NCBI GenBank assembly: GCA_038326985.1
Contig: JBBQKQ010000003.1
Coordinates: 1 to 61,016, forward strand
Reading direction: 5' to 3'
Length of the DNA stretch: 61,016 nucleotides
DNA from: Minisyncoccia bacterium
GTDB lineage: Bacteria > Patescibacteriota > Minisyncoccia > Phycocordibacterales > UBA5272
Part shown: positions 1 to 61,016 of the stretch, in pieces
Numbering within the stretch: position 1 is the first letter of the stretch
How the letters are laid out: the number at the start of each line of letters is the position of its first letter
The notes under the pieces: model-generated
Seen by the model: the letters and a program-made list of their open reading frames with translations, nothing else
What the model was told of the DNA's origin: nothing
Database searches by the model: none
Translations under genes and position numbers: made by a program

Positions 1-66
1 CAGCAAACAAAATAATCTTAAAAAGTATTTTAAAAACTAAATTACTACTGTGATATAATTATAAAT

Positions 67-516
67 ATGAAAAAAAATATTTATATTTTTCTAATTATAT
101 TATGTTTTTCTATTATCGGGTTTATTTATATTGGAAATTTAAATATCGAAAAAACTAACACCAAAACTGTTAATCTTGAAAAGAAGAAGGAAGAAGTTTT
201 GTTATTTGACTCTAAAATTAGAAATTCAAAAGTACATTTGGATGAAGAATATAAAATAGAATTATCTAGTCAAAAAGATAAGTTTGCTTACATATTGTTT
301 AATTATGCTGATGGAAACATTGATGAGCCAATGAATGAACAAGTGGAAATAGTCTTCCCTGCAGAAAATAGATCATTTATTTTAAAAAAGAAAGAATACA
401 AAAACGAAAGGTCGGAATACTGGGAAGACCAAAATTACCAGCTTAGAAGTTTACAAGGTGCTTTTTCACTTTTTACTAAACAAGATATGAAGTTAATTGG
501 CCAAACTAAAAACTAA
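67..516 (+). CDS. Hypothetical protein with N-terminal membrane anchor
   Basis: 149-aa ORF, hydrophobic residues ~5-23, TGATATAAT at 51-59 upstream; no family recognised. Confidence 0.6.
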   Translation: MKKNIYIFLIILCFSIIGFIYIGNLNIEKTNTKTVNLEKKKEEVLLFDSKIRNSKVHLDEEYKIELSSQKDKFAYILFNYADGNIDEPMNEQVEIVFPAENRSFILKKKEYKNERSEYWEDQNYQLRSLQGAFSLFTKQDMKLIGQTKN

Positions 517-772
517 TAATAAAATGGAATACTTTGTTTACATTTTAGAATGCTCCGACAAAAGTTTATATTGTGGATCTACAAACAATTTAAAAAAAAG
601 AATTTTCGCACATAATAATTTAAAAAGCGGAGCTCACTACACCAAAATCCGCCGACCAGTCACTCTAAGATATTTTGAAAAATATGAAACTTACAAAGAA
701 GTAAGAAAAAGAGAAGGTGAAATTAAACGAATGACAAAATATGAAAAAGAAAAACTTTCTTGTCACAAATAA
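497..772 (+). CDS. Small GIY-YIG nuclease family protein (YazA/UPF0213-like); likely start ATG 524
   Basis: YFVYILECSDKSLYCGSTNNLKKR..HN...GAHYTK.RRPV motif pattern. Confidence 0.85.
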   Translation: MAKLKTNNKMEYFVYILECSDKSLYCGSTNNLKKRIFAHNNLKSGAHYTKIRRPVTLRYFEKYETYKEVRKREGEIKRMTKYEKEKLSCHK

Positions 773-805
773 TTAAACTTTGCGTATTAATATAATATAC
801 CTTTC

Positions 806-1744
806 ATGAAAACAATTACTTTTATAGTTCTTAGCCTTTTTTCTTTGAATTCTTTATTTGCGGAAAGTTTCACCACAACTTATCAAGCTACTAATAATTC
901 CGCAATTTTAAACCTTGGAAGTACAAGTGTTCAAGAATTATTTGTTCCAATACTTTCAGGTGTATTTTTAAAAGACATTGGTCCTAACTTTGGTGACCAA
1001 AGAGAGTCAGGTAGAACACACGAAGGTCAAGACATTATGGCTCCTAAAGGTGTAAAAATAGTCTCTCCTACTGATGCAGTTGTACTGAGTAAAGGTACCT
1101 GGCCAGGGGCCGGATATTATGTAAGTACGCAAAACCCAGGTGGAGAAAATTTTGTTTACATGCATTTGGACCAAGACTCAATTTTAAAAGAAGGAGATGT
1201 AATGAAGACGGGTGACTTGATAGGATATGTAGGAAACAGTGGAAATGCCGCTGGTGGTGCACCTCATCTACATTTTGAAATACGAAAAGATGGAATTCCG
1301 ACCGACCCTTTTCTTAGGTTAAAAAGAGATTTAACGGATACAGAAAAAACATTTTTTACAAACAAAACTGCAACCACTACTTTTGCTACCTCGTCGTCAA
1401 ATATTATTATTAGTACTACTTCAGCTATATCCACGACAAGCACTTTGTTAGCAACTTCTACCGCAAATATTACACCTTTAATAAAGACACAAAAAAATCT
1501 AAAAGTTCCTAGACAGACTTTGACTTTAAATGATAAAAATAATGAAGTAAAAGTTTTGCAAAACTTTTTAATAGCTAAAAACTCTGGTCCTTTTTCAAAA
1601 GAACTTTTTGATCACGGAGTCACAGACTTGTTTGGACCTCTCACAAAGAAGGCCTTAATAGAGTATCAAAAAAATAGCAACATTAGTCCTGCATCAGGAA
1701 AATTTGGTGCAACTACTCGAAAATTTATGGAGTCAAATAAATAG
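806..1744 (+). CDS. M23 family peptidase with Thr/Ser linker and C-terminal peptidoglycan-binding domain
   Basis: Signal peptide; HEGQD (HxxxD) and PHLHFE (HxH); C-terminal VKVLQNFL...FGPLTKKALIEYQ. Confidence 0.9.
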   Translation: MKTITFIVLSLFSLNSLFAESFTTTYQATNNSAILNLGSTSVQELFVPILSGVFLKDIGPNFGDQRESGRTHEGQDIMAPKGVKIVSPTDAVVLSKGTWPGAGYYVSTQNPGGENFVYMHLDQDSILKEGDVMKTGDLIGYVGNSGNAAGGAPHLHFEIRKDGIPTDPFLRLKRDLTDTEKTFFTNKTATTTFATSSSNIIISTTSAISTTSTLLATSTANITPLIKTQKNLKVPRQTLTLNDKNNEVKVLQNFLIAKNSGPFSKELFDHGVTDLFGPLTKKALIEYQKNSNISPASGKFGATTRKFMESNK

Positions 1745-1762
1745 TAATAAATCTATTTTTTA

Positions 1763-1803
1763 AAATTAAAAAAATCAAGAATCACTTCTCGATTTTTTAA
1801 TTT
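1763..1803. terminator. Probable bidirectional terminator between convergent genes
   Basis: aaattaaaaaaatc-aagaa-tcac-ttctc-gattttttaattt imperfect hairpin. Confidence 0.55.
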
Positions 1804-1812
1804 GTTTTGAAA

Positions 1813-1944
1813 CTAAACAGCTGAATCAGCTGCAACTTCTTCTGCAGGAGCTTCAACTTCCGTTGTTACTTCTTCAGTCGCTGGTGTAACCATTTCTGTT
1901 CCTTCAACCACTGAAGTTTCTACATTCATTTCTTCTTCTGCCAT
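1813..1944 (-). CDS. 43-aa very acidic small protein (absent from ORF track)
   Basis: ATG 1944 to TAG 1813: MAEEEMNVETSVVEGTEMVTPATEEVTTEVEAPAEEVAADSAV; TGATATAAT ~50 nt upstream. Confidence 0.75.
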   Translation of the reverse strand: MAEEEMNVETSVVEGTEMVTPATEEVTTEVEAPAEEVAADSAV

Positions 1945-2008
1945 ATATTTATATTTTAATTAAATTATTAATTTTTCGTACCTATTTGGCTATTATATCA
2001 TCAAACCT

Positions 2009-3382
2009 CTATTCTGCATAATTTTTGAGCTGATTGATTTTTGGATGATTACGAATCTTTTCGTGAACTTTGCTTTCAATTTGTCGGATTCGCTCGCGTG
2101 TAACTTGAAAGTGTTGCCCCACTTCTTCTAACGTGTGAGGTGTTCCACCATCAAGACCGTTTCTCATGATAATTATTTGTCTTTCTTTTTCTGACAAATC
2201 AGAGAGAATTTCTCGAATTTGGTCTTGAAGAATTCGCAAACTTGCCTCCTGCTGTGGACTTCGTATTTTATCATCAGCTATAAAGTCCCCTAAAGTCGAT
2301 CGGTCACTTTCGTCACTGTCTCCAACTGGCTTCTCAAGAGAGACAGTATCCTGGTTGATACTTTCCACCATTCTCACCTTTTCAACTTCTACTCCCATTT
2401 CAGTTGCAATTTCATCTGCAGAAGGCTCACGTCCTAAGTCTTGGGCAAGTCGCCTATAAACTTGTTTATATTTTGCAATAGTTTCTACCATGTGTACTGG
2501 AATACGTATTGTTCGAGACTGGTCGGCAAGTGCACGAGTGATAGCTTGACGAATCCACCAAGTTGCGTAAGTTGAAAACTTAAAACCTTTCGTCCAATCA
2601 AATTTTTCTACGGCTTTATAAAGCCCAACATTGCCCTCTTGTATAAGGTCTAAAAGTGTCAGGTCTTGCGATCTTAGTGCATATTTTTTAGCAGTGGAAA
2701 CAACCAAACGGAGGTTTGCTTTCATCAAAATTTCTTTTGCTTCGATGTCACCTTTTTCAATTCTTTTTGCTAACCTTACTTCTTCTTCACTTGTAATAAG
2801 TGGGTACTGACCAATTTCTTTTAAGTATACTTGTATAGAATCATTGTTGGCATACTCATTTTTTAAATTTGAAATCTCGTTGTCCATATTCAAAAGGTTC
2901 CCACTTTCAAGTACATTTACATTTATTGCTTCTATTTTTTTATAAAGAGCGTCAATTTTTTTAATGTTATCCTCAGGGCTTGGATAGATTTTTAAAATTT
3001 CATCATGGGTAATAAACCCACGTTGTTTTCCTTTTGTAAGTAATTCCAAAACTTTTTCGTCTCTGTCATCGCTCATTTTTGCATTCCTGTCTATGCGAGG
3101 TTTATGAGAAATTGTTAAGGCCTTTGGTTTTTTCTTTTTATCATCTTCCAAACCTTCAAATTGTTCACTCCCCCACTTTTGTTTAGAACTAACTTTTTCT
3201 AGTTTTTTATTTACAACTTTAATTGTAACTTTTTTAAATGTTTTCTTAACATTTTTTAACGCTTTTTTTGGCACAGAAACTTTTTTTAGTGAAGTTTTCA
3301 CAACATTTTTTGTAGTAGCTTTTTTAAGACTTTTAACTATTACTTTTTTCTTTGAAACTAATTTTTTTAATTTTTTTGCCAT
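2009..3382 (-). CDS. rpoD: Primary sigma-70 factor with Lys-rich N-terminal extension
   Basis: [35 protein letters not shown]...TRERIRQIE. Confidence 0.97.
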
Positions 3383-3408
3383 ATTTAAATATATGTGGGA
3401 TTATAGCA

Positions 3409-3440
3409 CAAAAAAAACTCTTTTAAAAGAGTTTTTTTTG
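3409..3440. terminator. Perfect 32-bp palindrome, probable terminator after pilin genes
   Basis: caaaaaaaactctttt|aaaagagttttttttg. Confidence 0.6.
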
Positions 3441-3459
3441 TTAGATAAATATTCTTAAC

Positions 3460-3975
3460 TTAAGGACAAAGAACTGCTGCTATACCTGATCCAGAATTAA
3501 TTATGTTTGAGGAGGACGCTACTCTACTATCTCTACTTGAGTCAACACACCACCATGAACCAGGCTGTGAACGAAGTGGAGCAGTCATAGCCCAAGATTG
3601 TGCATTTACATTAGCTGTTCCATTAAGTCCTACAACACATTGAGATGCGGCTCCAGCGGAAACATTCACACCTGCAATCGCTCTTGCAATTGAAGGGTCA
3701 CCAAAAACATATCCTGTCGTTAGAGATGTACAAGCTACAGCAGTCGGATTTGTACCGTAGGTAGTGGTACTAGTAAAGCCATTATTGGTATCTTGGTAAA
3801 GCACCCCTCCACTACGAATTTGTTGCATTTGACTTTTAATAGCTGCATCTTGTCCTTTTCCACGTGCAGTATTTAAGTTTACTATTACAACCGCAGAGAG
3901 AATACCGACAATTGCAATTACCACTAGCAGCTCTATTAAAGTAAAACCTTTGATTTTTTTATTTTTTAATTTCAT
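3460..3975 (-). CDS. Type IV pilin (copy 1)
   Basis: Class III signal peptide KKIKG|[12 protein letters not shown] with E5; Cys-containing C-terminal domain. Confidence 0.93.
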   Translation of the reverse strand: MKLKNKKIKGFTLIELLVVIAIVGILSAVVIVNLNTARGKGQDAAIKSQMQQIRSGGVLYQDTNNGFTSTTTYGTNPTAVACTSLTTGYVFGDPSIARAIAGVNVSAGAASQCVVGLNGTANVNAQSWAMTAPLRSQPGSWWCVDSSRDSRVASSSNIINSGSGIAAVLCP

Positions 3976-4018
3976 ATCACCAGATGGATATTACCAAATT
4001 GGTAATAATCGAAACGAT

Positions 4019-4534
4019 TTATGGACAAACTACAGCTAGTACAGAAGCTGTTGAACCATTTGTAATTGCAGCCGATGGCTCTACTTTACTATTTCCGCTT
4101 GAGTCAACACACCAATATGAACCTGCTTGAGATCTTAATGGTGTCGTCATTGCCCATGATTGAGCTTTTACTCCAGTTGTTCCATCAAGACCTAATACAC
4201 AAGTTGATGCAGCTCCAGCCGAGACATCTACACCTAGAATAGCTCTATTAATTGAAGTGTCTCCGAAAACTGTAGTTGCCGCAAATGACGAACAAACAGC
4301 AGGAGCTTGATTTGCTGCAAGAGTTGTAGTAGTAAATCCATTATTTGAATCTTGGAAGAGTACCGCTCCACTACGAATTTGTTGCATTTGACTTTTAATA
4401 GCTGCATCTTGACCTTTTCCACGAGCAGTATTTAAGTTTACAATTACTACAGCTGAAAGTATTCCGATAATAGCAATTACTACTAGAAGCTCGATGAGGG
4501 TGAAACCTTTAATTTTTTTATTTTGTAATTTCAT
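4019..4534 (-). CDS. Type IV pilin (copy 2)
   Basis: KKIKG|FTLIELL motif; same-length paralog of 3460..3975. Confidence 0.93.
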
Positions 4535-4641
4535 GATTATCTTTTTTATTAATATTTTTTTTATTTATTAATATTTTTAATACTAATATGTAATTTAGTA
4601 TATACACTTTGTTAAAACATGCAAAGATTATTGTGTATAAC

Positions 4642-5076
4642 TTACTTACAGGAAGATACTGTAACCGGATTTGCAGTTTCTGTTCTGTTTCCAGATTCGT
4701 CAACGCACCAATAAACCCCATCTGAGATTTTAGCAGAAATTGCCCAAGACTTTATTTGACCCTGGTTGCCATCACTTACACAATTTACACTTTCAAGTCG
4801 AGATAATATTTTCTTTACCTCATCATTATCAAGAAATGAATTGGCAATGCTGCAGCCTGTAAAAGGCAAAACTTCTGTAACTATTCCATAATTGCCTGTG
4901 TCGTTTTGACTGATGGCAATTGATTTTGTCATTAAAGCTAAGTCCTGCATTACCACAGATTTGTTGGCACTTTTCTGTGAACTTTTACCAAAAACAAAAT
5001 AAAACAAAAGATAAAGAAAAACTAAAGAAATCAAAATTGCTAAAATTCTATAAACATAATTTTTACTAGTTTGCAT
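4642..5076 (-). CDS. Membrane-anchored protein with pilin-like C-terminal domain
   Basis: N-terminal TM without G|F-E5 site; SWAISAKISDGVYWCVDESGN resembles pilin SWAMT...WCVDSSGN. Confidence 0.6.
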   Translation of the reverse strand: MQTSKNYVYRILAILISLVFLYLLFYFVFGKSSQKSANKSVVMQDLALMTKSIAISQNDTGNYGIVTEVLPFTGCSIANSFLDNDEVKKILSRLESVNCVSDGNQGQIKSWAISAKISDGVYWCVDESGNRTETANPVTVSSCK

Positions 5077-5133
5077 AATTTTAGTATAAATGGTATTTTA
5101 TAAAAAAGCAAAATTTTAAAAACAAAAAATTTT

Positions 5134-7320
5134 ATGAAACTATTTATTGTAGAGTCTCCTGCAAAAGCAAAAACAATTTCTAAATATTTAGGGGAAGATT
5201 TTATCGTAAAGTCTTCTGTGGGTCACATTCGAGATTTACCAAAGTCCAATAAAAAAGCAATCGACATCGAAGCGGGTTTTGTACCTCACTATGAAGTGGA
5301 CCCTAAAAAAGCAAATGTTATTTCCGAGCTAAAACAATATGCTAAAAAAGCAACAGAGATAATAGTAGCAACGGACCCCGACCGAGAAGGTGAAGCGATA
5401 GCTTGGCACCTCATAGACGAGCTTGGGATTGAAAAAAAGTACGAGCGAGTAACTTATCATGAAATAACAAAGGCTGCTATTTTAGAAGCGCTCAAAAGCC
5501 CGAGAAAATTGGACTATCATTTAAAAGAAGCTCAAGAAGCAAGACGTGTTTTAGATAGACTTGTTGGCTACGACCTTTCGGGAGTGATTTGGAAAAAAGT
5601 ACGCTACGGACTTTCAGCGGGGCGAGTACAGTCACCAGCGCTTAGAATACTAGTTGAACGTGAACGAGAAATTATGAACTTCATCCCTGTTCCCTATTTT
5701 GTTTTAGAAGGCAATTTTTTACATGACAAAAAAAATAAACTTTTTGCAGTGTCTAAAGATATATTTGATGTAGAAAAAAATATTATTGAAAAAGAAGTTC
5801 GAGAAAGTTTGGACTCTGACTTTTTAATTCGTGATAAAAAAGTGAGTGTAGTTAACAGATCGCCTCGTGCACCTTTTACAACTTCTACACTTCAACAAAC
5901 TGCTAGTAGTAGACTAGGTATGGCACCCCAGCGTACTATGCGTGCAGCTCAAAAACTTTATGAAGCAGGGCTGATTACTTACATGCGAACCGACTCAACA
6001 AGTATTTCCGTGGGATCACAAAAAAGTATTTTAGAATATGTGGAAAAGAAATTTGGTAAAAATTATACAGAGAAACGTGAGTACAAAACAAAAAACAAAA
6101 ATGCACAAGAAGCTCACGAAGCAGTCAGACCAACTGAGATATCGACAACAGACGTGAAAATCGGAAGTGACGAAAGCCGTCTGTACCAACTTATTTGGGC
6201 CAGAACAATTGCATCGCAAATGACCGATGCAAAAGTAGAACGAACTCATATTGAAATTGGAAATGACAAACTTTCCTATAGACTGAGTTTGGATGGGCAA
6301 AGAATTGTTTTCGACGGTTGGCTAAAAGCTGACCCTGATGGAAGTGGTGAAGATGTTATACTTCCAAATTTAAATTTGGGTGATAGGTGTGAACTTGAAA
6401 AGTTAGAAATAATTGATAAAGAAACTCAACCTCCAAACAGATTTTCCGAAGCGGGTCTAATTAAAGAGTTAGAAAAAAGAGGAATTGGAAGACCTTCTAC
6501 TTACGCTTCAATTATTTCTACAATTCAAACTCGCGAGTATGTAACTCTGGAAAATAAAGCTTTAAAACCAACAGACACCGGGATTGTAGTTTCAGAATTT
6601 TTAGAAAACAACTTTGCCAACTATATTTCTGATACTTTTACTGCAGAAATGGAAGACAATTTAGACGGAATTGCAGATGGTACAAAAACCTATTTAAAAA
6701 CTTTGAAAGATTTTTATGGACCATTTTTAGAACTAGTGAAAGAGAAAACTAAAGGAGAAAAAGCAACCAACTTGGGAGATGCACCAGCAGACTTAGTTTG
6801 TCCAAAATGTGGAAAGTCAATGGTAATTAAGCTTGCCCGCAACGGGAAATTTTACTCGTGTTCTGACTTTCCAGAATGCTTAGGAGCTCTCACTTTGGAA
6901 GGAAAAGAAATGGAAGGCCCGAAAGATTTAGGGAAAGTTTGTCCTAGTTGTGGGAAAAATAATCTTATAGAGCGTGAAGGAAAAAATGGAAAATTTGTCG
7001 CATGTAGCGGATACCCAAAATGTAAATACATTGAAAAACCTGATGTTGAGACTTTAAGAAAACCCGACTCAGTAGATTGCCCAACATGTAACAATGGTTT
7101 TATGATTGAGCGCAGAGGTCGGTTTGGAATATTTTACTCTTGCTCAAATTACCCAGATTGTAAAAACGCAATTAAAACAAAACCTACTGGAAAAATTTGT
7201 AAATTTAAAAACGAAGACGGAAAAGATTGTGGACATTTGATGATGGAAGGTACAAAAACTATTCCAGAGCGTTGTAGTGACAAAACTTGCCCAAACCATA
7301 GACCAGATAAATTGAAATAG
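5134..7320 (+). CDS. topA: DNA topoisomerase I with C-terminal zinc ribbons
   Basis: LFIVESPAKAKTI, ATDPDREGEAI, SAGRVQSPAL, ITYMRTDS, C4 repeats. Confidence 0.97.
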   Translation: MKLFIVESPAKAKTISKYLGEDFIVKSSVGHIRDLPKSNKKAIDIEAGFVPHYEVDPKKANVISELKQYAKKATEIIVATDPDREGEAIAWHLIDELGIEKKYERVTYHEITKAAILEALKSPRKLDYHLKEAQEARRVLDRLVGYDLSGVIWKKVRYGLSAGRVQSPALRILVEREREIMNFIPVPYFVLEGNFLHDKKNKLFAVSKDIFDVEKNIIEKEVRESLDSDFLIRDKKVSVVNRSPRAPFTTSTLQQTASSRLGMAPQRTMRAAQKLYEAGLITYMRTDSTSISVGSQKSILEYVEKKFGKNYTEKREYKTKNKNAQEAHEAVRPTEISTTDVKIGSDESRLYQLIWARTIASQMTDAKVERTHIEIGNDKLSYRLSLDGQRIVFDGWLKADPDGSGEDVILPNLNLGDRCELEKLEIIDKETQPPNRFSEAGLIKELEKRGIGRPSTYASIISTIQTREYVTLENKALKPTDTGIVVSEFLENNFANYISDTFTAEMEDNLDGIADGTKTYLKTLKDFYGPFLELVKEKTKGEKATNLGDAPADLVCPKCGKSMVIKLARNGKFYSCSDFPECLGALTLEGKEMEGPKDLGKVCPSCGKNNLIEREGKNGKFVACSGYPKCKYIEKPDVETLRKPDSVDCPTCNNGFMIERRGRFGIFYSCSNYPDCKNAIKTKPTGKICKFKNEDGKDCGHLMMEGTKTIPERCSDKTCPNHRPDKLK

Positions 7321-7347
7321 TTCATAAAAAAATGCTATAATTAAATT

Positions 7348-8808
7348 ATGGCTGAATACAAAATACTTTCTGCAAACTATATTTTAGATACCAGGGATGA
7401 CTGGACCGAAGAGGATAAAATTCTTATCGGAAAAGCGGTTATTTTTGCTGCACAAAAACATATTTCTCAAACCAGAAACAATGGAGAACCTTATGTAAAC
7501 CACGTTATAGAAACGGGAAAAATTTTAAGTGAGTTGGGGATGGATACAGATACCGTGGTAGCTGGAATACTTCACGATACGATTGAGGACACGCAAACTT
7601 CAGAAAAAGAAGTCGAGGAAAATTTTAATAAAGATGTAGCTTTTTTAGTTATGGGAGTTTCAAAACTTGGAAAACTAAAATACACCGGTGTAGAAAGGCA
7701 CGTTGAAAGTTTGAGAAAATTTTTCGTGGCAATGGCAGAAGATATACGAGTGGTAATTATAAAACTTGCAGACAGACTACACAATCTTGAAACATTAGAA
7801 TTTGTTCGCGCCGATAAACAAAAAAGAATTGCACTAGAAAGCCTAGAAATTCATGCTCGCCTTGCAGACAGACTCGGAATGGGACAACTCAAAGCCGAAA
7901 TAGAAGACAAAGCTTTTCCCCATGCCTACCCAGAAGAATTTTTACAAATTAAAAAAATCTTAGAAGACCAAGCTAAAGATACTGAGAGAATAATTCAGGA
8001 TGTTGAAAGTTGCATAAAAGAATCTTTAGAAATGGAAAACATTAAAGTTGTAAGAATTGACTCACGAATAAAACATTTATACTCGACATTTTTAAAACTT
8101 AAAATTCATGAAATGGATATTTCTAAAATTCACGATATTATTGCGCTTAGAATTATAGTAAATAATATTTCTGATTGCTATAGAGTACTCGGTGTAATTC
8201 ATAGTGAGTTTAAACCAATTTCGGCTCGTTTTAAAGACTATATCGCCGTACCAAAACAAAATGGTTACCAATCTTTACACACAACAATTTTTACAAAAGA
8301 CGGAAACACTGCAGAAATTCAAATACGCACAAAAGAAATGCACGAAGAAGCAGAATTTGGAATAGCATCGCACCTTCACTATAAAGAAATAGGTAAAAAT
8401 ATTTCCAAAGAAAAAATCCTTAAAAAAACTTCTTGGACAAAAGACTTGTTAGAGCTGCAAAAAAATATTGTTGGAAGTGATGAATTTTTACACACTCTAA
8501 AAACGGATTTCTTTTCTAAAAGAGTTTTCGTGTTTACTCCAAATGGCGATGTAGTAGATTTGCCAGATGGCTCTACTCCGATAGATTTTGCATTTACTAT
8601 ACACTCAGAAATTGGCGAGAAAATGTCTCACGCAAAGATAAATGGAAAAATGGAAAGTATTGATACAATCTTAAAACGTGGGGATACCGTAGAAATTGTC
8701 ACTGGTAAAAATGCCAAACCTACAAGTAAGTGGTTGGACTATGTAAAAACAAATATTGCTAAAAGAAATATTTTAAAATATTTGGAAGAAAATAAAATTT
8801 CACACTAA
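7348..8808 (+). CDS. RelA/SpoT family protein (HD + synthetase + TGS; no ZFD/ACT)
   Basis: ILHDTIED, IKLADRLHN, NGYQSLHT, EIQIRT, VFVFTPNG, TPIDFAF. Confidence 0.93.
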   Translation: MAEYKILSANYILDTRDDWTEEDKILIGKAVIFAAQKHISQTRNNGEPYVNHVIETGKILSELGMDTDTVVAGILHDTIEDTQTSEKEVEENFNKDVAFLVMGVSKLGKLKYTGVERHVESLRKFFVAMAEDIRVVIIKLADRLHNLETLEFVRADKQKRIALESLEIHARLADRLGMGQLKAEIEDKAFPHAYPEEFLQIKKILEDQAKDTERIIQDVESCIKESLEMENIKVVRIDSRIKHLYSTFLKLKIHEMDISKIHDIIALRIIVNNISDCYRVLGVIHSEFKPISARFKDYIAVPKQNGYQSLHTTIFTKDGNTAEIQIRTKEMHEEAEFGIASHLHYKEIGKNISKEKILKKTSWTKDLLELQKNIVGSDEFLHTLKTDFFSKRVFVFTPNGDVVDLPDGSTPIDFAFTIHSEIGEKMSHAKINGKMESIDTILKRGDTVEIVTGKNAKPTSKWLDYVKTNIAKRNILKYLEENKISH

Positions 8809-8824
8809 AAATTTATTAAAAGCT

Positions 8825-9295
8825 TTAAGAAATAGAAACGATTTTGTAAATTATTTCTCCTTTTGGTGTAATGACACATACATTTTCCCCTTCTTTTTCC
8901 CCAACTAAAATTGAACCAAGTGGCGATTTATAGGAAACTTTTCCAGCCATCATATCACTTTCTTCCCCTCCTACTATTTCTATTTTCTTAGAAATCTTTT
9001 CCCCTTTCTTTTTAATTTCCACAATCGAACCCATCTGGATAACGCCTGTGGTTTTAGTCCCTGTAACAATTTTTGCGTTTTTTAAAACATGCTCAATTTG
9101 TCGAACTCTGTCTTCTGCAAAACCTTGTTCTTCTCTTGCGGAATGGTATTCTGCATTTTCAGACAAATCACCTAAACCCCTTGCACGAGCAAGGTTTTCT
9201 GCCAATTCTTTTCTTCGATCTGTTTTAAGATAAACTAATTCTTTTTCAAGAGCTAACTTTTTTTCATTACTTATAAATTCCATATTTTTTTGCAT
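8825..9295 (-). CDS. greA: Transcription elongation factor GreA (likely start ATG 9283)
   Basis: GDLSENAEYHSAREEQ, SYKSPLG. Confidence 0.95.
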   Translation of the reverse strand: MQKNMEFISNEKKLALEKELVYLKTDRRKELAENLARARGLGDLSENAEYHSAREEQGFAEDRVRQIEHVLKNAKIVTGTKTTGVIQMGSIVEIKKKGEKISKKIEIVGGEESDMMAGKVSYKSPLGSILVGEKEGENVCVITPKGEIIYKIVSIS

Positions 9296-9319
9296 TATAA
9301 CACATATTACACAAAAAAT

Positions 9320-11023
9320 CTACTGGAAGCTTGTCGGTATAGTAGTCGAAGAGGTGCTGGCATTTTCTGGGTTTTGGTCTAAATCATCTTTATTTGGAGC
9401 TAATATTGCATGGTACTCAGGGGTATAGTACATTTTTTCTATAATCTTTCTTGCCAACACATTTGGTGTAGGAGATTTATTTTTAGTTCCTAACTCGCAC
9501 AAAACTATAAATGCGTACCTTGGTTTTGAGCTTGGATAATAACCCACAATCCAACTTTGGATTTTCTTATTCCCCACTCCCACTTCGGCAGTTCCCGATT
9601 TACCTGATATTTCTACTAATTTAGAATTTAAATTTTTTGCTGTTCCGTTGGTAACCACCATTCTCATCCCGTCTTGAACAACTTTATACCATTCGTCATT
9701 AACTGTTTTTGAAACTTGACCAGGTTTTATTTGCTGATCATCAATTCGAATCTTTGGAGTAATTAGTTTGCCATTAGTAGCTAGGCCCGTAGTCATTTTT
9801 AAAAGTGATATCGGCGTTAGTAAAAATCCATATTGCCCAATTGAGGAGTGGTAAGTATCCCCAAGCCACCATTCTTCATTAAAAATTCTTTTTTTCCAGT
9901 CTGGAGTAGGTATGTTTCCTTTCACTTCTCCTGGGAGGTCAATACCACTTAATGAGTCTGCTCCAAAACTTTTTGACCACTCATCGATAAGAGTAATTCC
10001 TAGACCTTTTTGTTTTTCATACCCACCCCCTATTGCATAGAAAAATACATCCGATGAGTTTGCGATTGCGGTGTAAACATTTACCCATCCATGCGCTTTC
10101 CAATCTCTAAAAATAGTACTTTTAGAAGAATCGATAACATTGGGGAGTTCTATTTTCCCACTTGAAAAAATAGAAGTTATAGTATTTATTAATCCAAGTT
10201 GTAATGCAGCGAGTGCAAAAAATGGCTTCATTGTAGATCCGGGAGCATAAGTTCCCCCAATTGCTCTATTTAAGTAAGGCTTTCCTTCGTCTTTGTTGAG
10301 CGAATCTAAATAAGTATTGTTACGCATATTTTGCGAGTCGTATTGAGGGTAATTTGTCATGGTTAAAACCTGACCATCTTTTATATCCATTACAATAACA
10401 GTGCCCCCTTCGAAGCCTTTTTCGGCAACAAAATCTTTAAGATGATTATAAGAATATTCTTGGAGATCAGCATCGAGACTGGTTTTAATATCCTTACCTT
10501 CAATAGCCAGACTAACAAGGAAACTTTGTTTGAGCTTGCCATCGGCACCTCTTTCAAAATATTGTTTGCCTGCCTTGCCAGAAAGCATTTGGTCATAATA
10601 AGCTTCCAAGCCTGATACTCCCTCAAAATTATTTTTCCAAAAAACTCCACTTGAATCTTTTTGGGGATAATTTACATAACCCAAAACATGGCCAAACCCA
10701 ACTCTTTCTGTATATTTTCTTTCATATTCGTAATCCTCCCCATCTACCTTTTCCGACTTTGCTAAAACTTCGCCATTTCTATCTAAAATACTTCCACGTG
10801 TTGGCAATATCGGAGAAGACACAAATTGATTGGTATCTGACTTGCCTGCATAAAAATCATATTTATTTACTTGCAAATAATAAGCACGACACAAGAAAGC
10901 ACTAAACCCAAATAAAACAAAAAAAGAAATTATTTTAATAGAGAAAAAACTAATTCTTGTGGTAGAATTCTTTTTTGATATTTTTTTAATTTGTAAATCT
11001 TGATATACGTCTTCGAATTTCAT
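9320..11023 (-). CDS. mrdA: Class B penicillin-binding protein 2
   Basis: PTRGSILDRNG, PGSTMK (SxxK), SSD, KSGTAE; in mreB-mreC cluster. Confidence 0.88.
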   Translation of the reverse strand: MKFEDVYQDLQIKKISKKNSTTRISFFSIKIISFFVLFGFSAFLCRAYYLQVNKYDFYAGKSDTNQFVSSPILPTRGSILDRNGEVLAKSEKVDGEDYEYERKYTERVGFGHVLGYVNYPQKDSSGVFWKNNFEGVSGLEAYYDQMLSGKAGKQYFERGADGKLKQSFLVSLAIEGKDIKTSLDADLQEYSYNHLKDFVAEKGFEGGTVIVMDIKDGQVLTMTNYPQYDSQNMRNNTYLDSLNKDEGKPYLNRAIGGTYAPGSTMKPFFALAALQLGLINTITSIFSSGKIELPNVIDSSKSTIFRDWKAHGWVNVYTAIANSSDVFFYAIGGGYEKQKGLGITLIDEWSKSFGADSLSGIDLPGEVKGNIPTPDWKKRIFNEEWWLGDTYHSSIGQYGFLLTPISLLKMTTGLATNGKLITPKIRIDDQQIKPGQVSKTVNDEWYKVVQDGMRMVVTNGTAKNLNSKLVEISGKSGTAEVGVGNKKIQSWIVGYYPSSKPRYAFIVLCELGTKNKSPTPNVLARKIIEKMYYTPEYHAILAPNKDDLDQNPENASTSSTTIPTSFQ

Positions 11024-11037
11024 GGGATCATTATAGC

Positions 11038-11238
11038 CTAAAAATTGAAATTTCTTCTACCAACTCTCAATCTCTTGAAAAAGTATTTGTATACCATATA
11101 TGATACTCCAAAAAAAATTATTACTACAAAAGTAACTGTCGGGAAAAAGAAACTGTAGTTGTTAAACAAAGTATCATAAATAAAAGTAAGAAAAACTATT
11201 GCGGAAAATATTCCTAATAAAATTTTATTGTATAACAT
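11038..11238 (-). CDS. Small 2-TM protein at the mreD position
   Basis: 66-aa hydrophobic ORF between mreC and PBP2; synteny only. Confidence 0.45.
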   Translation of the reverse strand: MLYNKILLGIFSAIVFLTFIYDTLFNNYSFFFPTVTFVVIIFFGVSYMVYKYFFKRLRVGRRNFNF

Positions 11239-11896
11239 AATAAATATCTTTTGTTAAAATATTGTAAGGAGCTTGGATTAAAATATTTGTTAAGGAGCTA
11301 CCAGTTTTGTTAACCTCGGTTACCTCGCCGACAATTGCCCTTGGGAAACCTTTCATGACTATTTGTGAACCGACCGCAATTTTCGAACCACCGGAAAGTG
11401 AGGCAGAATACAAACCATTTCCTAAAGCATGGATTTCTAAAAACTCATTTGTCTCTAAGTCTTCCACTATTACACCTGAGCCCACTGCTAAATTCCCAAC
11501 TTTTAAGGAGTTATCTAATACTTCTATTATTTGCCCGACAACCACATCTCCATTAGCAAAAACATTCATACCTTTATAAGGTGTTTTATCTTTTGGTAAA
11601 GTTGTATAAAAATCACCATAAAAATTTGAGTGAAAGATAAGAGATTTCACAAAACTAGGCTTTGGTTCATCATTTAAAATGCCTAAATTATTTTGCAAGT
11701 TTTTGTTGTCTACCTCTAAAATCTTATTTTTTTGTTTTAATAGTTTTAACTCCTCTCTTTCAGTTAAACTAAGTTCTAAATTTGAATTTGTAGTAAATCT
11801 ATTTAATACAAAATTTATTATTTTAATTCTAAAGAAAACACTTGAGAAAAAAAATATCAATATTAAAACTATTAAAATAATATTTTTTGTTTTCAT
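11225..11896 (-). CDS. mreC: Rod shape-determining protein MreC
   Basis: TM, coiled coil, beta domain (KGMNV..VVGQI; FPRAIVGEV); follows mreB. Confidence 0.75.
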   Translation of the reverse strand: MKTKNIILIVLILIFFFSSVFFRIKIINFVLNRFTTNSNLELSLTEREELKLLKQKNKILEVDNKNLQNNLGILNDEPKPSFVKSLIFHSNFYGDFYTTLPKDKTPYKGMNVFANGDVVVGQIIEVLDNSLKVGNLAVGSGVIVEDLETNEFLEIHALGNGLYSASLSGGSKIAVGSQIVMKGFPRAIVGEVTEVNKTGSSLTNILIQAPYNILTKDIYYVIQ

Positions 11897-11899
11897 ACT

Positions 11900-12928
11900 T
11901 TAGCCGTCGTTTCTAATTACCTCTTTAAAGTATTCTAAATTTTCTAAAATTTTTCCCGTTCCCTTTGCAACCAGACTCATTGGATCTTCAATTGTTGTAA
12001 CCGTGATCATTAATTCTTTTTCTATGAACTCCGACAATCCCCTTAAAAAAGCTCCGCCACCCGTTAAGTAAAGTCCTGTTTGCATAACGTCACCTATTAT
12101 TTCGGGTGGTGTTTTTTGTATAACTTCGCGAATCCCATTTACAAGCTCAACTACAGAAGCATTTATTGCTTTTGCAATATCAAAGTCAGAGACTGTTACT
12201 TCTTTGGGCAACCCAGAAACTATATCTCTTCCACGAACATTCATCGATAAATTTCCAGTTGGAATAACTGATCCAACAACAATTTTAGCTTCTTCGGCTG
12301 TTCTTTCTCCTACAATTATACGAAAGTTTTCTTTCAAATACTCAGCAATATCAGAATTAAATTTGTCACCCGCAATCTTCATACTTTTTGAGTTTACAAC
12401 TCCGAAAAAAGCGATTACTGCAATGTCAGTAGTACCACCACCAATATCTACCACCATTGACCCCGTAGACTCATTAATGGGCAATCCTAAGCCTATGGCA
12501 GCAGCCATAGGCTCGTCTACAATATACACTTTTCTAGCTCCCGCTGCTTTACAAGCATCTATAACCGCTTTAGTCTCCACATTTGTAACCTCCGATGGTA
12601 CACCTACAACAACCACCGGTCCGAAAAATTTTGTATTGAAACTATTTGCTTTCTTAATGTGGTACCCCAGCATCTCTTCAGTAATTTCAAAGTCCGAAAC
12701 TACTCCATCTAAAATTGGTCTTACGGCTTTTATATGAATTGGAGTTTTACCGAGCATGTCATAAGCAGTTTTTCCCACTGCCACCACTGAATTTGTTTTT
12801 GTATTTATTGCTACAACCGATGGCTCGTTTATAACAATACCTTTTCCAGCCAAGTACACCAGAGTATTCGCTGTACCCAAATCAATTCCAATTTTATTTG
12901 AAAAAATATCTAAAATACTTTTTGCCAT
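11900..12928 (-). CDS. mreB: Rod shape-determining protein MreB
   Basis: IGIDLGTANTLV, EPSVVA, VVDIGGGTTDIAV, LTGGGA. Confidence 0.96.
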   Translation of the reverse strand: MAKSILDIFSNKIGIDLGTANTLVYLAGKGIVINEPSVVAINTKTNSVVAVGKTAYDMLGKTPIHIKAVRPILDGVVSDFEITEEMLGYHIKKANSFNTKFFGPVVVVGVPSEVTNVETKAVIDACKAAGARKVYIVDEPMAAAIGLGLPINESTGSMVVDIGGGTTDIAVIAFFGVVNSKSMKIAGDKFNSDIAEYLKENFRIIVGERTAEEAKIVVGSVIPTGNLSMNVRGRDIVSGLPKEVTVSDFDIAKAINASVVELVNGIREVIQKTPPEIIGDVMQTGLYLTGGGAFLRGLSEFIEKELMITVTTIEDPMSLVAKGTGKILENLEYFKEVIRNDG

Positions 12929-14241
12929 AGACTCATTAATTCTTTTTCTAAATCTTCGACCTTTACCTTGACTACCTCACCAGTGTGTCTTAGTTTTATT
13001 TCCACCAGATTTTCCTCTAAGTTTTTAGTACCAATTATTATCTGCATAGGTATTCCGTAAAGGTCTGCATCATTAAGTTTTACACCTGCGGAGAGCTCAC
13101 GGTCGTCCCACAACACTTCATATTTTTTACTGTACTCTTCCCCTCCTTGATAAGGGGGGGTCAGGGGGGGTCTATTTAACATCTGATATACATTCTTTGA
13201 CACCTCATAAACTTTATCATTTTTTTCCTTGTGAAGTGAAACTATTTCAATATCAAACGGTGCAACAGCTTTTGGCCACACCAAACCTTTTTCATCACCA
13301 AATTTTTCTACTAGTACTCCCATAATTCTCGAACTTCCTATGCCATAACATCCCATGTGGGGTACAACATTTTTTTGGTTATCAACGTTAGTATATTGAA
13401 AATTAAACGATTTTGTAAACCTGTCTTCAAGCGTAAAAATATTTCCCACTTCACAAGCTTTTAGCTCTTCTAAATCCTCCACTTTAAGATTATTATTTTT
13501 TAATTCTATTTCCAAAACCTCCTTATTATAGGCAGTGCCAGAATTTTTATTTAAATAAATTATGTCTTCTCCAGCATCACAAACTACTTGAAATTCGTGT
13601 GAGAGTTTGTCAGTAAAATCTCCCCCAGAGGCCGAAGTTATAAAAGTACTTTCTCCAAGTCCTACTTCTTTAAAAAAGTTCATGTAAGCAACTTTTGCTT
13701 TTTCATAATAATCTTCAAAGTCTTCTTGTGTTAAGTGAAAAGAATAAAGATCTTTCATACGAAACTCTCGCCCTCGCAAAAGTCCCGATTTAGCACGAGG
13801 TTCGTTTCGAAATTTTGTTTGAATTTGGTAATAAGCAAATGGAAAATCTTTGTAGGATTTTCCAAACTCTAATGCTATTGGAGTTATTAATTCTTCGTGA
13901 GTTGAATTTAAAACGTACTCATTGCTAGATTTATTTTTAGAGTTTTCATTTGCAGCACTAGCTTTAAAAAGCACATCTACTTCTTCTAGTCTTCCTGTTT
14001 TCTCCCAAAGTTCTTTGGGTGCAAGCGAAGACATAGTTATTTCATTGCCTATCGTGTCCATTTGTTTTCGTATTAGGTTTTCTATTTTGTTTAAGACTTT
14101 TAGACCCATTGGTAAATAAGAGTAAACTCCCGCCATTTCTTTATAAATAAAATTGGCACGGTCTAAAAGTATAGCATTTTTGGCAACTTCGTCACTCGGT
14201 GCCTCTTTTTTTGTTTTTAAAAATAGTTTTGAATGTAACAT
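12910..14241 (-). CDS. proS: Prolyl-tRNA synthetase, short form without INS editing domain
   Basis: QIQTKFRNEPRAKSGLLRGREFRMKDLYSF, EVGNIF, MGCYGIG, anticodon-binding domain. Confidence 0.92.
   Translation of the reverse strand: MLHSKLFLKTKKEAPSDEVAKNAILLDRANFIYKEMAGVYSYLPMGLKVLNKIENLIRKQMDTIGNEITMSSLAPKELWEKTGRLEEVDVLFKASAANENSKNKSSNEYVLNSTHEELITPIALEFGKSYKDFPFAYYQIQTKFRNEPRAKSGLLRGREFRMKDLYSFHLTQEDFEDYYEKAKVAYMNFFKEVGLGESTFITSASGGDFTDKLSHEFQVVCDAGEDIIYLNKNSGTAYNKEVLEIELKNNNLKVEDLEELKACEVGNIFTLEDRFTKSFNFQYTNVDNQKNVVPHMGCYGIGSSRIMGVLVEKFGDEKGLVWPKAVAPFDIEIVSLHKEKNDKVYEVSKNVYQMLNRPPLTPPYQGGEEYSKKYEVLWDDRELSAGVKLNDADLYGIPMQIIIGTKNLEENLVEIKLRHTGEVVKVKVEDLEKELMSLWQKVF
13138..13171 (-). repeat. 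Dispersed palindromic repeat, in frame inside proS
   Basis: ACCCCCCCTGACCCCCCCTTATCAAGGAGGGGAA; 27/34 identical to 39052..39085; encodes PPLTPPYQGGE. Confidence 0.85.
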
Positions 14242-14349
14242 AAAATTTATGGTTTTCTAAACTCATTTTACTACAAATAACTAATTTTATATACTTTACG
14301 TCCCCATAAATATGTTATATAATGTGGCTCCCGTAAATAGGAGGAAGTC

Positions 14350-14580
14350 ATGATGTGCAATGATGGAAACAACCCGACTTACACCCTCGGGGATATCCGA
14401 GGCTTTACCGTAATAGCCAAGCTTGACGAGACAGTGGCGCGAGAGGTATTGGCGTTGGCGGAAGCTTACGATAAAGAAAAAGGAGCTATCCAACAGCAAG
14501 ATCTCCTGAATATCCTTGGTAACAACAAGGCTATGATGGATGACTTTCTTTTCTTTCGTGAGCTGGGGGCGCATGGCTGA
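14350..14580 (+). CDS. 76-aa hypothetical protein, GC-rich
   Basis: GGAGG SD 5-6 nt before ATG, ~50% GC by hand count of first ~110 nt, TGA stop, downstream hairpin. Confidence 0.75.
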   Translation: MMCNDGNNPTYTLGDIRGFTVIAKLDETVAREVLALAEAYDKEKGAIQQQDLLNILGNNKAMMDDFLFFRELGAHG

Positions 14581-14601
14581 AAAGCCGAAAATTGTTAAAT
14601 A

Positions 14602-14623
14602 GGTGGGGCGATTCCGCCCCACC
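14602..14623 (+). terminator. GC-rich hairpin
   Basis: GGTGGGGCG-attc-CGCCCCACC perfect 9-bp stem. Confidence 0.65.
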
Positions 14624-14673
14624 AGAAGATCAGAGTAAAAATCTGACTTTTTTATTTTAATTTTTTTTTAGAA

Positions 14674-17370
14674 TTATTTTTGCTTATCTCTCTTCAAAAC
14701 TTTTTTAAGATATCTACCAGTGTGCGAAGCTTCAATTGTCGCGACATGCTCAGGAGTTCCTTGAGCTACAATATTTCCCCCACCCACTCCACCTTCTGGT
14801 CCAATATCTATAAGCCAATCAGAAACTTTTATGATATCTAAATTATGCTCAATTAAAACTACACTATTTCCCTTATCCACAAGTTTATTTAAAATCTCAA
14901 TAAGTTTTTTTACATCTTCAAAGTGAAGACCAACAGTAGGCTCATCGAGCAAATAAATTGTTCTTTCAGTCATTGGTCTATAAAGCTCACTAGATATTTT
15001 TACACGTTGCGCCTCACCACCAGATAATGTAGTCGCACTTTGCCCAAGTTTCAAATATCCAAGGCCTACTCTATTCATAGAGTCCATTCTGTCAAAAATA
15101 CTTGGTATCTCGTAGAAAAATTTTGAAGCTTCTTCAACTGTCATTTCTAAAAGCTCATAAACATTTTTTCCTTTAAATTTTACCTCCAAAGTTTCTTTCA
15201 TAAACCTTTTTCCTTGGCAAACATCACAAAGTACGTAAACAGTTGGTAGAAAGTGCATTTCTACCGCAATTTGGCCATTTCCTTGGCACGCTTCACAGCG
15301 ACCACCTGGGACATTAAAGGAAAACCGCGATGGTGACCAGCCGCGTATTTTTGCTTCAGCGGACTCTGCGAATAATTCGCGAATTGGGGTCCAAGCACCA
15401 GTATAAGTCGCGGGGTTACTTCTTGGGGTTCTACCAATTGGACTTTGGTCAATTAATACCACTCGTGACAAATTTTCTTCTACACCACCAAAAAATTCTG
15501 CATTATAAGTTTTTGCAGTACGCATTTTACGTTCAAGTTTTGCTTCCAGATTTCTGTTTATTATTTCATACATTAAAGTAGATTTTCCACTTCCGGAAAC
15601 TCCAGTAATAGTCACCATTTTTTGTAAAGGAATTTTGGTGTTTAAATTTTGAATGTTAAATGCATTACCATTTTTAATTACCAAACTTCCGCCGTCTTTT
15701 GTTCGCCTTTCTTTAGGTACAAAAACTTTTGTTTCTTCTCGCAAGTACGAAAGTGTAATTGAGTTGCTTTTATTCGTCGGAGCCTCTAAAAGTTTATCAA
15801 GCCAATCAGCTACAATTACCTCCCCACCGTGAATTCCTGCACCAGGGCCAATATCTACCAAAAAGTCTGAAGCATAAGCTGTGTCTTCATCATGCTCAAC
15901 AACTAAAATAGTATTTCCCAGATCTCGAAGTTTTAAAAGTGTTTTTATGAGTCTGTCGTTATCACGCTGGTGAAGACCAATTGTCGGTTCGTCTAAAACA
16001 TAAAGTGCCCCAACAAGTGATGACCCAAGTTGAGAGGCTAAGCGAATTCTCTGTGCCTCACCACCTGAAAGTGTGTCGGCTTTTCTGTTTAGTGTAAGAT
16101 AATCTAAACCAACATCAAGCAAGAAATCTAAGCGAGTTAGAATTTCACGCATCACAACATAGGCAATTTCTTTTTCCTTGTCTGTTAAAACCAAATTTGC
16201 AAAGAATGATTTTGCTAAACCAATAGACAAATCTGTAGCATCGACAATATTTAGCCTCACCCCCGACCCCTCTTGCTTCGCTTCAAGTGTTCCCTTGCCT
16301 ATAGAGAGGGGAGCAGTGCTATTTAAAAATACATTTAATGCTTCTTTTCGAAGTCTCTTACCTTCACAATCATCGCATGGGTCTAGCGCTCCTAAATATT
16401 TCACACCTAATCCATTACAAGTTGGACAAGCACCATAAGGAGAGTTAAAAGAAAAAAGTCTTGGCTCTACTTCTGGAAATGAAAACCCACAGTTTGAACA
16501 AGCAAATTGCGAAGACAGCACAACACTTTCGCCATACAAAATAAATTCTACCAATCCTTTTGACTCGTGGATTGAGTGTTCAATAGCCTCACTCAAACGA
16601 GTTTTGGCATCTTTAGTTTTTTTGAGAATTTCGTCTACCCCAATAGAATCAACCAAAACAGAAATATTGTGTTTTTTATTTTTCTCCAAAACTATTTTCT
16701 CTCGCAAGTTATGCTTTTCCCCGTCAACATAAGTTTCAGTATAACCCTTTCCAAGCATGTCATAAAGCATTTGGTAGTATTCTCCTTTTCTACCGCGAAC
16801 AACTGGTGAAAGTATCTCCACCACATCGCCTGAAAATTCTACTCCTTTTACTTTTTTAGTTTCTACTTTTCCTGTTTTTTTCGCATGAGTTATTTTCTCG
16901 TAAACAATATTTATTATTTCTTCATTGGAAAGTTTCTGAATTCTGGCTCCACATTCTACACAGTGTGGCTGACCAACACGGGCATATAAAACACGTAAGT
17001 AATCGTAAATCTCAGTGATAGTTGCCACTGTTGAACGTGGGTTATTACTTCTTGTTTTTTGGTCGATAGCTATAGCTGGTGATAAACCAGTTATTTCGTC
17101 CACATCTGGTTTTTCAAGTTGGTTTAAAAATTGACGTGCGTATGGTGACAGACTTTCTACATATCTTCTTTGCCCTTCTGCAAAAATTGTGTCAAAAGCG
17201 AGAGACGACTTTCCAGATCCAGAAAGTCCAGTAAAAATAACCATCTTGTTACGTGGGATTTCCAAATCAATATTTTTCAAATTGTGTGTTCGTGCACCTT
17301 TAATAACTATTTTTTCTCCAGAAATAACAGCTTGGAATTTATTTTTATTACTTAACTCTTCTTTTTTCAT
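14674..17370 (-). CDS. uvrA: Excinuclease ABC subunit A
   Basis: [30 protein letters not shown], zinc motifs. Confidence 0.97.
16255..16313 (+). repeat. Long variant of the dispersed repeat, antisense and in frame inside uvrA
   Basis: CCTCACCCCCGACCCCTCT...AGAGGGGAG with 7-bp stem CCCCTCT/AGAGGGG; antisense peptide [20 protein letters not shown]. Confidence 0.65.
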
Positions 17371-17418
17371 ATCAATTCTAAATTATACCACACATGTCAA
17401 ACTCTTTTGACGTTCAAA

Positions 17419-17865
17419 CTAATTACCAATTACAGAATATGTCCTGTTGATATTTCCGGATCCTGGTGACAACCCATCTTGCTCTTTATAAAATTGAGGA
17501 ATCGCAATTGGTATTCCAAATGTAACCGCTATTAGACTAGCTACTGCGTAAAAAGTAAACATGAGAGTTAGAGCTATCAAACCATAAAGAATAAAACTTC
17601 TAGGTTGAGTTCCACTCCCATTTGGAGAAATTATCATTTTAACTAATTCAAAAATATACCAAGCTACTGCACCGGTAACAATAAGCCATAAAACAATATC
17701 GTTAATTATAGATTTTGCGTATTCAAAAAGTCCAAATAAGTCCTGGGTATAAGTAGTTGCCGCGTATGTAAAAAGTGGAGTGACAAGAAAAGATAAAAGT
17801 ACTCCATACAAAAAAGTTTTTAAATATATGTTTGTATTATTAACTTTTTTAACTTTTTGTTTCAT
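17419..17865 (-). CDS. VirB2/TrbC-like pilin-family membrane protein
   Basis: Signal-like N-terminus plus two TM helices; FILYGLIALTLMF. Confidence 0.55.
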   Translation of the reverse strand: MKQKVKKVNNTNIYLKTFLYGVLLSFLVTPLFTYAATTYTQDLFGLFEYAKSIINDIVLWLIVTGAVAWYIFELVKMIISPNGSGTQPRSFILYGLIALTLMFTFYAVASLIAVTFGIPIAIPQFYKEQDGLSPGSGNINRTYSVIGN

Positions 17866-17868
17866 ATT

Positions 17869-18186
17869 TTAATTATTTCTATATATGCCCCCAACTGGTG
17901 CAGAGTTTACTCCAAATATTGATCCTGTTAAACCTATGAGTGAGTATAAACTAAATATTACAGTTAAAATTATTAATCCCCACATAATTTGCCCAGGAGT
18001 AACTTTTCCTGAACCCCCGAAAACCCCACCTTTACTTTCAAACCAACCTATTTTGTTGCCCATAAATTTAATTATTAACCAAAAAAATGCTAGTACTGCA
18101 CCTCCTGTTAATACCCAAATGATACCTGCTTCAAATATATTTTTAAATGCGTATAATAGTCCAACTAATCCTTCTCCTGATGACAT
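17869..18186 (-). CDS. VirB2/TrbC-like pilin-family membrane protein
   Basis: Two TM helices; IMWGLIILTVIFSLYSLI. Confidence 0.55.
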   Translation of the reverse strand: MSSGEGLVGLLYAFKNIFEAGIIWVLTGGAVLAFFWLIIKFMGNKIGWFESKGGVFGGSGKVTPGQIMWGLIILTVIFSLYSLIGLTGSIFGVNSAPVGGIYRNN

Positions 18187-18189
18187 AAA

Positions 18190-18429
18190 TTAATGTTTAG
18201 CCTCTGGCGCCTTTTTAAACATCTTCTCAGCTCCAGATATATCACTAAACTCATCTTCTGATTTTAATAATCTTTTTTCCCTATCTTCTTTATGTGCAGA
18301 ACCAAATTCCAAATGAGTTTTTAATTGTTTTATTAAATCTTCACCAGACTCTACCAAAAATTCTTGCTTGCAAGTATTTTCTTTACCTTCTAATACAGAA
18401 AATTGTTCACAAATAAATACTTTTTTCAT
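18190..18429 (-). CDS. 79-aa hypothetical protein
   Basis: ORF with GTGTTATAAT 8 nt upstream of ATG. Confidence 0.6.
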   Translation of the reverse strand: MKKVFICEQFSVLEGKENTCKQEFLVESGEDLIKQLKTHLEFGSAHKEDREKRLLKSEDEFSDISGAEKMFKKAPEAKH

Positions 18430-18471
18430 GTAACTAAATTATAACACCATAATTCGAAAATAAGTTTTCCC

Positions 18472-18506
18472 CAAAAAAAACAACACCGATCTCACGAAAG
18501 GTGCTG
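18472..18506 (-). terminator. Intrinsic terminator
   Basis: CAGCACC...GGTGTTG stem followed by T8 on minus strand. Confidence 0.7.
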
Positions 18507-18579
18507 GATAGAAGTGTCACGTTTCAACATGCCACTCCTATCACTAATTACTACATCTCTATTGGGTATTTATTACAAA

Positions 18580-18933
18580 TTAATTTGTTAAGGTAGTAAT
18601 GGTATTACTCATAACCTGAGCTATAAGCTCGGCAGAAAGAATTATGAACCCACCAATTAAAGCACTCCAAAGTGCTTTTTTTGCTTCTGCCATACCTTTT
18701 CCAATGCCACTAAGGTTTGCCGTTAAAAATAACCATCCAGCGTACATAATTGCAATAACAACAAACGGTATTAAAATGTAGCGAACAACTCTAACTACTA
18801 TTAAAATAAGCTGAGAAATACTAGTTAAACCAATTGGGTTTTTTAGACCTACATTTGCAGTACCTTCTGCAAATAGAATAACTGGGGAAAGAATAATAGT
18901 GAAAACAAACAAATTTATTAAAAACTTTTTCAT
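18580..18933 (-). CDS. VirB2/TrbC-like pilin-family membrane protein
   Basis: Signal peptide, LKNPIG, IMYAGWLFLTA...AKKALWSALIGGFIILSA pattern. Confidence 0.7.
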   Translation of the reverse strand: MKKFLINLFVFTIILSPVILFAEGTANVGLKNPIGLTSISQLILIVVRVVRYILIPFVVIAIMYAGWLFLTANLSGIGKGMAEAKKALWSALIGGFIILSAELIAQVMSNTITTLTN

Positions 18934-18951
18934 GTTCTTAGTTTAACATAT

Positions 18952-19485
18952 TTAATTTATAATTACCTGCCTTGCTTTTACTTGTCTTCCATTTTCATCT
19001 AAAAGAAAAGTATTAATTCTTGTGTCTACTTGGAATAAATCAACAATTGTGCGGACAATTAACCAAGCAGCTAGAAGAAGTATGAAATATACTATTCGCT
19101 CTTGAAATATCTTTTTTAGATTTTTTATCATATCTCCACCAGAACCAGAATTTTTTCCATACATTATCTTTGCACCTGTATACATTATTATTAAAGGAAT
19201 AATAAGTAGAGCAAGTAAAATTATAAATACCAGAATTCTACCCGCTATACTGACAAGGTCTGGTAAAGTACATTCTCTAGCGTATTCCGTACAAGCTCCA
19301 GCAGAGTTTACGTTTCTGCCACATATTACAAGGACCGGAAGAACATTGTCTTTTACACACGCGGGTGGATCAGAAAAACCTAAAATATTTCTTGTTTGTG
19401 CATTAGCAACTATTGGATTTGTAAAAACCGTAGCCATAAAAACGGTAATCATGAAATAAAGAAAATGTTTTTTGATTTTAAACAT
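18952..19485 (-). CDS. Pilin-like membrane protein with Cys-rich N-terminal segment
   Basis: Signal peptide, 4 Cys, IMYTGAKIM...YFILLLAAWLIV. Confidence 0.6.
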   Translation of the reverse strand: MFKIKKHFLYFMITVFMATVFTNPIVANAQTRNILGFSDPPACVKDNVLPVLVICGRNVNSAGACTEYARECTLPDLVSIAGRILVFIILLALLIIPLIIMYTGAKIMYGKNSGSGGDMIKNLKKIFQERIVYFILLLAAWLIVRTIVDLFQVDTRINTFLLDENGRQVKARQVIIN

Positions 19486-19490
19486 GTATT

Positions 19491-20864
19491 TTATTTTAAT
19501 TGTCGACTCAGCTCATCTTGAGCATTTTTTATTATCTCACTTGGAGTTTGTCGAGATCCTGAAATTGCTTCTATTATTTGCCCGAACACTTTATTTATTA
19601 AATTTGAAATTGGCTCCATAAGTATGTCTCCTCTTTCAGCAGAACGGTAAATAACATCTTTCACAGGGTCTGTTTGCTCAACAAGCAAATCTTCTTCTCT
19701 TGCTGGTGCTAAGTTATATGCTGCTACAATTTTATTTGCTATTTCTTTACTAGAAATATCTTGTAAAACTTTTTGTGCTAAAGTTGGGTTACGTGCTTTA
19801 GAGGTCATTGCAACCGAGTAGACTTTTGCATAGGCTGTATTTCTAAAATCTGAAGTCACTCCTCCTTTTGGACCTGGAATCAGTGCGAGCTCGTAGTTTA
19901 AGTGCGGATTTTTCTGGTCAATGTATGACTTATCCGATGCAAGCCCAAAGTAAAGACCAAGATTCCCAGATGCAAACAAGTCTCGGTCCATTGGAGCTTT
20001 TTTAGACCAAGTATAGGCATCTTTAATATTTGGGTTTACAAAAGACGTAAAAAATACAAATACCTGTTCTGCAAGTGTGTCATTTTTAACTTTTAAATTT
20101 TCATTGGCGTCTCCTAAAACTGGAGTAAATGACTCTTCATAAGTTGTTCCCTCTTTATTTGTTTTTTCAGCAAAATCCCGAACTATTACATCATTTTTTA
20201 ATTGAAAAAGTAATGTTAATAAAATTTCTCTACCATGTAAGATATTGTTAAGTGAGCCCAAAGCCACGGCACGCTGAACACTGTCAGTTGTTTGGTTTAC
20301 AAACCCTAAAACTCTTGATACATAAAGTGGCATCTCTCCCCAAGTTCCAGGTGGCTTTGAATAACCTGCATTTCCTAAAATATCAAGATTTACATACATC
20401 ACTAGTGGGTCAATCGCTACTGGAAAAGCAAATACTCCAGTTTTACCATAAAGTTTATAAGTCGACCTGGGATAAAGACTTTTAAAACTTTTTTCACTCA
20501 TGAGAGCCTCTGGAAATGCATACTGAAATTGTTTTAAAGGTACTAAAACACTTTCTGATGAAAATAAAAGATCTGGTGCAGCATCAGTTGCCAAAGCCTC
20601 GATAAACTTATCTGCAATTTTGCTTTCTGAAATTTCTGTATATTGTACAGAATAAGTTTTTGAGGTTTGGGAGTATTCAGTTAAAACTGGGTCAATTTGG
20701 GAAGCGGGAAGTGTTCCCCATATTTTAACTACTCCCGTTAAATTTGAATCTTTTCCACTATTACCAAATTTGGAAATCGAAAAAACAAAAATTCCCAAAA
20801 TTGCTAAAACAAATCCCCCTATCATAAAATATTTTCCAAATGTCCCCTGCAAGCTTTGATCCAT
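19491..20864 (-). CDS. Extracellular solute-binding protein (ABC sugar-binding-like)
   Basis: N-terminal TM; VKIWGT, APDL, AFPVAIDPLVMYVN, FASGNLGLYFG. Confidence 0.8.
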   Translation of the reverse strand: MDQSLQGTFGKYFMIGGFVLAILGIFVFSISKFGNSGKDSNLTGVVKIWGTLPASQIDPVLTEYSQTSKTYSVQYTEISESKIADKFIEALATDAAPDLLFSSESVLVPLKQFQYAFPEALMSEKSFKSLYPRSTYKLYGKTGVFAFPVAIDPLVMYVNLDILGNAGYSKPPGTWGEMPLYVSRVLGFVNQTTDSVQRAVALGSLNNILHGREILLTLLFQLKNDVIVRDFAEKTNKEGTTYEESFTPVLGDANENLKVKNDTLAEQVFVFFTSFVNPNIKDAYTWSKKAPMDRDLFASGNLGLYFGLASDKSYIDQKNPHLNYELALIPGPKGGVTSDFRNTAYAKVYSVAMTSKARNPTLAQKVLQDISSKEIANKIVAAYNLAPAREEDLLVEQTDPVKDVIYRSAERGDILMEPISNLINKVFGQIIEAISGSRQTPSEIIKNAQDELSRQLK

Positions 20865-20876
20865 ATTTTTAGTATA

Positions 20877-21425
20877 CTATCTTTTCTCGATTAACAAAAC
20901 AAATTGGTGAGCTCCTTTGTGGATTATGGGATAAACTCCGAAGTTAAGCTCAGAAAAGATTTTCATTACTTCTTCCTCAATTAAAACAGAATTTTTATGA
21001 AGAACAGATTCTCCCAAATGCTTATGCCAATCTACAAACAATATTTTTCCCTTCTTTTTCAAAACTCTCTTCATCTCCATAATGCAAACTTTTTTATATT
21101 TGAGTAAAGAAAATGTATCTCCAATTATTATTGCATCAATTGAGTCGTCACGAAGCCTTGTACCATTTAGACTTTCAATATCTCCCCACACGGTTTTAAT
21201 ATTTTGTAGCTCATGAGCTTTTTCACCTTCTTGTTTTCCAGCTTTTAGCACCTCATCATCCAAATAATCAAGTTTTTCTTTGTGTACGTCAATTGCAAAA
21301 ACTTTTCCTTCGGGTACAAAATGTGAAATTTCTTTTGCAAATTTCCCATTCCCACATCCAAAGTCCGCAACTTGCGAATCTTTTTGTAAACGTAGTTCTT
21401 GAAAATAGTCAGATATTTTTAACAT
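20877..21425 (-). CDS. Class I SAM-dependent methyltransferase
   Basis: VADFGCGNG, KVFAIDV, RVLKKKGKILFVDW. Confidence 0.88.
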   Translation of the reverse strand: MLKISDYFQELRLQKDSQVADFGCGNGKFAKEISHFVPEGKVFAIDVHKEKLDYLDDEVLKAGKQEGEKAHELQNIKTVWGDIESLNGTRLRDDSIDAIIIGDTFSLLKYKKVCIMEMKRVLKKKGKILFVDWHKHLGESVLHKNSVLIEEEVMKIFSELNFGVYPIIHKGAHQFVLLIEKR

Positions 21426-21455
21426 GAAAAATAGTTTATCACGTTTTTATTTATA

Positions 21456-24194
21456 CTACGTTTTAAGTGTTTCCTTATCCTCTCTGCTTTTTTCTTTTTC
21501 TAACATTTTTGTAAGCTCTTCAATTTCGTCGCGCAATATTGCAGCTGTTTCAAAGTCTAGCTCTTTAGCAGCTTGTCTCATTTCTTTTTCTTTTTGTTTC
21601 AAGAGTGTTGAAACTTTTTTACCGGAAAGTTTCATTTCGAGCATTGCCTCGCTGTGAGCTGTTTTTTTAATTATATGTTCCATCCCACTAGTGATGTCAC
21701 TAATTGATTTTAAAATAGTTTTAGGAGTTATACCATGCTCTTTATTGTAGTCTTCCTGTACCTTTCTTCTTCTTTCTGTCTCTCCCATTGCGCGCTCCAT
21801 GCTTCCAGTGATGGAGTCGGCATACAAAATAACCCTACCATTTACGTTTCTCGCAGCTCTACCAATTGTCTGAATAAGAGAAGTTTCACTACGTAGAAAT
21901 CCTTCTTTGTCAGCATCAAGGATTCCAATAAGCGATACCTCTGGCAAATCGAGACCTTCACGAAGTAAGTTTACACCAACAAGAACGTGAAAAGTTTTTC
22001 GTCGAAATTCTGTTAGAATTTGAATTCTTTCAATTGTTTTAATATCGGAGTGGATATACTCAGCTTTTATTTTTCTTTCTTTTAAAAAGTTGGTCAAGTC
22101 TTCAGCCATTTTTTTTGTAAGAGTAGTAGTTAAAACTTGCCCACCACCTTTTACCTCTTTTTCCACTTCTGCAATAAAGTCTTCAATTTGTCCAGGATAT
22201 TTTTTCTCTTCACTTTTTTCTTTATTATTTTTTTGAATAGAAAATCTTTTATCAATAAATTTATTTAAATCAGAAAACGCTTCTAAAATATTTTCTGGAG
22301 GTAAAACTTCTAAAAGTTTTTCTTTACCTTGAAAGCCCCACGCACAACCTAAAATATTTTCTTTTCCAAGCAAATTCTCCAGCTCATAAACATCTGTCTT
22401 GGTATCAGTTACATAAATAATATCTTTTACATCAATTTTCCAAGCTTTTACAATAGTTAATAACTTTTCTTCTTTAGAATGATGATCCTCGTAACAAAGC
22501 ACATGGGAGTATTTTAATTTAGATTTTTTTAGTGCCGGTAAAACATATTTTGCCGACCCGCTTGATACAATTGCTATTCTTGCATTGCTAATTTTTTTAA
22601 TCTCATCTACAAATTCATTAAATAACCGGAAACCAGTCTCCACTAAAAAATCTGCAGTAAAGTCGATCAACTTTCTGAAATGTTCTATCGTGTCGAGTGT
22701 TACATCTTTTGCATGATTTGTTTTGTTGTCAAAATACTCATCTAAAAGAATTTTTGCTTTTTCAAATGTAGTTTCTTCAAACATTGCTCTAGCCTCGATA
22801 ACTCTTTGGTAAGTATTTCCAATTACACCATCAAAATCAAAAACAAAATATTTTTTAACTATTTTTTTCTCACCTTCAGGAAGTACTGGGCGAATTTCTA
22901 AAACCGGGTCAATTAGTCCTGTTGGGCGAATTATTTGTTGCACAATTTGTTCACTTTCTTCAATTTCCATTTTCCCAGGCGTCGCAGAAACATACAATAT
23001 TTGTCCAACACGCTTTTCAAATTCTTCATATTTTAGGGGTCGGTTGTCAAGTGCTGAGGGAAGCCTAAATCCATAATTTACAAGGTTAGTTTTTCTTGCT
23101 TGGTCACCAGCGTACATTCCGTGAAGCTGTGGAAGTGTCACGTGACTTTCGTCAATTACAGTTAAAAACTCTGGGTTACCTTTGTGGTCGTGTGGAAAAT
23201 ACGACAAAAGTGTCTCTGGTGCTTCACCTGGTTTTTTTCCTGAAAGTGGTCGGGAATAATTCTCTATTCCACTACAGTAGCCGACTTCGCGCATCATAGC
23301 CACGTCTTGCATTGTGCGCCTTTTAATTCTATCTGCTTCTAAAAGTTTTCCCTGTTTTTCAAACATTTTTACCTGCTGCTCCATTTCTTTTTGGATTTCT
23401 AAAATGGCTCTACTCATTGTCCTGTCATCTGTGATAAAGTGTTTAGCGGGGAAAAACATTACATTGTCTGTTTCTTCTAAAATAGTCATTGAAACTGGGT
23501 TGAGAATTTGAATCATTGATATTGTCCCCCCACTAAAAAATACGCTCGCCATCCAAGTTTCAGAAACCGGCATAATGTCTACTCTGTTTCCTATCGCTCT
23601 AAATGTTCCACTTTTTAAATCGGCATTGGTTCTTTCAAAGTGAATAGATACTAGTTTTTCCATTAAAGAAAATTTTGTAAAACTGTCTCCAAGGCTCAAA
23701 ATTAAGTTTTCTTTTTTATAGTCTTCTGGACTTCCTAAACCATAAATACAAGATACACTCGCCACTATTAATGTGTCAGCTCTAGTCAAAACATTTTGGG
23801 TAGAGGCATGTCTTAGACGGTCTATCTCTTCGTTTATAGATGCATCTTTTTCAATGTAAGTGTCAGTTGCAGAAACATAGGCTTCTGGCTGATAGTAGTC
23901 ATAGTAAGAAACAAAATAATGTACTTTGTTGTTCGGGAAAAATTCTTTAAACTCTTGTGCGAGCTGCGCTGCTAAAGTTTTGTTGTGGGCAATTACTAAA
24001 GTGGTTTTGTTAAGTTTTTCAACTACATTTGCTACGGTAAAAGTTTTACCACTTCCAGTCACTCCCAAAAGCGTTTGCTTTTTTTGTCCACTTTCAAACC
24101 CTTTTACCAAATCCAAAATTGCCTGAGGCTGGTCTCCTGCTGGCGGCCAGTTGCTGACTACTTTAAATTTTGTATCGGTGTTTCTTTTTATCAC
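21456..24194 (-). CDS. uvrB: Excinuclease ABC subunit B with internal HAD-like domain
   Basis: GVTGSGKT, HNKTLAAQL, FVSYYDYYQPEAY, LLREGLDLPEV, UVR domain; extra ~225 aa from residue ~438. Confidence 0.95.
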   Translation of the reverse strand: MIKRNTDTKFKVVSNWPPAGDQPQAILDLVKGFESGQKKQTLLGVTGSGKTFTVANVVEKLNKTTLVIAHNKTLAAQLAQEFKEFFPNNKVHYFVSYYDYYQPEAYVSATDTYIEKDASINEEIDRLRHASTQNVLTRADTLIVASVSCIYGLGSPEDYKKENLILSLGDSFTKFSLMEKLVSIHFERTNADLKSGTFRAIGNRVDIMPVSETWMASVFFSGGTISMIQILNPVSMTILEETDNVMFFPAKHFITDDRTMSRAILEIQKEMEQQVKMFEKQGKLLEADRIKRRTMQDVAMMREVGYCSGIENYSRPLSGKKPGEAPETLLSYFPHDHKGNPEFLTVIDESHVTLPQLHGMYAGDQARKTNLVNYGFRLPSALDNRPLKYEEFEKRVGQILYVSATPGKMEIEESEQIVQQIIRPTGLIDPVLEIRPVLPEGEKKIVKKYFVFDFDGVIGNTYQRVIEARAMFEETTFEKAKILLDEYFDNKTNHAKDVTLDTIEHFRKLIDFTADFLVETGFRLFNEFVDEIKKISNARIAIVSSGSAKYVLPALKKSKLKYSHVLCYEDHHSKEEKLLTIVKAWKIDVKDIIYVTDTKTDVYELENLLGKENILGCAWGFQGKEKLLEVLPPENILEAFSDLNKFIDKRFSIQKNNKEKSEEKKYPGQIEDFIAEVEKEVKGGGQVLTTTLTKKMAEDLTNFLKERKIKAEYIHSDIKTIERIQILTEFRRKTFHVLVGVNLLREGLDLPEVSLIGILDADKEGFLRSETSLIQTIGRAARNVNGRVILYADSITGSMERAMGETERRRKVQEDYNKEHGITPKTILKSISDITSGMEHIIKKTAHSEAMLEMKLSGKKVSTLLKQKEKEMRQAAKELDFETAAILRDEIEELTKMLEKEKSREDKETLKT

Positions 24195-24297
24195 GTTAAT
24201 ATTTACTACGCTATTTTACCATAAAAAAATGCCCTTCGCAGGACATTTTTTTATTTTAATTTTAAGATATTGATTTAAATCAGCAACATAAGACATT

Positions 24298-24882
24298 TTA
24301 TTTCATTGCTACTTCTTTCGAAACTCCTATAGCAACTTGTTCATCAATCGGAGTTCTTTCAATCTTGTTCATGATACCAATAACTTGGTCTGGGTAAGGT
24401 GCGATAACACTGTTATATGTTCTAAGCTTTTTCCATACTGACTTATTACCATAATAAGAAGATGTAGATTTTATATTTCCACTCAAATGTGCTCCTACTT
24501 TATCAATAGCTTGCTCTTGGGTGTCAAACTTAACTTTACATGATGCCCAACCGAATACATTATCCTTGTCATTCCAACAAGCTTGTTTACCACCCGTACT
24601 CTCACGCATGGCAATAGCAGGAAGAAGTCTATAGTCTAGGTCATACTTATCAGCAACTTCAACGAAGGTTTTACCGTAACCTGCAAGTGGTAAACCATTT
24701 GTGGCAAAATAATTGTTAATATTAGTAACTCTTACATCTTCTTTAGTAACACCAGAAGTGGCAGTATTAATCTCGGCTATAACTGCAGGAAAGAAGTCAA
24801 AGGGTAGGAAACTTAATGTTGCTCCAGAAAAGGTTGCACACAAAGAAATACAAATACTCAATACTTTATTTTTTACTCTCAT
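24298..24882 (-). CDS. Secreted glucosaminidase/lysozyme-like peptidoglycan hydrolase
   Basis: Signal peptide; DYRLLPAIAMRESTGGK...NVFGW. Confidence 0.75.
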   Translation of the reverse strand: MRVKNKVLSICISLCATFSGATLSFLPFDFFPAVIAEINTATSGVTKEDVRVTNINNYFATNGLPLAGYGKTFVEVADKYDLDYRLLPAIAMRESTGGKQACWNDKDNVFGWASCKVKFDTQEQAIDKVGAHLSGNIKSTSSYYGNKSVWKKLRTYNSVIAPYPDQVIGIMNKIERTPIDEQVAIGVSKEVAMK

Positions 24883-24993
24883 ATTATTTTATTTAGGTTT
24901 TAGTGGCATCTGCTCCACAAACTCCGGTTCCGACTTTTGCACTTAACTTTATTACTACCCCGCATAACTTGGGCCAATAAAGTGATGTTTAGT

Positions 24994-25022
24994 ATTCTAG
25001 CCCTTATAACTTGATAAGTCAA
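24994..25022 (-). promoter_or_regulatory. Sigma-70 promoter
   Basis: TTGACT-17nt-TAGAAT, ~105 nt upstream of the hydrolase ATG. Confidence 0.75.
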
Positions 25023-25067
25023 CTACTTTTTACAAAAATATCCTTATTTTATAAGCAAATTTGCTAA

Positions 25068-25111
25068 AAACAAAGGGGTTTTTTGGATTAATCCAAAAAA
25101 CCCCTTTGTTT
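25068..25111. repeat. Perfect 44-bp palindrome without loop
   Basis: aaacaaaggggttttttggatt|aatccaaaaaacccctttgttt. Confidence 0.9.
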
Positions 25112-25189
25112 ACAACAACTATAGCTCTAAAATTCCAAAAAACCCTTTATAAATAAAGGTTTTTAAAAACTTTTTAACAGCCAAAAATC

Positions 25190-27670
25190 CTATTTTCCAT
25201 GACACTTTTTATACTTTTTTCCACTTCCACAAGGACATAAATCATTTCTTCCAATTTCTTTTACTGGCTCCGAATTTTTGGTTACTTCTATTTCTCTAAC
25301 TCCATTATTGTAATTATTTACTCCTTCTTTTAATGAGTGGTACAAAAAGTCGGCAATACTTTTTTCAATAGCAACATTCATTTCTTTAAAAAGTCGTAAA
25401 GACTCTCTTTTATATTCAACCAATGGGTCGTGTTGGCCGTATCCGCGCAACGACACACTACTTCGCAAATGTTCCATGGTGTCCAAATGCGCCATCCAAT
25501 AAAAGTCTATAGATTGCAAAATTGTCTGTTTTGCTCCTTTTAAAAATTCTTCCTCACCGCCTTCCCCCAATATTTTTACTAGTTCATCTCTCTCTGTTTG
25601 TATTTCTGGCTTTAATGCAATAGCTTTGTCTACAAATTCGTTTATTAGTCCGTAGTCATCATTTAATACTTTTTCTCGTTTACTATAAACACTGTCACGC
25701 TGAGTATTGAGAACTGCGTCATACTGAAGAACTTGCTTACGCATGTCAAAGTAAAAGCCCTCTATTTTTGTTTGTGATTGCTCGATTATCCTGTTCACAC
25801 TTTTTGCCTCTATGGGCATTTCCTCAGGAACTTTTAAAGTTTTCATCATACCTTTCATGGTGTCACCTCCAAATCGCTTCATTATTTCATCGTCAAGTGA
25901 CACGAAAAATTGTGTGCCTCCCGCATCTCCTTGTCTTCCAGACCGGCCTCGAAGCTGGTTATCAATTCGTCTTGCCTCATGCCTTTCTGTCCCAATTACA
26001 AATAGCCCGCCCAGTTCACGTACTTTATCAGCCTCTTTCTTGGTTGTTGGTTGACCTCCAAGTTTAATGTCCACTCCACGGCCTGCCATGTTTGTAGCTA
26101 TAACCACACTTCCTTTTTTCCCAGCTTGAGAAATTATTTCTCCTTCACGCTCGTGGTTTTTTGCGTTTAGCATTTCATACTTCACACCCGCGCGGTCAAA
26201 ATATTTCGCCATTCGCTCATTTTTCTCAATAGATGTTGTACCCACTAAAACTGGTTGACCTTTTTCTTGTAACTCTTTAACTTTTACTACTATCGCATTC
26301 CATTTTGCGTTTTCTGTTTGGTAAACAACATCATTCTCATCGATTCTCATAATTACTTTATTGGTAGGAATTGTTACAACAGTCAAACCATATACTTTTT
26401 GAAACTCTTCTTTACTTGTTGTTGCGGTTCCTGTCATTCCGGCGAGTCGCTCGTACATTCTAAAATAGTTTTGGTAAGTAATACTAGCTACAGTTTTACT
26501 TTCTTTTTTTATTTCTACTTTTTCTTTTGCCTCTACCGCCTGGTGCAAACCCTCACTCCAGCGAGTACCAGTTTTAAGACGTCCGGTAAATTCGTCCACG
26601 ATTATTATTTCTCCATCTTTTACAACATAGTCTTTGTCTAATTGATAAATTGCTTTTGCTCGTACCGCGTTTAGTAAATGGTGGACCATTTTAGCATTTT
26701 CTGGACTATAAATATTTGGTATTCCTAAAAGCTGCTCTGTCTTGTCTATCCCAACTTCTGTCATAGTTACTTGTCTTTCTTTTTCCTCTACAATATAGTC
26801 GGTGTCTTTAAAAAGTTGCCCCGCTACCACAGCAAAGTTTTTGTAAACATTTTCATCTTCTCCAGCTTGTGAAGAAATGATAAGTGGGGTGCGCGACTCG
26901 TCAATCAAAATACTGTCCACCTCATCTACAATAGCTGCAAAATGACCTCTCTGAGCAACTTCTTCTTTTCTGTAAACTAAGTTGTCTCGTAAGTAGTCAA
27001 AACCAAACTCTGAATTTGTTCCGTAAGTAATGTCACACGCATACGCTTCTTTTCTATTAACTTTTTCTAAAAAGTCGTAAACTATTTTAAAGCTTCCAAG
27101 TTCATCTTGAACTTTTTCATCTTCCTCTTTTTTTTCAGAACGTATATCAGAGTTATATTTAAAAGACACATCTTGACCAATTATCCCTACACTTAGTCCT
27201 AAATAATCATAAACTTGGCCCATCCACACAGCATCACGCCTTGCCAAATAGTCATTTACCGTAACCACGTGCATTCCTTTTCCTGCCAAGGCTAAAAGAA
27301 AAGTTGGCAGTGTTCCTACAAGAGTCTTTCCTTCACCGGTTCTCATCTCGGCAATACCCCTATTAAAAAGCACTTGCCCACCAATAAGCTGAACATCATG
27401 GTGGCGCTCACCCAAAGTTCTTTTTCCAGCTTCTCTTACTAGCGCAAATACTTCCACTAAAATACTTTCCAAATATTTCAATATTTCTTCCTGATTTTTT
27501 AGCTTCTCAATTTCACTTTTAAAAAACAAAACTCTTTCACGCATTTCTGTTTGCTCAAGCTTTTGAATTTGCGGCTCCAGCGCACTTATTTTATCTACTA
27601 CTTTTTTGTACTTTTTAACTACTTTTTTACTCTCGTTCCCAAAAACGTTTTCTATTATTTTGTTAAACAT
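25190..27670 (-). CDS. secA: Preprotein translocase ATPase SecA
   Basis: EMRTGEGKT, VTVNDYLARRDA, IVDEVDSILIDE, ATNMAGRGVDI, GRSGRQGD, SEC-C CPCGSGKKYKKCH. Confidence 0.98.
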   Translation of the reverse strand: MFNKIIENVFGNESKKVVKKYKKVVDKISALEPQIQKLEQTEMRERVLFFKSEIEKLKNQEEILKYLESILVEVFALVREAGKRTLGERHHDVQLIGGQVLFNRGIAEMRTGEGKTLVGTLPTFLLALAGKGMHVVTVNDYLARRDAVWMGQVYDYLGLSVGIIGQDVSFKYNSDIRSEKKEEDEKVQDELGSFKIVYDFLEKVNRKEAYACDITYGTNSEFGFDYLRDNLVYRKEEVAQRGHFAAIVDEVDSILIDESRTPLIISSQAGEDENVYKNFAVVAGQLFKDTDYIVEEKERQVTMTEVGIDKTEQLLGIPNIYSPENAKMVHHLLNAVRAKAIYQLDKDYVVKDGEIIIVDEFTGRLKTGTRWSEGLHQAVEAKEKVEIKKESKTVASITYQNYFRMYERLAGMTGTATTSKEEFQKVYGLTVVTIPTNKVIMRIDENDVVYQTENAKWNAIVVKVKELQEKGQPVLVGTTSIEKNERMAKYFDRAGVKYEMLNAKNHEREGEIISQAGKKGSVVIATNMAGRGVDIKLGGQPTTKKEADKVRELGGLFVIGTERHEARRIDNQLRGRSGRQGDAGGTQFFVSLDDEIMKRFGGDTMKGMMKTLKVPEEMPIEAKSVNRIIEQSQTKIEGFYFDMRKQVLQYDAVLNTQRDSVYSKREKVLNDDYGLINEFVDKAIALKPEIQTERDELVKILGEGGEEEFLKGAKQTILQSIDFYWMAHLDTMEHLRSSVSLRGYGQHDPLVEYKRESLRLFKEMNVAIEKSIADFLYHSLKEGVNNYNNGVREIEVTKNSEPVKEIGRNDLCPCGSGKKYKKCHGK

Positions 27671-27728
27671 AAATTTGATTTGAATTATACCATATCACAC
27701 ACCGGAAATTATGCAAATTTACAAATTT

Positions 27729-28925
27729 CTATAAATTTCTATAAACTATGAGCCCTTCTTTTAAACAGTCCACCGCTTGCTTAAGTTCATCCTTGTTTAA
27801 CACATAAGCAATCCTAACCTCTTTTTTGCCTAGTCCCGGTGTAATATAGAAACCTGTAGCAGGTGCCATCATTACAGTTACGTTTTGGTAAGAAAAATCT
27901 TTCAACATCCACTCACAAAATTTATCTGAGTCGTCAATTGGAAGAGACGTAATAAGGTAAAATGCACCTTCTGGTTTTCCACAAATTACACCATCAATTT
28001 TATTTAGTTCGTCAACTAAAAAATTTCTTCTTTCTTTATATTCTTAAATAACGTTTTCAAAATAATCATTTTTTGTTTCCAGGGCTGCCTCAGCTACTAG
28101 CTCTGAAAAAGTTGGCACACTTAGTCTTCCTTGTGCAAATTTTAAAACAGCAGACATAACTTCTTTATTTTTACAAACTATTGCACCAATCCTGGCTCCG
28201 CAAGCTGAGTACCTTTTACTTATAGAGTCTACCAATATCGCGTACTCAGCGATACCTTCCAAACTTAAAATAGAAATGAATTTTTTATTTTCGTCATATA
28301 CAAATTCTCTATACACCTCATCAACAATTATAAATAAGTCATGTTTAATACAAAGATCTTTTAAAGTCTCAAGTTCATTTTTTGTATACAAATAACCAGT
28401 TGGGTTGTTAGGATTACAAATCAAAATTACTTTAGTTTTAGATGTAATTTTTTTCTCAAATTCTTCAATCGAAGGTAATGCGAAATTATTTTCTATTTGA
28501 GAAGTCACAGGAATGATTTTAAAACTTCCCATTGTGCAAAAACTACTGTAGTTAGCATAAAATGGTTCTGGGACAATTAGCTCATCTCCCTCGTCCAGAG
28601 TTGCGAATAGTGCAAATACCAATGCCTCTGAGCCACCAGTTGTTATTATTATATCCTTTGCTTCTACCGAAACATCTTTACCGGCGTAATATTTTGCTAA
28701 TTTTTCTCTATATGAAAGCGAGCCTTCTGAAGGTAAATAGGAAAGAATATCGAATTCAAAATTTTTTATAGCTGCGTGAATTTCAATCGGGGTTTTTATA
28801 TCTGGTTGCCCAATATTTAAATGAATAACTTTTATTCCCTTATTTTTTGCCGCATCGGCATAAGGTGCAAGTTTTCGAATTGGGGATTCTGGCACCCGCT
28901 CAGCAATTTTTGATATTTTAGGCAT
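27729..28925 (-). pseudogene. Class I/II PLP aminotransferase with in-frame TAA at 28044-28046
   Basis: HLNIGQPD, NPNNPTG, DEVY, SISKRYSACGARIG; same frame continues ~104 aa (KPEGAFY...EVRIAY) to TAG 27729. Confidence 0.85.
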
Positions 28926-30297
28926 AAATTACACTTTTAATTCTCCTTAAACTTTCTTCTCTCCCAATTATCTCCATTATAGTAAACGGGTCTGGAGATT
29001 TTTCTTTCAAAGAAAGTATCATACGTAATGGGTGAAGTATTTGCCCGCGACCAATAGTTGCGGACCAATCCCAAATTTCATTTTTTAAATTCTCAGCTGT
29101 CCAATTCTCTTCACTAACCGTCTCTAATTTTTCCAAAACTAATCCCAAATTCTTTTTGGATTCTTCCAGACCTCGCTCTTTAAAACAAATTTTTTGTAAA
29201 TCAAAACTTTCAAAATCTTTTTTATGATCTTCTGTGGAAAACATATTATTTTCACCATTTAAAATAGCGTCATAATATTCTGTAAATTTTGAAATTCTTT
29301 CTTTATATACTTTAAGAATAATTTTTTTTTCTAATTCATTTGAGTCTTTTTTCACATAACTAATAAACTCTTCGTCATTTAAATCTTTCAAATAATGTTT
29401 ATTAATATTGTCTAGTTTTTTAAAATCAAATTGTGCCGGCGAAACCTGTACTTTTTCAAGCGAAAACTCTTTTATAAGGTCTTCTAGAGTAAAAAATTCA
29501 CGTTCGTTACCTGGGTTCCACCCAAGAAGTGCCAAATAATTGACTAGAGTTTCTTTTAAGTAGCCCATCTCAAAAAACGCTTTTAAACTTGTAGTCCCAT
29601 TTCTTTTTGAAAGTTTTTTTCTGTCTTCACCTATTATAGTTGGCAAATGAGCATAGTATGGAATTGTTGCGCCAAATTGAGAAAGCGCTTCAATGATCAT
29701 TATTTGTCTAGGAGTACTTGTCATATGGTCATCACCTCTTATAACGTGTGTTATACCCATAAGCCAGTCGTCTATTACCACTGTAAAGTGGTAAATAGGA
29801 TCATTTATTGACCTTGCAATTATTATATCGGCTGCATTTTCACCTTTAAAATTTCCTTCTTGGTCACGCTCTTTGAAAGAGTGGCTGTTTATTTTTATTT
29901 CTCCTTTTACCAAATCAGTCCAAACTATTTCTCTTTCTGTATTTTTTAAACGAATAATTTTTCCTGTTCCCTGTGCATTCTCCACATCTTCATAAGCAAA
30001 ACCATTACTTACTAGCTCTTTTAAATACTTGTTATATACTTCCAGTCTTTCGGTTTGTCTATATGGTCCTTCATCCCAAGATAATCCTAGATTTGTAAGT
30101 GCATCAAGCATTGGTTGTTCATACTCTCTTTTACTTCTTTCTTTGTCGGTATCTTCAAAACGAAAAATTATTTTACCATTTTGTTTTTTTGCAAATAAAA
30201 AATTAAAAAGAAGTGTTCTCACGTTTCCAATATGTATTTCTCCTGTTGGACTTGGTGGAAAGCGCACTACGACTTGTTTGTTGATAACTTCTTTCAT
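28918..30297 (-). CDS. gltX: Glutamyl-tRNA synthetase (compact)
   Basis: RFPPSPTGEIHIGN, RFEDTD, ITHVIRGDDH, KLSKR. Confidence 0.95.
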   Translation of the reverse strand: MKEVINKQVVVRFPPSPTGEIHIGNVRTLLFNFLFAKKQNGKIIFRFEDTDKERSKREYEQPMLDALTNLGLSWDEGPYRQTERLEVYNKYLKELVSNGFAYEDVENAQGTGKIIRLKNTEREIVWTDLVKGEIKINSHSFKERDQEGNFKGENAADIIIARSINDPIYHFTVVIDDWLMGITHVIRGDDHMTSTPRQIMIIEALSQFGATIPYYAHLPTIIGEDRKKLSKRNGTTSLKAFFEMGYLKETLVNYLALLGWNPGNEREFFTLEDLIKEFSLEKVQVSPAQFDFKKLDNINKHYLKDLNDEEFISYVKKDSNELEKKIILKVYKERISKFTEYYDAILNGENNMFSTEDHKKDFESFDLQKICFKERGLEESKKNLGLVLEKLETVSEENWTAENLKNEIWDWSATIGRGQILHPLRMILSLKEKSPDPFTIMEIIGREESLRRIKSVIYA

Positions 30298-30340
30298 AAA
30301 TGAATTATATCATGTTAAACTTTTTTTATAAAATAAATAT

Positions 30341-30640
30341 ATGGATAATGAAAAATTGATTAGAGAGCTATTAGCCACAACCAGAGAAACTAGAGACATG
30401 GTTAATTCTATAAACAAACAACGAAGGTTTTCAAATTTCTTGACTGCAGTCAAATACATAATAATAATATTTTTATTATACGGTGCTTACTCGACAGTCC
30501 AACCATATATAGACACTGCGACTCAAACTATGAATAATATAAATAATATAAGTGCACAGGCAAATACTCTCAAAAATGTAGATCAGAAGTCATTTACAGA
30601 CTATATAACTTCACAGATTAAGAAAATTAATACAAAGTAG
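30341..30640 (+). CDS. Small single-TM hypothetical protein
   Basis: 99-aa ORF with central TM. Confidence 0.6.
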   Translation: MDNEKLIRELLATTRETRDMVNSINKQRRFSNFLTAVKYIIIIFLLYGAYSTVQPYIDTATQTMNNINNISAQANTLKNVDQKSFTDYITSQIKKINTK

Positions 30641-30655
30641 TAACTGAAAATTTAT

Positions 30656-31276
30656 TTACTTAAAGAACTTTAAACAAAGATGGTATATGGAGTAAGTAAT
30701 AAAATAGGCTGCGAAAACATCTATTGAATAATGCAAATGACCTAGCAAAACACTAACCCCCGCAACGATTGAGGATAATAAAAAAATAATTCTCAAATAA
30801 TAATTTTCCCAAAAGATAAGGGAAAGTAAAAATGGTAACCCAGTATGTCCTGAGAAAAAAAGGTCGGAGCCAGAAGTAAACAAATTTAAAGATGTTGTCC
30901 AATCAATTGGTGCCCGCACAGGAAACGGTCCAATGTGTGTAAGGATAACAAAAAAAGCTCTGATAAGAATGAAAAGGCCCATACTTTTTGTAACAAAAGG
31001 AATTTTTTTAGGTTCTTTTAGGAGAATTAAAGTGACAAATATCGCAAATATTATTGCCCCCTCTATAAAAACATCATCTACATTAATAAGCGGTAAATTG
31101 TCTAATAATAAATCTGTAACTGAGCTACTTGCATGGTTGAATGCAAAAGTACAAGCTAAGTGATTAATTATTAAACTAAAGAAAAAAAATGTTATTCCCA
31201 AAATAGAAGCGTAGATATTTTGCTTATCTGAAAAAAAACTTTTATGTTGTTCAATTATTTTATGATTATTTTTCAT
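30656..31276 (-). CDS. PAP2-superfamily membrane phosphotransferase, sphingomyelin/IPC-synthase-like
   Basis: Multi-TM; DLFFSGHT and HYSIDV motifs. Confidence 0.75.
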   Translation of the reverse strand: MKNNHKIIEQHKSFFSDKQNIYASILGITFFFFSLIINHLACTFAFNHASSSVTDLLLDNLPLINVDDVFIEGAIIFAIFVTLILLKEPKKIPFVTKSMGLFILIRAFFVILTHIGPFPVRAPIDWTTSLNLFTSGSDLFFSGHTGLPFLLSLIFWENYYLRIIFLLSSIVAGVSVLLGHLHYSIDVFAAYFITYSIYHLCLKFFK

Positions 31277-32007
31277 CTGATATCTATATATTTTTCTGTG
31301 TAAGGTTTATTTAAAAAAATTTCAGAGATATGGTTTACTGCATATTTTATACCCATGTTGATTATTCCCTCTTCTTTTAACCTTCTACCTGAAGTATACA
31401 TTAGAAGTTTAAAAGTCCACTTAACTTTTCCAACTTTAAAAATTCTTTTAGCAATATCAGAGTCTTCACCATAAAATTTAATTCTTGTATCGTACCCACC
31501 AATTTTTTCCATAGCGCTTCTTCGAACAATAAAATTTCCACCTTGGAGCATTCCTCCAATTTTAAAAATATTGTTTGTTAAAAAATAAAGTAAATAACCA
31601 AAATAATAAAAAATTCTTACAACAAATCTTTGAAAGATATTTAAGTCGTAATAAATATATGGTCCGCTTAGTGCAACAAGATTTCCATCTGTTGTAAATT
31701 CTGTCATAACTTTTCTAAGCCATCCCTCTGGTAAAATTACATCCGCGTCAATATTTGCTATTATTTCTCCAGTAGAGTTATCCATTCCGCATTTTCTTGC
31801 CCAAACGAGACCTTTATTTTTTTCATCCACTACTTTTACATTTGGAAAACCTTCTGCAATTTCTTTTGTTTTGTCCGTACTATTATTATTCACCACAATT
31901 ATTTCTGTACTATATGAATATCTTTCTATTTCTTTTTTCACAGATTCCAAACAACTACCAATTCTTTTTTCTTCATTATAGGCGGGTATAACAAAACTAA
32001 TTTTCAT
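31273..32007 (-). CDS. GT2 glycosyltransferase
   Basis: SFVIPAYNEE, IDAD, GGNF, GED. Confidence 0.92.
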   Translation of the reverse strand: MKISFVIPAYNEEKRIGSCLESVKKEIERYSYSTEIIVVNNNSTDKTKEIAEGFPNVKVVDEKNKGLVWARKCGMDNSTGEIIANIDADVILPEGWLRKVMTEFTTDGNLVALSGPYIYYDLNIFQRFVVRIFYYFGYLLYFLTNNIFKIGGMLQGGNFIVRRSAMEKIGGYDTRIKFYGEDSDIAKRIFKVGKVKWTFKLLMYTSGRRLKEEGIINMGIKYAVNHISEIFLNKPYTEKYIDIR

Positions 32008-32018
32008 ATATTAATAAA

Positions 32019-32597
32019 TTATTTTTTCTTTAACTTTGTAAAGTACAAATATATTGCTACAACTATTATACCAAGAAAACCATAAAATACCTTACCAGTT
32101 GCAGAGTCTATTTGCTGATATATTCCTACAAAATTGTAACCTAAAAATAAAAGTACTCCTGACCAAACTAGTTGACCAAGTAAATTTACAATAAAATAAG
32201 GTACAAAAGGTATTCTAACAATTCCAGCCGTTACGAGTACAACAAATGAAAGTCCTAAGCCATTTGTTAATTTTGACATAAATAGTATTAAATATTTATT
32301 TTTATGAAACATATTTTTTATTTTTTCCACCTTGTTTTCTTCAATATTAAATTTGTTTTGAAGTTTTGTAATTGCCTTTTCTCCATATTTGTAACCAGTA
32401 TAATAAAGTGTTACATCTCCAAAAATATCTCCAACTATTACTGCCAAATAAACTAAATAAATATTTAAATACCCCAGCTTAACTATAGAACCAAGCATAA
32501 TAGATACAATTGGCCCTTCAAATACAGCCAATGCTGCTATAAAAAAATAACTAATATAACTGTAATTTGTATAAATGTGTAAAAGATAATCGTACAT
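32019..32597 (-). CDS. DedA family membrane protein
   Basis: FEGP, GDIFGDVTLYYTGYKYG, SK motif, TAGIVRIPF. Confidence 0.85.
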   Translation of the reverse strand: MYDYLLHIYTNYSYISYFFIAALAVFEGPIVSIMLGSIVKLGYLNIYLVYLAVIVGDIFGDVTLYYTGYKYGEKAITKLQNKFNIEENKVEKIKNMFHKNKYLILFMSKLTNGLGLSFVVLVTAGIVRIPFVPYFIVNLLGQLVWSGVLLFLGYNFVGIYQQIDSATGKVFYGFLGIIVVAIYLYFTKLKKK

Positions 32598-32607
32598 CTT
32601 TTTATTT

Positions 32608-33285
32608 TTAGTTATTTTTAATAATTAATTTTTTCATCAAATAAATTTGTTTAAATATTTGAATTGGTGAAAGATAAGAAAAAATATTTAAACCCATAAT
32701 TATAAAGTCCCAATGTACTCCAAATTTTTTTCTTTTCAGTGGACTTTCTACATTAGGCCAATTAACTACTGCTAATTTTAATTTTTTTTCTATAACAATA
32801 CTATTTAAAAATACTTCAATTTCAAAGCCATCTAGATCTGGTAGACGATTTAATTCATTACTAATTACATTTTTTTTAAAACACCTTTCTCCCGTAATGT
32901 AATCTAGTCCAATTATTTTCCAAAAACTTGGGGCGTTTTTTCGAAGACTTATACTCATATCTGCTTTTCCCAAAAAAACTGGTTCTGTTAAATCTTTTAT
33001 TGATTGAACGGTAAGTCCTAAAAGGTCTGCATCTAAAAAAAGTAAAATATCTCCTTTAGATCTTAAGATACCGTTGTAGATTGACATGCTTTTCCCTAAA
33101 TTTTTATCGTTGCGAATAACATGAAAATTTTTAAATGCAGATGTTTCTCTCAAAGAATTATCTGAAGAAAAATCGTCTACAATTATTACTTCTTCTAAAA
33201 AATCACATTTTTCTAGTACCGAAAGCACGCGCACTATTCTTGTCTCTTCATTATACATAGGTACAATACAAGATATCCTGTTCAT
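32608..33285 (-). CDS. GT2 glycosyltransferase (polyprenol-phosphate type)
   Basis: CIVPMYNEE, VDDFSSD, NLGKS, FLDAD, GERCF, FEIEV. Confidence 0.88.
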   Translation of the reverse strand: MNRISCIVPMYNEETRIVRVLSVLEKCDFLEEVIIVDDFSSDNSLRETSAFKNFHVIRNDKNLGKSMSIYNGILRSKGDILLFLDADLLGLTVQSIKDLTEPVFLGKADMSISLRKNAPSFWKIIGLDYITGERCFKKNVISNELNRLPDLDGFEIEVFLNSIVIEKKLKLAVVNWPNVESPLKRKKFGVHWDFIIMGLNIFSYLSPIQIFKQIYLMKKLIIKNN

Positions 33286-33286
33286 C

Positions 33287-33604
33287 TTATTCTTTCTTTT
33301 TAGAATTCCAGAAATTTAGTGGTAAATTACTCAATACAAACATTGCTACAGAGGTTAATTTATTCATCCAACGCTTGTTGGCAATAATATTTTTAATAAA
33401 TTTCAATTTAACAAAATCTAAGCCCAAATTTACTAATTGTTTCTCACCGTTTACAAAAGTTTTTTTAACTGCCTCGGCTGCATGATGCACATTTCTCAAA
33501 GTTTTAACTATAAAGTATCCAATTACTGACAAAATACCTATTACGATAGCGAGCGCTAAACATGAGAGGATTAAGAGAATGTTTGTTAGTGTTGAATTAT
33601 CCAT
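33287..33604 (-). CDS. Single-TM hypothetical protein
   Basis: N-terminal TM; TGGTATAAT 7 nt upstream of ATG. Confidence 0.6.
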   Translation of the reverse strand: MDNSTLTNILLILSCLALAIVIGILSVIGYFIVKTLRNVHHAAEAVKKTFVNGEKQLVNLGLDFVKLKFIKNIIANKRWMNKLTSVAMFVLSNLPLNFWNSKKKE

Positions 33605-33627
33605 ATTTGGAATTATACCACAAAGTT

Positions 33628-34104
33628 TTATTTAAAATACCTCAAATGTTTTGCAAGTTTTTCCACAAAGATTGTTGACCCTATTCCTATTATAGAACCT
33701 ATAATAATGTCTACTGGATAATGCACATTTAAATACAATCTAGAGTAACAAATCAAAACTAAAATTATTATAGCTAAAATATTTACTAACATTTTTAGAT
33801 GTTTATTTTTAATATGTAAATATGAATAATATATTATTAATATAAAAATGACTCCAGCTATGGTAGCATGACCTGATGGAAAACTATAGCCATCCTCAGC
33901 AATTAGCATATGGATTGGTCTTGGGATTTTAAACAACTCTTTCAATGAATAAGTGATGGCTAAAGCTAGAGCCGAAGAAAAAAGAATTACAAAAGCGTAT
34001 TTTTCCTGTTTATATTTCCAAAGTATTAATGAGGCGGTAAAAAGTATTGCTACAATAATTACCGGCTCAGTTATATAAGATATTGAAAGCCAAAATTTGA
34101 ACAT
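33628..34104 (-). CDS. PAP2 family phosphatase
   Basis: KELFKIPRP, SFPSGH, SRLYLNVHYPVD. Confidence 0.9.
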   Translation of the reverse strand: MFKFWLSISYITEPVIIVAILFTASLILWKYKQEKYAFVILFSSALALAITYSLKELFKIPRPIHMLIAEDGYSFPSGHATIAGVIFILIIYYSYLHIKNKHLKMLVNILAIIILVLICYSRLYLNVHYPVDIIIGSIIGIGSTIFVEKLAKHLRYFK

Positions 34105-34215
34105 ATTAATTTACATTATAACTTATATTTTTAAAAGTTAAGTCCTGTTGTGCACCTAATAATATACAAAGTTAGAACTAAAATTTCATGAATTTCATAT
34201 TTCTCACTAAAAAAG

Positions 34216-34587
34216 TTATACTTTTAAAGTAATTTGTATTTGTTTAATTATTTCGCCAAGCTTATATTCTGCTTTTACAAAATAATTCTGTACTCCATAA
34301 GTGGTATAAGTCTTTTTTAAATCTAGGGAAGATGTATTGGAGACAACAAAAATTGGTACTTCTTTATACTTACTTGTATTAGATTTATATTTAACAACAA
34401 AGTCAATTCCAGTTTCTTTACCAATTAAATTGTGGTCTAGCCATATTCCATCCATTTCCAATATTTCTGTACAAAATGCATCTTCTACACTTTTTGCAGT
34501 CACAACTTTGAAACCGCATTGCTCTAATTTAATCTGAATAACTTTTTGTAAAGACAAATCATCTTCCACCACTAGTATTGTTTTTAT
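34216..34587 (-). CDS. Single-domain response regulator without canonical start (ATA where ATG expected)
   Basis: KTILVVEDD, WLDH phospho-Asp, VVSN, YFVK; no nearby in-frame ATG/GTG/TTG upstream of KTIL. Confidence 0.7.
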   Translation of the reverse strand: MKTILVVEDDLSLQKVIQIKLEQCGFKVVTAKSVEDAFCTEILEMDGIWLDHNLIGKETGIDFVVKYKSNTSKYKEVPIFVVSNTSSLDLKKTYTTYGVQNYFVKAEYKLGEIIKQIQITLKV

Positions 34588-34627
34588 TATTATATAATTG
34601 TTATTAGTTATAATTATTAGGGTTTGC

Positions 34628-36521
34628 TTATTTAAGATGTCGCAAAGGTAGAGTAAAATAAAAAGTGGTACCAATATTTTCTTTACTTTCAAACTAAATT
34701 TTCCCACCTGATGAATCCACAATATTTTTGGCTAAATACATTCCTAGCCCAGTGCCATCAGTCGATCGTTGTACAACATTGTCTGCTCTGTAAAATTTTG
34801 TAAATATTTTCTTTTTTGATTCTGTTAGTATACCAAAACCATTGTCCTTAATAGACAAAAGCATCATTTGATGATATTTTTTATCATTTACTTTTATAGA
34901 GATTTCTATTTTTCCTTTTTTATCTGAATATTTTACAGAATTCGAAATTAAATTTTGTAAAACCATTCGTAATCTTTTAGGGTCAATGTTTATGAGCGGC
35001 AATTTTCCTGAATATTTATAAACTAAATTTATTTCTTTTTCTAAAATATCATTTTTCTGTTCATCTACAACATCTTGAATTAGTAATACTACATCTGTGT
35101 ATTCATCACGAATTATAACTTCACCAACATCAAGCATTGCAACATTTAACAGAGAGTTCACCATCTCTAACATTCTTCCTGTTGCATTGTATATTTCTTG
35201 AAAGTAGTCTTTTTGGATATCCTCCAATTCTCCACCGTCACCTTCTAGAAGCATTTCTGTATACCAAGAAACAACCGAGAGCGGTGTACGAAGTTGATGA
35301 GCTGCAAGAGAAATAAAATCTCCTTTTGCAATATCCGACTCTTTTCCTGCTGATATATCCCGAAATATTTCTACTGCTCCAATAATTTTTCCTTTAAGTA
35401 AAATAGGATTAAAAAAACTTGACACAGGAAATTTGGTTTTATTTTTACGAATATAGCAATATTCTTCTCCAGAATTCCGAAATTTACTTTTTCCAAGTAA
35501 TGAATGCGATAGGATTCTCTCAGTAAAAGGTATTTTAATACCTTTTACCTCATCATGAGAGAGAATATCATCAATATTTTTTCCCTTAACTTCCTCTTGT
35601 TTCCATCCCAGGGCTTTTTCAAAAGCTTTATTAACCAACTCAATTTTTCCTTCTTTGTTTACTACCACAAGTGCAGCACCAAGCGAAAGTAAAATAGCTT
35701 CATTTTTAGCTTTGGCTTCCTCCAATTCTTTAATATTTTCTCTTAGTTGGAAGGTTCGCTCCTGCACCTTTTTTTCTAGTTCTAAATTAAGATCCAGAAT
35801 TTTCTGCTCAGACCGCTTTCTATCTGTAATGTCATTAAAAACAATTCCTACTCGGTTTTTCTTTGGCACTTCAATACGAAATGCGTGCACCTCATACATA
35901 CGTCCCACGACTGCAGCATGATTTTCAAAGCGAATTGGTTTACCTGTTTTAATTACCTTTTCATACATATCAAACCAATACTGCTCGTGAAAAGGTGCAA
36001 ACTCGCGTATCCTTTTTCCTTTGATATCTTGTAACCCAGTCTGTCTTTCAAAAGCTGGATTAACTTCTAGAAAATAAAGTGCGGTAACGATTTTCGCTTA
36101 CCTCTACTTTTTTCCTTTCCATCACTCTTTCGGTTGAATCGGTTGCCGTAAGGACTAATCCCCTTACACTGCCATCGATATTATAAATGGCGTCATTAAT
36201 AAAATCAAAATATCTTTCCTCCAACTTTCCATCGTAAATAATTTTAGCAGGTAGTTCTTTCCCTATAAAAGTCACCCCGGTTTTCATGACTGTACCCATA
36301 ATCTCCAGAAATCCTTGTCCTCTAATTTCTGGAAGTGCCACAGATAATGGCTTACCAAGTATCTGTTCTTTAGTTTTACCCCAAAACGCGCACATTTTAG
36401 CATTCGCAACCTCAATTATGAGGTCTTTACCTTTAAAAATCGCTAACGCCACAGAAACTTTTTCAAAAAGAGTTTGTAATTGATTATTCTTGTTCCCAAT
36501 ATCTTTAATATTTTTTTTCAC
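34628..36521 (-). pseudogene. Multi-PAS sensor histidine kinase disrupted by deletion/frameshift (~36071) and TAG (34694)
   Basis: AAHQLRTP, NLISNSVKYS, DNGFGI, GTGLG; GGKI*FESKENIGTTFYFTLP; RYRTLF joined out of frame to FLEVNPAFERQTG. Confidence 0.85.
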
Positions 36522-36830
36522 TTTATGTTTTGTATTACTTTGTTATTTTACTAGTACTACTATCTATGATACCGAAAAGAAATTAGTTCATTGTTTCTTT
36601 AAACTTACTTTCTTAGTTTTTGACTTCTTACACAGGTTAATCATAACACAAATAAGTTTTTCTGTATTTTAAAAGAACCCTAAAATTGTCAATACGAGAG
36701 AACTTTCATAGTTTGGGGTTTTTTGTACAGAAAAACTAAGAAAGATATAAAGTTATCATTAGGTTTTAACCAGAAAAAACCTTATAACACAAAGGCAAAA
36801 AGTAATTTTGGTATTATTCGTATGGGCTTG

Positions 36831-36903
36831 TGCTCAGACCCAGATTTGAACTGGGGACCTATTCCTCTTCAGGGAAGCGCTCTACCAACTGAGCTATCTG
36901 AGC
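36831..36903 (-). tRNA. tRNA-Phe (GAA)
   Basis: GCTCAGA acceptor, anticodon loop CT-GAA-GA, TTCAAAT T-loop; CCA not encoded. Confidence 0.95.
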
Positions 36904-36938
36904 AATATGAAAATATTATAACATATTTATCAAATATA

Positions 36939-38042
36939 TTAAATACTGAAATTTTTGATATTGTACAAATCATCATCAGCACTCTCGATATCTTTTTTCG
37001 CTTCTTCTTGTCCTCGATCGTCGAGCAATTTTTCTTCTTCTTTTGTCTCTACTTCAACTCCCGCCAAGTCTGCATTTAGCACCTCTAAACTTTTTTCACC
37101 ATCGACAATTTCTTCTTTTTGCACCTCAACAGCTTTTCCTTGCATATTTTCAACAGCGTTTTTAAGTTTTTCTTGCAGCTTACTTTTTTCTTCCATGGTT
37201 ATTTGGGCAGCATTTATAGATTTTGAAATCATTTCCAAATCATCAAAAGAAAAGAAGTCGATTTTTATTATTCCACCTACATCACGCTTTTCCACATGCA
37301 CCCTTGTCCCAAGTTTCTCGCCTAAGCTATTCTCAATTTCCAGAATGTTTGGGTCTTTTATATATGCCTGTTTTCGTACTTTGTCTTGAGCTACTTTTCT
37401 ACCTAAACTTTCAGCCTCACGAACAGTCATTTTACGGATTAGCATTTCACAAAATAAAGTCATCTGTTCGTCTTTTCTATCTGAAAGCATAAGAAGTGGG
37501 CGAGTATGACCTTCAGATATTTTTCCCTGCCCAAGCGCTTTCAAAATTTCTTCTGGTAAATTTAATAGGCGAATTGAGTTTGAAACATACACTCTACTTT
37601 TACCCATTTTTTTACCAATGTCTTCATGGGAAAAACCAAAACTTTTAGAAAGTTGGTCAAGTGCTCTTGCCCTATCTACCGGGTTCAAGTCTTCACGTTG
37701 CAAATTCTCAATAAGTGCAAGCTCTGCTCTGGTTTCGTCATTATCACCCACACGAATAAGCGCTGGAATTTGTTTTAGACCTGCTAGTTTTGCAGCTCTT
37801 GTTCTTCTTTCTCCAGCAATCAGCTCATACATGGTCACAAATCCTCCATCGCTTTTTTCTTGCTCGTATCTCGAAACTGTTATAGGCTGCAAAAGTCCGT
37901 ATTGTTTTATAGATTCTGCTAACTCTTTTAGACCTTCTTGGTCAAAATCTTTTCTGGGTTGGAAGCGGTTTGGTAAAATTTTGTCAGTGTCAATAAAGAA
38001 TACTGAGTTTTGCAAAATTACATTTTTTGGAACGTCTATCAT
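36939..38042 (-). CDS. parB: ParB/Spo0J partition protein with acidic C-terminal tail
   Basis: NRFQPRK, GLLQPITV, IAGERRTRAA, IENLQREDLNP, HTH. Confidence 0.92.
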   Translation of the reverse strand: MIDVPKNVILQNSVFFIDTDKILPNRFQPRKDFDQEGLKELAESIKQYGLLQPITVSRYEQEKSDGGFVTMYELIAGERRTRAAKLAGLKQIPALIRVGDNDETRAELALIENLQREDLNPVDRARALDQLSKSFGFSHEDIGKKMGKSRVYVSNSIRLLNLPEEILKALGQGKISEGHTRPLLMLSDRKDEQMTLFCEMLIRKMTVREAESLGRKVAQDKVRKQAYIKDPNILEIENSLGEKLGTRVHVEKRDVGGIIKIDFFSFDDLEMISKSINAAQITMEEKSKLQEKLKNAVENMQGKAVEVQKEEIVDGEKSLEVLNADLAGVEVETKEEEKLLDDRGQEEAKKDIESADDDLYNIKNFSI

Positions 38043-38087
38043 ATAGAAAATAGTATAACCGATTCGTCCATTTTGTCGAATTTTAAA

Positions 38088-38549
38088 TTAATTAATACAT
38101 TTTTTAAATTGATAGGCTGCTATAGCTAAAGCCATTGCTACATTCATACTTCTATTAATTCCAAACATGGGAATGCAATATTTCTCAGTAACAGTATTTA
38201 ACAATTCAGTAGACATCCCATATTTTTCAGAGCCTACGACTAAAACTACGTTTTGTTTTAATTGCTTTGTATTTAAGTTAAATATATTTTTACTATCTTT
38301 TCCTGTTTCAATAGCTATTATTTGCATACAATTTGTTTTATGTATAAAATCTTGAACCAACTCACATTGTATCAGTTCTACGTTTTCAGTTCTTGACATA
38401 ATGTCTGCTTTCTTTTTATGTAAATTATATGTTTCAACACTTTTCCCAATGAGAAAAACTTTCGAACTTCCCAGTGCTTCAGCAATTCTTATAATATAGG
38501 CTATATTATCCCAAAAAATTAAATTTTCACACGCCAGTTGTATATTCAT
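38088..38549 (-). CDS. SpoU/TrmH family RNA methyltransferase
   Basis: NIAYIIR, VVGSEKYG, IPMFG..SMNVAMA. Confidence 0.88.
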   Translation of the reverse strand: MNIQLACENLIFWDNIAYIIRIAEALGSSKVFLIGKSVETYNLHKKKADIMSRTENVELIQCELVQDFIHKTNCMQIIAIETGKDSKNIFNLNTKQLKQNVVLVVGSEKYGMSTELLNTVTEKYCIPMFGINRSMNVAMALAIAAYQFKKCIN

Positions 38550-38581
38550 CTTTTTAATTATTTTTTTAACAGAAAATAGAA

Positions 38582-39040
38582 TTAAATTTTTGGAACTTTA
38601 CAGTTTTTGCAAACTCCGTATATTTCAAAAGAGAAGCCAGTCATATTTTTAAATGCCACGGCTTTTTTAAAAAGCTTGCTCGCTATTTTTTCTGCACCAA
38701 AATCTGGAAGTTCTTCTATGTGCTCACAATATTTACAAACCACGTGCGAGTGTGGGTCAGAAGCAAGCTCGTAGTGTGCATGCCCATGACAGAAATATTT
38801 TTCTAAAACTATTTCTTTTTGCACCATACTTTTTAAATTTCTGTAAACTGTCGCTTGGTCACAATAAGCTTTTTTGTTAACTTCAGAAAGAATTGCATCT
38901 ACAGAAAGTGGCTTGTCTGCAAACTCTAAAATTTCTAAAATGATGTTACGTGGGCCTGTTTTCCTAAACCCATCAGAAAAAAGCAGGTCTCGGTTTTGTT
39001 CTTTATTTTGAGCGGTCTTCTTTGCAGTTTTTTTGTCCAT
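38582..39040 (-). CDS. Fur family transcriptional regulator
   Basis: RKTGPR, ATVYRNL, HSHVVCKYC, FEIYGVCKNC. Confidence 0.92.
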   Translation of the reverse strand: MDKKTAKKTAQNKEQNRDLLFSDGFRKTGPRNIILEILEFADKPLSVDAILSEVNKKAYCDQATVYRNLKSMVQKEIVLEKYFCHGHAHYELASDPHSHVVCKYCEHIEELPDFGAEKIASKLFKKAVAFKNMTGFSFEIYGVCKNCKVPKI

Positions 39041-39051
39041 AGTATGTGCTG

Positions 39052-39085
39052 TTCCTCCCCTTTACAAGGGGAGGTTAGGTGGGGT
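39052..39085 (-). repeat. Dispersed palindromic repeat in Fur-family gene 5' UTR
   Basis: ACCCCACCTAACCTCCCCTTGTAAAGGGGAGGAA; perfect 9-bp stem CCTCCCCTT/AAGGGGAGG. Confidence 0.9.
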
Positions 39086-39091
39086 GTACAA

Positions 39092-39136
39092 ATTATACAC
39101 CCACTATTTTATTTTTACAAATGCAAGTCAATTGCA
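39092..39136 (-). promoter_or_regulatory. Promoter TTGTAA-17-TATAAT with adjacent TGCAA-N5-TTGCA palindrome
   Basis: -10 at 39092-39097, -35 at 39115-39120, palindrome at 39122-39136. Confidence 0.55.
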
Positions 39137-39143
39137 AGTAAAA

Positions 39144-39755
39144 TTACTCACTTAAACCATCTAGGTTTACATCGTAAAGCATTGCTTCACTTACAAGTTT
39201 GTAGCTATAAACTTCCTCTGGTGTAAACCAAGTTGAAACTTCAAAGTCGTACGCCTCTGGTCCGTCTGCTGGGTCAGTGCAGTGTATAAGATTGCGGAGT
39301 CCGCGAGATCCATCTACGTCACACATGAAAAATGAGTCTAGAGCATAGTCTCCACGAATAGTTCCCGTGTCTGCAGTTGTAGGCTCTGTGCCACCAACGA
39401 GTCTTTTTACTACAGCCTGAGCCTGGTTGCCTTCGATAACCATAACAACAACTGGACAAGCCGCCATATAGTGAACCATTGCTCGGATAATGTCTTTTCC
39501 ATACTCTATTGCCTCTTTTTCTATAGGCATTCCAAGCTTACCCTTGTTTTCAATAATTCCTTTCCCCTTTCTTTCGTACCAAGCGTCGTCTTTGTTGTAA
39601 TGTTTAAAAATTAAAGTTTCGTCAGCTTGAGTCATTTTCATGGCTACAATTTTTAAACCAATTCTCTCCACTCTTTTTATTACTTCACCAACCAAACCTC
39701 TTTGGATTGTGTCTGGTTTTAAGATTACAAATGTTCTTTCTTTTTTTGGATGCAT
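39144..39755 (-). CDS. ndk: Nucleoside diphosphate kinase (long variant)
   Basis: ERTFVILKPD, GTIRGDY, RNLIHC. Confidence 0.88.
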   Translation of the reverse strand: MHPKKERTFVILKPDTIQRGLVGEVIKRVERIGLKIVAMKMTQADETLIFKHYNKDDAWYERKGKGIIENKGKLGMPIEKEAIEYGKDIIRAMVHYMAACPVVVMVIEGNQAQAVVKRLVGGTEPTTADTGTIRGDYALDSFFMCDVDGSRGLRNLIHCTDPADGPEAYDFEVSTWFTPEEVYSYKLVSEAMLYDVNLDGLSE

Positions 39756-39781
39756 ATATATAATTAATGATTTATTATAGG

Positions 39782-40513
39782 CTATTTTACCACAACTTTT
39801 GTAATTATTACAGGATCAATTGGTCTATCGGCTTGTCCAGTTTTGACATTAGCAATTGCATCTACAGTTTCTATTCCGGAAATGACTTTTCCAAAAACAC
39901 TGTAAAGTGGTGGAAGCTGCATGTCTTTATGCATTATGAAAAATTGTGAGCCGTTGGTGTTTGGCCCAGAGTTGGCCATTGCTAGTGTTCCGCGAGAATA
40001 TCCAAGATTTTGTGAACCAGTTAATTCGTCCTGAAATTTTCCACCTTCAAAACTCATTCCCCCTGTTCCCCACGCAGCCATTTTTCCATCATCTTTTGAA
40101 AGTGGGTCACCAGCTTGAATCATAAAATCTTTTATAACTCGATGGAATTTCACACCATTGTAAAATCCTGAGTTCGCTAATTTTACAAAATTCTCAACTG
40201 TTTTTGGTGCAATTTTAGAATTTAGCTCTAAAATAATATTTCCTTTATTTGTTGTTAATGTTACTTTATATGTCTCTTTCATAGGATTTACTTTCGTGTT
40301 TGTATTTTGGTTTGATGTTGTTGCGCTCGCTAGATTACCATTTTCATTGGCAGTTTGCAATTGCATGCTGGTATTTATAACCTCTTGATTTTGTTGCTGG
40401 GTAATATCTGATAAATTATTTTGTGTAGTAGGAGCAGAGAATACATAATAAAGAAGACCTGCAAGTACAACAGCAAATGCACCGACAATTCCGATTATTA
40501 CATTTTTTTGCAT
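39782..40513 (-). CDS. Membrane-anchored cyclophilin-type PPIase
   Basis: FHRVIKDFMIQAGD, LAMANSGPNTNGSQFFI, VFGKV. Confidence 0.95.
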   Translation of the reverse strand: MQKNVIIGIVGAFAVVLAGLLYYVFSAPTTQNNLSDITQQQNQEVINTSMQLQTANENGNLASATTSNQNTNTKVNPMKETYKVTLTTNKGNIILELNSKIAPKTVENFVKLANSGFYNGVKFHRVIKDFMIQAGDPLSKDDGKMAAWGTGGMSFEGGKFQDELTGSQNLGYSRGTLAMANSGPNTNGSQFFIMHKDMQLPPLYSVFGKVISGIETVDAIANVKTGQADRPIDPVIITKVVVK

Positions 40514-40554
40514 GTTTATTTTTATATTAACATCGATTAGTTTAACACAAAAAA

Positions 40555-41166
40555 CTATTTTCTCAACTCATCAAACAATTCTAAAAAAGTGCTTTGAAAA
40601 AAATGACCCCTATTTGTAAATTTGTGAAAATTTGCCTCGAGAATGTTTTTTAAAATAAACTCAGAATTTTTAATTAAACATATAGTGTCATCTTCTGAAT
40701 GCCACAAATGTAAATTTTCAAATTTGTCTTTTAATTTGGAAATGTTTTGATAATCAAAAGTAAATGTTCCTGTTTGCTCTACGTCATTCTCTGGTTGAAA
40801 TTCGTCAGCAATAATTGGAGCAACTAAGTGGAGAGTTTTAATATTTTTTTGAAAAACATTTTCACTCAAATATTTTAAAATAAGAATAGTCCCTAATGAA
40901 TGTGCAACAATAATGACATTATTATTTTCAATTTTTTCAAGATACTTTTCAAAAATTATTTTCCAAATTTCATAATCAGAATTTCCTCTATCAGCAAATT
41001 TTGGAAAGATGAAATCATATTTGTCTTCTAAAGTCCAAGCAAGCCAATCTTTCCAACTTCTATATGTTTTTTCATCAATTTCACTATTTTTATAATATTC
41101 TAAAGCTTTTTCTCTGCTACTAAATGTATTTCCACCACTAATAAATATTATTGTTTCTTTCTCCAT
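40555..41166 (-). CDS. Alpha/beta hydrolase (YdeN/RBBP9-like)
   Basis: VAHSLG, HSEDD, RGHF. Confidence 0.85.
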   Translation of the reverse strand: MEKETIIFISGGNTFSSREKALEYYKNSEIDEKTYRSWKDWLAWTLEDKYDFIFPKFADRGNSDYEIWKIIFEKYLEKIENNNVIIVAHSLGTILILKYLSENVFQKNIKTLHLVAPIIADEFQPENDVEQTGTFTFDYQNISKLKDKFENLHLWHSEDDTICLIKNSEFILKNILEANFHKFTNRGHFFQSTFLELFDELRK

Positions 41167-41188
41167 TATTTAATTTTAACATGAAATT

Positions 41189-41593
41189 TTACCAATTCAT
41201 ATTACGCACCCACACCAAAAAGTCTTGTTTTTTACTTTCATACCAGCTCATTTTTCGTAAATTTTCCTCTACTTTAGTTACTGTTGCAACGTCACCGTAT
41301 AAAATAATCAGTTTTTCTCCATCATCGAGTTTGCTAAAAAACTCCTTTTCATATCTAGCTTTTCCCTCGTCAGTCTTTAAAGTTTTGTTTACCTCTTCTT
41401 TTTTATCATTTTTATTTTTAAGTATCTGAAGATCATTTTCAGCTTTTTCCACCCTACCACTCATGGTTAGCCAAACAGGTATAATTCTAAAATTCCAATA
41501 CAAAAAAAGACTGAAAACTGCAAAATATAAAATTGTAGCCGGTGGGCTAGTTAGTATTTTTCTTATTGTCCATCTCTGATTATGAATTCTCAT
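41189..41593 (-). CDS. FtsB/DivIC-like TM + coiled-coil protein
   Basis: TM, coiled coil, ARYEKE...GEKLIIL. Confidence 0.5.
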   Translation of the reverse strand: MRIHNQRWTIRKILTSPPATILYFAVFSLFLYWNFRIIPVWLTMSGRVEKAENDLQILKNKNDKKEEVNKTLKTDEGKARYEKEFFSKLDDGEKLIILYGDVATVTKVEENLRKMSWYESKKQDFLVWVRNMNW

Positions 41594-41655
41594 CTTAAGA
41601 TCAAGTTTATCATAGAAATTTTTTATGTTATAATACTTTTTATAAAAACTAATAT

Positions 41656-41766
41656 ATGTTTAACAATGAAAATAAAAAAACCCGTGAAATGGTAATGAAA
41701 GTATTAGCTGTGCTAATAATAATTTCCTTTGTAGGTTTTGCTGTTGCACCCGCATTTTTGCGATAA
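41656..41766 (+). CDS. 36-aa single-TM small protein (absent from ORF track)
   Basis: MFNNENKKTREMVMKVLAVLIIISFVGFAVAPAFLR; TGTTATAAT at 41626-41634. Confidence 0.6.
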   Translation: MFNNENKKTREMVMKVLAVLIIISFVGFAVAPAFLR

Positions 41767-41769
41767 TAA

Positions 41770-42495
41770 ATGTTAGCGTTTTATATTATTGCCTTAATCC
41801 TTTGTTTTCTAGGAATAATTTTAAATCTACCTGGTTCAATTCATATTAACCCAATATTGCTGCATTAATATGACCCCAAAACTGCTTTACTAATGTCTCT
41901 GACTTTTTTAACTCTCGGTGCACTTTCAAGGATAATAATTTTTCAAAAAGAGATTATAAAAGACGACTTATTATATATTGTACTTTTTGGAATTTTAGGA
42001 GGGGCTTTAGGAGGATTTCTTGTTGGTAAAATACCTGATAAATATTTAATAATAGTTTTCTTAATTACAGGTGCAAAATATATTTATGATTTCTTTTTTA
42101 AAATCAAAAAAGAAATCAGCTTAAATACCAAAAATCATTTCTTGAGCTTATTTTTTACAGGAACAATAGCTTCTTTATTTTCTGCTTTTGGTTTACCTGG
42201 GGGTTCAATAAGACAAGGTTATTATTTTTCCAGAGGCTACACCCTACAACAAGTTCAAGGTACCGCAGCTGTTATTTTTTTTACGAGTGGACTTTTTAGT
42301 ATTTTGTCTCGCTTATACTTTGAAAATTTGGGTCTAGAAAAAATATATTTAATACTTCCTTTGTTTCTACCAATGTTACTTGTGATGTATTTTGCAAAAA
42401 AAGTTTCCTACAAAATCCCTAAAATTTGGCAAGATAGAATAATTATTTACTCATTAGTAGTTTCACTACTTTCAGTTATTCCAAAATTATTTTAA
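41770..42495 (+). pseudogene. TauE/SafE family permease with in-frame TAA at 41866-41868
   Basis: ATG 41770 is in frame with 41893 ORF: NPILLH*YDPKTA; FGLPGG...QGTAA. Confidence 0.7.
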
Positions 42496-44324
42496 TCTTC
42501 TCGTTTTTTCACATCACCATTTCTCATCATTTCTAAAAATGTATCCTGAGAAATATGAACTTTTGCAAAAGCCTGCATTTTCTTTTTTCCTTTTTTCTGT
42601 TTATCTAGAAGTTTATTTTTACGAGTCACATCTCCCCCGTATAGATATCCTGTCACATCTTTTTTCATTGCTGAAATTGACCGAGAAGAAATAATTTTTC
42701 CATCTACCTTTGCTTGAATTTTAATTGTGAATAATTCTCTAGGTAAAATAGCATGCAGCTTTTCTACCACTTCCTCTCCCTCTTTTTGCACACGGCGCGC
42801 CCCCACAACTCTTGAGAATGCTGCCACAACCTCTTCAGCAACCAAAACTTCAAGTCTTCTCACGTCTGCTTTTTGGTGACCAATCGGCTCGTATGTTACA
42901 GATGCGTACCCACTCGATACACTTTTTAGCTCGTCAAAAAAGTTTCGCATAAGCTCACGAAGTGGCATGTCAACATGCATAGCAAAACGCTCCCCCGAAA
43001 AGACATCAGTTGCTTGTAAAATACCCTCATGGTCATACAAAATTTTTGTCACCGGCGAAACATAGTCTGGTGGACAAATAATTGTTAATTTTACAATTGG
43101 CTCGAGACACTCCAAATAATTATTATGATCTGGAAAATTTGCAGGGTTGTAAATCGTCTCTACCACTCCATTTTTCTGAGTTACTAAATATGGAATTGAG
43201 GGAGTGGTGATAATTAGTTCCAAATTAAACTCACGCCGAAGTCTTTCGGTAATGATTTCCAGGTGAAGCATTCCTAAAAACCCACACCGAAAACCACGAC
43301 CTAAAATTCCCGATGCTTCTTCTTCAAAACTAAGGCTTGAGTCTGAAAGTTTTAGTTTTAAAAGTGCCAAACGCAGCTCATGAAAATAGTCTTGTTCTTC
43401 TGGGTAAATACTTGCAAATACTAGCGGCCTTGCTTCAGAGTATCCTGGTATCGGGGGTAATCTGTCTTTTGTAGAAAGTATTGTATCTCCTACTTTAGTT
43501 ATTCCTGGTTCTTTAATGCCAGTCACGATGTAACCAATTTCTCCAGCTTCAAGAAATTGTTTTTTAACTTTTTCTGGTTTAAATATTCCACACTCGCTCA
43601 CCACAAACTTTTTTTGTGGTTCATTAAAAATGAGCTCGTCTCCTACATTTATTTTTCCGTCAAACACACGTATAAAAACAATTACACCTTGGTGGTTTGA
43701 ATATCCAAAGTCAAATATTAGTGCTCGACTACCTTTACGCTCAGTTTCTCCTCCTTCATAAGCAGGGGTTAAGGGGGGTTTTGGTCCTGGCACTTTGCTA
43801 AATATTTCTGTTAAAAGTTTTTCTACACCTTCTCCAGTTTTACCTGATACATAGTTAATATCAGATTTCTCACACCCAAGAAGTTCTATTAATTCTTGTT
43901 CAACTTTTGGTAAGTCCGATAGCGGTGAGTCAATTTTAGATATCACAGGTAAAATTGTTAGACCTGCGTCTTTTGCCATTTGTAGCACTGTAATAGTTTG
44001 CGCTTGTACACCCTGGGTTGCGTCTACTAACATTAGAGCACCTTCTACCGCACGGAGACTTCTGGAGACTTCATAAGAAAAATCAATATGTCCTGGAGTG
44101 TCAATAAGGTTAAAAATAACCTGCTCGCCATTAATAGGAAACTCCATTCTTACTGGTTGCATTTTAATTGTGATTCCCCTTTCACGTTCGAGATCCATCG
44201 AGTCTAAAACTTGGTCTTGCATGTGTCTTTTTTCGATAGTTTTAGTCACTTCCAAAAAGCGGTCTGACAAAGTAGACTTTCCGTGGTCGATGTGAGCAAT
44301 GATAGAAAAATTTCGGATTTGCAT
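42492..44324 (-). CDS. lepA: Elongation factor 4
   Basis: IRNFSIIAHIDHGKST, LIDTPGH, RCGFLGMLH, KDVTGYLYGGDVTRKNKLL. Confidence 0.98.
   Translation of the reverse strand: MQIRNFSIIAHIDHGKSTLSDRFLEVTKTIEKRHMQDQVLDSMDLERERGITIKMQPVRMEFPINGEQVIFNLIDTPGHIDFSYEVSRSLRAVEGALMLVDATQGVQAQTITVLQMAKDAGLTILPVISKIDSPLSDLPKVEQELIELLGCEKSDINYVSGKTGEGVEKLLTEIFSKVPGPKPPLTPAYEGGETERKGSRALIFDFGYSNHQGVIVFIRVFDGKINVGDELIFNEPQKKFVVSECGIFKPEKVKKQFLEAGEIGYIVTGIKEPGITKVGDTILSTKDRLPPIPGYSEARPLVFASIYPEEQDYFHELRLALLKLKLSDSSLSFEEEASGILGRGFRCGFLGMLHLEIITERLRREFNLELIITTPSIPYLVTQKNGVVETIYNPANFPDHNNYLECLEPIVKLTIICPPDYVSPVTKILYDHEGILQATDVFSGERFAMHVDMPLRELMRNFFDELKSVSSGYASVTYEPIGHQKADVRRLEVLVAEEVVAAFSRVVGARRVQKEGEEVVEKLHAILPRELFTIKIQAKVDGKIISSRSISAMKKDVTGYLYGGDVTRKNKLLDKQKKGKKKMQAFAKVHISQDTFLEMMRNGDVKKRED
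43746..43779 (-). repeat. Dispersed palindromic repeat, in frame inside lepA
   Basis: ACCCCCCTTAACCCCTGCTTATGAAGGAGGAGAA; 28/34 identical to proS copy; encodes PPLTPAYEGGE. Confidence 0.82.
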
Positions 44325-44366
44325 AAATTTCTTGAATTATACCATTTTTCTTATAAATATTCTTTA

Positions 44367-44801
44367 TTAAATCTCAGAAAAAAATATTCCATTTTGAATA
44401 TTTTCAATCGCTTTTTTAATATATGGAACAATGTTGATAGGTAAATTGTCTATTTCAAACCATTGCAAATCGTCACACTTATTTGGCTCCATATTTTGTA
44501 TATCCCCATTCCACTTGGAGCAAGTGTAAAAAACGTCAATTCTAAAGTCAATCATTTCTTTTCCATTATACCTATGCATAATTTGGACCAATTTTAAATC
44601 TTCTTCTTTTACCTCGACCCCAATTTCCTCTTTTAATTCACGTATTCCACAATCTAAAAATCTTTCTCCTTTTTCTACGTGACCTGCAGGGAAACTATAA
44701 AATCCATCCATGTACCCAGTTTGAAACCTTCTTGAAAGAAGAATTTTATTTCCATCTTTTAAAATAATATATCCAGAAGGGATTAGAAAATGTTTTTGCA
44801 T
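44367..44801 (-). CDS. NUDIX hydrolase
   Basis: PAGHVEKGE....GIRELKEEIG; NMEPNKC. Confidence 0.92.
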   Translation of the reverse strand: MQKHFLIPSGYIILKDGNKILLSRRFQTGYMDGFYSFPAGHVEKGERFLDCGIRELKEEIGVEVKEEDLKLVQIMHRYNGKEMIDFRIDVFYTCSKWNGDIQNMEPNKCDDLQWFEIDNLPINIVPYIKKAIENIQNGIFFSEI

Positions 44802-46360
44802 AATTTTAGAAATACTTTATCTTGCAATATTAGTAACATTGAAAAATAAGCAAGTAAAGCCAGAAAAATTTTAAAAATAAAAATTGCAAAAAAGTTTTGT
44901 AAATGAAAAATATTTTGTAAATAATTAAAAACATAGTTGAAATTTATAAGTATAAAAATAAATATCAAGAAAGATTTATAAATATTTTTAATAATTTCTA
45001 AATATGAAAGTTGGCCTTTGGAGTTTAAAATTAAAAGTATAGAAAAGAAAACTGTGCAGACACCAAAACAAATTGCATAGACAAGTGAAAACAAAATGTT
45101 ATGTAAAAATATATTTAAAATATATGTTCCAGACAAAATAGTAATAAGTAGTTGAGCTGTTGTTAGGGATGCTAGATTTGCCTGAGAAGTGGAATACAAA
45201 TATTTTCTAATAACTTCGGAAGTGTTCATGAAAGGAAGTGAGAAAAGCAGAACTGCAAAAAGGCTCGATATTGTAGTTAATGAGTAAGTAGAAAGAGAAG
45301 AAAAATAATACACAATTTGTACAAGCTCTTTTACGTTTAATATCCCCAAAAGTGAAAAAGGAATTGTAATAAAGAAAATAAGAATAACAGAACTTTCTAG
45401 ACTTTGTTTTTGTTCGCTTTTTGCCCCAACAATATGAAGTTTTGAAAAGCTAGTCATGAGTGCTGTACCAAATGAGGCACCAATTACAAAAAATGCGGCT
45501 AAATACAAATTGTAAGCAATGGAAAACTGAGAAACACTACCAACACCCGCATAAGAAGAAATAGAAACTATAACAACACCATAAATTTGAAAAAGTAGAA
45601 CTGCAAAGAATCTATTGGAATTATTTTTTACAAATTGCAACCATTTTTGTAATTTAATTTCTAGTCTGAAATGCTTTAATATCTCCATACTTTCACGGTT
45701 ACAAACCTGTACTAACATAAAGAAAAATGAACCCACAATAACCGATATTACCACGCCATAAATACCTAAATTTGGTACTAGTAAAATAGAGCCAACCAAG
45801 ATAATGAAGCTATAAACAAAACCGGCCGAAGCCATACCAAGATTTTTTCCATAAACCATACCTATGCTTCCTGCCAATATTCCAATGGGAAAGAAAAATT
45901 GGGCAAATAATAGTAAATGAGCAAGAGATATTAGTGTTTGTAAATTTTCCGAATTAAAAGTAGGAGCTAAAAATTTTGCAATTGGACCCATAAAAATGAA
46001 AAGAAAAATGAAAATGAACAACATCATAAAAAATACCAAGCTTCCAGTTTCTTTTACACGCTCAATTATTTCTTGTTCATTATTTTCACAAGCTTCGCCG
46101 TTTTTGTTTTTATGTTTTGCCTCTGTAAGTAGAGGAATAAAAATAACAGAACCCAAAAATACACTGTAAAATATATTTAAAAAATCTGGAACTTTTAAAG
46201 CTAGATAATAAATATCTAAAGTAGGTCCGATACCAAAAACTTTTACTAAATACAAATCCCTTATTAATCCAAAAATCTGTGCCAGTAAAATAAAAACGGA
46301 AAAAAGTATCGTGGTTTTAAAAATTTTCGCCTGCATTTTCACCTGGTTTACATTGAACAT
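44783..46360 (-). CDS. murJ: Lipid II flippase MurJ-like
   Basis: GLIRD...FGIG...DIYYLALKVPD, many TMs. Confidence 0.8.
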   Translation of the reverse strand: MFNVNQVKMQAKIFKTTILFSVFILLAQIFGLIRDLYLVKVFGIGPTLDIYYLALKVPDFLNIFYSVFLGSVIFIPLLTEAKHKNKNGEACENNEQEIIERVKETGSLVFFMMLFIFIFLFIFMGPIAKFLAPTFNSENLQTLISLAHLLLFAQFFFPIGILAGSIGMVYGKNLGMASAGFVYSFIILVGSILLVPNLGIYGVVISVIVGSFFFMLVQVCNRESMEILKHFRLEIKLQKWLQFVKNNSNRFFAVLLFQIYGVVIVSISSYAGVGSVSQFSIAYNLYLAAFFVIGASFGTALMTSFSKLHIVGAKSEQKQSLESSVILIFFITIPFSLLGILNVKELVQIVYYFSSLSTYSLTTISSLFAVLLFSLPFMNTSEVIRKYLYSTSQANLASLTTAQLLITILSGTYILNIFLHNILFSLVYAICFGVCTVFFSILLILNSKGQLSYLEIIKNIYKSFLIFIFILINFNYVFNYLQNIFHLQNFFAIFIFKIFLALLAYFSMLLILQDKVFLKLCKNIF

Positions 46361-47324
46361 ATGGTTTACTACTTTCCAAAACTTTTATTACAGTTCCTCT
46401 AAAATATTTTTTACCTATTAAGTCATACTCAATATCATTTGTGGAATCTCGCAGATTATTTATTAAAAGTTTAGCATTGTCTATAACAAAAGTACATTCA
46501 CCAATAAGATTAACTTTACTTCTATCAACCCCAAACATAAAATCATTTGCATAGGCACGATTTGTAGCCAATATTTTATAACCCTCATAGTCTCCGGTAA
46601 AAACTTGTTTACCTGTTAAATATATTCCTCGTGGATGAGTATCGTAAGTATATTTATTGTATCCAAAGCGGACATTTATAACGGTGTTCATTCCATTGGT
46701 AAAAGTGGGTTTTGCTTTTACTGGAACCACAGGAACCACAGGAACCACTGGAACCACAGGAACCACAGCTGGAACTTGCTCAGGTTTATTATCACAAATG
46801 TTGGTTTCTGAATTATAAATTTGTAAATCTGTACAAGTAGGTTTTTCTGGCTCAGGCTCATTTTGATAAACCACAATTGGTTTTACAACAGGTGGAATTA
46901 TTGGCTCATTAGCCCCATTATTTGTTATGGCATGAGGAGTAACAGTGGGTTGGAAGTTTAAAAAGAAATAAACGAAGCCCAAAGAAAAAATAATTGCACC
47001 AAGAGTTAAAAACAGTGGTAGGAGAAATGGTTTTATTTTGTGTACAAAACTTTCACCTTGGTAATTTACAGCTTTGGAAGAATCATCTAATAATTTTTCC
47101 GATTTGATTTTCGGATCAGCAATTTTATCAATTTCTTGGTGGGTACCTTTTTCTTCTTTTTCTAGCCGGACAATTCTATTTTCGATTTCTTTTAAAATCT
47201 CATCTCCTCCTGCGAAGTTTTCTAACTCGCTCAAATCTAAATCTTTAGAGACAATTTCTGGTGAAATATTTTTTTCGATATTTCCACTTAAATTAGGGGT
47301 GTCTGCATTTGACATATTATGCAA
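46317..47324 (-). CDS. Single-TM hypothetical protein with Pro/Val-rich linker
   Basis: Acidic N-terminus, TM, VPV repeats, C-terminal globular domain. Confidence 0.65.
   Translation of the reverse strand: MHNMSNADTPNLSGNIEKNISPEIVSKDLDLSELENFAGGDEILKEIENRIVRLEKEEKGTHQEIDKIADPKIKSEKLLDDSSKAVNYQGESFVHKIKPFLLPLFLTLGAIIFSLGFVYFFLNFQPTVTPHAITNNGANEPIIPPVVKPIVVYQNEPEPEKPTCTDLQIYNSETNICDNKPEQVPAVVPVVPVVPVVPVVPVKAKPTFTNGMNTVINVRFGYNKYTYDTHPRGIYLTGKQVFTGDYEGYKILATNRAYANDFMFGVDRSKVNLIGECTFVIDNAKLLINNLRDSTNDIEYDLIGKKYFRGTVIKVLESSKPYVQCKPGENAGENF
46723..46767. repeat. 9-bp tandem repeat x5 encoding (VVP)n
   Basis: ggaaccaca x2, ggaaccact, ggaaccaca x2. Confidence 0.9.
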
Positions 47325-47404
47325 ATAAGTATAACATAAAAATTTTTTTCAAAGTCAAAATAAATTCAAAATACACAACCTATCGGGTTGTGTATAATGA
47401 TATT

Positions 47405-47688
47405 ACATGCTCATAAGCCGAATTCTGTTTTTCAAAAAGTTATTTATCTGGGATAATTATTACTAACCACCTCAAGCGGCACTTCTTCTTTCGAAGACAC
47501 GGCCTTGCACGCGGGTAAACATTTAGCCGTTTCATTTGAATTTAATCAACTCGTTTCTGTTCGCAGATCTTAGATCACTCTAGATGGGCGTTACCCACTA
47601 CCTTTTTACAAATATTGCTATTTGTTCGTGTTCGGACTTTCCTCTAAAATTTTTCTTTCGAAATATTTTAGCAACTTTTTCGACATGT
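47405..47688 (-). ncRNA. rnpB: RNase P RNA (~284 nt)
   Basis: GAGGAAAGTCCG, GGGTAACGCCC, ACAGAAACG, TGAAACGG, GTGCAAG, AACAGAATTCGGCTTA; TGTTATAAT promoter at ~47696. Confidence 0.93.
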
Positions 47689-47752
47689 GTAAATATTATA
47701 ACATTTTTTAAAAAGTTATGTTAGACTAATTTTTAAGAAAAATAATTTTATT

Positions 47753-48193
47753 ATGCAAGAAGAAATACAGAAAATAAAACTCCAAATTCAAGACCTAGAA
47801 GAAGGGCTAACAAAAGGAAAATCCAAGCCAAAAATTCTGTTAATTCACGAGGCGACAATTAAAGTTATAGATATTGAAAAAAACTTGCAAGCGCAAAAAG
47901 AAACCTTAGAGTACATGATGCCAGACTTTGTCCTGCTAAAAGGAAAACTAGCAAATTTAAAATCTACAATAGAATTGGGAAGTATCGAAAAGGCAAAAAC
48001 TTTAACAAGCGCTACCACTTCCTGCGCTGTACTTTTTCTTCCCCAGATTTTAATAACTACTTTTTTTAGTATGGCTACAAATTTCCCAAACGACATTGCA
48101 AAATCAGAATTTGGCCTTGTATATATTATGAGTATAATGTTTTTAGTTTCAATACTTTGTCTTTTATTTTTACATTTTAAAAAATATATATAA
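47753..48193 (+). CDS. Hypothetical protein, coiled coil plus 2 C-terminal TMs
   Basis: 146-aa ORF. Confidence 0.55.
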   Translation: MQEEIQKIKLQIQDLEEGLTKGKSKPKILLIHEATIKVIDIEKNLQAQKETLEYMMPDFVLLKGKLANLKSTIELGSIEKAKTLTSATTSCAVLFLPQILITTFFSMATNFPNDIAKSEFGLVYIMSIMFLVSILCLLFLHFKKYI

Positions 48194-48237
48194 TTAGCAG
48201 TTTAAATGTGGTATTTCTTTTGTGATATAATCATATT

Positions 48238-49446
48238 ATGAAATTATTTAACTCACGCACAAGAAAAATAGAAGAGTTTGAAAGTCTTACCCTTGGCGAA
48301 ATAAAAATGTATTCTTGTGGACCTACAGTTTATGACTATGCACACATCGGGAATTTACGTGCCTTTATTTTTGCTGATATTTTAAGAAAAAGTTTAGAGT
48401 TACAAAACTATAAAGTAACACAAGTAATGAATATCACAGATTTTGGACATCTTGTAGGTGATGGAGATAATGGGGAGGACAAAATGAGTGAAGGACTTAA
48501 AAGAGAAAATTTACCACGAAGTTTAGAGGGAATGAAAACTCTTGCAGATAAATATACAACTTCATTTTTAGATGACATTAATAAACTAAATATTAAGAAA
48601 GCTGATTTTTACCCGAGGGCGAGTGAGAATATCTCGGAATACATAAAAATAATTTCAGGACTTAGTGAAAAAGGTTTTACATATAAAATTAGTGATGGAA
48701 TATATTTTAATACTTCTAAAGACCCTCACTATGGATACATGTCTCTTTTAGACAAGCACAATAAAAGTGAAAGTAGGATTGGAGAGAATTCTGAAAAAAT
48801 AAACCAGGCAGACTTTGCACTTTGGAAATTTGCAGATAGCACTGATACTGGTTTTGACTCACCATTTGGGTTTGGTTTTCCTGGTTGGCATATTGAGTGT
48901 TCGGGAATGGCATTAAAGTTTTTAGGTGAACAGATAGATATTCACACTGGAGGTGTGGACCATATTAATGTTCATCATACAAATGAAATCGCGCAAACAG
49001 AAAATTTTACAGGTAAAACTTTTTCAACTTTTTTTTGTCATAATGAATTTTTAGATATTAATGATATTAAAATGTCTAAATCAAAAAATAATTTTTTTAC
49101 TCTACGTAATATTGAGGAGAAAAATATTTCCCCTTTAGCTTTTCGCTATCTAACACTCACTGCAAACTACAGACAAAAATTGAATTTTACTTGGGAAAAT
49201 TTACAAGCTAGTGCAACGGCATTAACAAAACTGCATATTAAAGTAAAAGCTTTTAAAGAGCAGAATTTAGAGCCAAAAATAAATGAAGATTACAAAAGTA
49301 AATTTTTAGAAAAAATAAATAACGATCTCAATACTGCTCAAGCTTTGGCACTAATATGGACATTACTTAAAGACAAAGTGGTATCTGATGGGGAGAAATT
49401 GGGGACAATTCTCTATTTTGATAATGTTTTTAGTTTGGGACTTTAG
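48238..49446 (+). CDS. cysS: Cysteinyl-tRNA synthetase, C-terminally short
   Basis: YSCGPTVY, HIGN, WHIECS, HHTNE, KMSKS, NDLNT. Confidence 0.93.
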   Translation: MKLFNSRTRKIEEFESLTLGEIKMYSCGPTVYDYAHIGNLRAFIFADILRKSLELQNYKVTQVMNITDFGHLVGDGDNGEDKMSEGLKRENLPRSLEGMKTLADKYTTSFLDDINKLNIKKADFYPRASENISEYIKIISGLSEKGFTYKISDGIYFNTSKDPHYGYMSLLDKHNKSESRIGENSEKINQADFALWKFADSTDTGFDSPFGFGFPGWHIECSGMALKFLGEQIDIHTGGVDHINVHHTNEIAQTENFTGKTFSTFFCHNEFLDINDIKMSKSKNNFFTLRNIEEKNISPLAFRYLTLTANYRQKLNFTWENLQASATALTKLHIKVKAFKEQNLEPKINEDYKSKFLEKINNDLNTAQALALIWTLLKDKVVSDGEKLGTILYFDNVFSLGL

Positions 49447-49461
49447 TGTATAATTTATAAG

Positions 49462-49495
49462 ACCTCACCTAGCCTCTCCGGATTTCGGAGAGGGA
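49462..49495 (+). repeat. Dispersed palindromic repeat in dnaB 5' region
   Basis: ACCTCACCTAGCCTCTCCGGATTTCGGAGAGGGA; stem CCTCTCCG/CGGAGAGG. Confidence 0.82.
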
Positions 49496-49497
49496 TA

Positions 49498-50925
49498 GTG
49501 CAAAAAAACAAAAAATATATGGACCCAATAAAAGGACGAATTCCTCCACAAAACTTAGATGCTGAAATGTACCTTATAGCTGCAATTCTTATACGCCCTG
49601 AGGCTTTACACGACATTATGGGCTATTTTCGGGAAGAGTACTTTTATGCTGAAAAACATAAAATAATTTATAAACACATTTTAGAGCTTTTAAATAAAAA
49701 TGATCCTATTGACCTTGTAACTTTGGCCTCTAAAATGCGTGACTCAAAAAGCCTTGACCCAATAGGTGGAGTAGAATATCTTTCGGAAATTGCTGGAAGT
49801 GTGGGAACTTCTGCTTCTGCGGACTTTTTTGCAAAAGAAATATATAAAAAAGCAATTCTTCGTGACGTGATTCGTGCGTCGAACCATATTGGTGAGCTTG
49901 GGTATAAAGAAGATGAAGATTTAGATACCGTGCTTGAGCTTGCAGAAAAACAAATTTTTGACATCACTCAAAAAACAGGAAACCGGGATAATAGCTTTGT
50001 GGAAATAAAAAATACCCTTGAAGATGCTTGGAAAAGAATTGAGCAGATGCACGAAAAAAGTGGAAACTTAAGAGGTGTACCAACAGGTTTTAAAGATTTA
50101 GATAATCTCCTTTCTGGCTGGCAAAAGTCTGACCTGATAATCCTTGCCGCGAGACCTTCCGTGGGTAAAACTTCTCTCGCACTCGACTTTATAAGAAACG
50201 CAGCCATTGGAAGCAAAACACCTGTGGCCTTTTTTACTCTCGAAATGAGTAAAGAACAGCTAGTAGATAGACTTGTATCCGCGGAAAGTAAAGTAAACTC
50301 TTGGAAGCTGCGTACTGGTGCAAAACTTTATGACAATGAATGGGAAATGATACAACAATCTTTAAACAGACTCCGTGAAGCACCAATATACATTCATGAC
50401 GAGTCGGCAATATCACCAATAAAAATGCGAAGTATTTTACGTAAAATGACTTCCCGTTCTTCCTCACCAATTGGACTTGTAGTTGTGGACTATTTGCAAC
50501 TCATGAGCTCGCACAAAAACTATGATAGTATGGTTAATCAAGTGACAGAAATATCTCGAAGTTTAAAAGGAATAGCTAAAGAGTTCAATGTGCCTGTGAT
50601 TGCCCTATCTCAGCTCTCCCGTGCAGTTGAAACTCGTGGTGGTAAGCCCAAACTTTCTGACCTTCGTGACTCAGGAAGTATCGAGCAAGATGCCGATGTT
50701 GTGATGTTTATTCACCGCGACGATTATCAAAAGTCAGCTGCAGATAGAGAGAATACTGGTCCCGCAGAAGCAGAAATATTAATCGAAAAACATAGAAACG
50801 GTCCGACAGGATATGTAAAACTGCACTTCGATAAAGAGCGAACATCATTTAGCTCAATCGATAAACATTTTGGTGATTTTGCAAATGTACCGGAGGCAAA
50901 TATTTCAAATATAGAAGAATTTTAA
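49498..50925 (+). CDS. dnaB: Replicative DNA helicase (likely start ATG 49519)
   Basis: PPQNLDAE, AARPSVGKT, VVDYLQL, ALSQLSR, LRDSGSIEQDAD. Confidence 0.97.
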   Translation: MQKNKKYMDPIKGRIPPQNLDAEMYLIAAILIRPEALHDIMGYFREEYFYAEKHKIIYKHILELLNKNDPIDLVTLASKMRDSKSLDPIGGVEYLSEIAGSVGTSASADFFAKEIYKKAILRDVIRASNHIGELGYKEDEDLDTVLELAEKQIFDITQKTGNRDNSFVEIKNTLEDAWKRIEQMHEKSGNLRGVPTGFKDLDNLLSGWQKSDLIILAARPSVGKTSLALDFIRNAAIGSKTPVAFFTLEMSKEQLVDRLVSAESKVNSWKLRTGAKLYDNEWEMIQQSLNRLREAPIYIHDESAISPIKMRSILRKMTSRSSSPIGLVVVDYLQLMSSHKNYDSMVNQVTEISRSLKGIAKEFNVPVIALSQLSRAVETRGGKPKLSDLRDSGSIEQDADVVMFIHRDDYQKSAADRENTGPAEAEILIEKHRNGPTGYVKLHFDKERTSFSSIDKHFGDFANVPEANISNIEEF

Positions 50926-50953
50926 GGGTACACTTATGCAAAGCTAAGTCTAA

Positions 50954-50987
50954 TTCCTCCTATTATTTAAGGGAGGTTAGGTGGGGT
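50954..50987 (-). repeat. Dispersed palindromic repeat between dnaB and recR
   Basis: ACCCCACCTAACCTCCCTTAAATAATAGGAGGAA; first 17 nt identical to 39052..39085 copy. Confidence 0.88.
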
Positions 50988-51019
50988 CTTATATGATATA
51001 CTTTGATAATTAAAAAAAT

Positions 51020-51670
51020 ATGGAAGAGCACAGAGACTACAAAAGACTTTTTGAATACATGAAGAGTTTTCCAGGAATTGGTAAACGGCAAGCTGAAAGG
51101 TTTGTTTACCACATTTTAACCAAAGACTCTTTTTGGGTTGAGGGATATGTAGACGAAATTAAAAAAGCTAGAATGCAAGTTCACGAGTGCGTGGATTGTT
51201 TTCGAATTTTTAAAAATATTTATGGTGAAAAATTTGATAAATGTGAAATTTGCAGATCAAGCTTGAAAGATCGGTCAATACTAGCAGTAGTTGAAAAAAA
51301 TATTGACGCAGAAAGCTTCTTACAAAAAACTTCTTGGAATGGATTGGTATTTATTTTAGGTGGAAATATTCCAGTCATAGAAAAGAAAAATAGGTCGCGC
51401 GTACGAGTAGAAGAACTTTTAAAATTTATAAAAAAACTTATTAATGAAGAAAAAATAATAAAAGAAATAGTTATTTGTAATTCTTTAAACCCTGATGGAA
51501 TATTTACGGCAGGTGTTTTACATCAAAAAATTCGAGAGCTGTGCGCCGAAGAAAAAATGCAAATAAAAGTCACAACTTTTGGACGAGGATTTTCTACTGG
51601 TACCGAGCTCGAGTATGCCGACCGCGACACACTGCTTTCGGCACTAAACAACCGCTCTGAGAATTTTTAA
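51020..51670 (+). CDS. recR: Recombination protein RecR
   Basis: FPGIGKRQAER, C4 zinc finger, TOPRIM, GTELEYAD. Confidence 0.92.
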   Translation: MEEHRDYKRLFEYMKSFPGIGKRQAERFVYHILTKDSFWVEGYVDEIKKARMQVHECVDCFRIFKNIYGEKFDKCEICRSSLKDRSILAVVEKNIDAESFLQKTSWNGLVFILGGNIPVIEKKNRSRVRVEELLKFIKKLINEEKIIKEIVICNSLNPDGIFTAGVLHQKIRELCAEEKMQIKVTTFGRGFSTGTELEYADRDTLLSALNNRSENF

Positions 51671-51674
51671 AAAC

Positions 51675-52229
51675 TTAGTCTAATTTTGGTAAAATGTATG
51701 AAAGTGGTGGGAGGAGTAAAACAATATATGTTAAATGTGGAGAAAATACAGCTACAAATATTGCAAAAGTGTAGGAGTAAATTCCAATATGTTTAAATGT
51801 TTCCCTGCCGTGTGTATGAGAATTTTTTGGTACAGAAGAATATTTTAAAATTGCGAATGAAATTGAGGAAAGCAGCATAACAAATGAATAAGTAATAAGA
51901 GCAATTTGGTTCAAAGGGTTTTTTGCTAAAAAGTCTGTTGCGAAAGGAATAATAGAAATGAAAAGTAGAAGTAGAGAGTTGCCCCAAACTGTTTTATGAG
52001 TTACAAACTCTATCTTGTTAGTAATATAGTGATGGTTAATCCACATAATAGAAATTGTAACAAATGATAATACAAAAATTAAAAACTGCGGACCAAGATG
52101 AATTAAAGCAAGTAGAGTTTTACCATTATCAAAAGAATTTTGTATTGGTGTTTTTAAATCAAAAGCAAGAAGTGTAATAACGATTGCCATTACAGAATCT
52201 GAAAAAGTCTCGAGCCTATTTTTTGTCAT
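51675..52229 (-). CDS. TMEM175 family potassium channel
   Basis: RLETFSDSVMAIVITLL, WINHH. Confidence 0.9.
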   Translation of the reverse strand: MTKNRLETFSDSVMAIVITLLAFDLKTPIQNSFDNGKTLLALIHLGPQFLIFVLSFVTISIMWINHHYITNKIEFVTHKTVWGNSLLLLFISIIPFATDFLAKNPLNQIALITYSFVMLLSSISFAILKYSSVPKNSHTHGRETFKHIGIYSYTFAIFVAVFSPHLTYIVLLLPPLSYILPKLD

Positions 52230-52316
52230 AAAATTAGTCTAACATATTTTTAAATATGTTTAATCTTAAAATTAAGTTATACTCATTAAATAAAATATTT
52301 TTACATACTTATTATA

Positions 52317-52901
52317 TTGTTCTCTTTTTCCCATCAAGCTTATGCTTTGACAGCCCCGTGTATTAGATACGGATTTGTATATAATTACGCGCTAAATAAA
52401 GATTCTTTACCTGAGGGTGTTCATGTGATAGAAAAGTTAGATAATTATGATGACAAAATATTTTTTCTAGTAAATGATAGTTCAACACCACTCTATCTCA
52501 GAGTTATCGAATCAACCGTCTATAAATTTCAAAATGGAAAAGCATATATGAAGTATATAAATAATAAATATGGTACTGATAATTATTTTGAAGTTGGTCA
52601 AAACCAGTCTAACGACGCAGGATCATTAGAGAGGATACCCACTCGTATTGGTGGATCTAAAATTGATTTTCCAGCAAATCTGAACCCAAAAATACCAGAA
52701 CCTCGAAAATTAAGTTTTGCTGCTGAATATAATGGGAAAAAAATTGAGATGGAGGGTGAGGTAAGTTATGAGCTAAAAGAAAACTTGTGCTGGAAAAATT
52801 TAAATCAACATTCTTTGTTTGAAAAAATGTATTTCTTAATTAAAACGTTTATTGGTTATTTTTACTATTTACCACTTTCATATAATATAAATTCAAACTA
52901 A
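52317..52901 (+). CDS. Hypothetical protein (start uncertain)
   Basis: 194-aa ORF; no family recognised. Confidence 0.5.
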   Translation: MFSFSHQAYALTAPCIRYGFVYNYALNKDSLPEGVHVIEKLDNYDDKIFFLVNDSSTPLYLRVIESTVYKFQNGKAYMKYINNKYGTDNYFEVGQNQSNDAGSLERIPTRIGGSKIDFPANLNPKIPEPRKLSFAAEYNGKKIEMEGEVSYELKENLCWKNLNQHSLFEKMYFLIKTFIGYFYYLPLSYNINSN

Positions 52902-52917
52902 TTAAATAATTCTTTTG

Positions 52918-52998
<81 letters not shown>

Positions 52999-53035
52999 AT
53001 TTAAACAAGATTATAGCATAAAGGAGTTGTTTTTT

Positions 53036-54403
53036 CTATCGCGGATCAAATATTGATGATGGTAAATTCTCCCTATTCACTATTCTGGCAATACGCAAAG
53101 CACCTGCAACACTTGGGACAATACCAATACCATTGCAACCTAAATTATAAAGCAGGTCGGAAAACCTCTTGTCTTTTCCTACTATACGAATACCTGTTTT
53201 TGTGTAACCCATTAATCCATGCCATTTGAAAGTTGGGTTTTCAAAAATATTAAAAATATTTTTTTGAAAACTTTCGAGTTCTTTATAAATATTTTCATCT
53301 ACTTCGTGGTCTTTTTTATAAAGTTTTCTATCATCAAGTTTTATCTCTGGACCACCAATAGAAAATAGTTCACCATTATTATTCGTGTCAATTTTAAAAT
53401 GTCTTTTGGTATAGTAAATATATGGTCCAGCTTCTATTGGGTCTTTGACAGTTTCATACCCTTCTTCATAGAAAATACCACCAGAGTCTTCGGTGTTTTT
53501 GTCTTTTGTGAAAGTCCCTATCATGTACCCAATGAGTCCTGAGATATTGTGATGAAACTCCTTGTCTATTTCCATACCATAGGGACCGTAAATATTAAAA
53601 TTTTCAAAACCATTTGTACACAGAACTACTTTATCAGAAACACAAACACCGTACAAACTATCAATAATACAATTATTGTTTTGCAAAAGTCTTATAGAAT
53701 TTACAAAAGTTTTCTCATAAATTTGAAAACGCTCTTTATAATTGTCCTCACAATATTTTGCCAAAGTTTCAGTAAAAACTGCACTATTACCTATTAACAT
53801 GGTTTCAATTATGATTGCCTGAAAAACATTAACATCTTTTTTTTCAGTTCCTAATAGTTGGTGCATTTTTTCTATAGAAACTACTTCTATTTTATTTTTA
53901 AAATTTTCATGCATTTCTCTGAGCCAAGGAGAATTTTCATATAAATAAATTTTACTTTTTATTTCTCCATATTTTAGAAACTCTTCGTGTAAATTTTCAT
54001 CAAAATGTTTGAAAGTTGAATAAGTAACCACGCTTTTTTTTTCTTGCATTTCACCAAGACCTATTTCTTTGTTTAAGTTTTTATATATTTGTAATGCATC
54101 TTTTAATTCAAAATATCCAGATCTAGCTTTCTCAAGTCCGTGTTCTTTAACTATTTCTTTAAAGGATTTTTCAAATTCGGCAAGTATATATCCCGCGTTA
54201 TGCCCTGTTGCTCCGTGAGCAATCTTGTCACCCTCAAGAAGTATTATTTTTTTGTCAGTAAATTTTAGTAGCATATATGCTGTGGTGACTCCAGCTATCC
54301 CCCCACCAATAATACAGATATCTGTATAGCGTGAGCCCGTCATTTGAGTCAATTCTCTTTTGTATTCAAAGTTGTGTAACCAAGGAGAATTATTTTGCCT
54401 CAT
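53036..54403 (-). CDS. FAD-dependent oxidoreductase (DAO family)
   Basis: IIGGGIAG, GATGHNAG, WHGLMGYT, GCNGIG. Confidence 0.88.
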   Translation of the reverse strand: MRQNNSPWLHNFEYKRELTQMTGSRYTDICIIGGGIAGVTTAYMLLKFTDKKIILLEGDKIAHGATGHNAGYILAEFEKSFKEIVKEHGLEKARSGYFELKDALQIYKNLNKEIGLGEMQEKKSVVTYSTFKHFDENLHEEFLKYGEIKSKIYLYENSPWLREMHENFKNKIEVVSIEKMHQLLGTEKKDVNVFQAIIIETMLIGNSAVFTETLAKYCEDNYKERFQIYEKTFVNSIRLLQNNNCIIDSLYGVCVSDKVVLCTNGFENFNIYGPYGMEIDKEFHHNISGLIGYMIGTFTKDKNTEDSGGIFYEEGYETVKDPIEAGPYIYYTKRHFKIDTNNNGELFSIGGPEIKLDDRKLYKKDHEVDENIYKELESFQKNIFNIFENPTFKWHGLMGYTKTGIRIVGKDKRFSDLLYNLGCNGIGIVPSVAGALRIARIVNRENLPSSIFDPR

Positions 54404-54440
54404 AGAAAAAATATTTTATATGTGCTAGTATACAACATAA

Positions 54441-55298
54441 ATGAATTCTTCAAACAAAAAAATATATTTTATTGTGGGCCCAACCGCAAGTGGTAAAACT
54501 GCTTTGTCTATTGAGTTGGCTAAAAAAATTGGTAATGCCGAGATAATATCTGCCGATAGCAGACAAGTTTTTAAAGGATTTGATTTAGCTACCGGAAAAG
54601 TAACGCCCGAGGAAACGGGAGACATACCACATCATATGCTAGACATTGTTGACCCAGGAAAGGAGTTTTCTGTGTATGATTTTACTGAACAAGCAATGCA
54701 GAAAATAGAAGAAATATTTGAGCAAGGAAATACTCCAATTATTTGCGGTGGCACTGGCTACTATATTGATAATTTAATCTATGACTATAAACTACCCTCT
54801 GTTGAAAAAAATGAAGATTTAAGAAAAGAGTTAGATACAAAGACTAGTCGTGAACTGTTTTTAATGATACGTGACAGAGATAAAAATTATGCAAATGTTG
54901 TTTTTGAGAAAAATGAACAGAATAATAAAGTGCGACTAATACGAGCTTTGGAAATAATCTCTCAAATAGGGTTTGTACCAAAACTTAAAAAAGTTTCTAG
55001 ATTCTCAAATGTAGAATTTATTTTTACAAATGTTGAGCGAGAAGAGTTGAGAACTAGAATTCATAAAAGAATTTTAATTCGCTTAGAACAAGGAATGCTC
55101 AAAGAGATAAAAAGTGTGCAACAAAAGTATAATTTGTCTTATGATTATTTAGAAAAACTTGGTCTAGAATTTAAATGGGCATCAAAATATTTTAGAAAAC
55201 AAATTACACAAGAACAATTCATAGAAAACCTTTTTAATGAAACTTGTCAGTATGCTCGTCGACAAGATACTTGGTTTCGAAGATACAAAAATTACTAA
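54441..55298 (+). CDS. miaA: tRNA dimethylallyltransferase
   Basis: GPTASGKT, ISADSRQVFKG.D..TGK, GGTGYY, YARRQDTWF. Confidence 0.96.
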   Translation: MNSSNKKIYFIVGPTASGKTALSIELAKKIGNAEIISADSRQVFKGFDLATGKVTPEETGDIPHHMLDIVDPGKEFSVYDFTEQAMQKIEEIFEQGNTPIICGGTGYYIDNLIYDYKLPSVEKNEDLRKELDTKTSRELFLMIRDRDKNYANVVFEKNEQNNKVRLIRALEIISQIGFVPKLKKVSRFSNVEFIFTNVEREELRTRIHKRILIRLEQGMLKEIKSVQQKYNLSYDYLEKLGLEFKWASKYFRKQITQEQFIENLFNETCQYARRQDTWFRRYKNY

Positions 55299-55383
55299 AT
55301 TTGCTAAAATTACCTAAAATTGTTAGTATATATTCTATAGCTGCGGCATAATGTCGTAGCGTCCATTTTCAGGGAGATCAGTC

Positions 55384-56232
55384 ATGGATATTAGAAACTT
55401 CAACGAAATGTTGCGACTCAAGTGGCAGCAAGGCAAATCTGTCTGCGTAGGCCTAGACAGTGAATTTGAAAAAATTCCTGTCGAAATCCGAACGAAATAT
55501 GGCAGCGATGTCATGGCAGCGATACTTGCTTTCAACAAGCAAATAGTCGACGCCACTCACGATATAGTGTGTGCATACAAACCAAACTCCGCATTCTACG
55601 AAGCTTGCGGCTCAGATGGTATTAATGCACTCACCCAGACAGTTAAATATATCCGCCAAGTAGCACCAGATGTACCAATCATTCTGGATGCAAAACGTGC
55701 GGATATCGGAAATACGAATGGTGGCTATGTCAAGTTCGCGTTCGAAATTGTCCAAGCCGACGCCATAACAGTTCATCCTTATTTGGGAGGAGAGGCTCTC
55801 GAGCCATTCCTTTCACAGAAAGAAAAGGGTGTGATTGTCCTTTGTCGGACATCAAACCCCAAGGCTGGTGAGTTTCAAGACTTACCAGTGAATGAACTTC
55901 CACTTTACCAATACGTGGCTAAACAAGTCGCGTGGAAGTGGAACAAAAATGGCAACTGTGCCTTGGTAGTAGGAGCAACATATCCCCACGAGTTGCGGCA
56001 AGTCCGTAAAATCGTGGGCGAAATGCCAATCCTGATTCCAGGTATCGGAGCTCAAGGAGGCGACGTCGAAGCCACCGTGGCAGCAGGCAAGTCCCCAAAT
56101 GGAGCTGGTATGATTATCAGCTCTTCTAGGGGAATCATCTATGCTACGGAACTCCAAGGGGAAGAATTTCCTGCTGCAGCACGCCGTGAGACGAAAAAGC
56201 TTCATGACCAGATCCAAAAATATTGTGGGTGA
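55384..56232 (+). CDS. pyrF: Orotidine-5'-phosphate decarboxylase (long subfamily), GC-rich
   Basis: CVGLD, AYKPNSAFY, LDAKRADIGNT, VVGAT, LIPGIGAQGG, SSSRGI. Confidence 0.95.
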   Translation: MDIRNFNEMLRLKWQQGKSVCVGLDSEFEKIPVEIRTKYGSDVMAAILAFNKQIVDATHDIVCAYKPNSAFYEACGSDGINALTQTVKYIRQVAPDVPIILDAKRADIGNTNGGYVKFAFEIVQADAITVHPYLGGEALEPFLSQKEKGVIVLCRTSNPKAGEFQDLPVNELPLYQYVAKQVAWKWNKNGNCALVVGATYPHELRQVRKIVGEMPILIPGIGAQGGDVEATVAAGKSPNGAGMIISSSRGIIYATELQGEEFPAAARRETKKLHDQIQKYCG

Positions 56233-56260
56233 AAATACCCCATCGTGTATATAATGTCCT

Positions 56261-56285
56261 AGGTGCCGCAAAATCTGCGGCACCT
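56261..56285. terminator. GC-rich hairpin between pyrF and pyrH
   Basis: AGGTGCCGCA-aaatc-TGCGGCACCT perfect 10-bp stem. Confidence 0.75.
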
Positions 56286-56312
56286 TATTGTTTTAAAAAA
56301 TTCTGATTTTCC

Positions 56313-57032
56313 TTAGCTTATTATTGTTCCTTCAAATTTATTTTCTAGAATTTTATTTAATATTCCCCTTTCCAATTTTGTAACATAAATGGGTAGTTTA
56401 TTTTCTTCCGCCAAACTTATTGCAGCTTTATCCATTACTTTAATATTTTTATTGGCAAATACGGTTTCAAAATCAAGTTTTTCATACTTTACTGCATCAG
56501 AATTTTTATTTGGGTCTTTGTCATACACACCATCTACTTTTGTTATCTTTACAACAATGTCACATCCTAACTCTAAAGCTGCTGAAACACTCGCAGTATC
56601 AGTAGTCACAAAAGGGTTGCCCGTTCCTCCGGCAACTATTACTACTCTTCCCTTTTTCATATGCTCAATTGCCCGAAGCCTAGTAAAACCTTCAGAAATT
56701 TTATTGGCTTCCAACTTTAAAAGCAACCTACAAGTTTGTCCTTTGCTTTCAAGGATATCATTTAGTGCCATACTGTTCATAATTGTCGCTAGCATTCCCA
56801 TGTAGTGGGCAGTACTTTCTAAAATCAGGTTTTCGCTTTTGTGTAATTCTGCACCTCTAACAAAATTTCCCCCTCCTACAACTATCGCTATTTGCACCTC
56901 ATGGATTTCCAAGGTTTTTTTAATGTCTTCTGCTAAAAGTTGAATTACGTCGGTATCAATTCCCTTTCCACTCTGTCCGTCCTTTTCGCCCCCAAACTGC
57001 TCACCTGATAATTTGATTAGTATTCTTTTCAT
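56313..57032 (-). CDS. pyrH: UMP kinase
   Basis: RILIKLSGE, VVGGGNFVRG, GGTGNPFVTTD, VDGVYDKDP. Confidence 0.96.
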   Translation of the reverse strand: MKRILIKLSGEQFGGEKDGQSGKGIDTDVIQLLAEDIKKTLEIHEVQIAIVVGGGNFVRGAELHKSENLILESTAHYMGMLATIMNSMALNDILESKGQTCRLLLKLEANKISEGFTRLRAIEHMKKGRVVIVAGGTGNPFVTTDTASVSAALELGCDIVVKITKVDGVYDKDPNKNSDAVKYEKLDFETVFANKNIKVMDKAAISLAEENKLPIYVTKLERGILNKILENKFEGTIIS

Positions 57033-57075
57033 AATTTTATTAATATTATATACACAAAAACAATTAAATCAAAGT

Positions 57076-59601
57076 TTAATTTGGTTGCATTTTTAGGTAA
57101 CCATTTACCACCCATCCGTCACATTTTGTTTTAAAATCTACTTTGGTCCATTTTTTACCCAAATAATTGTACGGTCCAGCAATTATTACACCTGAGGTAC
57201 CTTTAGGTTGTTGACAAAATACTGGCTCACGTAGAGATCCAACTTTTCGAACATTTAATCCAGTTATAGTGATTACGTTTTTTTCTTTTTTTAAAACAGG
57301 TGAAGGTAAAAGTAAGGGGAAAATTGTCGTATTAGGAATAGTTGAAGTTGAATTTAGTATTGTTTTTAAAGCTGTAGTAGGTAAAATTGATGGGGAAGAT
57401 GAGTAAAACGATCCTGATCCTCCTCCTGATGATCCTCCACCCGATACCACTGCGGGAATAGTTGTCGTAACCGGAATAGTTATTGAACTTGTAGAAACTG
57501 TTGTAGTAGAAGACTGAACAGGTGGCGACACTGGTATTACAGTAACTGTGTCAGAAACTGTTTTAGGTACGATTAAAAATTTAGGTGCAATTTTTTGTTT
57601 TGGCCATAAAAATGGTGAAGCAGTTAATGAACTGGTTTCAGTAAATAACCAATTGTAAGCTAATAGCGCATTAGCATCATTTGTCGAATTATAAATAAGT
57701 GCAAGCGACATAGCGGCTAACTGACAGTAGTCTCCTTCGCTTTTTGTCCACCCTGTACCATTAGAGGTTCCATTAGTAACATTAATACTATTAGTTTCTG
57801 CCCAGGTAGGTTTTATTGTAAGTGCATAAGCGCAACCATCATGGGGATTTCCTCCCTTTGTGCTATTTAAAAATCTGTTTATTGACCAATTTTTTGCAAG
57901 GTTCATATTAGTAAGGGCTCCCGAAAAATTCATATTTACCCCTTGTGCGATTGCCGACATTAAATAGTCGTTCATCCAAGCTTTTAATTCTAAACCTCCT
58001 GTCCCTACAGATGGAAGATAACCGTAAGTTTCTGTCCCAGGATTTGGAAACAATTTTGACAATGCAGAGTAATTATTGTTTACTATTTTAGTAAAATAGT
58101 TTGACTCAGTTGTACCTGTGGGATTCATGTAAGCAGCTTGTTGAATATTTCTTAGTCCCCAAGCAATTGCCCTCACTTGATTTGCAGGGTTTGCAACCAG
58201 TCCCTCACCGTGATTACGAGCATAGCCATACTCAGGTCCTGATGGCCAAACATTCATAATTGCCCAACTAGCTTGAGCATTTAATTGGTCTAAGTAATAA
58301 CGATTGCCCAAAAATAAAAGTGGTATATATGAAAGTGAAGGGTCATGAGCACTTTCAGGATTCCAACCATCAAGATTTTTTACTGGTTGAGTAACAGTTC
58401 CGGAGGTTCCATCACAGGCTCGACCTTCTCCACCTCTGCCGTCAATCCACAGATCCGGATAATTATCAGCATTTAACCATGTAGAGTGACATGTATCATA
58501 AAAGTGCCAGGGTATTGTAGCGGCGGTGTCGGCCATTGCCAACACCTCTTTAGCAGCACGATTATCCTGAGAGATTATCCACTCTGCTTGTTGAGCAGTT
58601 GTGAGACCAATATCAGGTCTGTCACCAGTCGCGGACATTTGTTTTGTTACTCCATTATTCTGAAATGGTCTTGTAGTATCACCCAATGAAGAAAGAATTT
58701 GAGTTTTATTATTTAAAATATTTTCTTCAACCCCATAACTTAGGTCGTAATTATGAATTGCCCCAGTTCTAATTAAATAAGGGATATCATGCTGAACATT
58801 TACTAAAACAGGGCCATTTGAAAAAAACACTTTATGCCATTGTTCATACTGATAATGTGTTAAAGTAGGTGACTGATAAAGCGGAGTTTCAATTTCAGAT
58901 ATAACAGTTGTATATATTAATGTGCCGCCATTTGAAGTCATGGTAGCATCATTATTATATTGGATATCTGTTGAATACGTTCCGTCTGAGTATTTAGAAA
59001 TATCCAATACTAGTCGTAGTGACGATGTGACGGGTACCTCAATTCTGCCTTCGGTCACTACTCCTCCCTGTCTCCAATATGTAACTTTATTTTCTATCAA
59101 AGCTTGGGTGAGTAGTTGTTTTGCATCAAAATTAAAAGTTTTTCCATCTTGGGTATCGATCTTTACATTAAAAGAATAGCCTGATAAATCTGATAAAGAA
59201 ATTTGGGTTTCTTTTTGTCCTAAACTAAAAATTGTAGGGTTTGAAGAATTTGCTAAAAATGAAGGTGCCACAATACTGATTACAGCAAATTTTACAGAAC
59301 CATCGGGGTAAAAAGTTTTTGCATCAATTTGTGCAGGATAATTAATGTTGTTTATTGAAGCTATGATGCCAGAATTTGCAAGGAGAGAGCCTATCAAAAA
59401 TACCTGACCAAGATTAACAACGTGGGAAGGTATGACAAAACTATTGGGGTTTTGTAAATTTGCGCCTACTATTTGGCTACTGTTAGATGGTTGAATAATA
59501 ACAGGCGCATTAACACCAGCAAATGAGAGTAATGGGAAGAAAACTGGAGATAAAATATACACAAAAAATAATAAATAATTTTTAAATTTTAATTGAGACA
59601 T
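57076..59601 (-). CDS. Large secreted protein of unknown function with C-terminal SH3-like domain
   Basis: Signal peptide; aromatic-rich core (TGDRPDIG, QVRAIAWGLR); Ser/Thr/Gly linker; LNVR...W..V.F....GWV. Confidence 0.75.
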   Translation of the reverse strand: MSQLKFKNYLLFFVYILSPVFFPLLSFAGVNAPVIIQPSNSSQIVGANLQNPNSFVIPSHVVNLGQVFLIGSLLANSGIIASINNINYPAQIDAKTFYPDGSVKFAVISIVAPSFLANSSNPTIFSLGQKETQISLSDLSGYSFNVKIDTQDGKTFNFDAKQLLTQALIENKVTYWRQGGVVTEGRIEVPVTSSLRLVLDISKYSDGTYSTDIQYNNDATMTSNGGTLIYTTVISEIETPLYQSPTLTHYQYEQWHKVFFSNGPVLVNVQHDIPYLIRTGAIHNYDLSYGVEENILNNKTQILSSLGDTTRPFQNNGVTKQMSATGDRPDIGLTTAQQAEWIISQDNRAAKEVLAMADTAATIPWHFYDTCHSTWLNADNYPDLWIDGRGGEGRACDGTSGTVTQPVKNLDGWNPESAHDPSLSYIPLLFLGNRYYLDQLNAQASWAIMNVWPSGPEYGYARNHGEGLVANPANQVRAIAWGLRNIQQAAYMNPTGTTESNYFTKIVNNNYSALSKLFPNPGTETYGYLPSVGTGGLELKAWMNDYLMSAIAQGVNMNFSGALTNMNLAKNWSINRFLNSTKGGNPHDGCAYALTIKPTWAETNSINVTNGTSNGTGWTKSEGDYCQLAAMSLALIYNSTNDANALLAYNWLFTETSSLTASPFLWPKQKIAPKFLIVPKTVSDTVTVIPVSPPVQSSTTTVSTSSITIPVTTTIPAVVSGGGSSGGGSGSFYSSSPSILPTTALKTILNSTSTIPNTTIFPLLLPSPVLKKEKNVITITGLNVRKVGSLREPVFCQQPKGTSGVIIAGPYNYLGKKWTKVDFKTKCDGWVVNGYLKMQPN

Positions 59602-59686
59602 AAAAAAAATTATACTTCAATAATATATTTGTGTAAAGTGAAAATAATTATAAATATAATATTGTCATTTATGATAGAATATATCT

Positions 59687-60289
59687 ATGAAATCAAAAAT
59701 ACTTTCACTTTGCTCTTTAATACTTGATTTTGGGAAAGTGAATCGCAAATCCTGCCATCAAGACGGTACTACTTTTGAAAGTGATACTGACCATACCGTA
59801 ATGCTTGGAATTTTAGCCTGTGCTATTGCTTCTAAACTTTATAAAAATTTAGATTTGGGACTTATTGCCCAATTTGCACTAATTCATGATTTGGTAGAAG
59901 TTCATGCGGGAGACACTCCTACTTTGGTAGGAATTTCTGAAGAGTTTTTTCAAGATAAAGAAGCAAGAGAAGCAGAAGCGTTGTTAAAAATAAAAGAAGA
60001 ATTTGGGACAGAATTCCCTTGGATACACCAAACAATAGAAAAATACGAGAGCTTGGATACTAAAGAAGCAAAATATATAAAAACTCTTGATAAAGTTTTA
60101 CCAAAAATAACTGTAGTTTTAAATAATGCAAAATTTATAAATGACAATAATTACGTAACCAAAGAAGAAGCTAAGAAAAGTTTTGATATTCAAAGAATTA
60201 AGCTGACAAATTTAATACCAGACATGCCGGAAATATTGGATATCTGGGAATATTTTGTGGAAAAAGAACTTGGTTTAATAAAAAATTAA
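59687..60289 (+). CDS. HD-domain phosphohydrolase (YfbR/HDDC2-like)
   Basis: ESDTDHT, ALIHDLVEVHAGDTPT, LDK. Confidence 0.88.
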   Translation: MKSKILSLCSLILDFGKVNRKSCHQDGTTFESDTDHTVMLGILACAIASKLYKNLDLGLIAQFALIHDLVEVHAGDTPTLVGISEEFFQDKEAREAEALLKIKEEFGTEFPWIHQTIEKYESLDTKEAKYIKTLDKVLPKITVVLNNAKFINDNNYVTKEEAKKSFDIQRIKLTNLIPDMPEILDIWEYFVEKELGLIKN

Positions 60290-60325
60290 ATAATATAATT
60301 ACACCGAAGTGCACGTATTTTTTTG

Positions 60326-60396
60326 CGGGCGATGAGGGAATCGGACCCCCACCAAAGCGTTTGGAGTGCTTCGTTCTACCACTAAACTAATCGCCC
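60326..60396 (-). tRNA. tRNA-Trp (CCA)
   Basis: GGGCGAT/ATCGCCC acceptor, CT-CCA-AA loop; atypical A31.C39 and TCCGATT T-loop. Confidence 0.9.
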
Positions 60397-60433
60397 TATA
60401 GTTTCTATTTTACCACAAAAAACAAAAATTTGT

Positions 60434-60919
60434 TTACTGTAAAATAACTGGGATTTCTAAAGCGTCATCATTTGCAGGTAATCCTGAAGGATTATCTTTT
60501 TTAAGAACAAGGGTTGCTTTTTTTGAGTAAGTACTTGTAGAGTTCACAAAATTTATTGTAGCAATAAATGGTACAAAGTTATCTGTCATCCATTTGCCTT
60601 GTGCTTTGGCAATGCCAGTCCCTATTATTTTTCCATCCCAATCAGTTAAATAAACTGGGAACGATGCTTCAAAATACCAACCTCCACGAGCTTTCCCAGT
60701 AACTTTTAAAGGACTAGATATGGTTTCATTTGCTTTTGGACTGTCTAGAACTATTTTATCTTTTTTTTCTTCTGAGTTACCAACACTAACAATAACTTCT
60801 GATACTACAACATCAGGCACCAATATTTCTTTTTTTGATTTGTTAAATAAAACGAAAAATAAACTTATTGCCAAGAATGAACATATTATTATTAAAATAA
60901 TTTTAATATTTAATTTCAT
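60434..60919 (-). CDS. Membrane-anchored Gmad2-like Ig-domain protein
   Basis: SPL.VTGKARGGWYFEASFPV...WMTDNFVPF...KDNPSGLP.NDD. Confidence 0.8.
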   Translation of the reverse strand: MKLNIKIILIIICSFLAISLFFVLFNKSKKEILVPDVVVSEVIVSVGNSEEKKDKIVLDSPKANETISSPLKVTGKARGGWYFEASFPVYLTDWDGKIIGTGIAKAQGKWMTDNFVPFIATINFVNSTSTYSKKATLVLKKDNPSGLPANDDALEIPVILQ

Positions 60920-60922
60920 TTA

Positions 60923-61016
60923 TTAAGCTTTTACTTCTTTATGTTCAGTAGAAAGTCTGCACCATTTACAATACTTTTTAGGCTTTAATTTTTCTGGAAC
61001 TCTTTTTTTATTGCGC
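60923..61016 (-). CDS. rpmG: Ribosomal protein L33, 3' part (cut by window edge)
   Basis: RNKKRVPEKLKPKKYCKWCRLSTEHKEVKA*. Confidence 0.85.
   Translation of the reverse strand, partial: RNKKRVPEKLKPKKYCKWCRLSTEHKEVKA

What the first reader, a model, noticed from the sequence alone, without database searches (positions are those of the whole stretch)
13138..50987. Dispersed ~34-nt palindromic repeat family that inserts in frame into housekeeping proteins and into 5' UTRs
Seen: six related copies at 13138, 16255, 39052, 43746, 49462 and 50954, with approximate consensus ACCCCACCTAACCTCCCCTT-nnn-AAGGGGAGGAA (C-rich leader plus hairpin). They are conspicuous GC islands in an AT-rich sequence. 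Three are intergenic. Three are translated inside proS, lepA and uvrA as extra Pro/Gly-rich segments without breaking the frame. Established analogues: Rickettsia palindromic elements and cyanobacterial small dispersed repeats insert in frame into genes. Inference: a non-autonomous mobile mini-element spreading in a streamlined CPR-like genome and creating new protein loops. About 1 copy per 10 kb here, so many genome-wide. No mobilising enzyme is linked to a copy; candidates elsewhere would be a RAYT/HUH transposase, DUF559/Vsr-like or GIY-YIG nuclease.
Basis: partly seen in the sequence, partly recalled or inferred. Interest (0 to 1): 0.85.

Follow-up and report, generated by a model that had tools for sequence, protein, structure and literature searches.

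The report
Triplex-type mini-repeats inside bacterial genes
A roughly 45-base G+C-rich repeat, built like the little-understood triple-helix-forming 'BoxC/PIT/TM' repeats of E. coli, has multiplied to about 50 copies in this tiny candidate-phyla-radiation genome, and most copies sit in frame inside essential genes, where they are read as extra protein loops.

Summary
The window holds five short copies and one long-loop variant, against 0.06 expected by chance. The 701-kb genome holds about 50.

- **In-frame inserts:** the proS (15 aa), lepA (about 10 aa) and uvrA (about 17-21 aa) copies are absent from solved homologues and from sister genomes.
- **Leader copies:** the fur and dnaB copies lie between a conserved TGTATAAT box and the start codon. 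Sister genomes lack them.
- **Structure:** the "C-rich leader" is the third block of an intrastrand triplex motif. Across 106 copies from three genomes and at least 9 block subfamilies, 93% of base triads obey the purine-motif code on the G-rich strand. This far exceeds permuted and slid controls.
- **Family:** the architecture, including the TTA second loop, matches E. coli BoxC/PIT/TMECO, but not its literal consensus.
- **Differences from E. coli:** 62% of copies lie inside ORFs, and the C-rich strand is the sense strand in 62 of 75 in-ORF copies.
- **Other tests:** no target duplication was found. The GGAGG arm is not a ribosome-binding site, because the 16S rRNA lacks the anti-SD. A RAYT-like Y1 gene exists but is neither flanked by copies nor correlated with the repeats across 31 genomes.

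Verdict: a new variant of a known repeat class; how it spreads is unknown.

The parts
13131..13177 (-). Copy in proS (ORF 12910-14241, minus strand), sense orientation, all-C subfamily (ACCCCCCCT GA CCCCCCCTT atc AAGGAGGGG). It is read as ..N-RPPLTPPYQGGEEY-S.. and makes a 45-nt (15-codon) insertion.
   Evidence: There is a 15-residue gap in the PDB ProRS alignment. The site is cleanly empty in G002, G001 and G003. The insert is unique among 16 aligned homologues. AlphaFold2 gives pLDDT below 50 at residues 361-371, between confident elements.
16255..16322 (+). Long-loop variant in uvrA (ORF 14674-17370, minus strand), antisense orientation: CCTCACCCCC GA CCCCTCT [31-nt loop] AGAGGGG AGCAGTGC. 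It is read as ..[23 protein letters not shown].., about 17-21 extra residues.
   Evidence: The PDB UvrA alignment breaks at residues 331-381. G002, G001 and G003 have a much shorter segment there. The 7-bp stem appears in the fold. The inner module recurs in C10, C7 and C2.
39045..39091 (-). Reference copy in the 5' leader of a Fur-family regulator gene (38582-39040, minus strand), downstream of ndk. It starts 6 nt after the extended -10 box TGTATAAT (39092-39099) and ends 5 nt before the ATG.
   Evidence: In G002 the same TGTATAAT box and ATG are conserved, but the leader is 28 nt shorter and has no element. The hairpin folds at -9.7 kcal/mol, z = -2.9.
43746..43786 (-). Decayed copy in lepA (ORF 42492-44324, minus strand), sense orientation, read as K-PPLTPAYEGGET. 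It lies in the variable linker after the G domain (VPxPK).
   Evidence: It is a 9-residue insertion against T. thermophilus EF4. It is absent in G002 (94% identical protein) and G003. An intact copy of the same subfamily is present in G004, and a remnant in G001 (62 locus L086). The hairpin is degraded.
49456..49502 (+). Copy in the 5' leader of dnaB (ATG at 49519), after cysS, T subfamily (ACCTCACCT AG CCTCTCCGG att TCGGAGAGG). It starts 7 nt after TGTATAAT (49447-49454).
   Evidence: It is absent at the orthologous junction in G002, G001, G004 and G003; G002 keeps a TATAAT box 12 nt before the ATG. The hairpin folds at -9.4 kcal/mol, z = -3.1.
50947..50993 (-). Decayed copy in the dnaB-recR spacer, antisense to both genes (G-rich strand on the plus strand). 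It shares a 14-nt 5' extension (AGTATATCATRTAAG) with copy C10:20124.
   Evidence: The spacer is 67 nt shorter and lacks the element in G002, and is also short in G001. The hairpin is weak.

Best explanation
The six features are copies of one genus-specific family of short interspersed repeats. The family belongs to the G/C-rich intrastrand-triplex class known in E. coli as BoxC, PIT elements or TMECO.

**Anatomy.** The unit is about 45 nt on the C-rich strand:
- a head ending in ..AG;
- a 9-nt block L;
- a linker T-A-R;
- a 9-nt block S;
- a 3-4-nt loop;
- a purine block P complementary to S;
- a tail yAGTGC.

S and P form a hairpin. On the complementary G-rich strand the complement of L is a mirror image of P. 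It can therefore lie in the hairpin's major groove as a purine-motif third strand, forming G.G-C, A.A-T and T.A-T triads.

**Shown:**
- The family multiplied and turned over within this genus: about 52, 39 and 46 copies in three genomes, and 6 each in two others. There are gains (proS, uvrA, the fur leader, the dnaB leader) and at least one loss (lepA in G002).
- At least 9 subfamilies keep the triad code through compensated three-way changes.
- Individual inserted copies decay.
- In a genome that is 91% coding, copies persist in three settings: in frame and stop-free in variable loops or linkers of proteins, in 5' leaders between the -10 box and the start codon, and in short spacers.
- The C-rich strand is the sense strand about 5 times out of 6.

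**Inferred:**
- The triplex-capable fold of single-stranded DNA is what the copying process needs. That is why master copies keep it while resident copies lose it. The host does not need it.
- Spread leaves no target duplication. It uses host replication or repair, or an unlinked enzyme.
- The sense bias arises because G-rich purine tracts on the non-template strand or in the mRNA are harmful, so such copies are purged.

On this reading the element is selfish or neutral DNA. The new Pro/Gly-rich protein loops are a by-product.
For: - **Copy number and enrichment:**
- **Insertions proven against PDB homologues and sister genomes:**
- **Triad code in the own genome:** 335 of 368 triads are canonical, against 305 +/- 3.8 when L blocks are permuted among copies.
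- **Triad code across three genomes:** in 106 copies, 789 of 848 triads are canonical. Among 64 distinct haplotypes the count is 454 of 512, against 388.9 +/- 6.1 permuted (0 of 10000 reach it). Registers slid by 1-2 nt give only 46-56%.
- **Which strand:** opposite A-T pairs, L carries A 96 times and T 27 times. Both fit the purine motif on the G strand; only T would fit a pyrimidine motif on the C strand.
- **Match to E. coli:** same block lengths, same loop sizes and the same TTA second loop as TMECO type A (Table 1 and pattern in PMC4666352).
- **ORF occupancy:** 31 of 50 copies lie in ORFs, against 91.5% coding (p = 1e-8).
- **Sense bias in ORFs:** 25:6 (own), 23:6 (G004) and 14:1 (G001), pooled 62:13, p = 8e-9. 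Stop codons do not explain it: the unit is open in 37% of sense frames and 38% of antisense frames.
- **Sense bias between genes:** intergenic copies flanked by co-oriented genes show 12:3.
- **Transcription versus replication:** three copies in or before genes that oppose the local skew and gene majority follow the gene, not the skew.
- **Decay:** the older lepA copy and the dnaB-recR copy are degraded. The few copies in G002 and G003 score low.
- **No target duplication:**
Against: - Triplex formation is inferred from sequence covariation only. No energy model or experiment was available, and subfamily relatedness inflates the copy counts (partly handled by counting distinct haplotypes).
- The copying mechanism is unknown.
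- Junctions compared at about 78% nucleotide identity are not clean. At lepA, uvrA and the fur leader the element appears to replace a few host bases.
- The sense bias could equally reflect an insertion mechanism tied to transcription or replication. Gene orientation and GC skew are strongly confounded.
- A Y1/RAYT-like gene is present in exactly the three copy-rich genomes of the genus. This keeps an enzyme-driven model alive.
Confidence: 0.72

Rival explanations
1. This is a REP-like element mobilised in trans by a RAYT/HUH (Y1) transposase. The enzyme would recognise the folded single strand (hairpin plus a guide-like block L and the conserved CTAR tetranucleotide at its foot), cut it, and paste it into single-stranded DNA at the replication fork. 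That would give a strand bias and no target duplication.
For: - A 228-aa Y1-family protein with HUH (NHFHL) and YIHLNP motifs is encoded at C15:5859-6545 of this genome.
- Homologues occur in G001 (2 copies) and G004 (2 copies), the two other copy-rich genomes. None was found in copy-poor G002 and G003.
- NCBIfam's best hit is 'REP-associated tyrosine transposase'.
- There is no target-site duplication, as expected for HUH enzymes.
- The elements are strand-asymmetric.
- Inverted doublets occur in G004 and G001 (coordinates).
Against: - No copy lies within about 3 kb of the two Y1 genes fetched from G001 and G004 (covariance model with filters off), and none adjoins the own gene. RAYTs are typically flanked by their REPs.
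- Homologues occur in 9 of 26 genomes of other genera that have no such repeats. G016, which has its own triplex-motif family, has none. Fisher p = 0.27 over 31 genomes and 0.10 within the genus.
- The RAYT score is 30.6 bits against a cut-off of 80.
- G002 and G003 are only 69% and 77% complete.
- E. coli TMECO copies were not found linked to mobile elements (PMC4666352).
Confidence: 0.18
2. This is an RNA-level functional element. The C-rich strand is what is transcribed, and the hairpin (with or without a pyrimidine-motif RNA triple helix) acts in the mRNA. It could be a 5'-terminal stabiliser or a translational regulator that sequesters the GGAGG arm.
For: - There is a strong sense bias, 62:13.
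- The fur and dnaB copies begin 6-7 nt after an extended -10 box, so they would form the very 5' end of the transcript and end just before the ATG.
- Many copies elsewhere end 1-20 nt before a start codon.
Against: - The 16S rRNA 3' end has no CCUCC anti-SD, and only 7 of 650 genes have GGAGG upstream. The purine arm therefore cannot act as a ribosome-binding site.
- Sister genomes express the same genes (fur, dnaB) from the same promoter box without the element.
- Most copies are inside ORFs.
- L carries A opposite A-U pairs in 96 of 133 cases, which does not fit an RNA pyrimidine-motif triplex.
- Copies decay.
- There is no Rfam match.
Confidence: 0.08
3. The host benefits from the repeats. 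They would be kept as generators of local genetic instability or of new surface loops, following the 'adaptive instability' idea of Holder et al.
For: - TM loci are more rearranged among E. coli strains than control sites (PMC4666352).
- Here the same variable linker of lepA and the same loops differ between sister genomes.
Against: - There is no conservation of any given copy across the genus apart from lepA.
- Copies are depleted from ORFs relative to coding density.
- Copies decay after insertion.
- Sister genomes with few copies (G002, G003) show that a high copy number is not required.
Confidence: 0.05

Closest known systems
BoxC / PIT elements / TMECO intrastrand triplex motifs of E. coli and other bacteria (Bachellier et al. 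1990s; Hoyne, Maher et al. 2000; Holder et al. 2015, PMC4666352)
   Same: - Three consecutive blocks: a 9-nt C-rich block, a 3-6-nt loop, the complementary 9-nt G-rich block, a 3-nt loop (TTA, as in TMECO type A) and a mirror-image G-rich block.
- Purine-motif triad code with T or A opposite A-T pairs.
- Tens of near-identical dispersed copies.
- Patchy distribution between close relatives.
- Occasional inverted doublets.
- No linked transposase and no known function.
   Different: - The block sequences differ (CCTCCCCTT and others, not CCCTCNCCC), so the literal TMECO pattern is not matched.
- In E. coli all copies are intergenic with no strand bias. Here 62% are inside ORFs and read in frame, and 5 of 6 have the C-rich strand as the sense strand.
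- The host is a 33% G+C, roughly 0.7-1 Mb Paceibacteria-type genome.
- At least 9 compensated subfamilies occur within one genus.
Rickettsia palindromic elements (RPE; Ogata et al. 2000) - from my own knowledge
   Same: A short palindromic repeat that has invaded many protein-coding genes in frame in a reduced genome. It adds surface segments without destroying the proteins.
   Different: RPEs are about 100-150 bp, A+T-rich like their host, and show no triplex-type mirror block. There is no sequence similarity, and no sense-strand rule of this strength is known to me.
REP / REPIN sequences with RAYT (TnpA-REP) transposases - from my own knowledge
   Same: A 20-40-nt G+C-rich imperfect palindrome with a conserved tetranucleotide at its foot. 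It is strand-asymmetric, makes no target duplication and has many copies. A Y1-family gene is present in this genome.
   Different: REPs are extragenic, lack the mirror third block and typically flank their RAYT gene. Here no copy flanks the Y1 genes, and the gene does not co-vary with the repeats across 31 genomes.
Translational bypass elements ('byps') of Magnusiomyces mitochondria (Lang et al. 2014) - from my own knowledge
   Same: G+C-rich palindromic mini-insertions scattered through protein genes of an A+T-rich genome.
   Different: Byps break the reading frame and are skipped by the ribosome. Here every genic copy keeps the frame and is stop-free, so ordinary translation suffices.

Membership tests
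G/C-rich intrastrand triplex motif repeats (BoxC/PIT/TM class, Holder et al. 2015) | Three consecutive blocks: a roughly 9-nt pyrimidine block, a 3-6-nt loop, the complementary purine block, a 3-nt loop and a mirror-repeat purine-rich block | tested here: met
   46 own copies and 60 copies from relatives parse as L(9)-K(2)-S(9)-loop(2-5)-P(9). The second loop is T-A-R, which reads TTA or CTA on the G strand.
G/C-rich intrastrand triplex motif repeats (BoxC/PIT/TM class, Holder et al. 2015) | Third block obeys the purine-motif triad code (G.G-C, A.A-T, T.A-T) with at most about one mismatch | tested here: met
   789 of 848 triads are canonical. Distinct haplotypes give 454 of 512 against 388.9 +/- 6.1 permuted. 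Slid registers give 46-56%.
G/C-rich intrastrand triplex motif repeats (BoxC/PIT/TM class, Holder et al. 2015) | Over-represented, dispersed, highly similar copies | tested here: met
   5 copies against 0.06 expected in the window. About 50 in the genome. 44 pattern matches against 1 for the reversed control pattern.
TMECO sensu stricto (E. coli consensus) | Matches 5'-CCCTCNCCC N3-6 GGGNGAGGG N3 GGGNGAGGG-3' | tested here: not met
   The blocks here are CCTCCCCTT, CCTCTCCTT, CCCCCCCTT, CCCCTCCTT, CCCCTCTTT and others. The pattern is quoted from PMC4666352.
TMECO sensu stricto (E. coli consensus) | Always intergenic, no strand bias | tested here: not met
   31 of 50 copies lie in ORFs. Sense to antisense is 62:13 in three genomes.
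G/C-rich intrastrand triplex motif repeats (BoxC/PIT/TM class, Holder et al. 2015) | The isolated strand folds into a triplex in vitro (CD, NMR) or in vivo (DMS footprint) | not testable with these tools
   ViennaRNA predicts only the hairpin (-9.6 kcal/mol). No triplex energy model was available.
REP/REPIN-RAYT system | A RAYT (Y1 HUH transposase) gene in the genome | tested here: inconclusive
   The Pfam Y1_Tnp search of the own genome was negative. However, tblastn finds a 228-aa Y1-like ORF at C15:5859-6545. Its NCBIfam REP_Tyr_transpos score is 30.6 bits against a cut-off of 80.
REP/REPIN-RAYT system | The RAYT gene is flanked by copies of its repeat | tested here: not met
   There is no covariance-model match (filters off, E up to 10) within about 3 kb of the Y1 genes in G001:C37 and G004:C17. 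No copy lies near C15:5859-6545; the nearest is 5 kb away.
REP/REPIN-RAYT system | The gene and the repeats co-occur across genomes | tested here: inconclusive
   Within the genus, 3 of 3 copy-rich genomes have the gene and 0 of 2 copy-poor ones do (p = 0.10; those assemblies are incomplete). Across 31 genomes the table is [[3,1],[9,18]], p = 0.27.
MITE (non-autonomous DDE-transposon derivative) | Terminal inverted repeats and a target-site duplication | tested here: not met
   The longest shared word between 5' and 3' flanks matches the null: mean 4.82 against 4.65, with no fixed offset. Comparisons of empty and filled sites show no duplication.
Rickettsia palindromic elements (RPE) | A 100-150-bp palindromic unit inserted in frame in genes | tested here: not met
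   In-frame insertion is met. The unit, however, is 45 nt and has a different architecture. RPE sequences were not compared directly.
Translational bypass elements | The insert breaks the frame or carries stops and must be skipped | tested here: not met
   All genic copies lie in uninterrupted ORFs, with homology to the same frame on both sides.

The most novel reading that the evidence does not exclude
The mirror block is conserved because the propagating intermediate is a triplex-folded single strand of DNA. On this reading the genus provides the first natural covariation proof that an intramolecular purine-motif triplex is a selected structure in vivo: at least 9 compensated subfamilies. 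The family would then be a self-copying DNA whose insertion is structure-driven and oriented by transcription. It might be processed by the unlinked Y1/HUH protein acting on a triplex-type rather than a hairpin-type substrate. Dozens of insertions in conserved genes can be dated, so the still unknown mechanism by which BoxC/PIT/TM repeats spread could be reconstructed here.
Probability: 0.15. Interest if true: 0.85.

Novelty: new variant of a known kind. Interest (0 to 1): 0.6.

Why it matters
BoxC/PIT/TM repeats have been known for about 30 years and occur in hundreds of bacterial genomes. Neither their function nor their mode of spread is understood, and whether intramolecular triplexes matter in vivo is still debated.

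- **Constraint on the structure:** many subfamilies here carry three-way compensated changes. That is sequence-level evidence that the triplex-capable architecture itself is under constraint.
- **Datable gains and losses:** copies are embedded in alignable essential genes (proS, lepA, uvrA and dozens more), so gains, losses and decay can be followed.
- **A strand rule absent in E. coli:** the C-rich strand is the sense strand.
- **Effect on the proteome:** in a genome with almost no non-coding DNA, such repeats remodel proteins by adding Pro/Gly-rich loops to housekeeping enzymes.
- **Practical value:** recognising the family prevents annotating these segments as genuine protein motifs or as Shine-Dalgarno sites.

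Tried and rejected
1. **SD/anti-SD sequestering hairpin.** Rejected. The 16S rRNA 3' end found on C16 lacks CCUCC, and GGAGG precedes only 7 of 650 ORFs.
2. **Known RNA family.** There is no Rfam match at gathering thresholds apart from three tRNAs.
3. **Watson-Crick pairing of the leader with the purine arm (alternative hairpin).** The covarying positions fit only a parallel (mirror) register, not an antiparallel one. Slid-register controls support this.
4. **Pyrimidine-motif triplex on the C-rich strand or in RNA.** Disfavoured, because L carries A opposite A-T pairs in 96 of 133 cases.
5. **Stop-codon filtering as the cause of the sense bias.** Rejected. Open frames are equally frequent on both strands, 37% against 38%.
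6. **Target-site duplications.** None found.
7. **Y1/RAYT linkage.** Examined and left as a weak lead. The Pfam search of the own genome was a false negative, later corrected by tblastn.
8. **Near-identical strains with empty sites.** The closest ProS in 5.8 billion proteins is only 71% identical.
10. **First fuzzy-regex genome scan.** It timed out and was replaced by a vectorised scan.

Full report

The repeat finder groups 13138, 39052, 43746 and 50954 into one 34-nt family.

On the C-rich strand the consensus is (T)ATAAG-ACCCCACCT-AR-CCTCCCCTT-nnn(n)-AAGGGGAGG-AAyAGTGC. A degenerate 20-nt pattern with up to 3 mismatches hits five of the six copies, against 0.06 +/- 0.24 in dinucleotide shuffles.

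The window is contig C3 of a 701-kb, 33% G+C assembly of 26 contigs. A Hamming scan, nhmmer and a covariance model each recover about 50 copies genome-wide, or 1 per 13.5 kb.

The sixth copy (16255) is a variant. It has a 7-bp stem CCCCTCT/AGAGGGG, a 31-nt loop, the family's tail AGCAGTGC and a correctly mirrored leader. The inner loop module recurs in about four other copies.

The lepA and dnaB-recR copies are decayed.

**2. Are the genic copies real in-frame insertions?**

Yes, in all three genes.

- **ProS.** It carries RPPLTPPYQGGEEY in place of a 15-residue gap against solved ProRS structures.
  - At the DNA level a clean 45-nt block is missing in three same-genus genomes.
  - None of 15 aligned homologues, out of 120 listed and at most 71% identical, has it.
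  - An AlphaFold2 model puts it in a low-confidence loop (pLDDT below 50 at residues 361-371) between a confident helix and strand.
- **LepA.** It has PPLTPAYEG inserted in the variable linker after the G domain, relative to T. thermophilus EF4.
  - The 94%-identical G002 protein and G003 lack it.
  - G004 has an intact copy of the same subfamily at the same place, and G001 has a remnant.
  - This is therefore an older insertion that has decayed here and was deleted in G002.
- **UvrA.** It has about 17-21 extra residues, encoded by the antisense long-loop copy, where G002, G001 and G003 have a short segment.

**3. What about the intergenic copies?**

Pfam identifies the neighbouring genes as ndk, a Fur-family regulator, cysS, dnaB and recR.

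- **39045 copy.** It starts 6 nt after an extended -10 box TGTATAAT and ends 5 nt before the fur ATG. G002 conserves the box and the ATG, but its leader is 28 nt shorter and has no element.
- **49456 copy.** It sits in the same way between TGTATAAT and the dnaB ATG, and is absent in all four congeners.
- **50947 copy.** It lies antisense in the dnaB-recR spacer, which is 67 nt shorter in G002.

So 'insertion into 5' UTRs' is supported for two copies.

The GGAGG arm is not a ribosome-binding site. The 16S rRNA 3' end on C16 lacks the CCUCC anti-SD, and only 7 of 650 ORFs have GGAGG upstream.

**4. What is the element?**

The 'C-rich leader' (L) covaries with the hairpin in a mirror register, not an antiparallel one.

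When the stem pair at a given position changes from G-C to A-T, the mirror position of L changes from C to T or A. I noted this before consulting earlier notes.

Read on the G-rich strand, this is the purine-motif triplex code: G.G-C, A.A-T and T.A-T.

- **Own genome:** 335 of 368 triads are canonical, against 305 +/- 3.8 when L blocks are permuted among copies.
- **Relatives:** I fetched 60 more copies from G001 and G004. They include at least 9 block subfamilies in which the A-T pairs sit at different stem positions. Examples are AAGGGGAGG, AAGGAGAGG, AAGGGGGGG, AAGGGGGAG, AAGGAGGGG, AAAGAGGGG and AAGAGGGGG. In each, L follows in mirror image.
- **All 106 copies:** 789 of 848 triads are canonical.
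- **64 distinct haplotypes:** 454 of 512, against 388.9 +/- 6.1 permuted (0 of 10000 reach it).
- **Slid registers:** shifting by 1-2 nt gives 46-56%.
- **Choice of strand:** L carries A (96 times) more often than T (27 times) opposite A-T pairs. This fits the purine motif on the G strand but not a pyrimidine motif on the C strand or in RNA.

The architecture is that of the E. coli BoxC/PIT/TMECO repeat. This covers block lengths, loop lengths and the TTA second loop. The E. coli repeat is 5'-CCCTCNCCC N3-6 GGGNGAGGG N3 GGGNGAGGG, shown by CD and NMR to form a triplex, always intergenic, without strand bias and of unknown function (Holder et al. 2015, PMC4666352).

The block sequences here differ. 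This is therefore a member of the class, not of TMECO in the strict sense.

**5. Distribution and dynamics.**

The covariance model finds the following numbers of copies:

| Genome | Relation | Copies |
|---|---|---|
| own | - | 52 |
| G001 | same genus | 39 |
| G004 | same genus | 46 |
| G002 | same genus | 6 |
| G003 | same genus | 6 |
| 26 others | other genera of the same family/order | 23 with none, 3 with 1-2 weak hits |

A sequence-independent pattern (TARC-Y8-N2-6-R8-G) confirms this. It also reveals an unrelated triplex-type family in one genome of another genus, G016, with 15 matches. Backwards-pattern controls give 0-2.

Of the window's six sites, five are filled only in this genome. 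One, lepA, is shared with more distant congeners and empty in the sister genome. The family therefore both gains and loses copies.

Copies in G002 and G003 score low.

**6. Where copies survive.**

The genome is 91.5% coding by a crude ORF call. Only 31 of 50 copies are inside ORFs (p = 1e-8), so genic insertions are selected against or avoided.

Those that remain are stop-free. Most are read as TPP(N/S)LPLx(K/R)GG in frame a, or as PPLTPPYxGGEE / PHL(T/A)SPYKGEE in frame b.

The C-rich strand is the sense strand as follows:

| Genome | Sense : antisense (in ORFs) |
|---|---|
| own | 25:6 |
| G004 | 23:6 |
| G001 | 14:1 |
| pooled | 62:13 (p = 8e-9) |

Stop codons do not explain this, since open frames are 37% on the sense strand and 38% on the antisense strand.

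Peptide tolerance alone does not explain it either. Intergenic copies between co-oriented genes show 12:3.

Gene orientation and GC skew are confounded. However, the three copies associated with genes that oppose the local skew all follow the gene. This favours a transcription-linked cause. I infer purging of copies that put the G-rich, triplex- or G4-prone strand on the non-template side, but this is not shown.

**7. How does it spread?**

This is unknown.

There are no terminal inverted repeats beyond the hairpin and no target-site duplication. Flank word-sharing equals the null, and no consistent offset appears.

- A Pfam search of this genome was negative.
- Y1 hits in G001 and G004 led, through tblastn, to a 228-aa Y1-like ORF at C15:5859-6545 with HUH and YIHLNP motifs.
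- It scores 30.6 bits on NCBIfam's RAYT model, against a cut-off of 80.
- Within the genus the gene is present in the three copy-rich genomes and was not found in the two copy-poor, incomplete ones.
- No repeat flanks the two Y1 loci fetched from G001 and G004, and none adjoins the own-genome gene.
- Homologues occur in 9 genomes without such repeats, and G016 has repeats but no homologue. Fisher p = 0.27.

I keep this as a weak rival, with about 0.18 probability.

**8. Best explanation.**

The repeats are selfish or neutral structure-defined DNA of the BoxC/PIT/TM class.

The triplex-capable fold is conserved among subfamilies, so it appears to be needed for propagation. It is lost in resident copies, so the host does not appear to need it.

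The new protein loops and longer leaders are by-products, tolerated in variable regions.

**9. Limits.**

- Triplex formation is inferred from covariation only.
- Subfamily relatedness inflates counts.
- Junctions were compared at about 78% nucleotide identity and are not base-exact.
- ORF calls are crude.
- The assemblies are incomplete (69-90%).

**10. Relation to earlier notes of this scan.**

Earlier notes report the same family and the same BoxC/PIT/TM assignment for other contigs of this genome.

I reached the triplex reading independently. I took the family name from those notes and verified it against the paper and against 106 copies.

Noticed in passing
own genome C16 (16S rRNA 3' end); all contigs: The 16S rRNA ends ...AAGTCGTAACAAGGCACGGGTAGCGGAAGCTGTTCGTGAATTT with no CCUCC anti-Shine-Dalgarno. 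Only about 1% of ORFs have GGAGG upstream. The lineage appears to be SD-independent.
   Followed up: partly
own genome C15:5859-6545 (minus strand): A 228-aa Y1/HUH (RAYT-like) ORF. The Pfam-based whole-genome search missed it and tblastn found it. Its homologues are patchy across the order: 12 of 31 genomes, often in 2-4 copies.
   Followed up: partly
window 16272-16300; own genome C10:9238-9263, C7:16503-16528, C10:22569-22594, C2:22619-22644: A second repeated module of about 26 nt (GTCTyTGCCCTGAGTGTwCCCTCGyC and a TGCTTCGCTTCAAGTGTwCCCTTGCC variant). It occurs inside the loop or stem of some triplex-motif copies. It could be a nested insertion or an ancestral long form.
   Followed up: partly
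G016 (another genus of the same family), e.g. C3:5114-5136, C15:4590-4614, C59:5470-5493: G016 has its own triplex-motif-like family (TAACCCCTCCCT-CA-AGGGGAGGG, TAACCCCTTCCCC-AA-GGGAAGGGG), with about 10 loci. Its congener G011 has essentially none. G016 LepA also carries an unrelated 31-aa insertion at the same linker as the lepA copy here.
   Followed up: no
window 14602-14636: A G+C-rich hairpin GGTGGGGCG-ATTC-CGCCCCACC lies just downstream of uvrA on the minus strand and is followed by TATTT. It looks like an intrinsic terminator and is not a family member.
   Followed up: no
window 3460-3975 and 4019-4534 (minus strand): Two adjacent 171-aa ORFs are tandem paralogues, with DNA repeats of 241 and 213 nt at 71-86% identity.
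   Followed up: no
window 39144-39755 (minus strand): The ndk ORF is 203 aa, about 50-60 aa longer than usual. The Pfam NDK match is split into two stretches, so it has an N-terminal extension or insertion that is not made of this repeat.
   Followed up: no
window about 47330-47750: Gene orientation switches from minus to plus (divergent transcription), and the local GC skew changes from about -0.16 to about +0.02 across this point. This may be a replication origin or terminus, or a rearrangement boundary.
   Followed up: no
window 50988-51019 and own genome C10:20165-20180: The two intergenic copies that lie antisense to both flanking genes share a 14-nt 5' extension (AGTATATCATRTAAG). On the genes' strand this reads CTTAYATGATATACT and contains -10-like hexamers just upstream of recR. 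The element may carry an outward-facing promoter.
   Followed up: no
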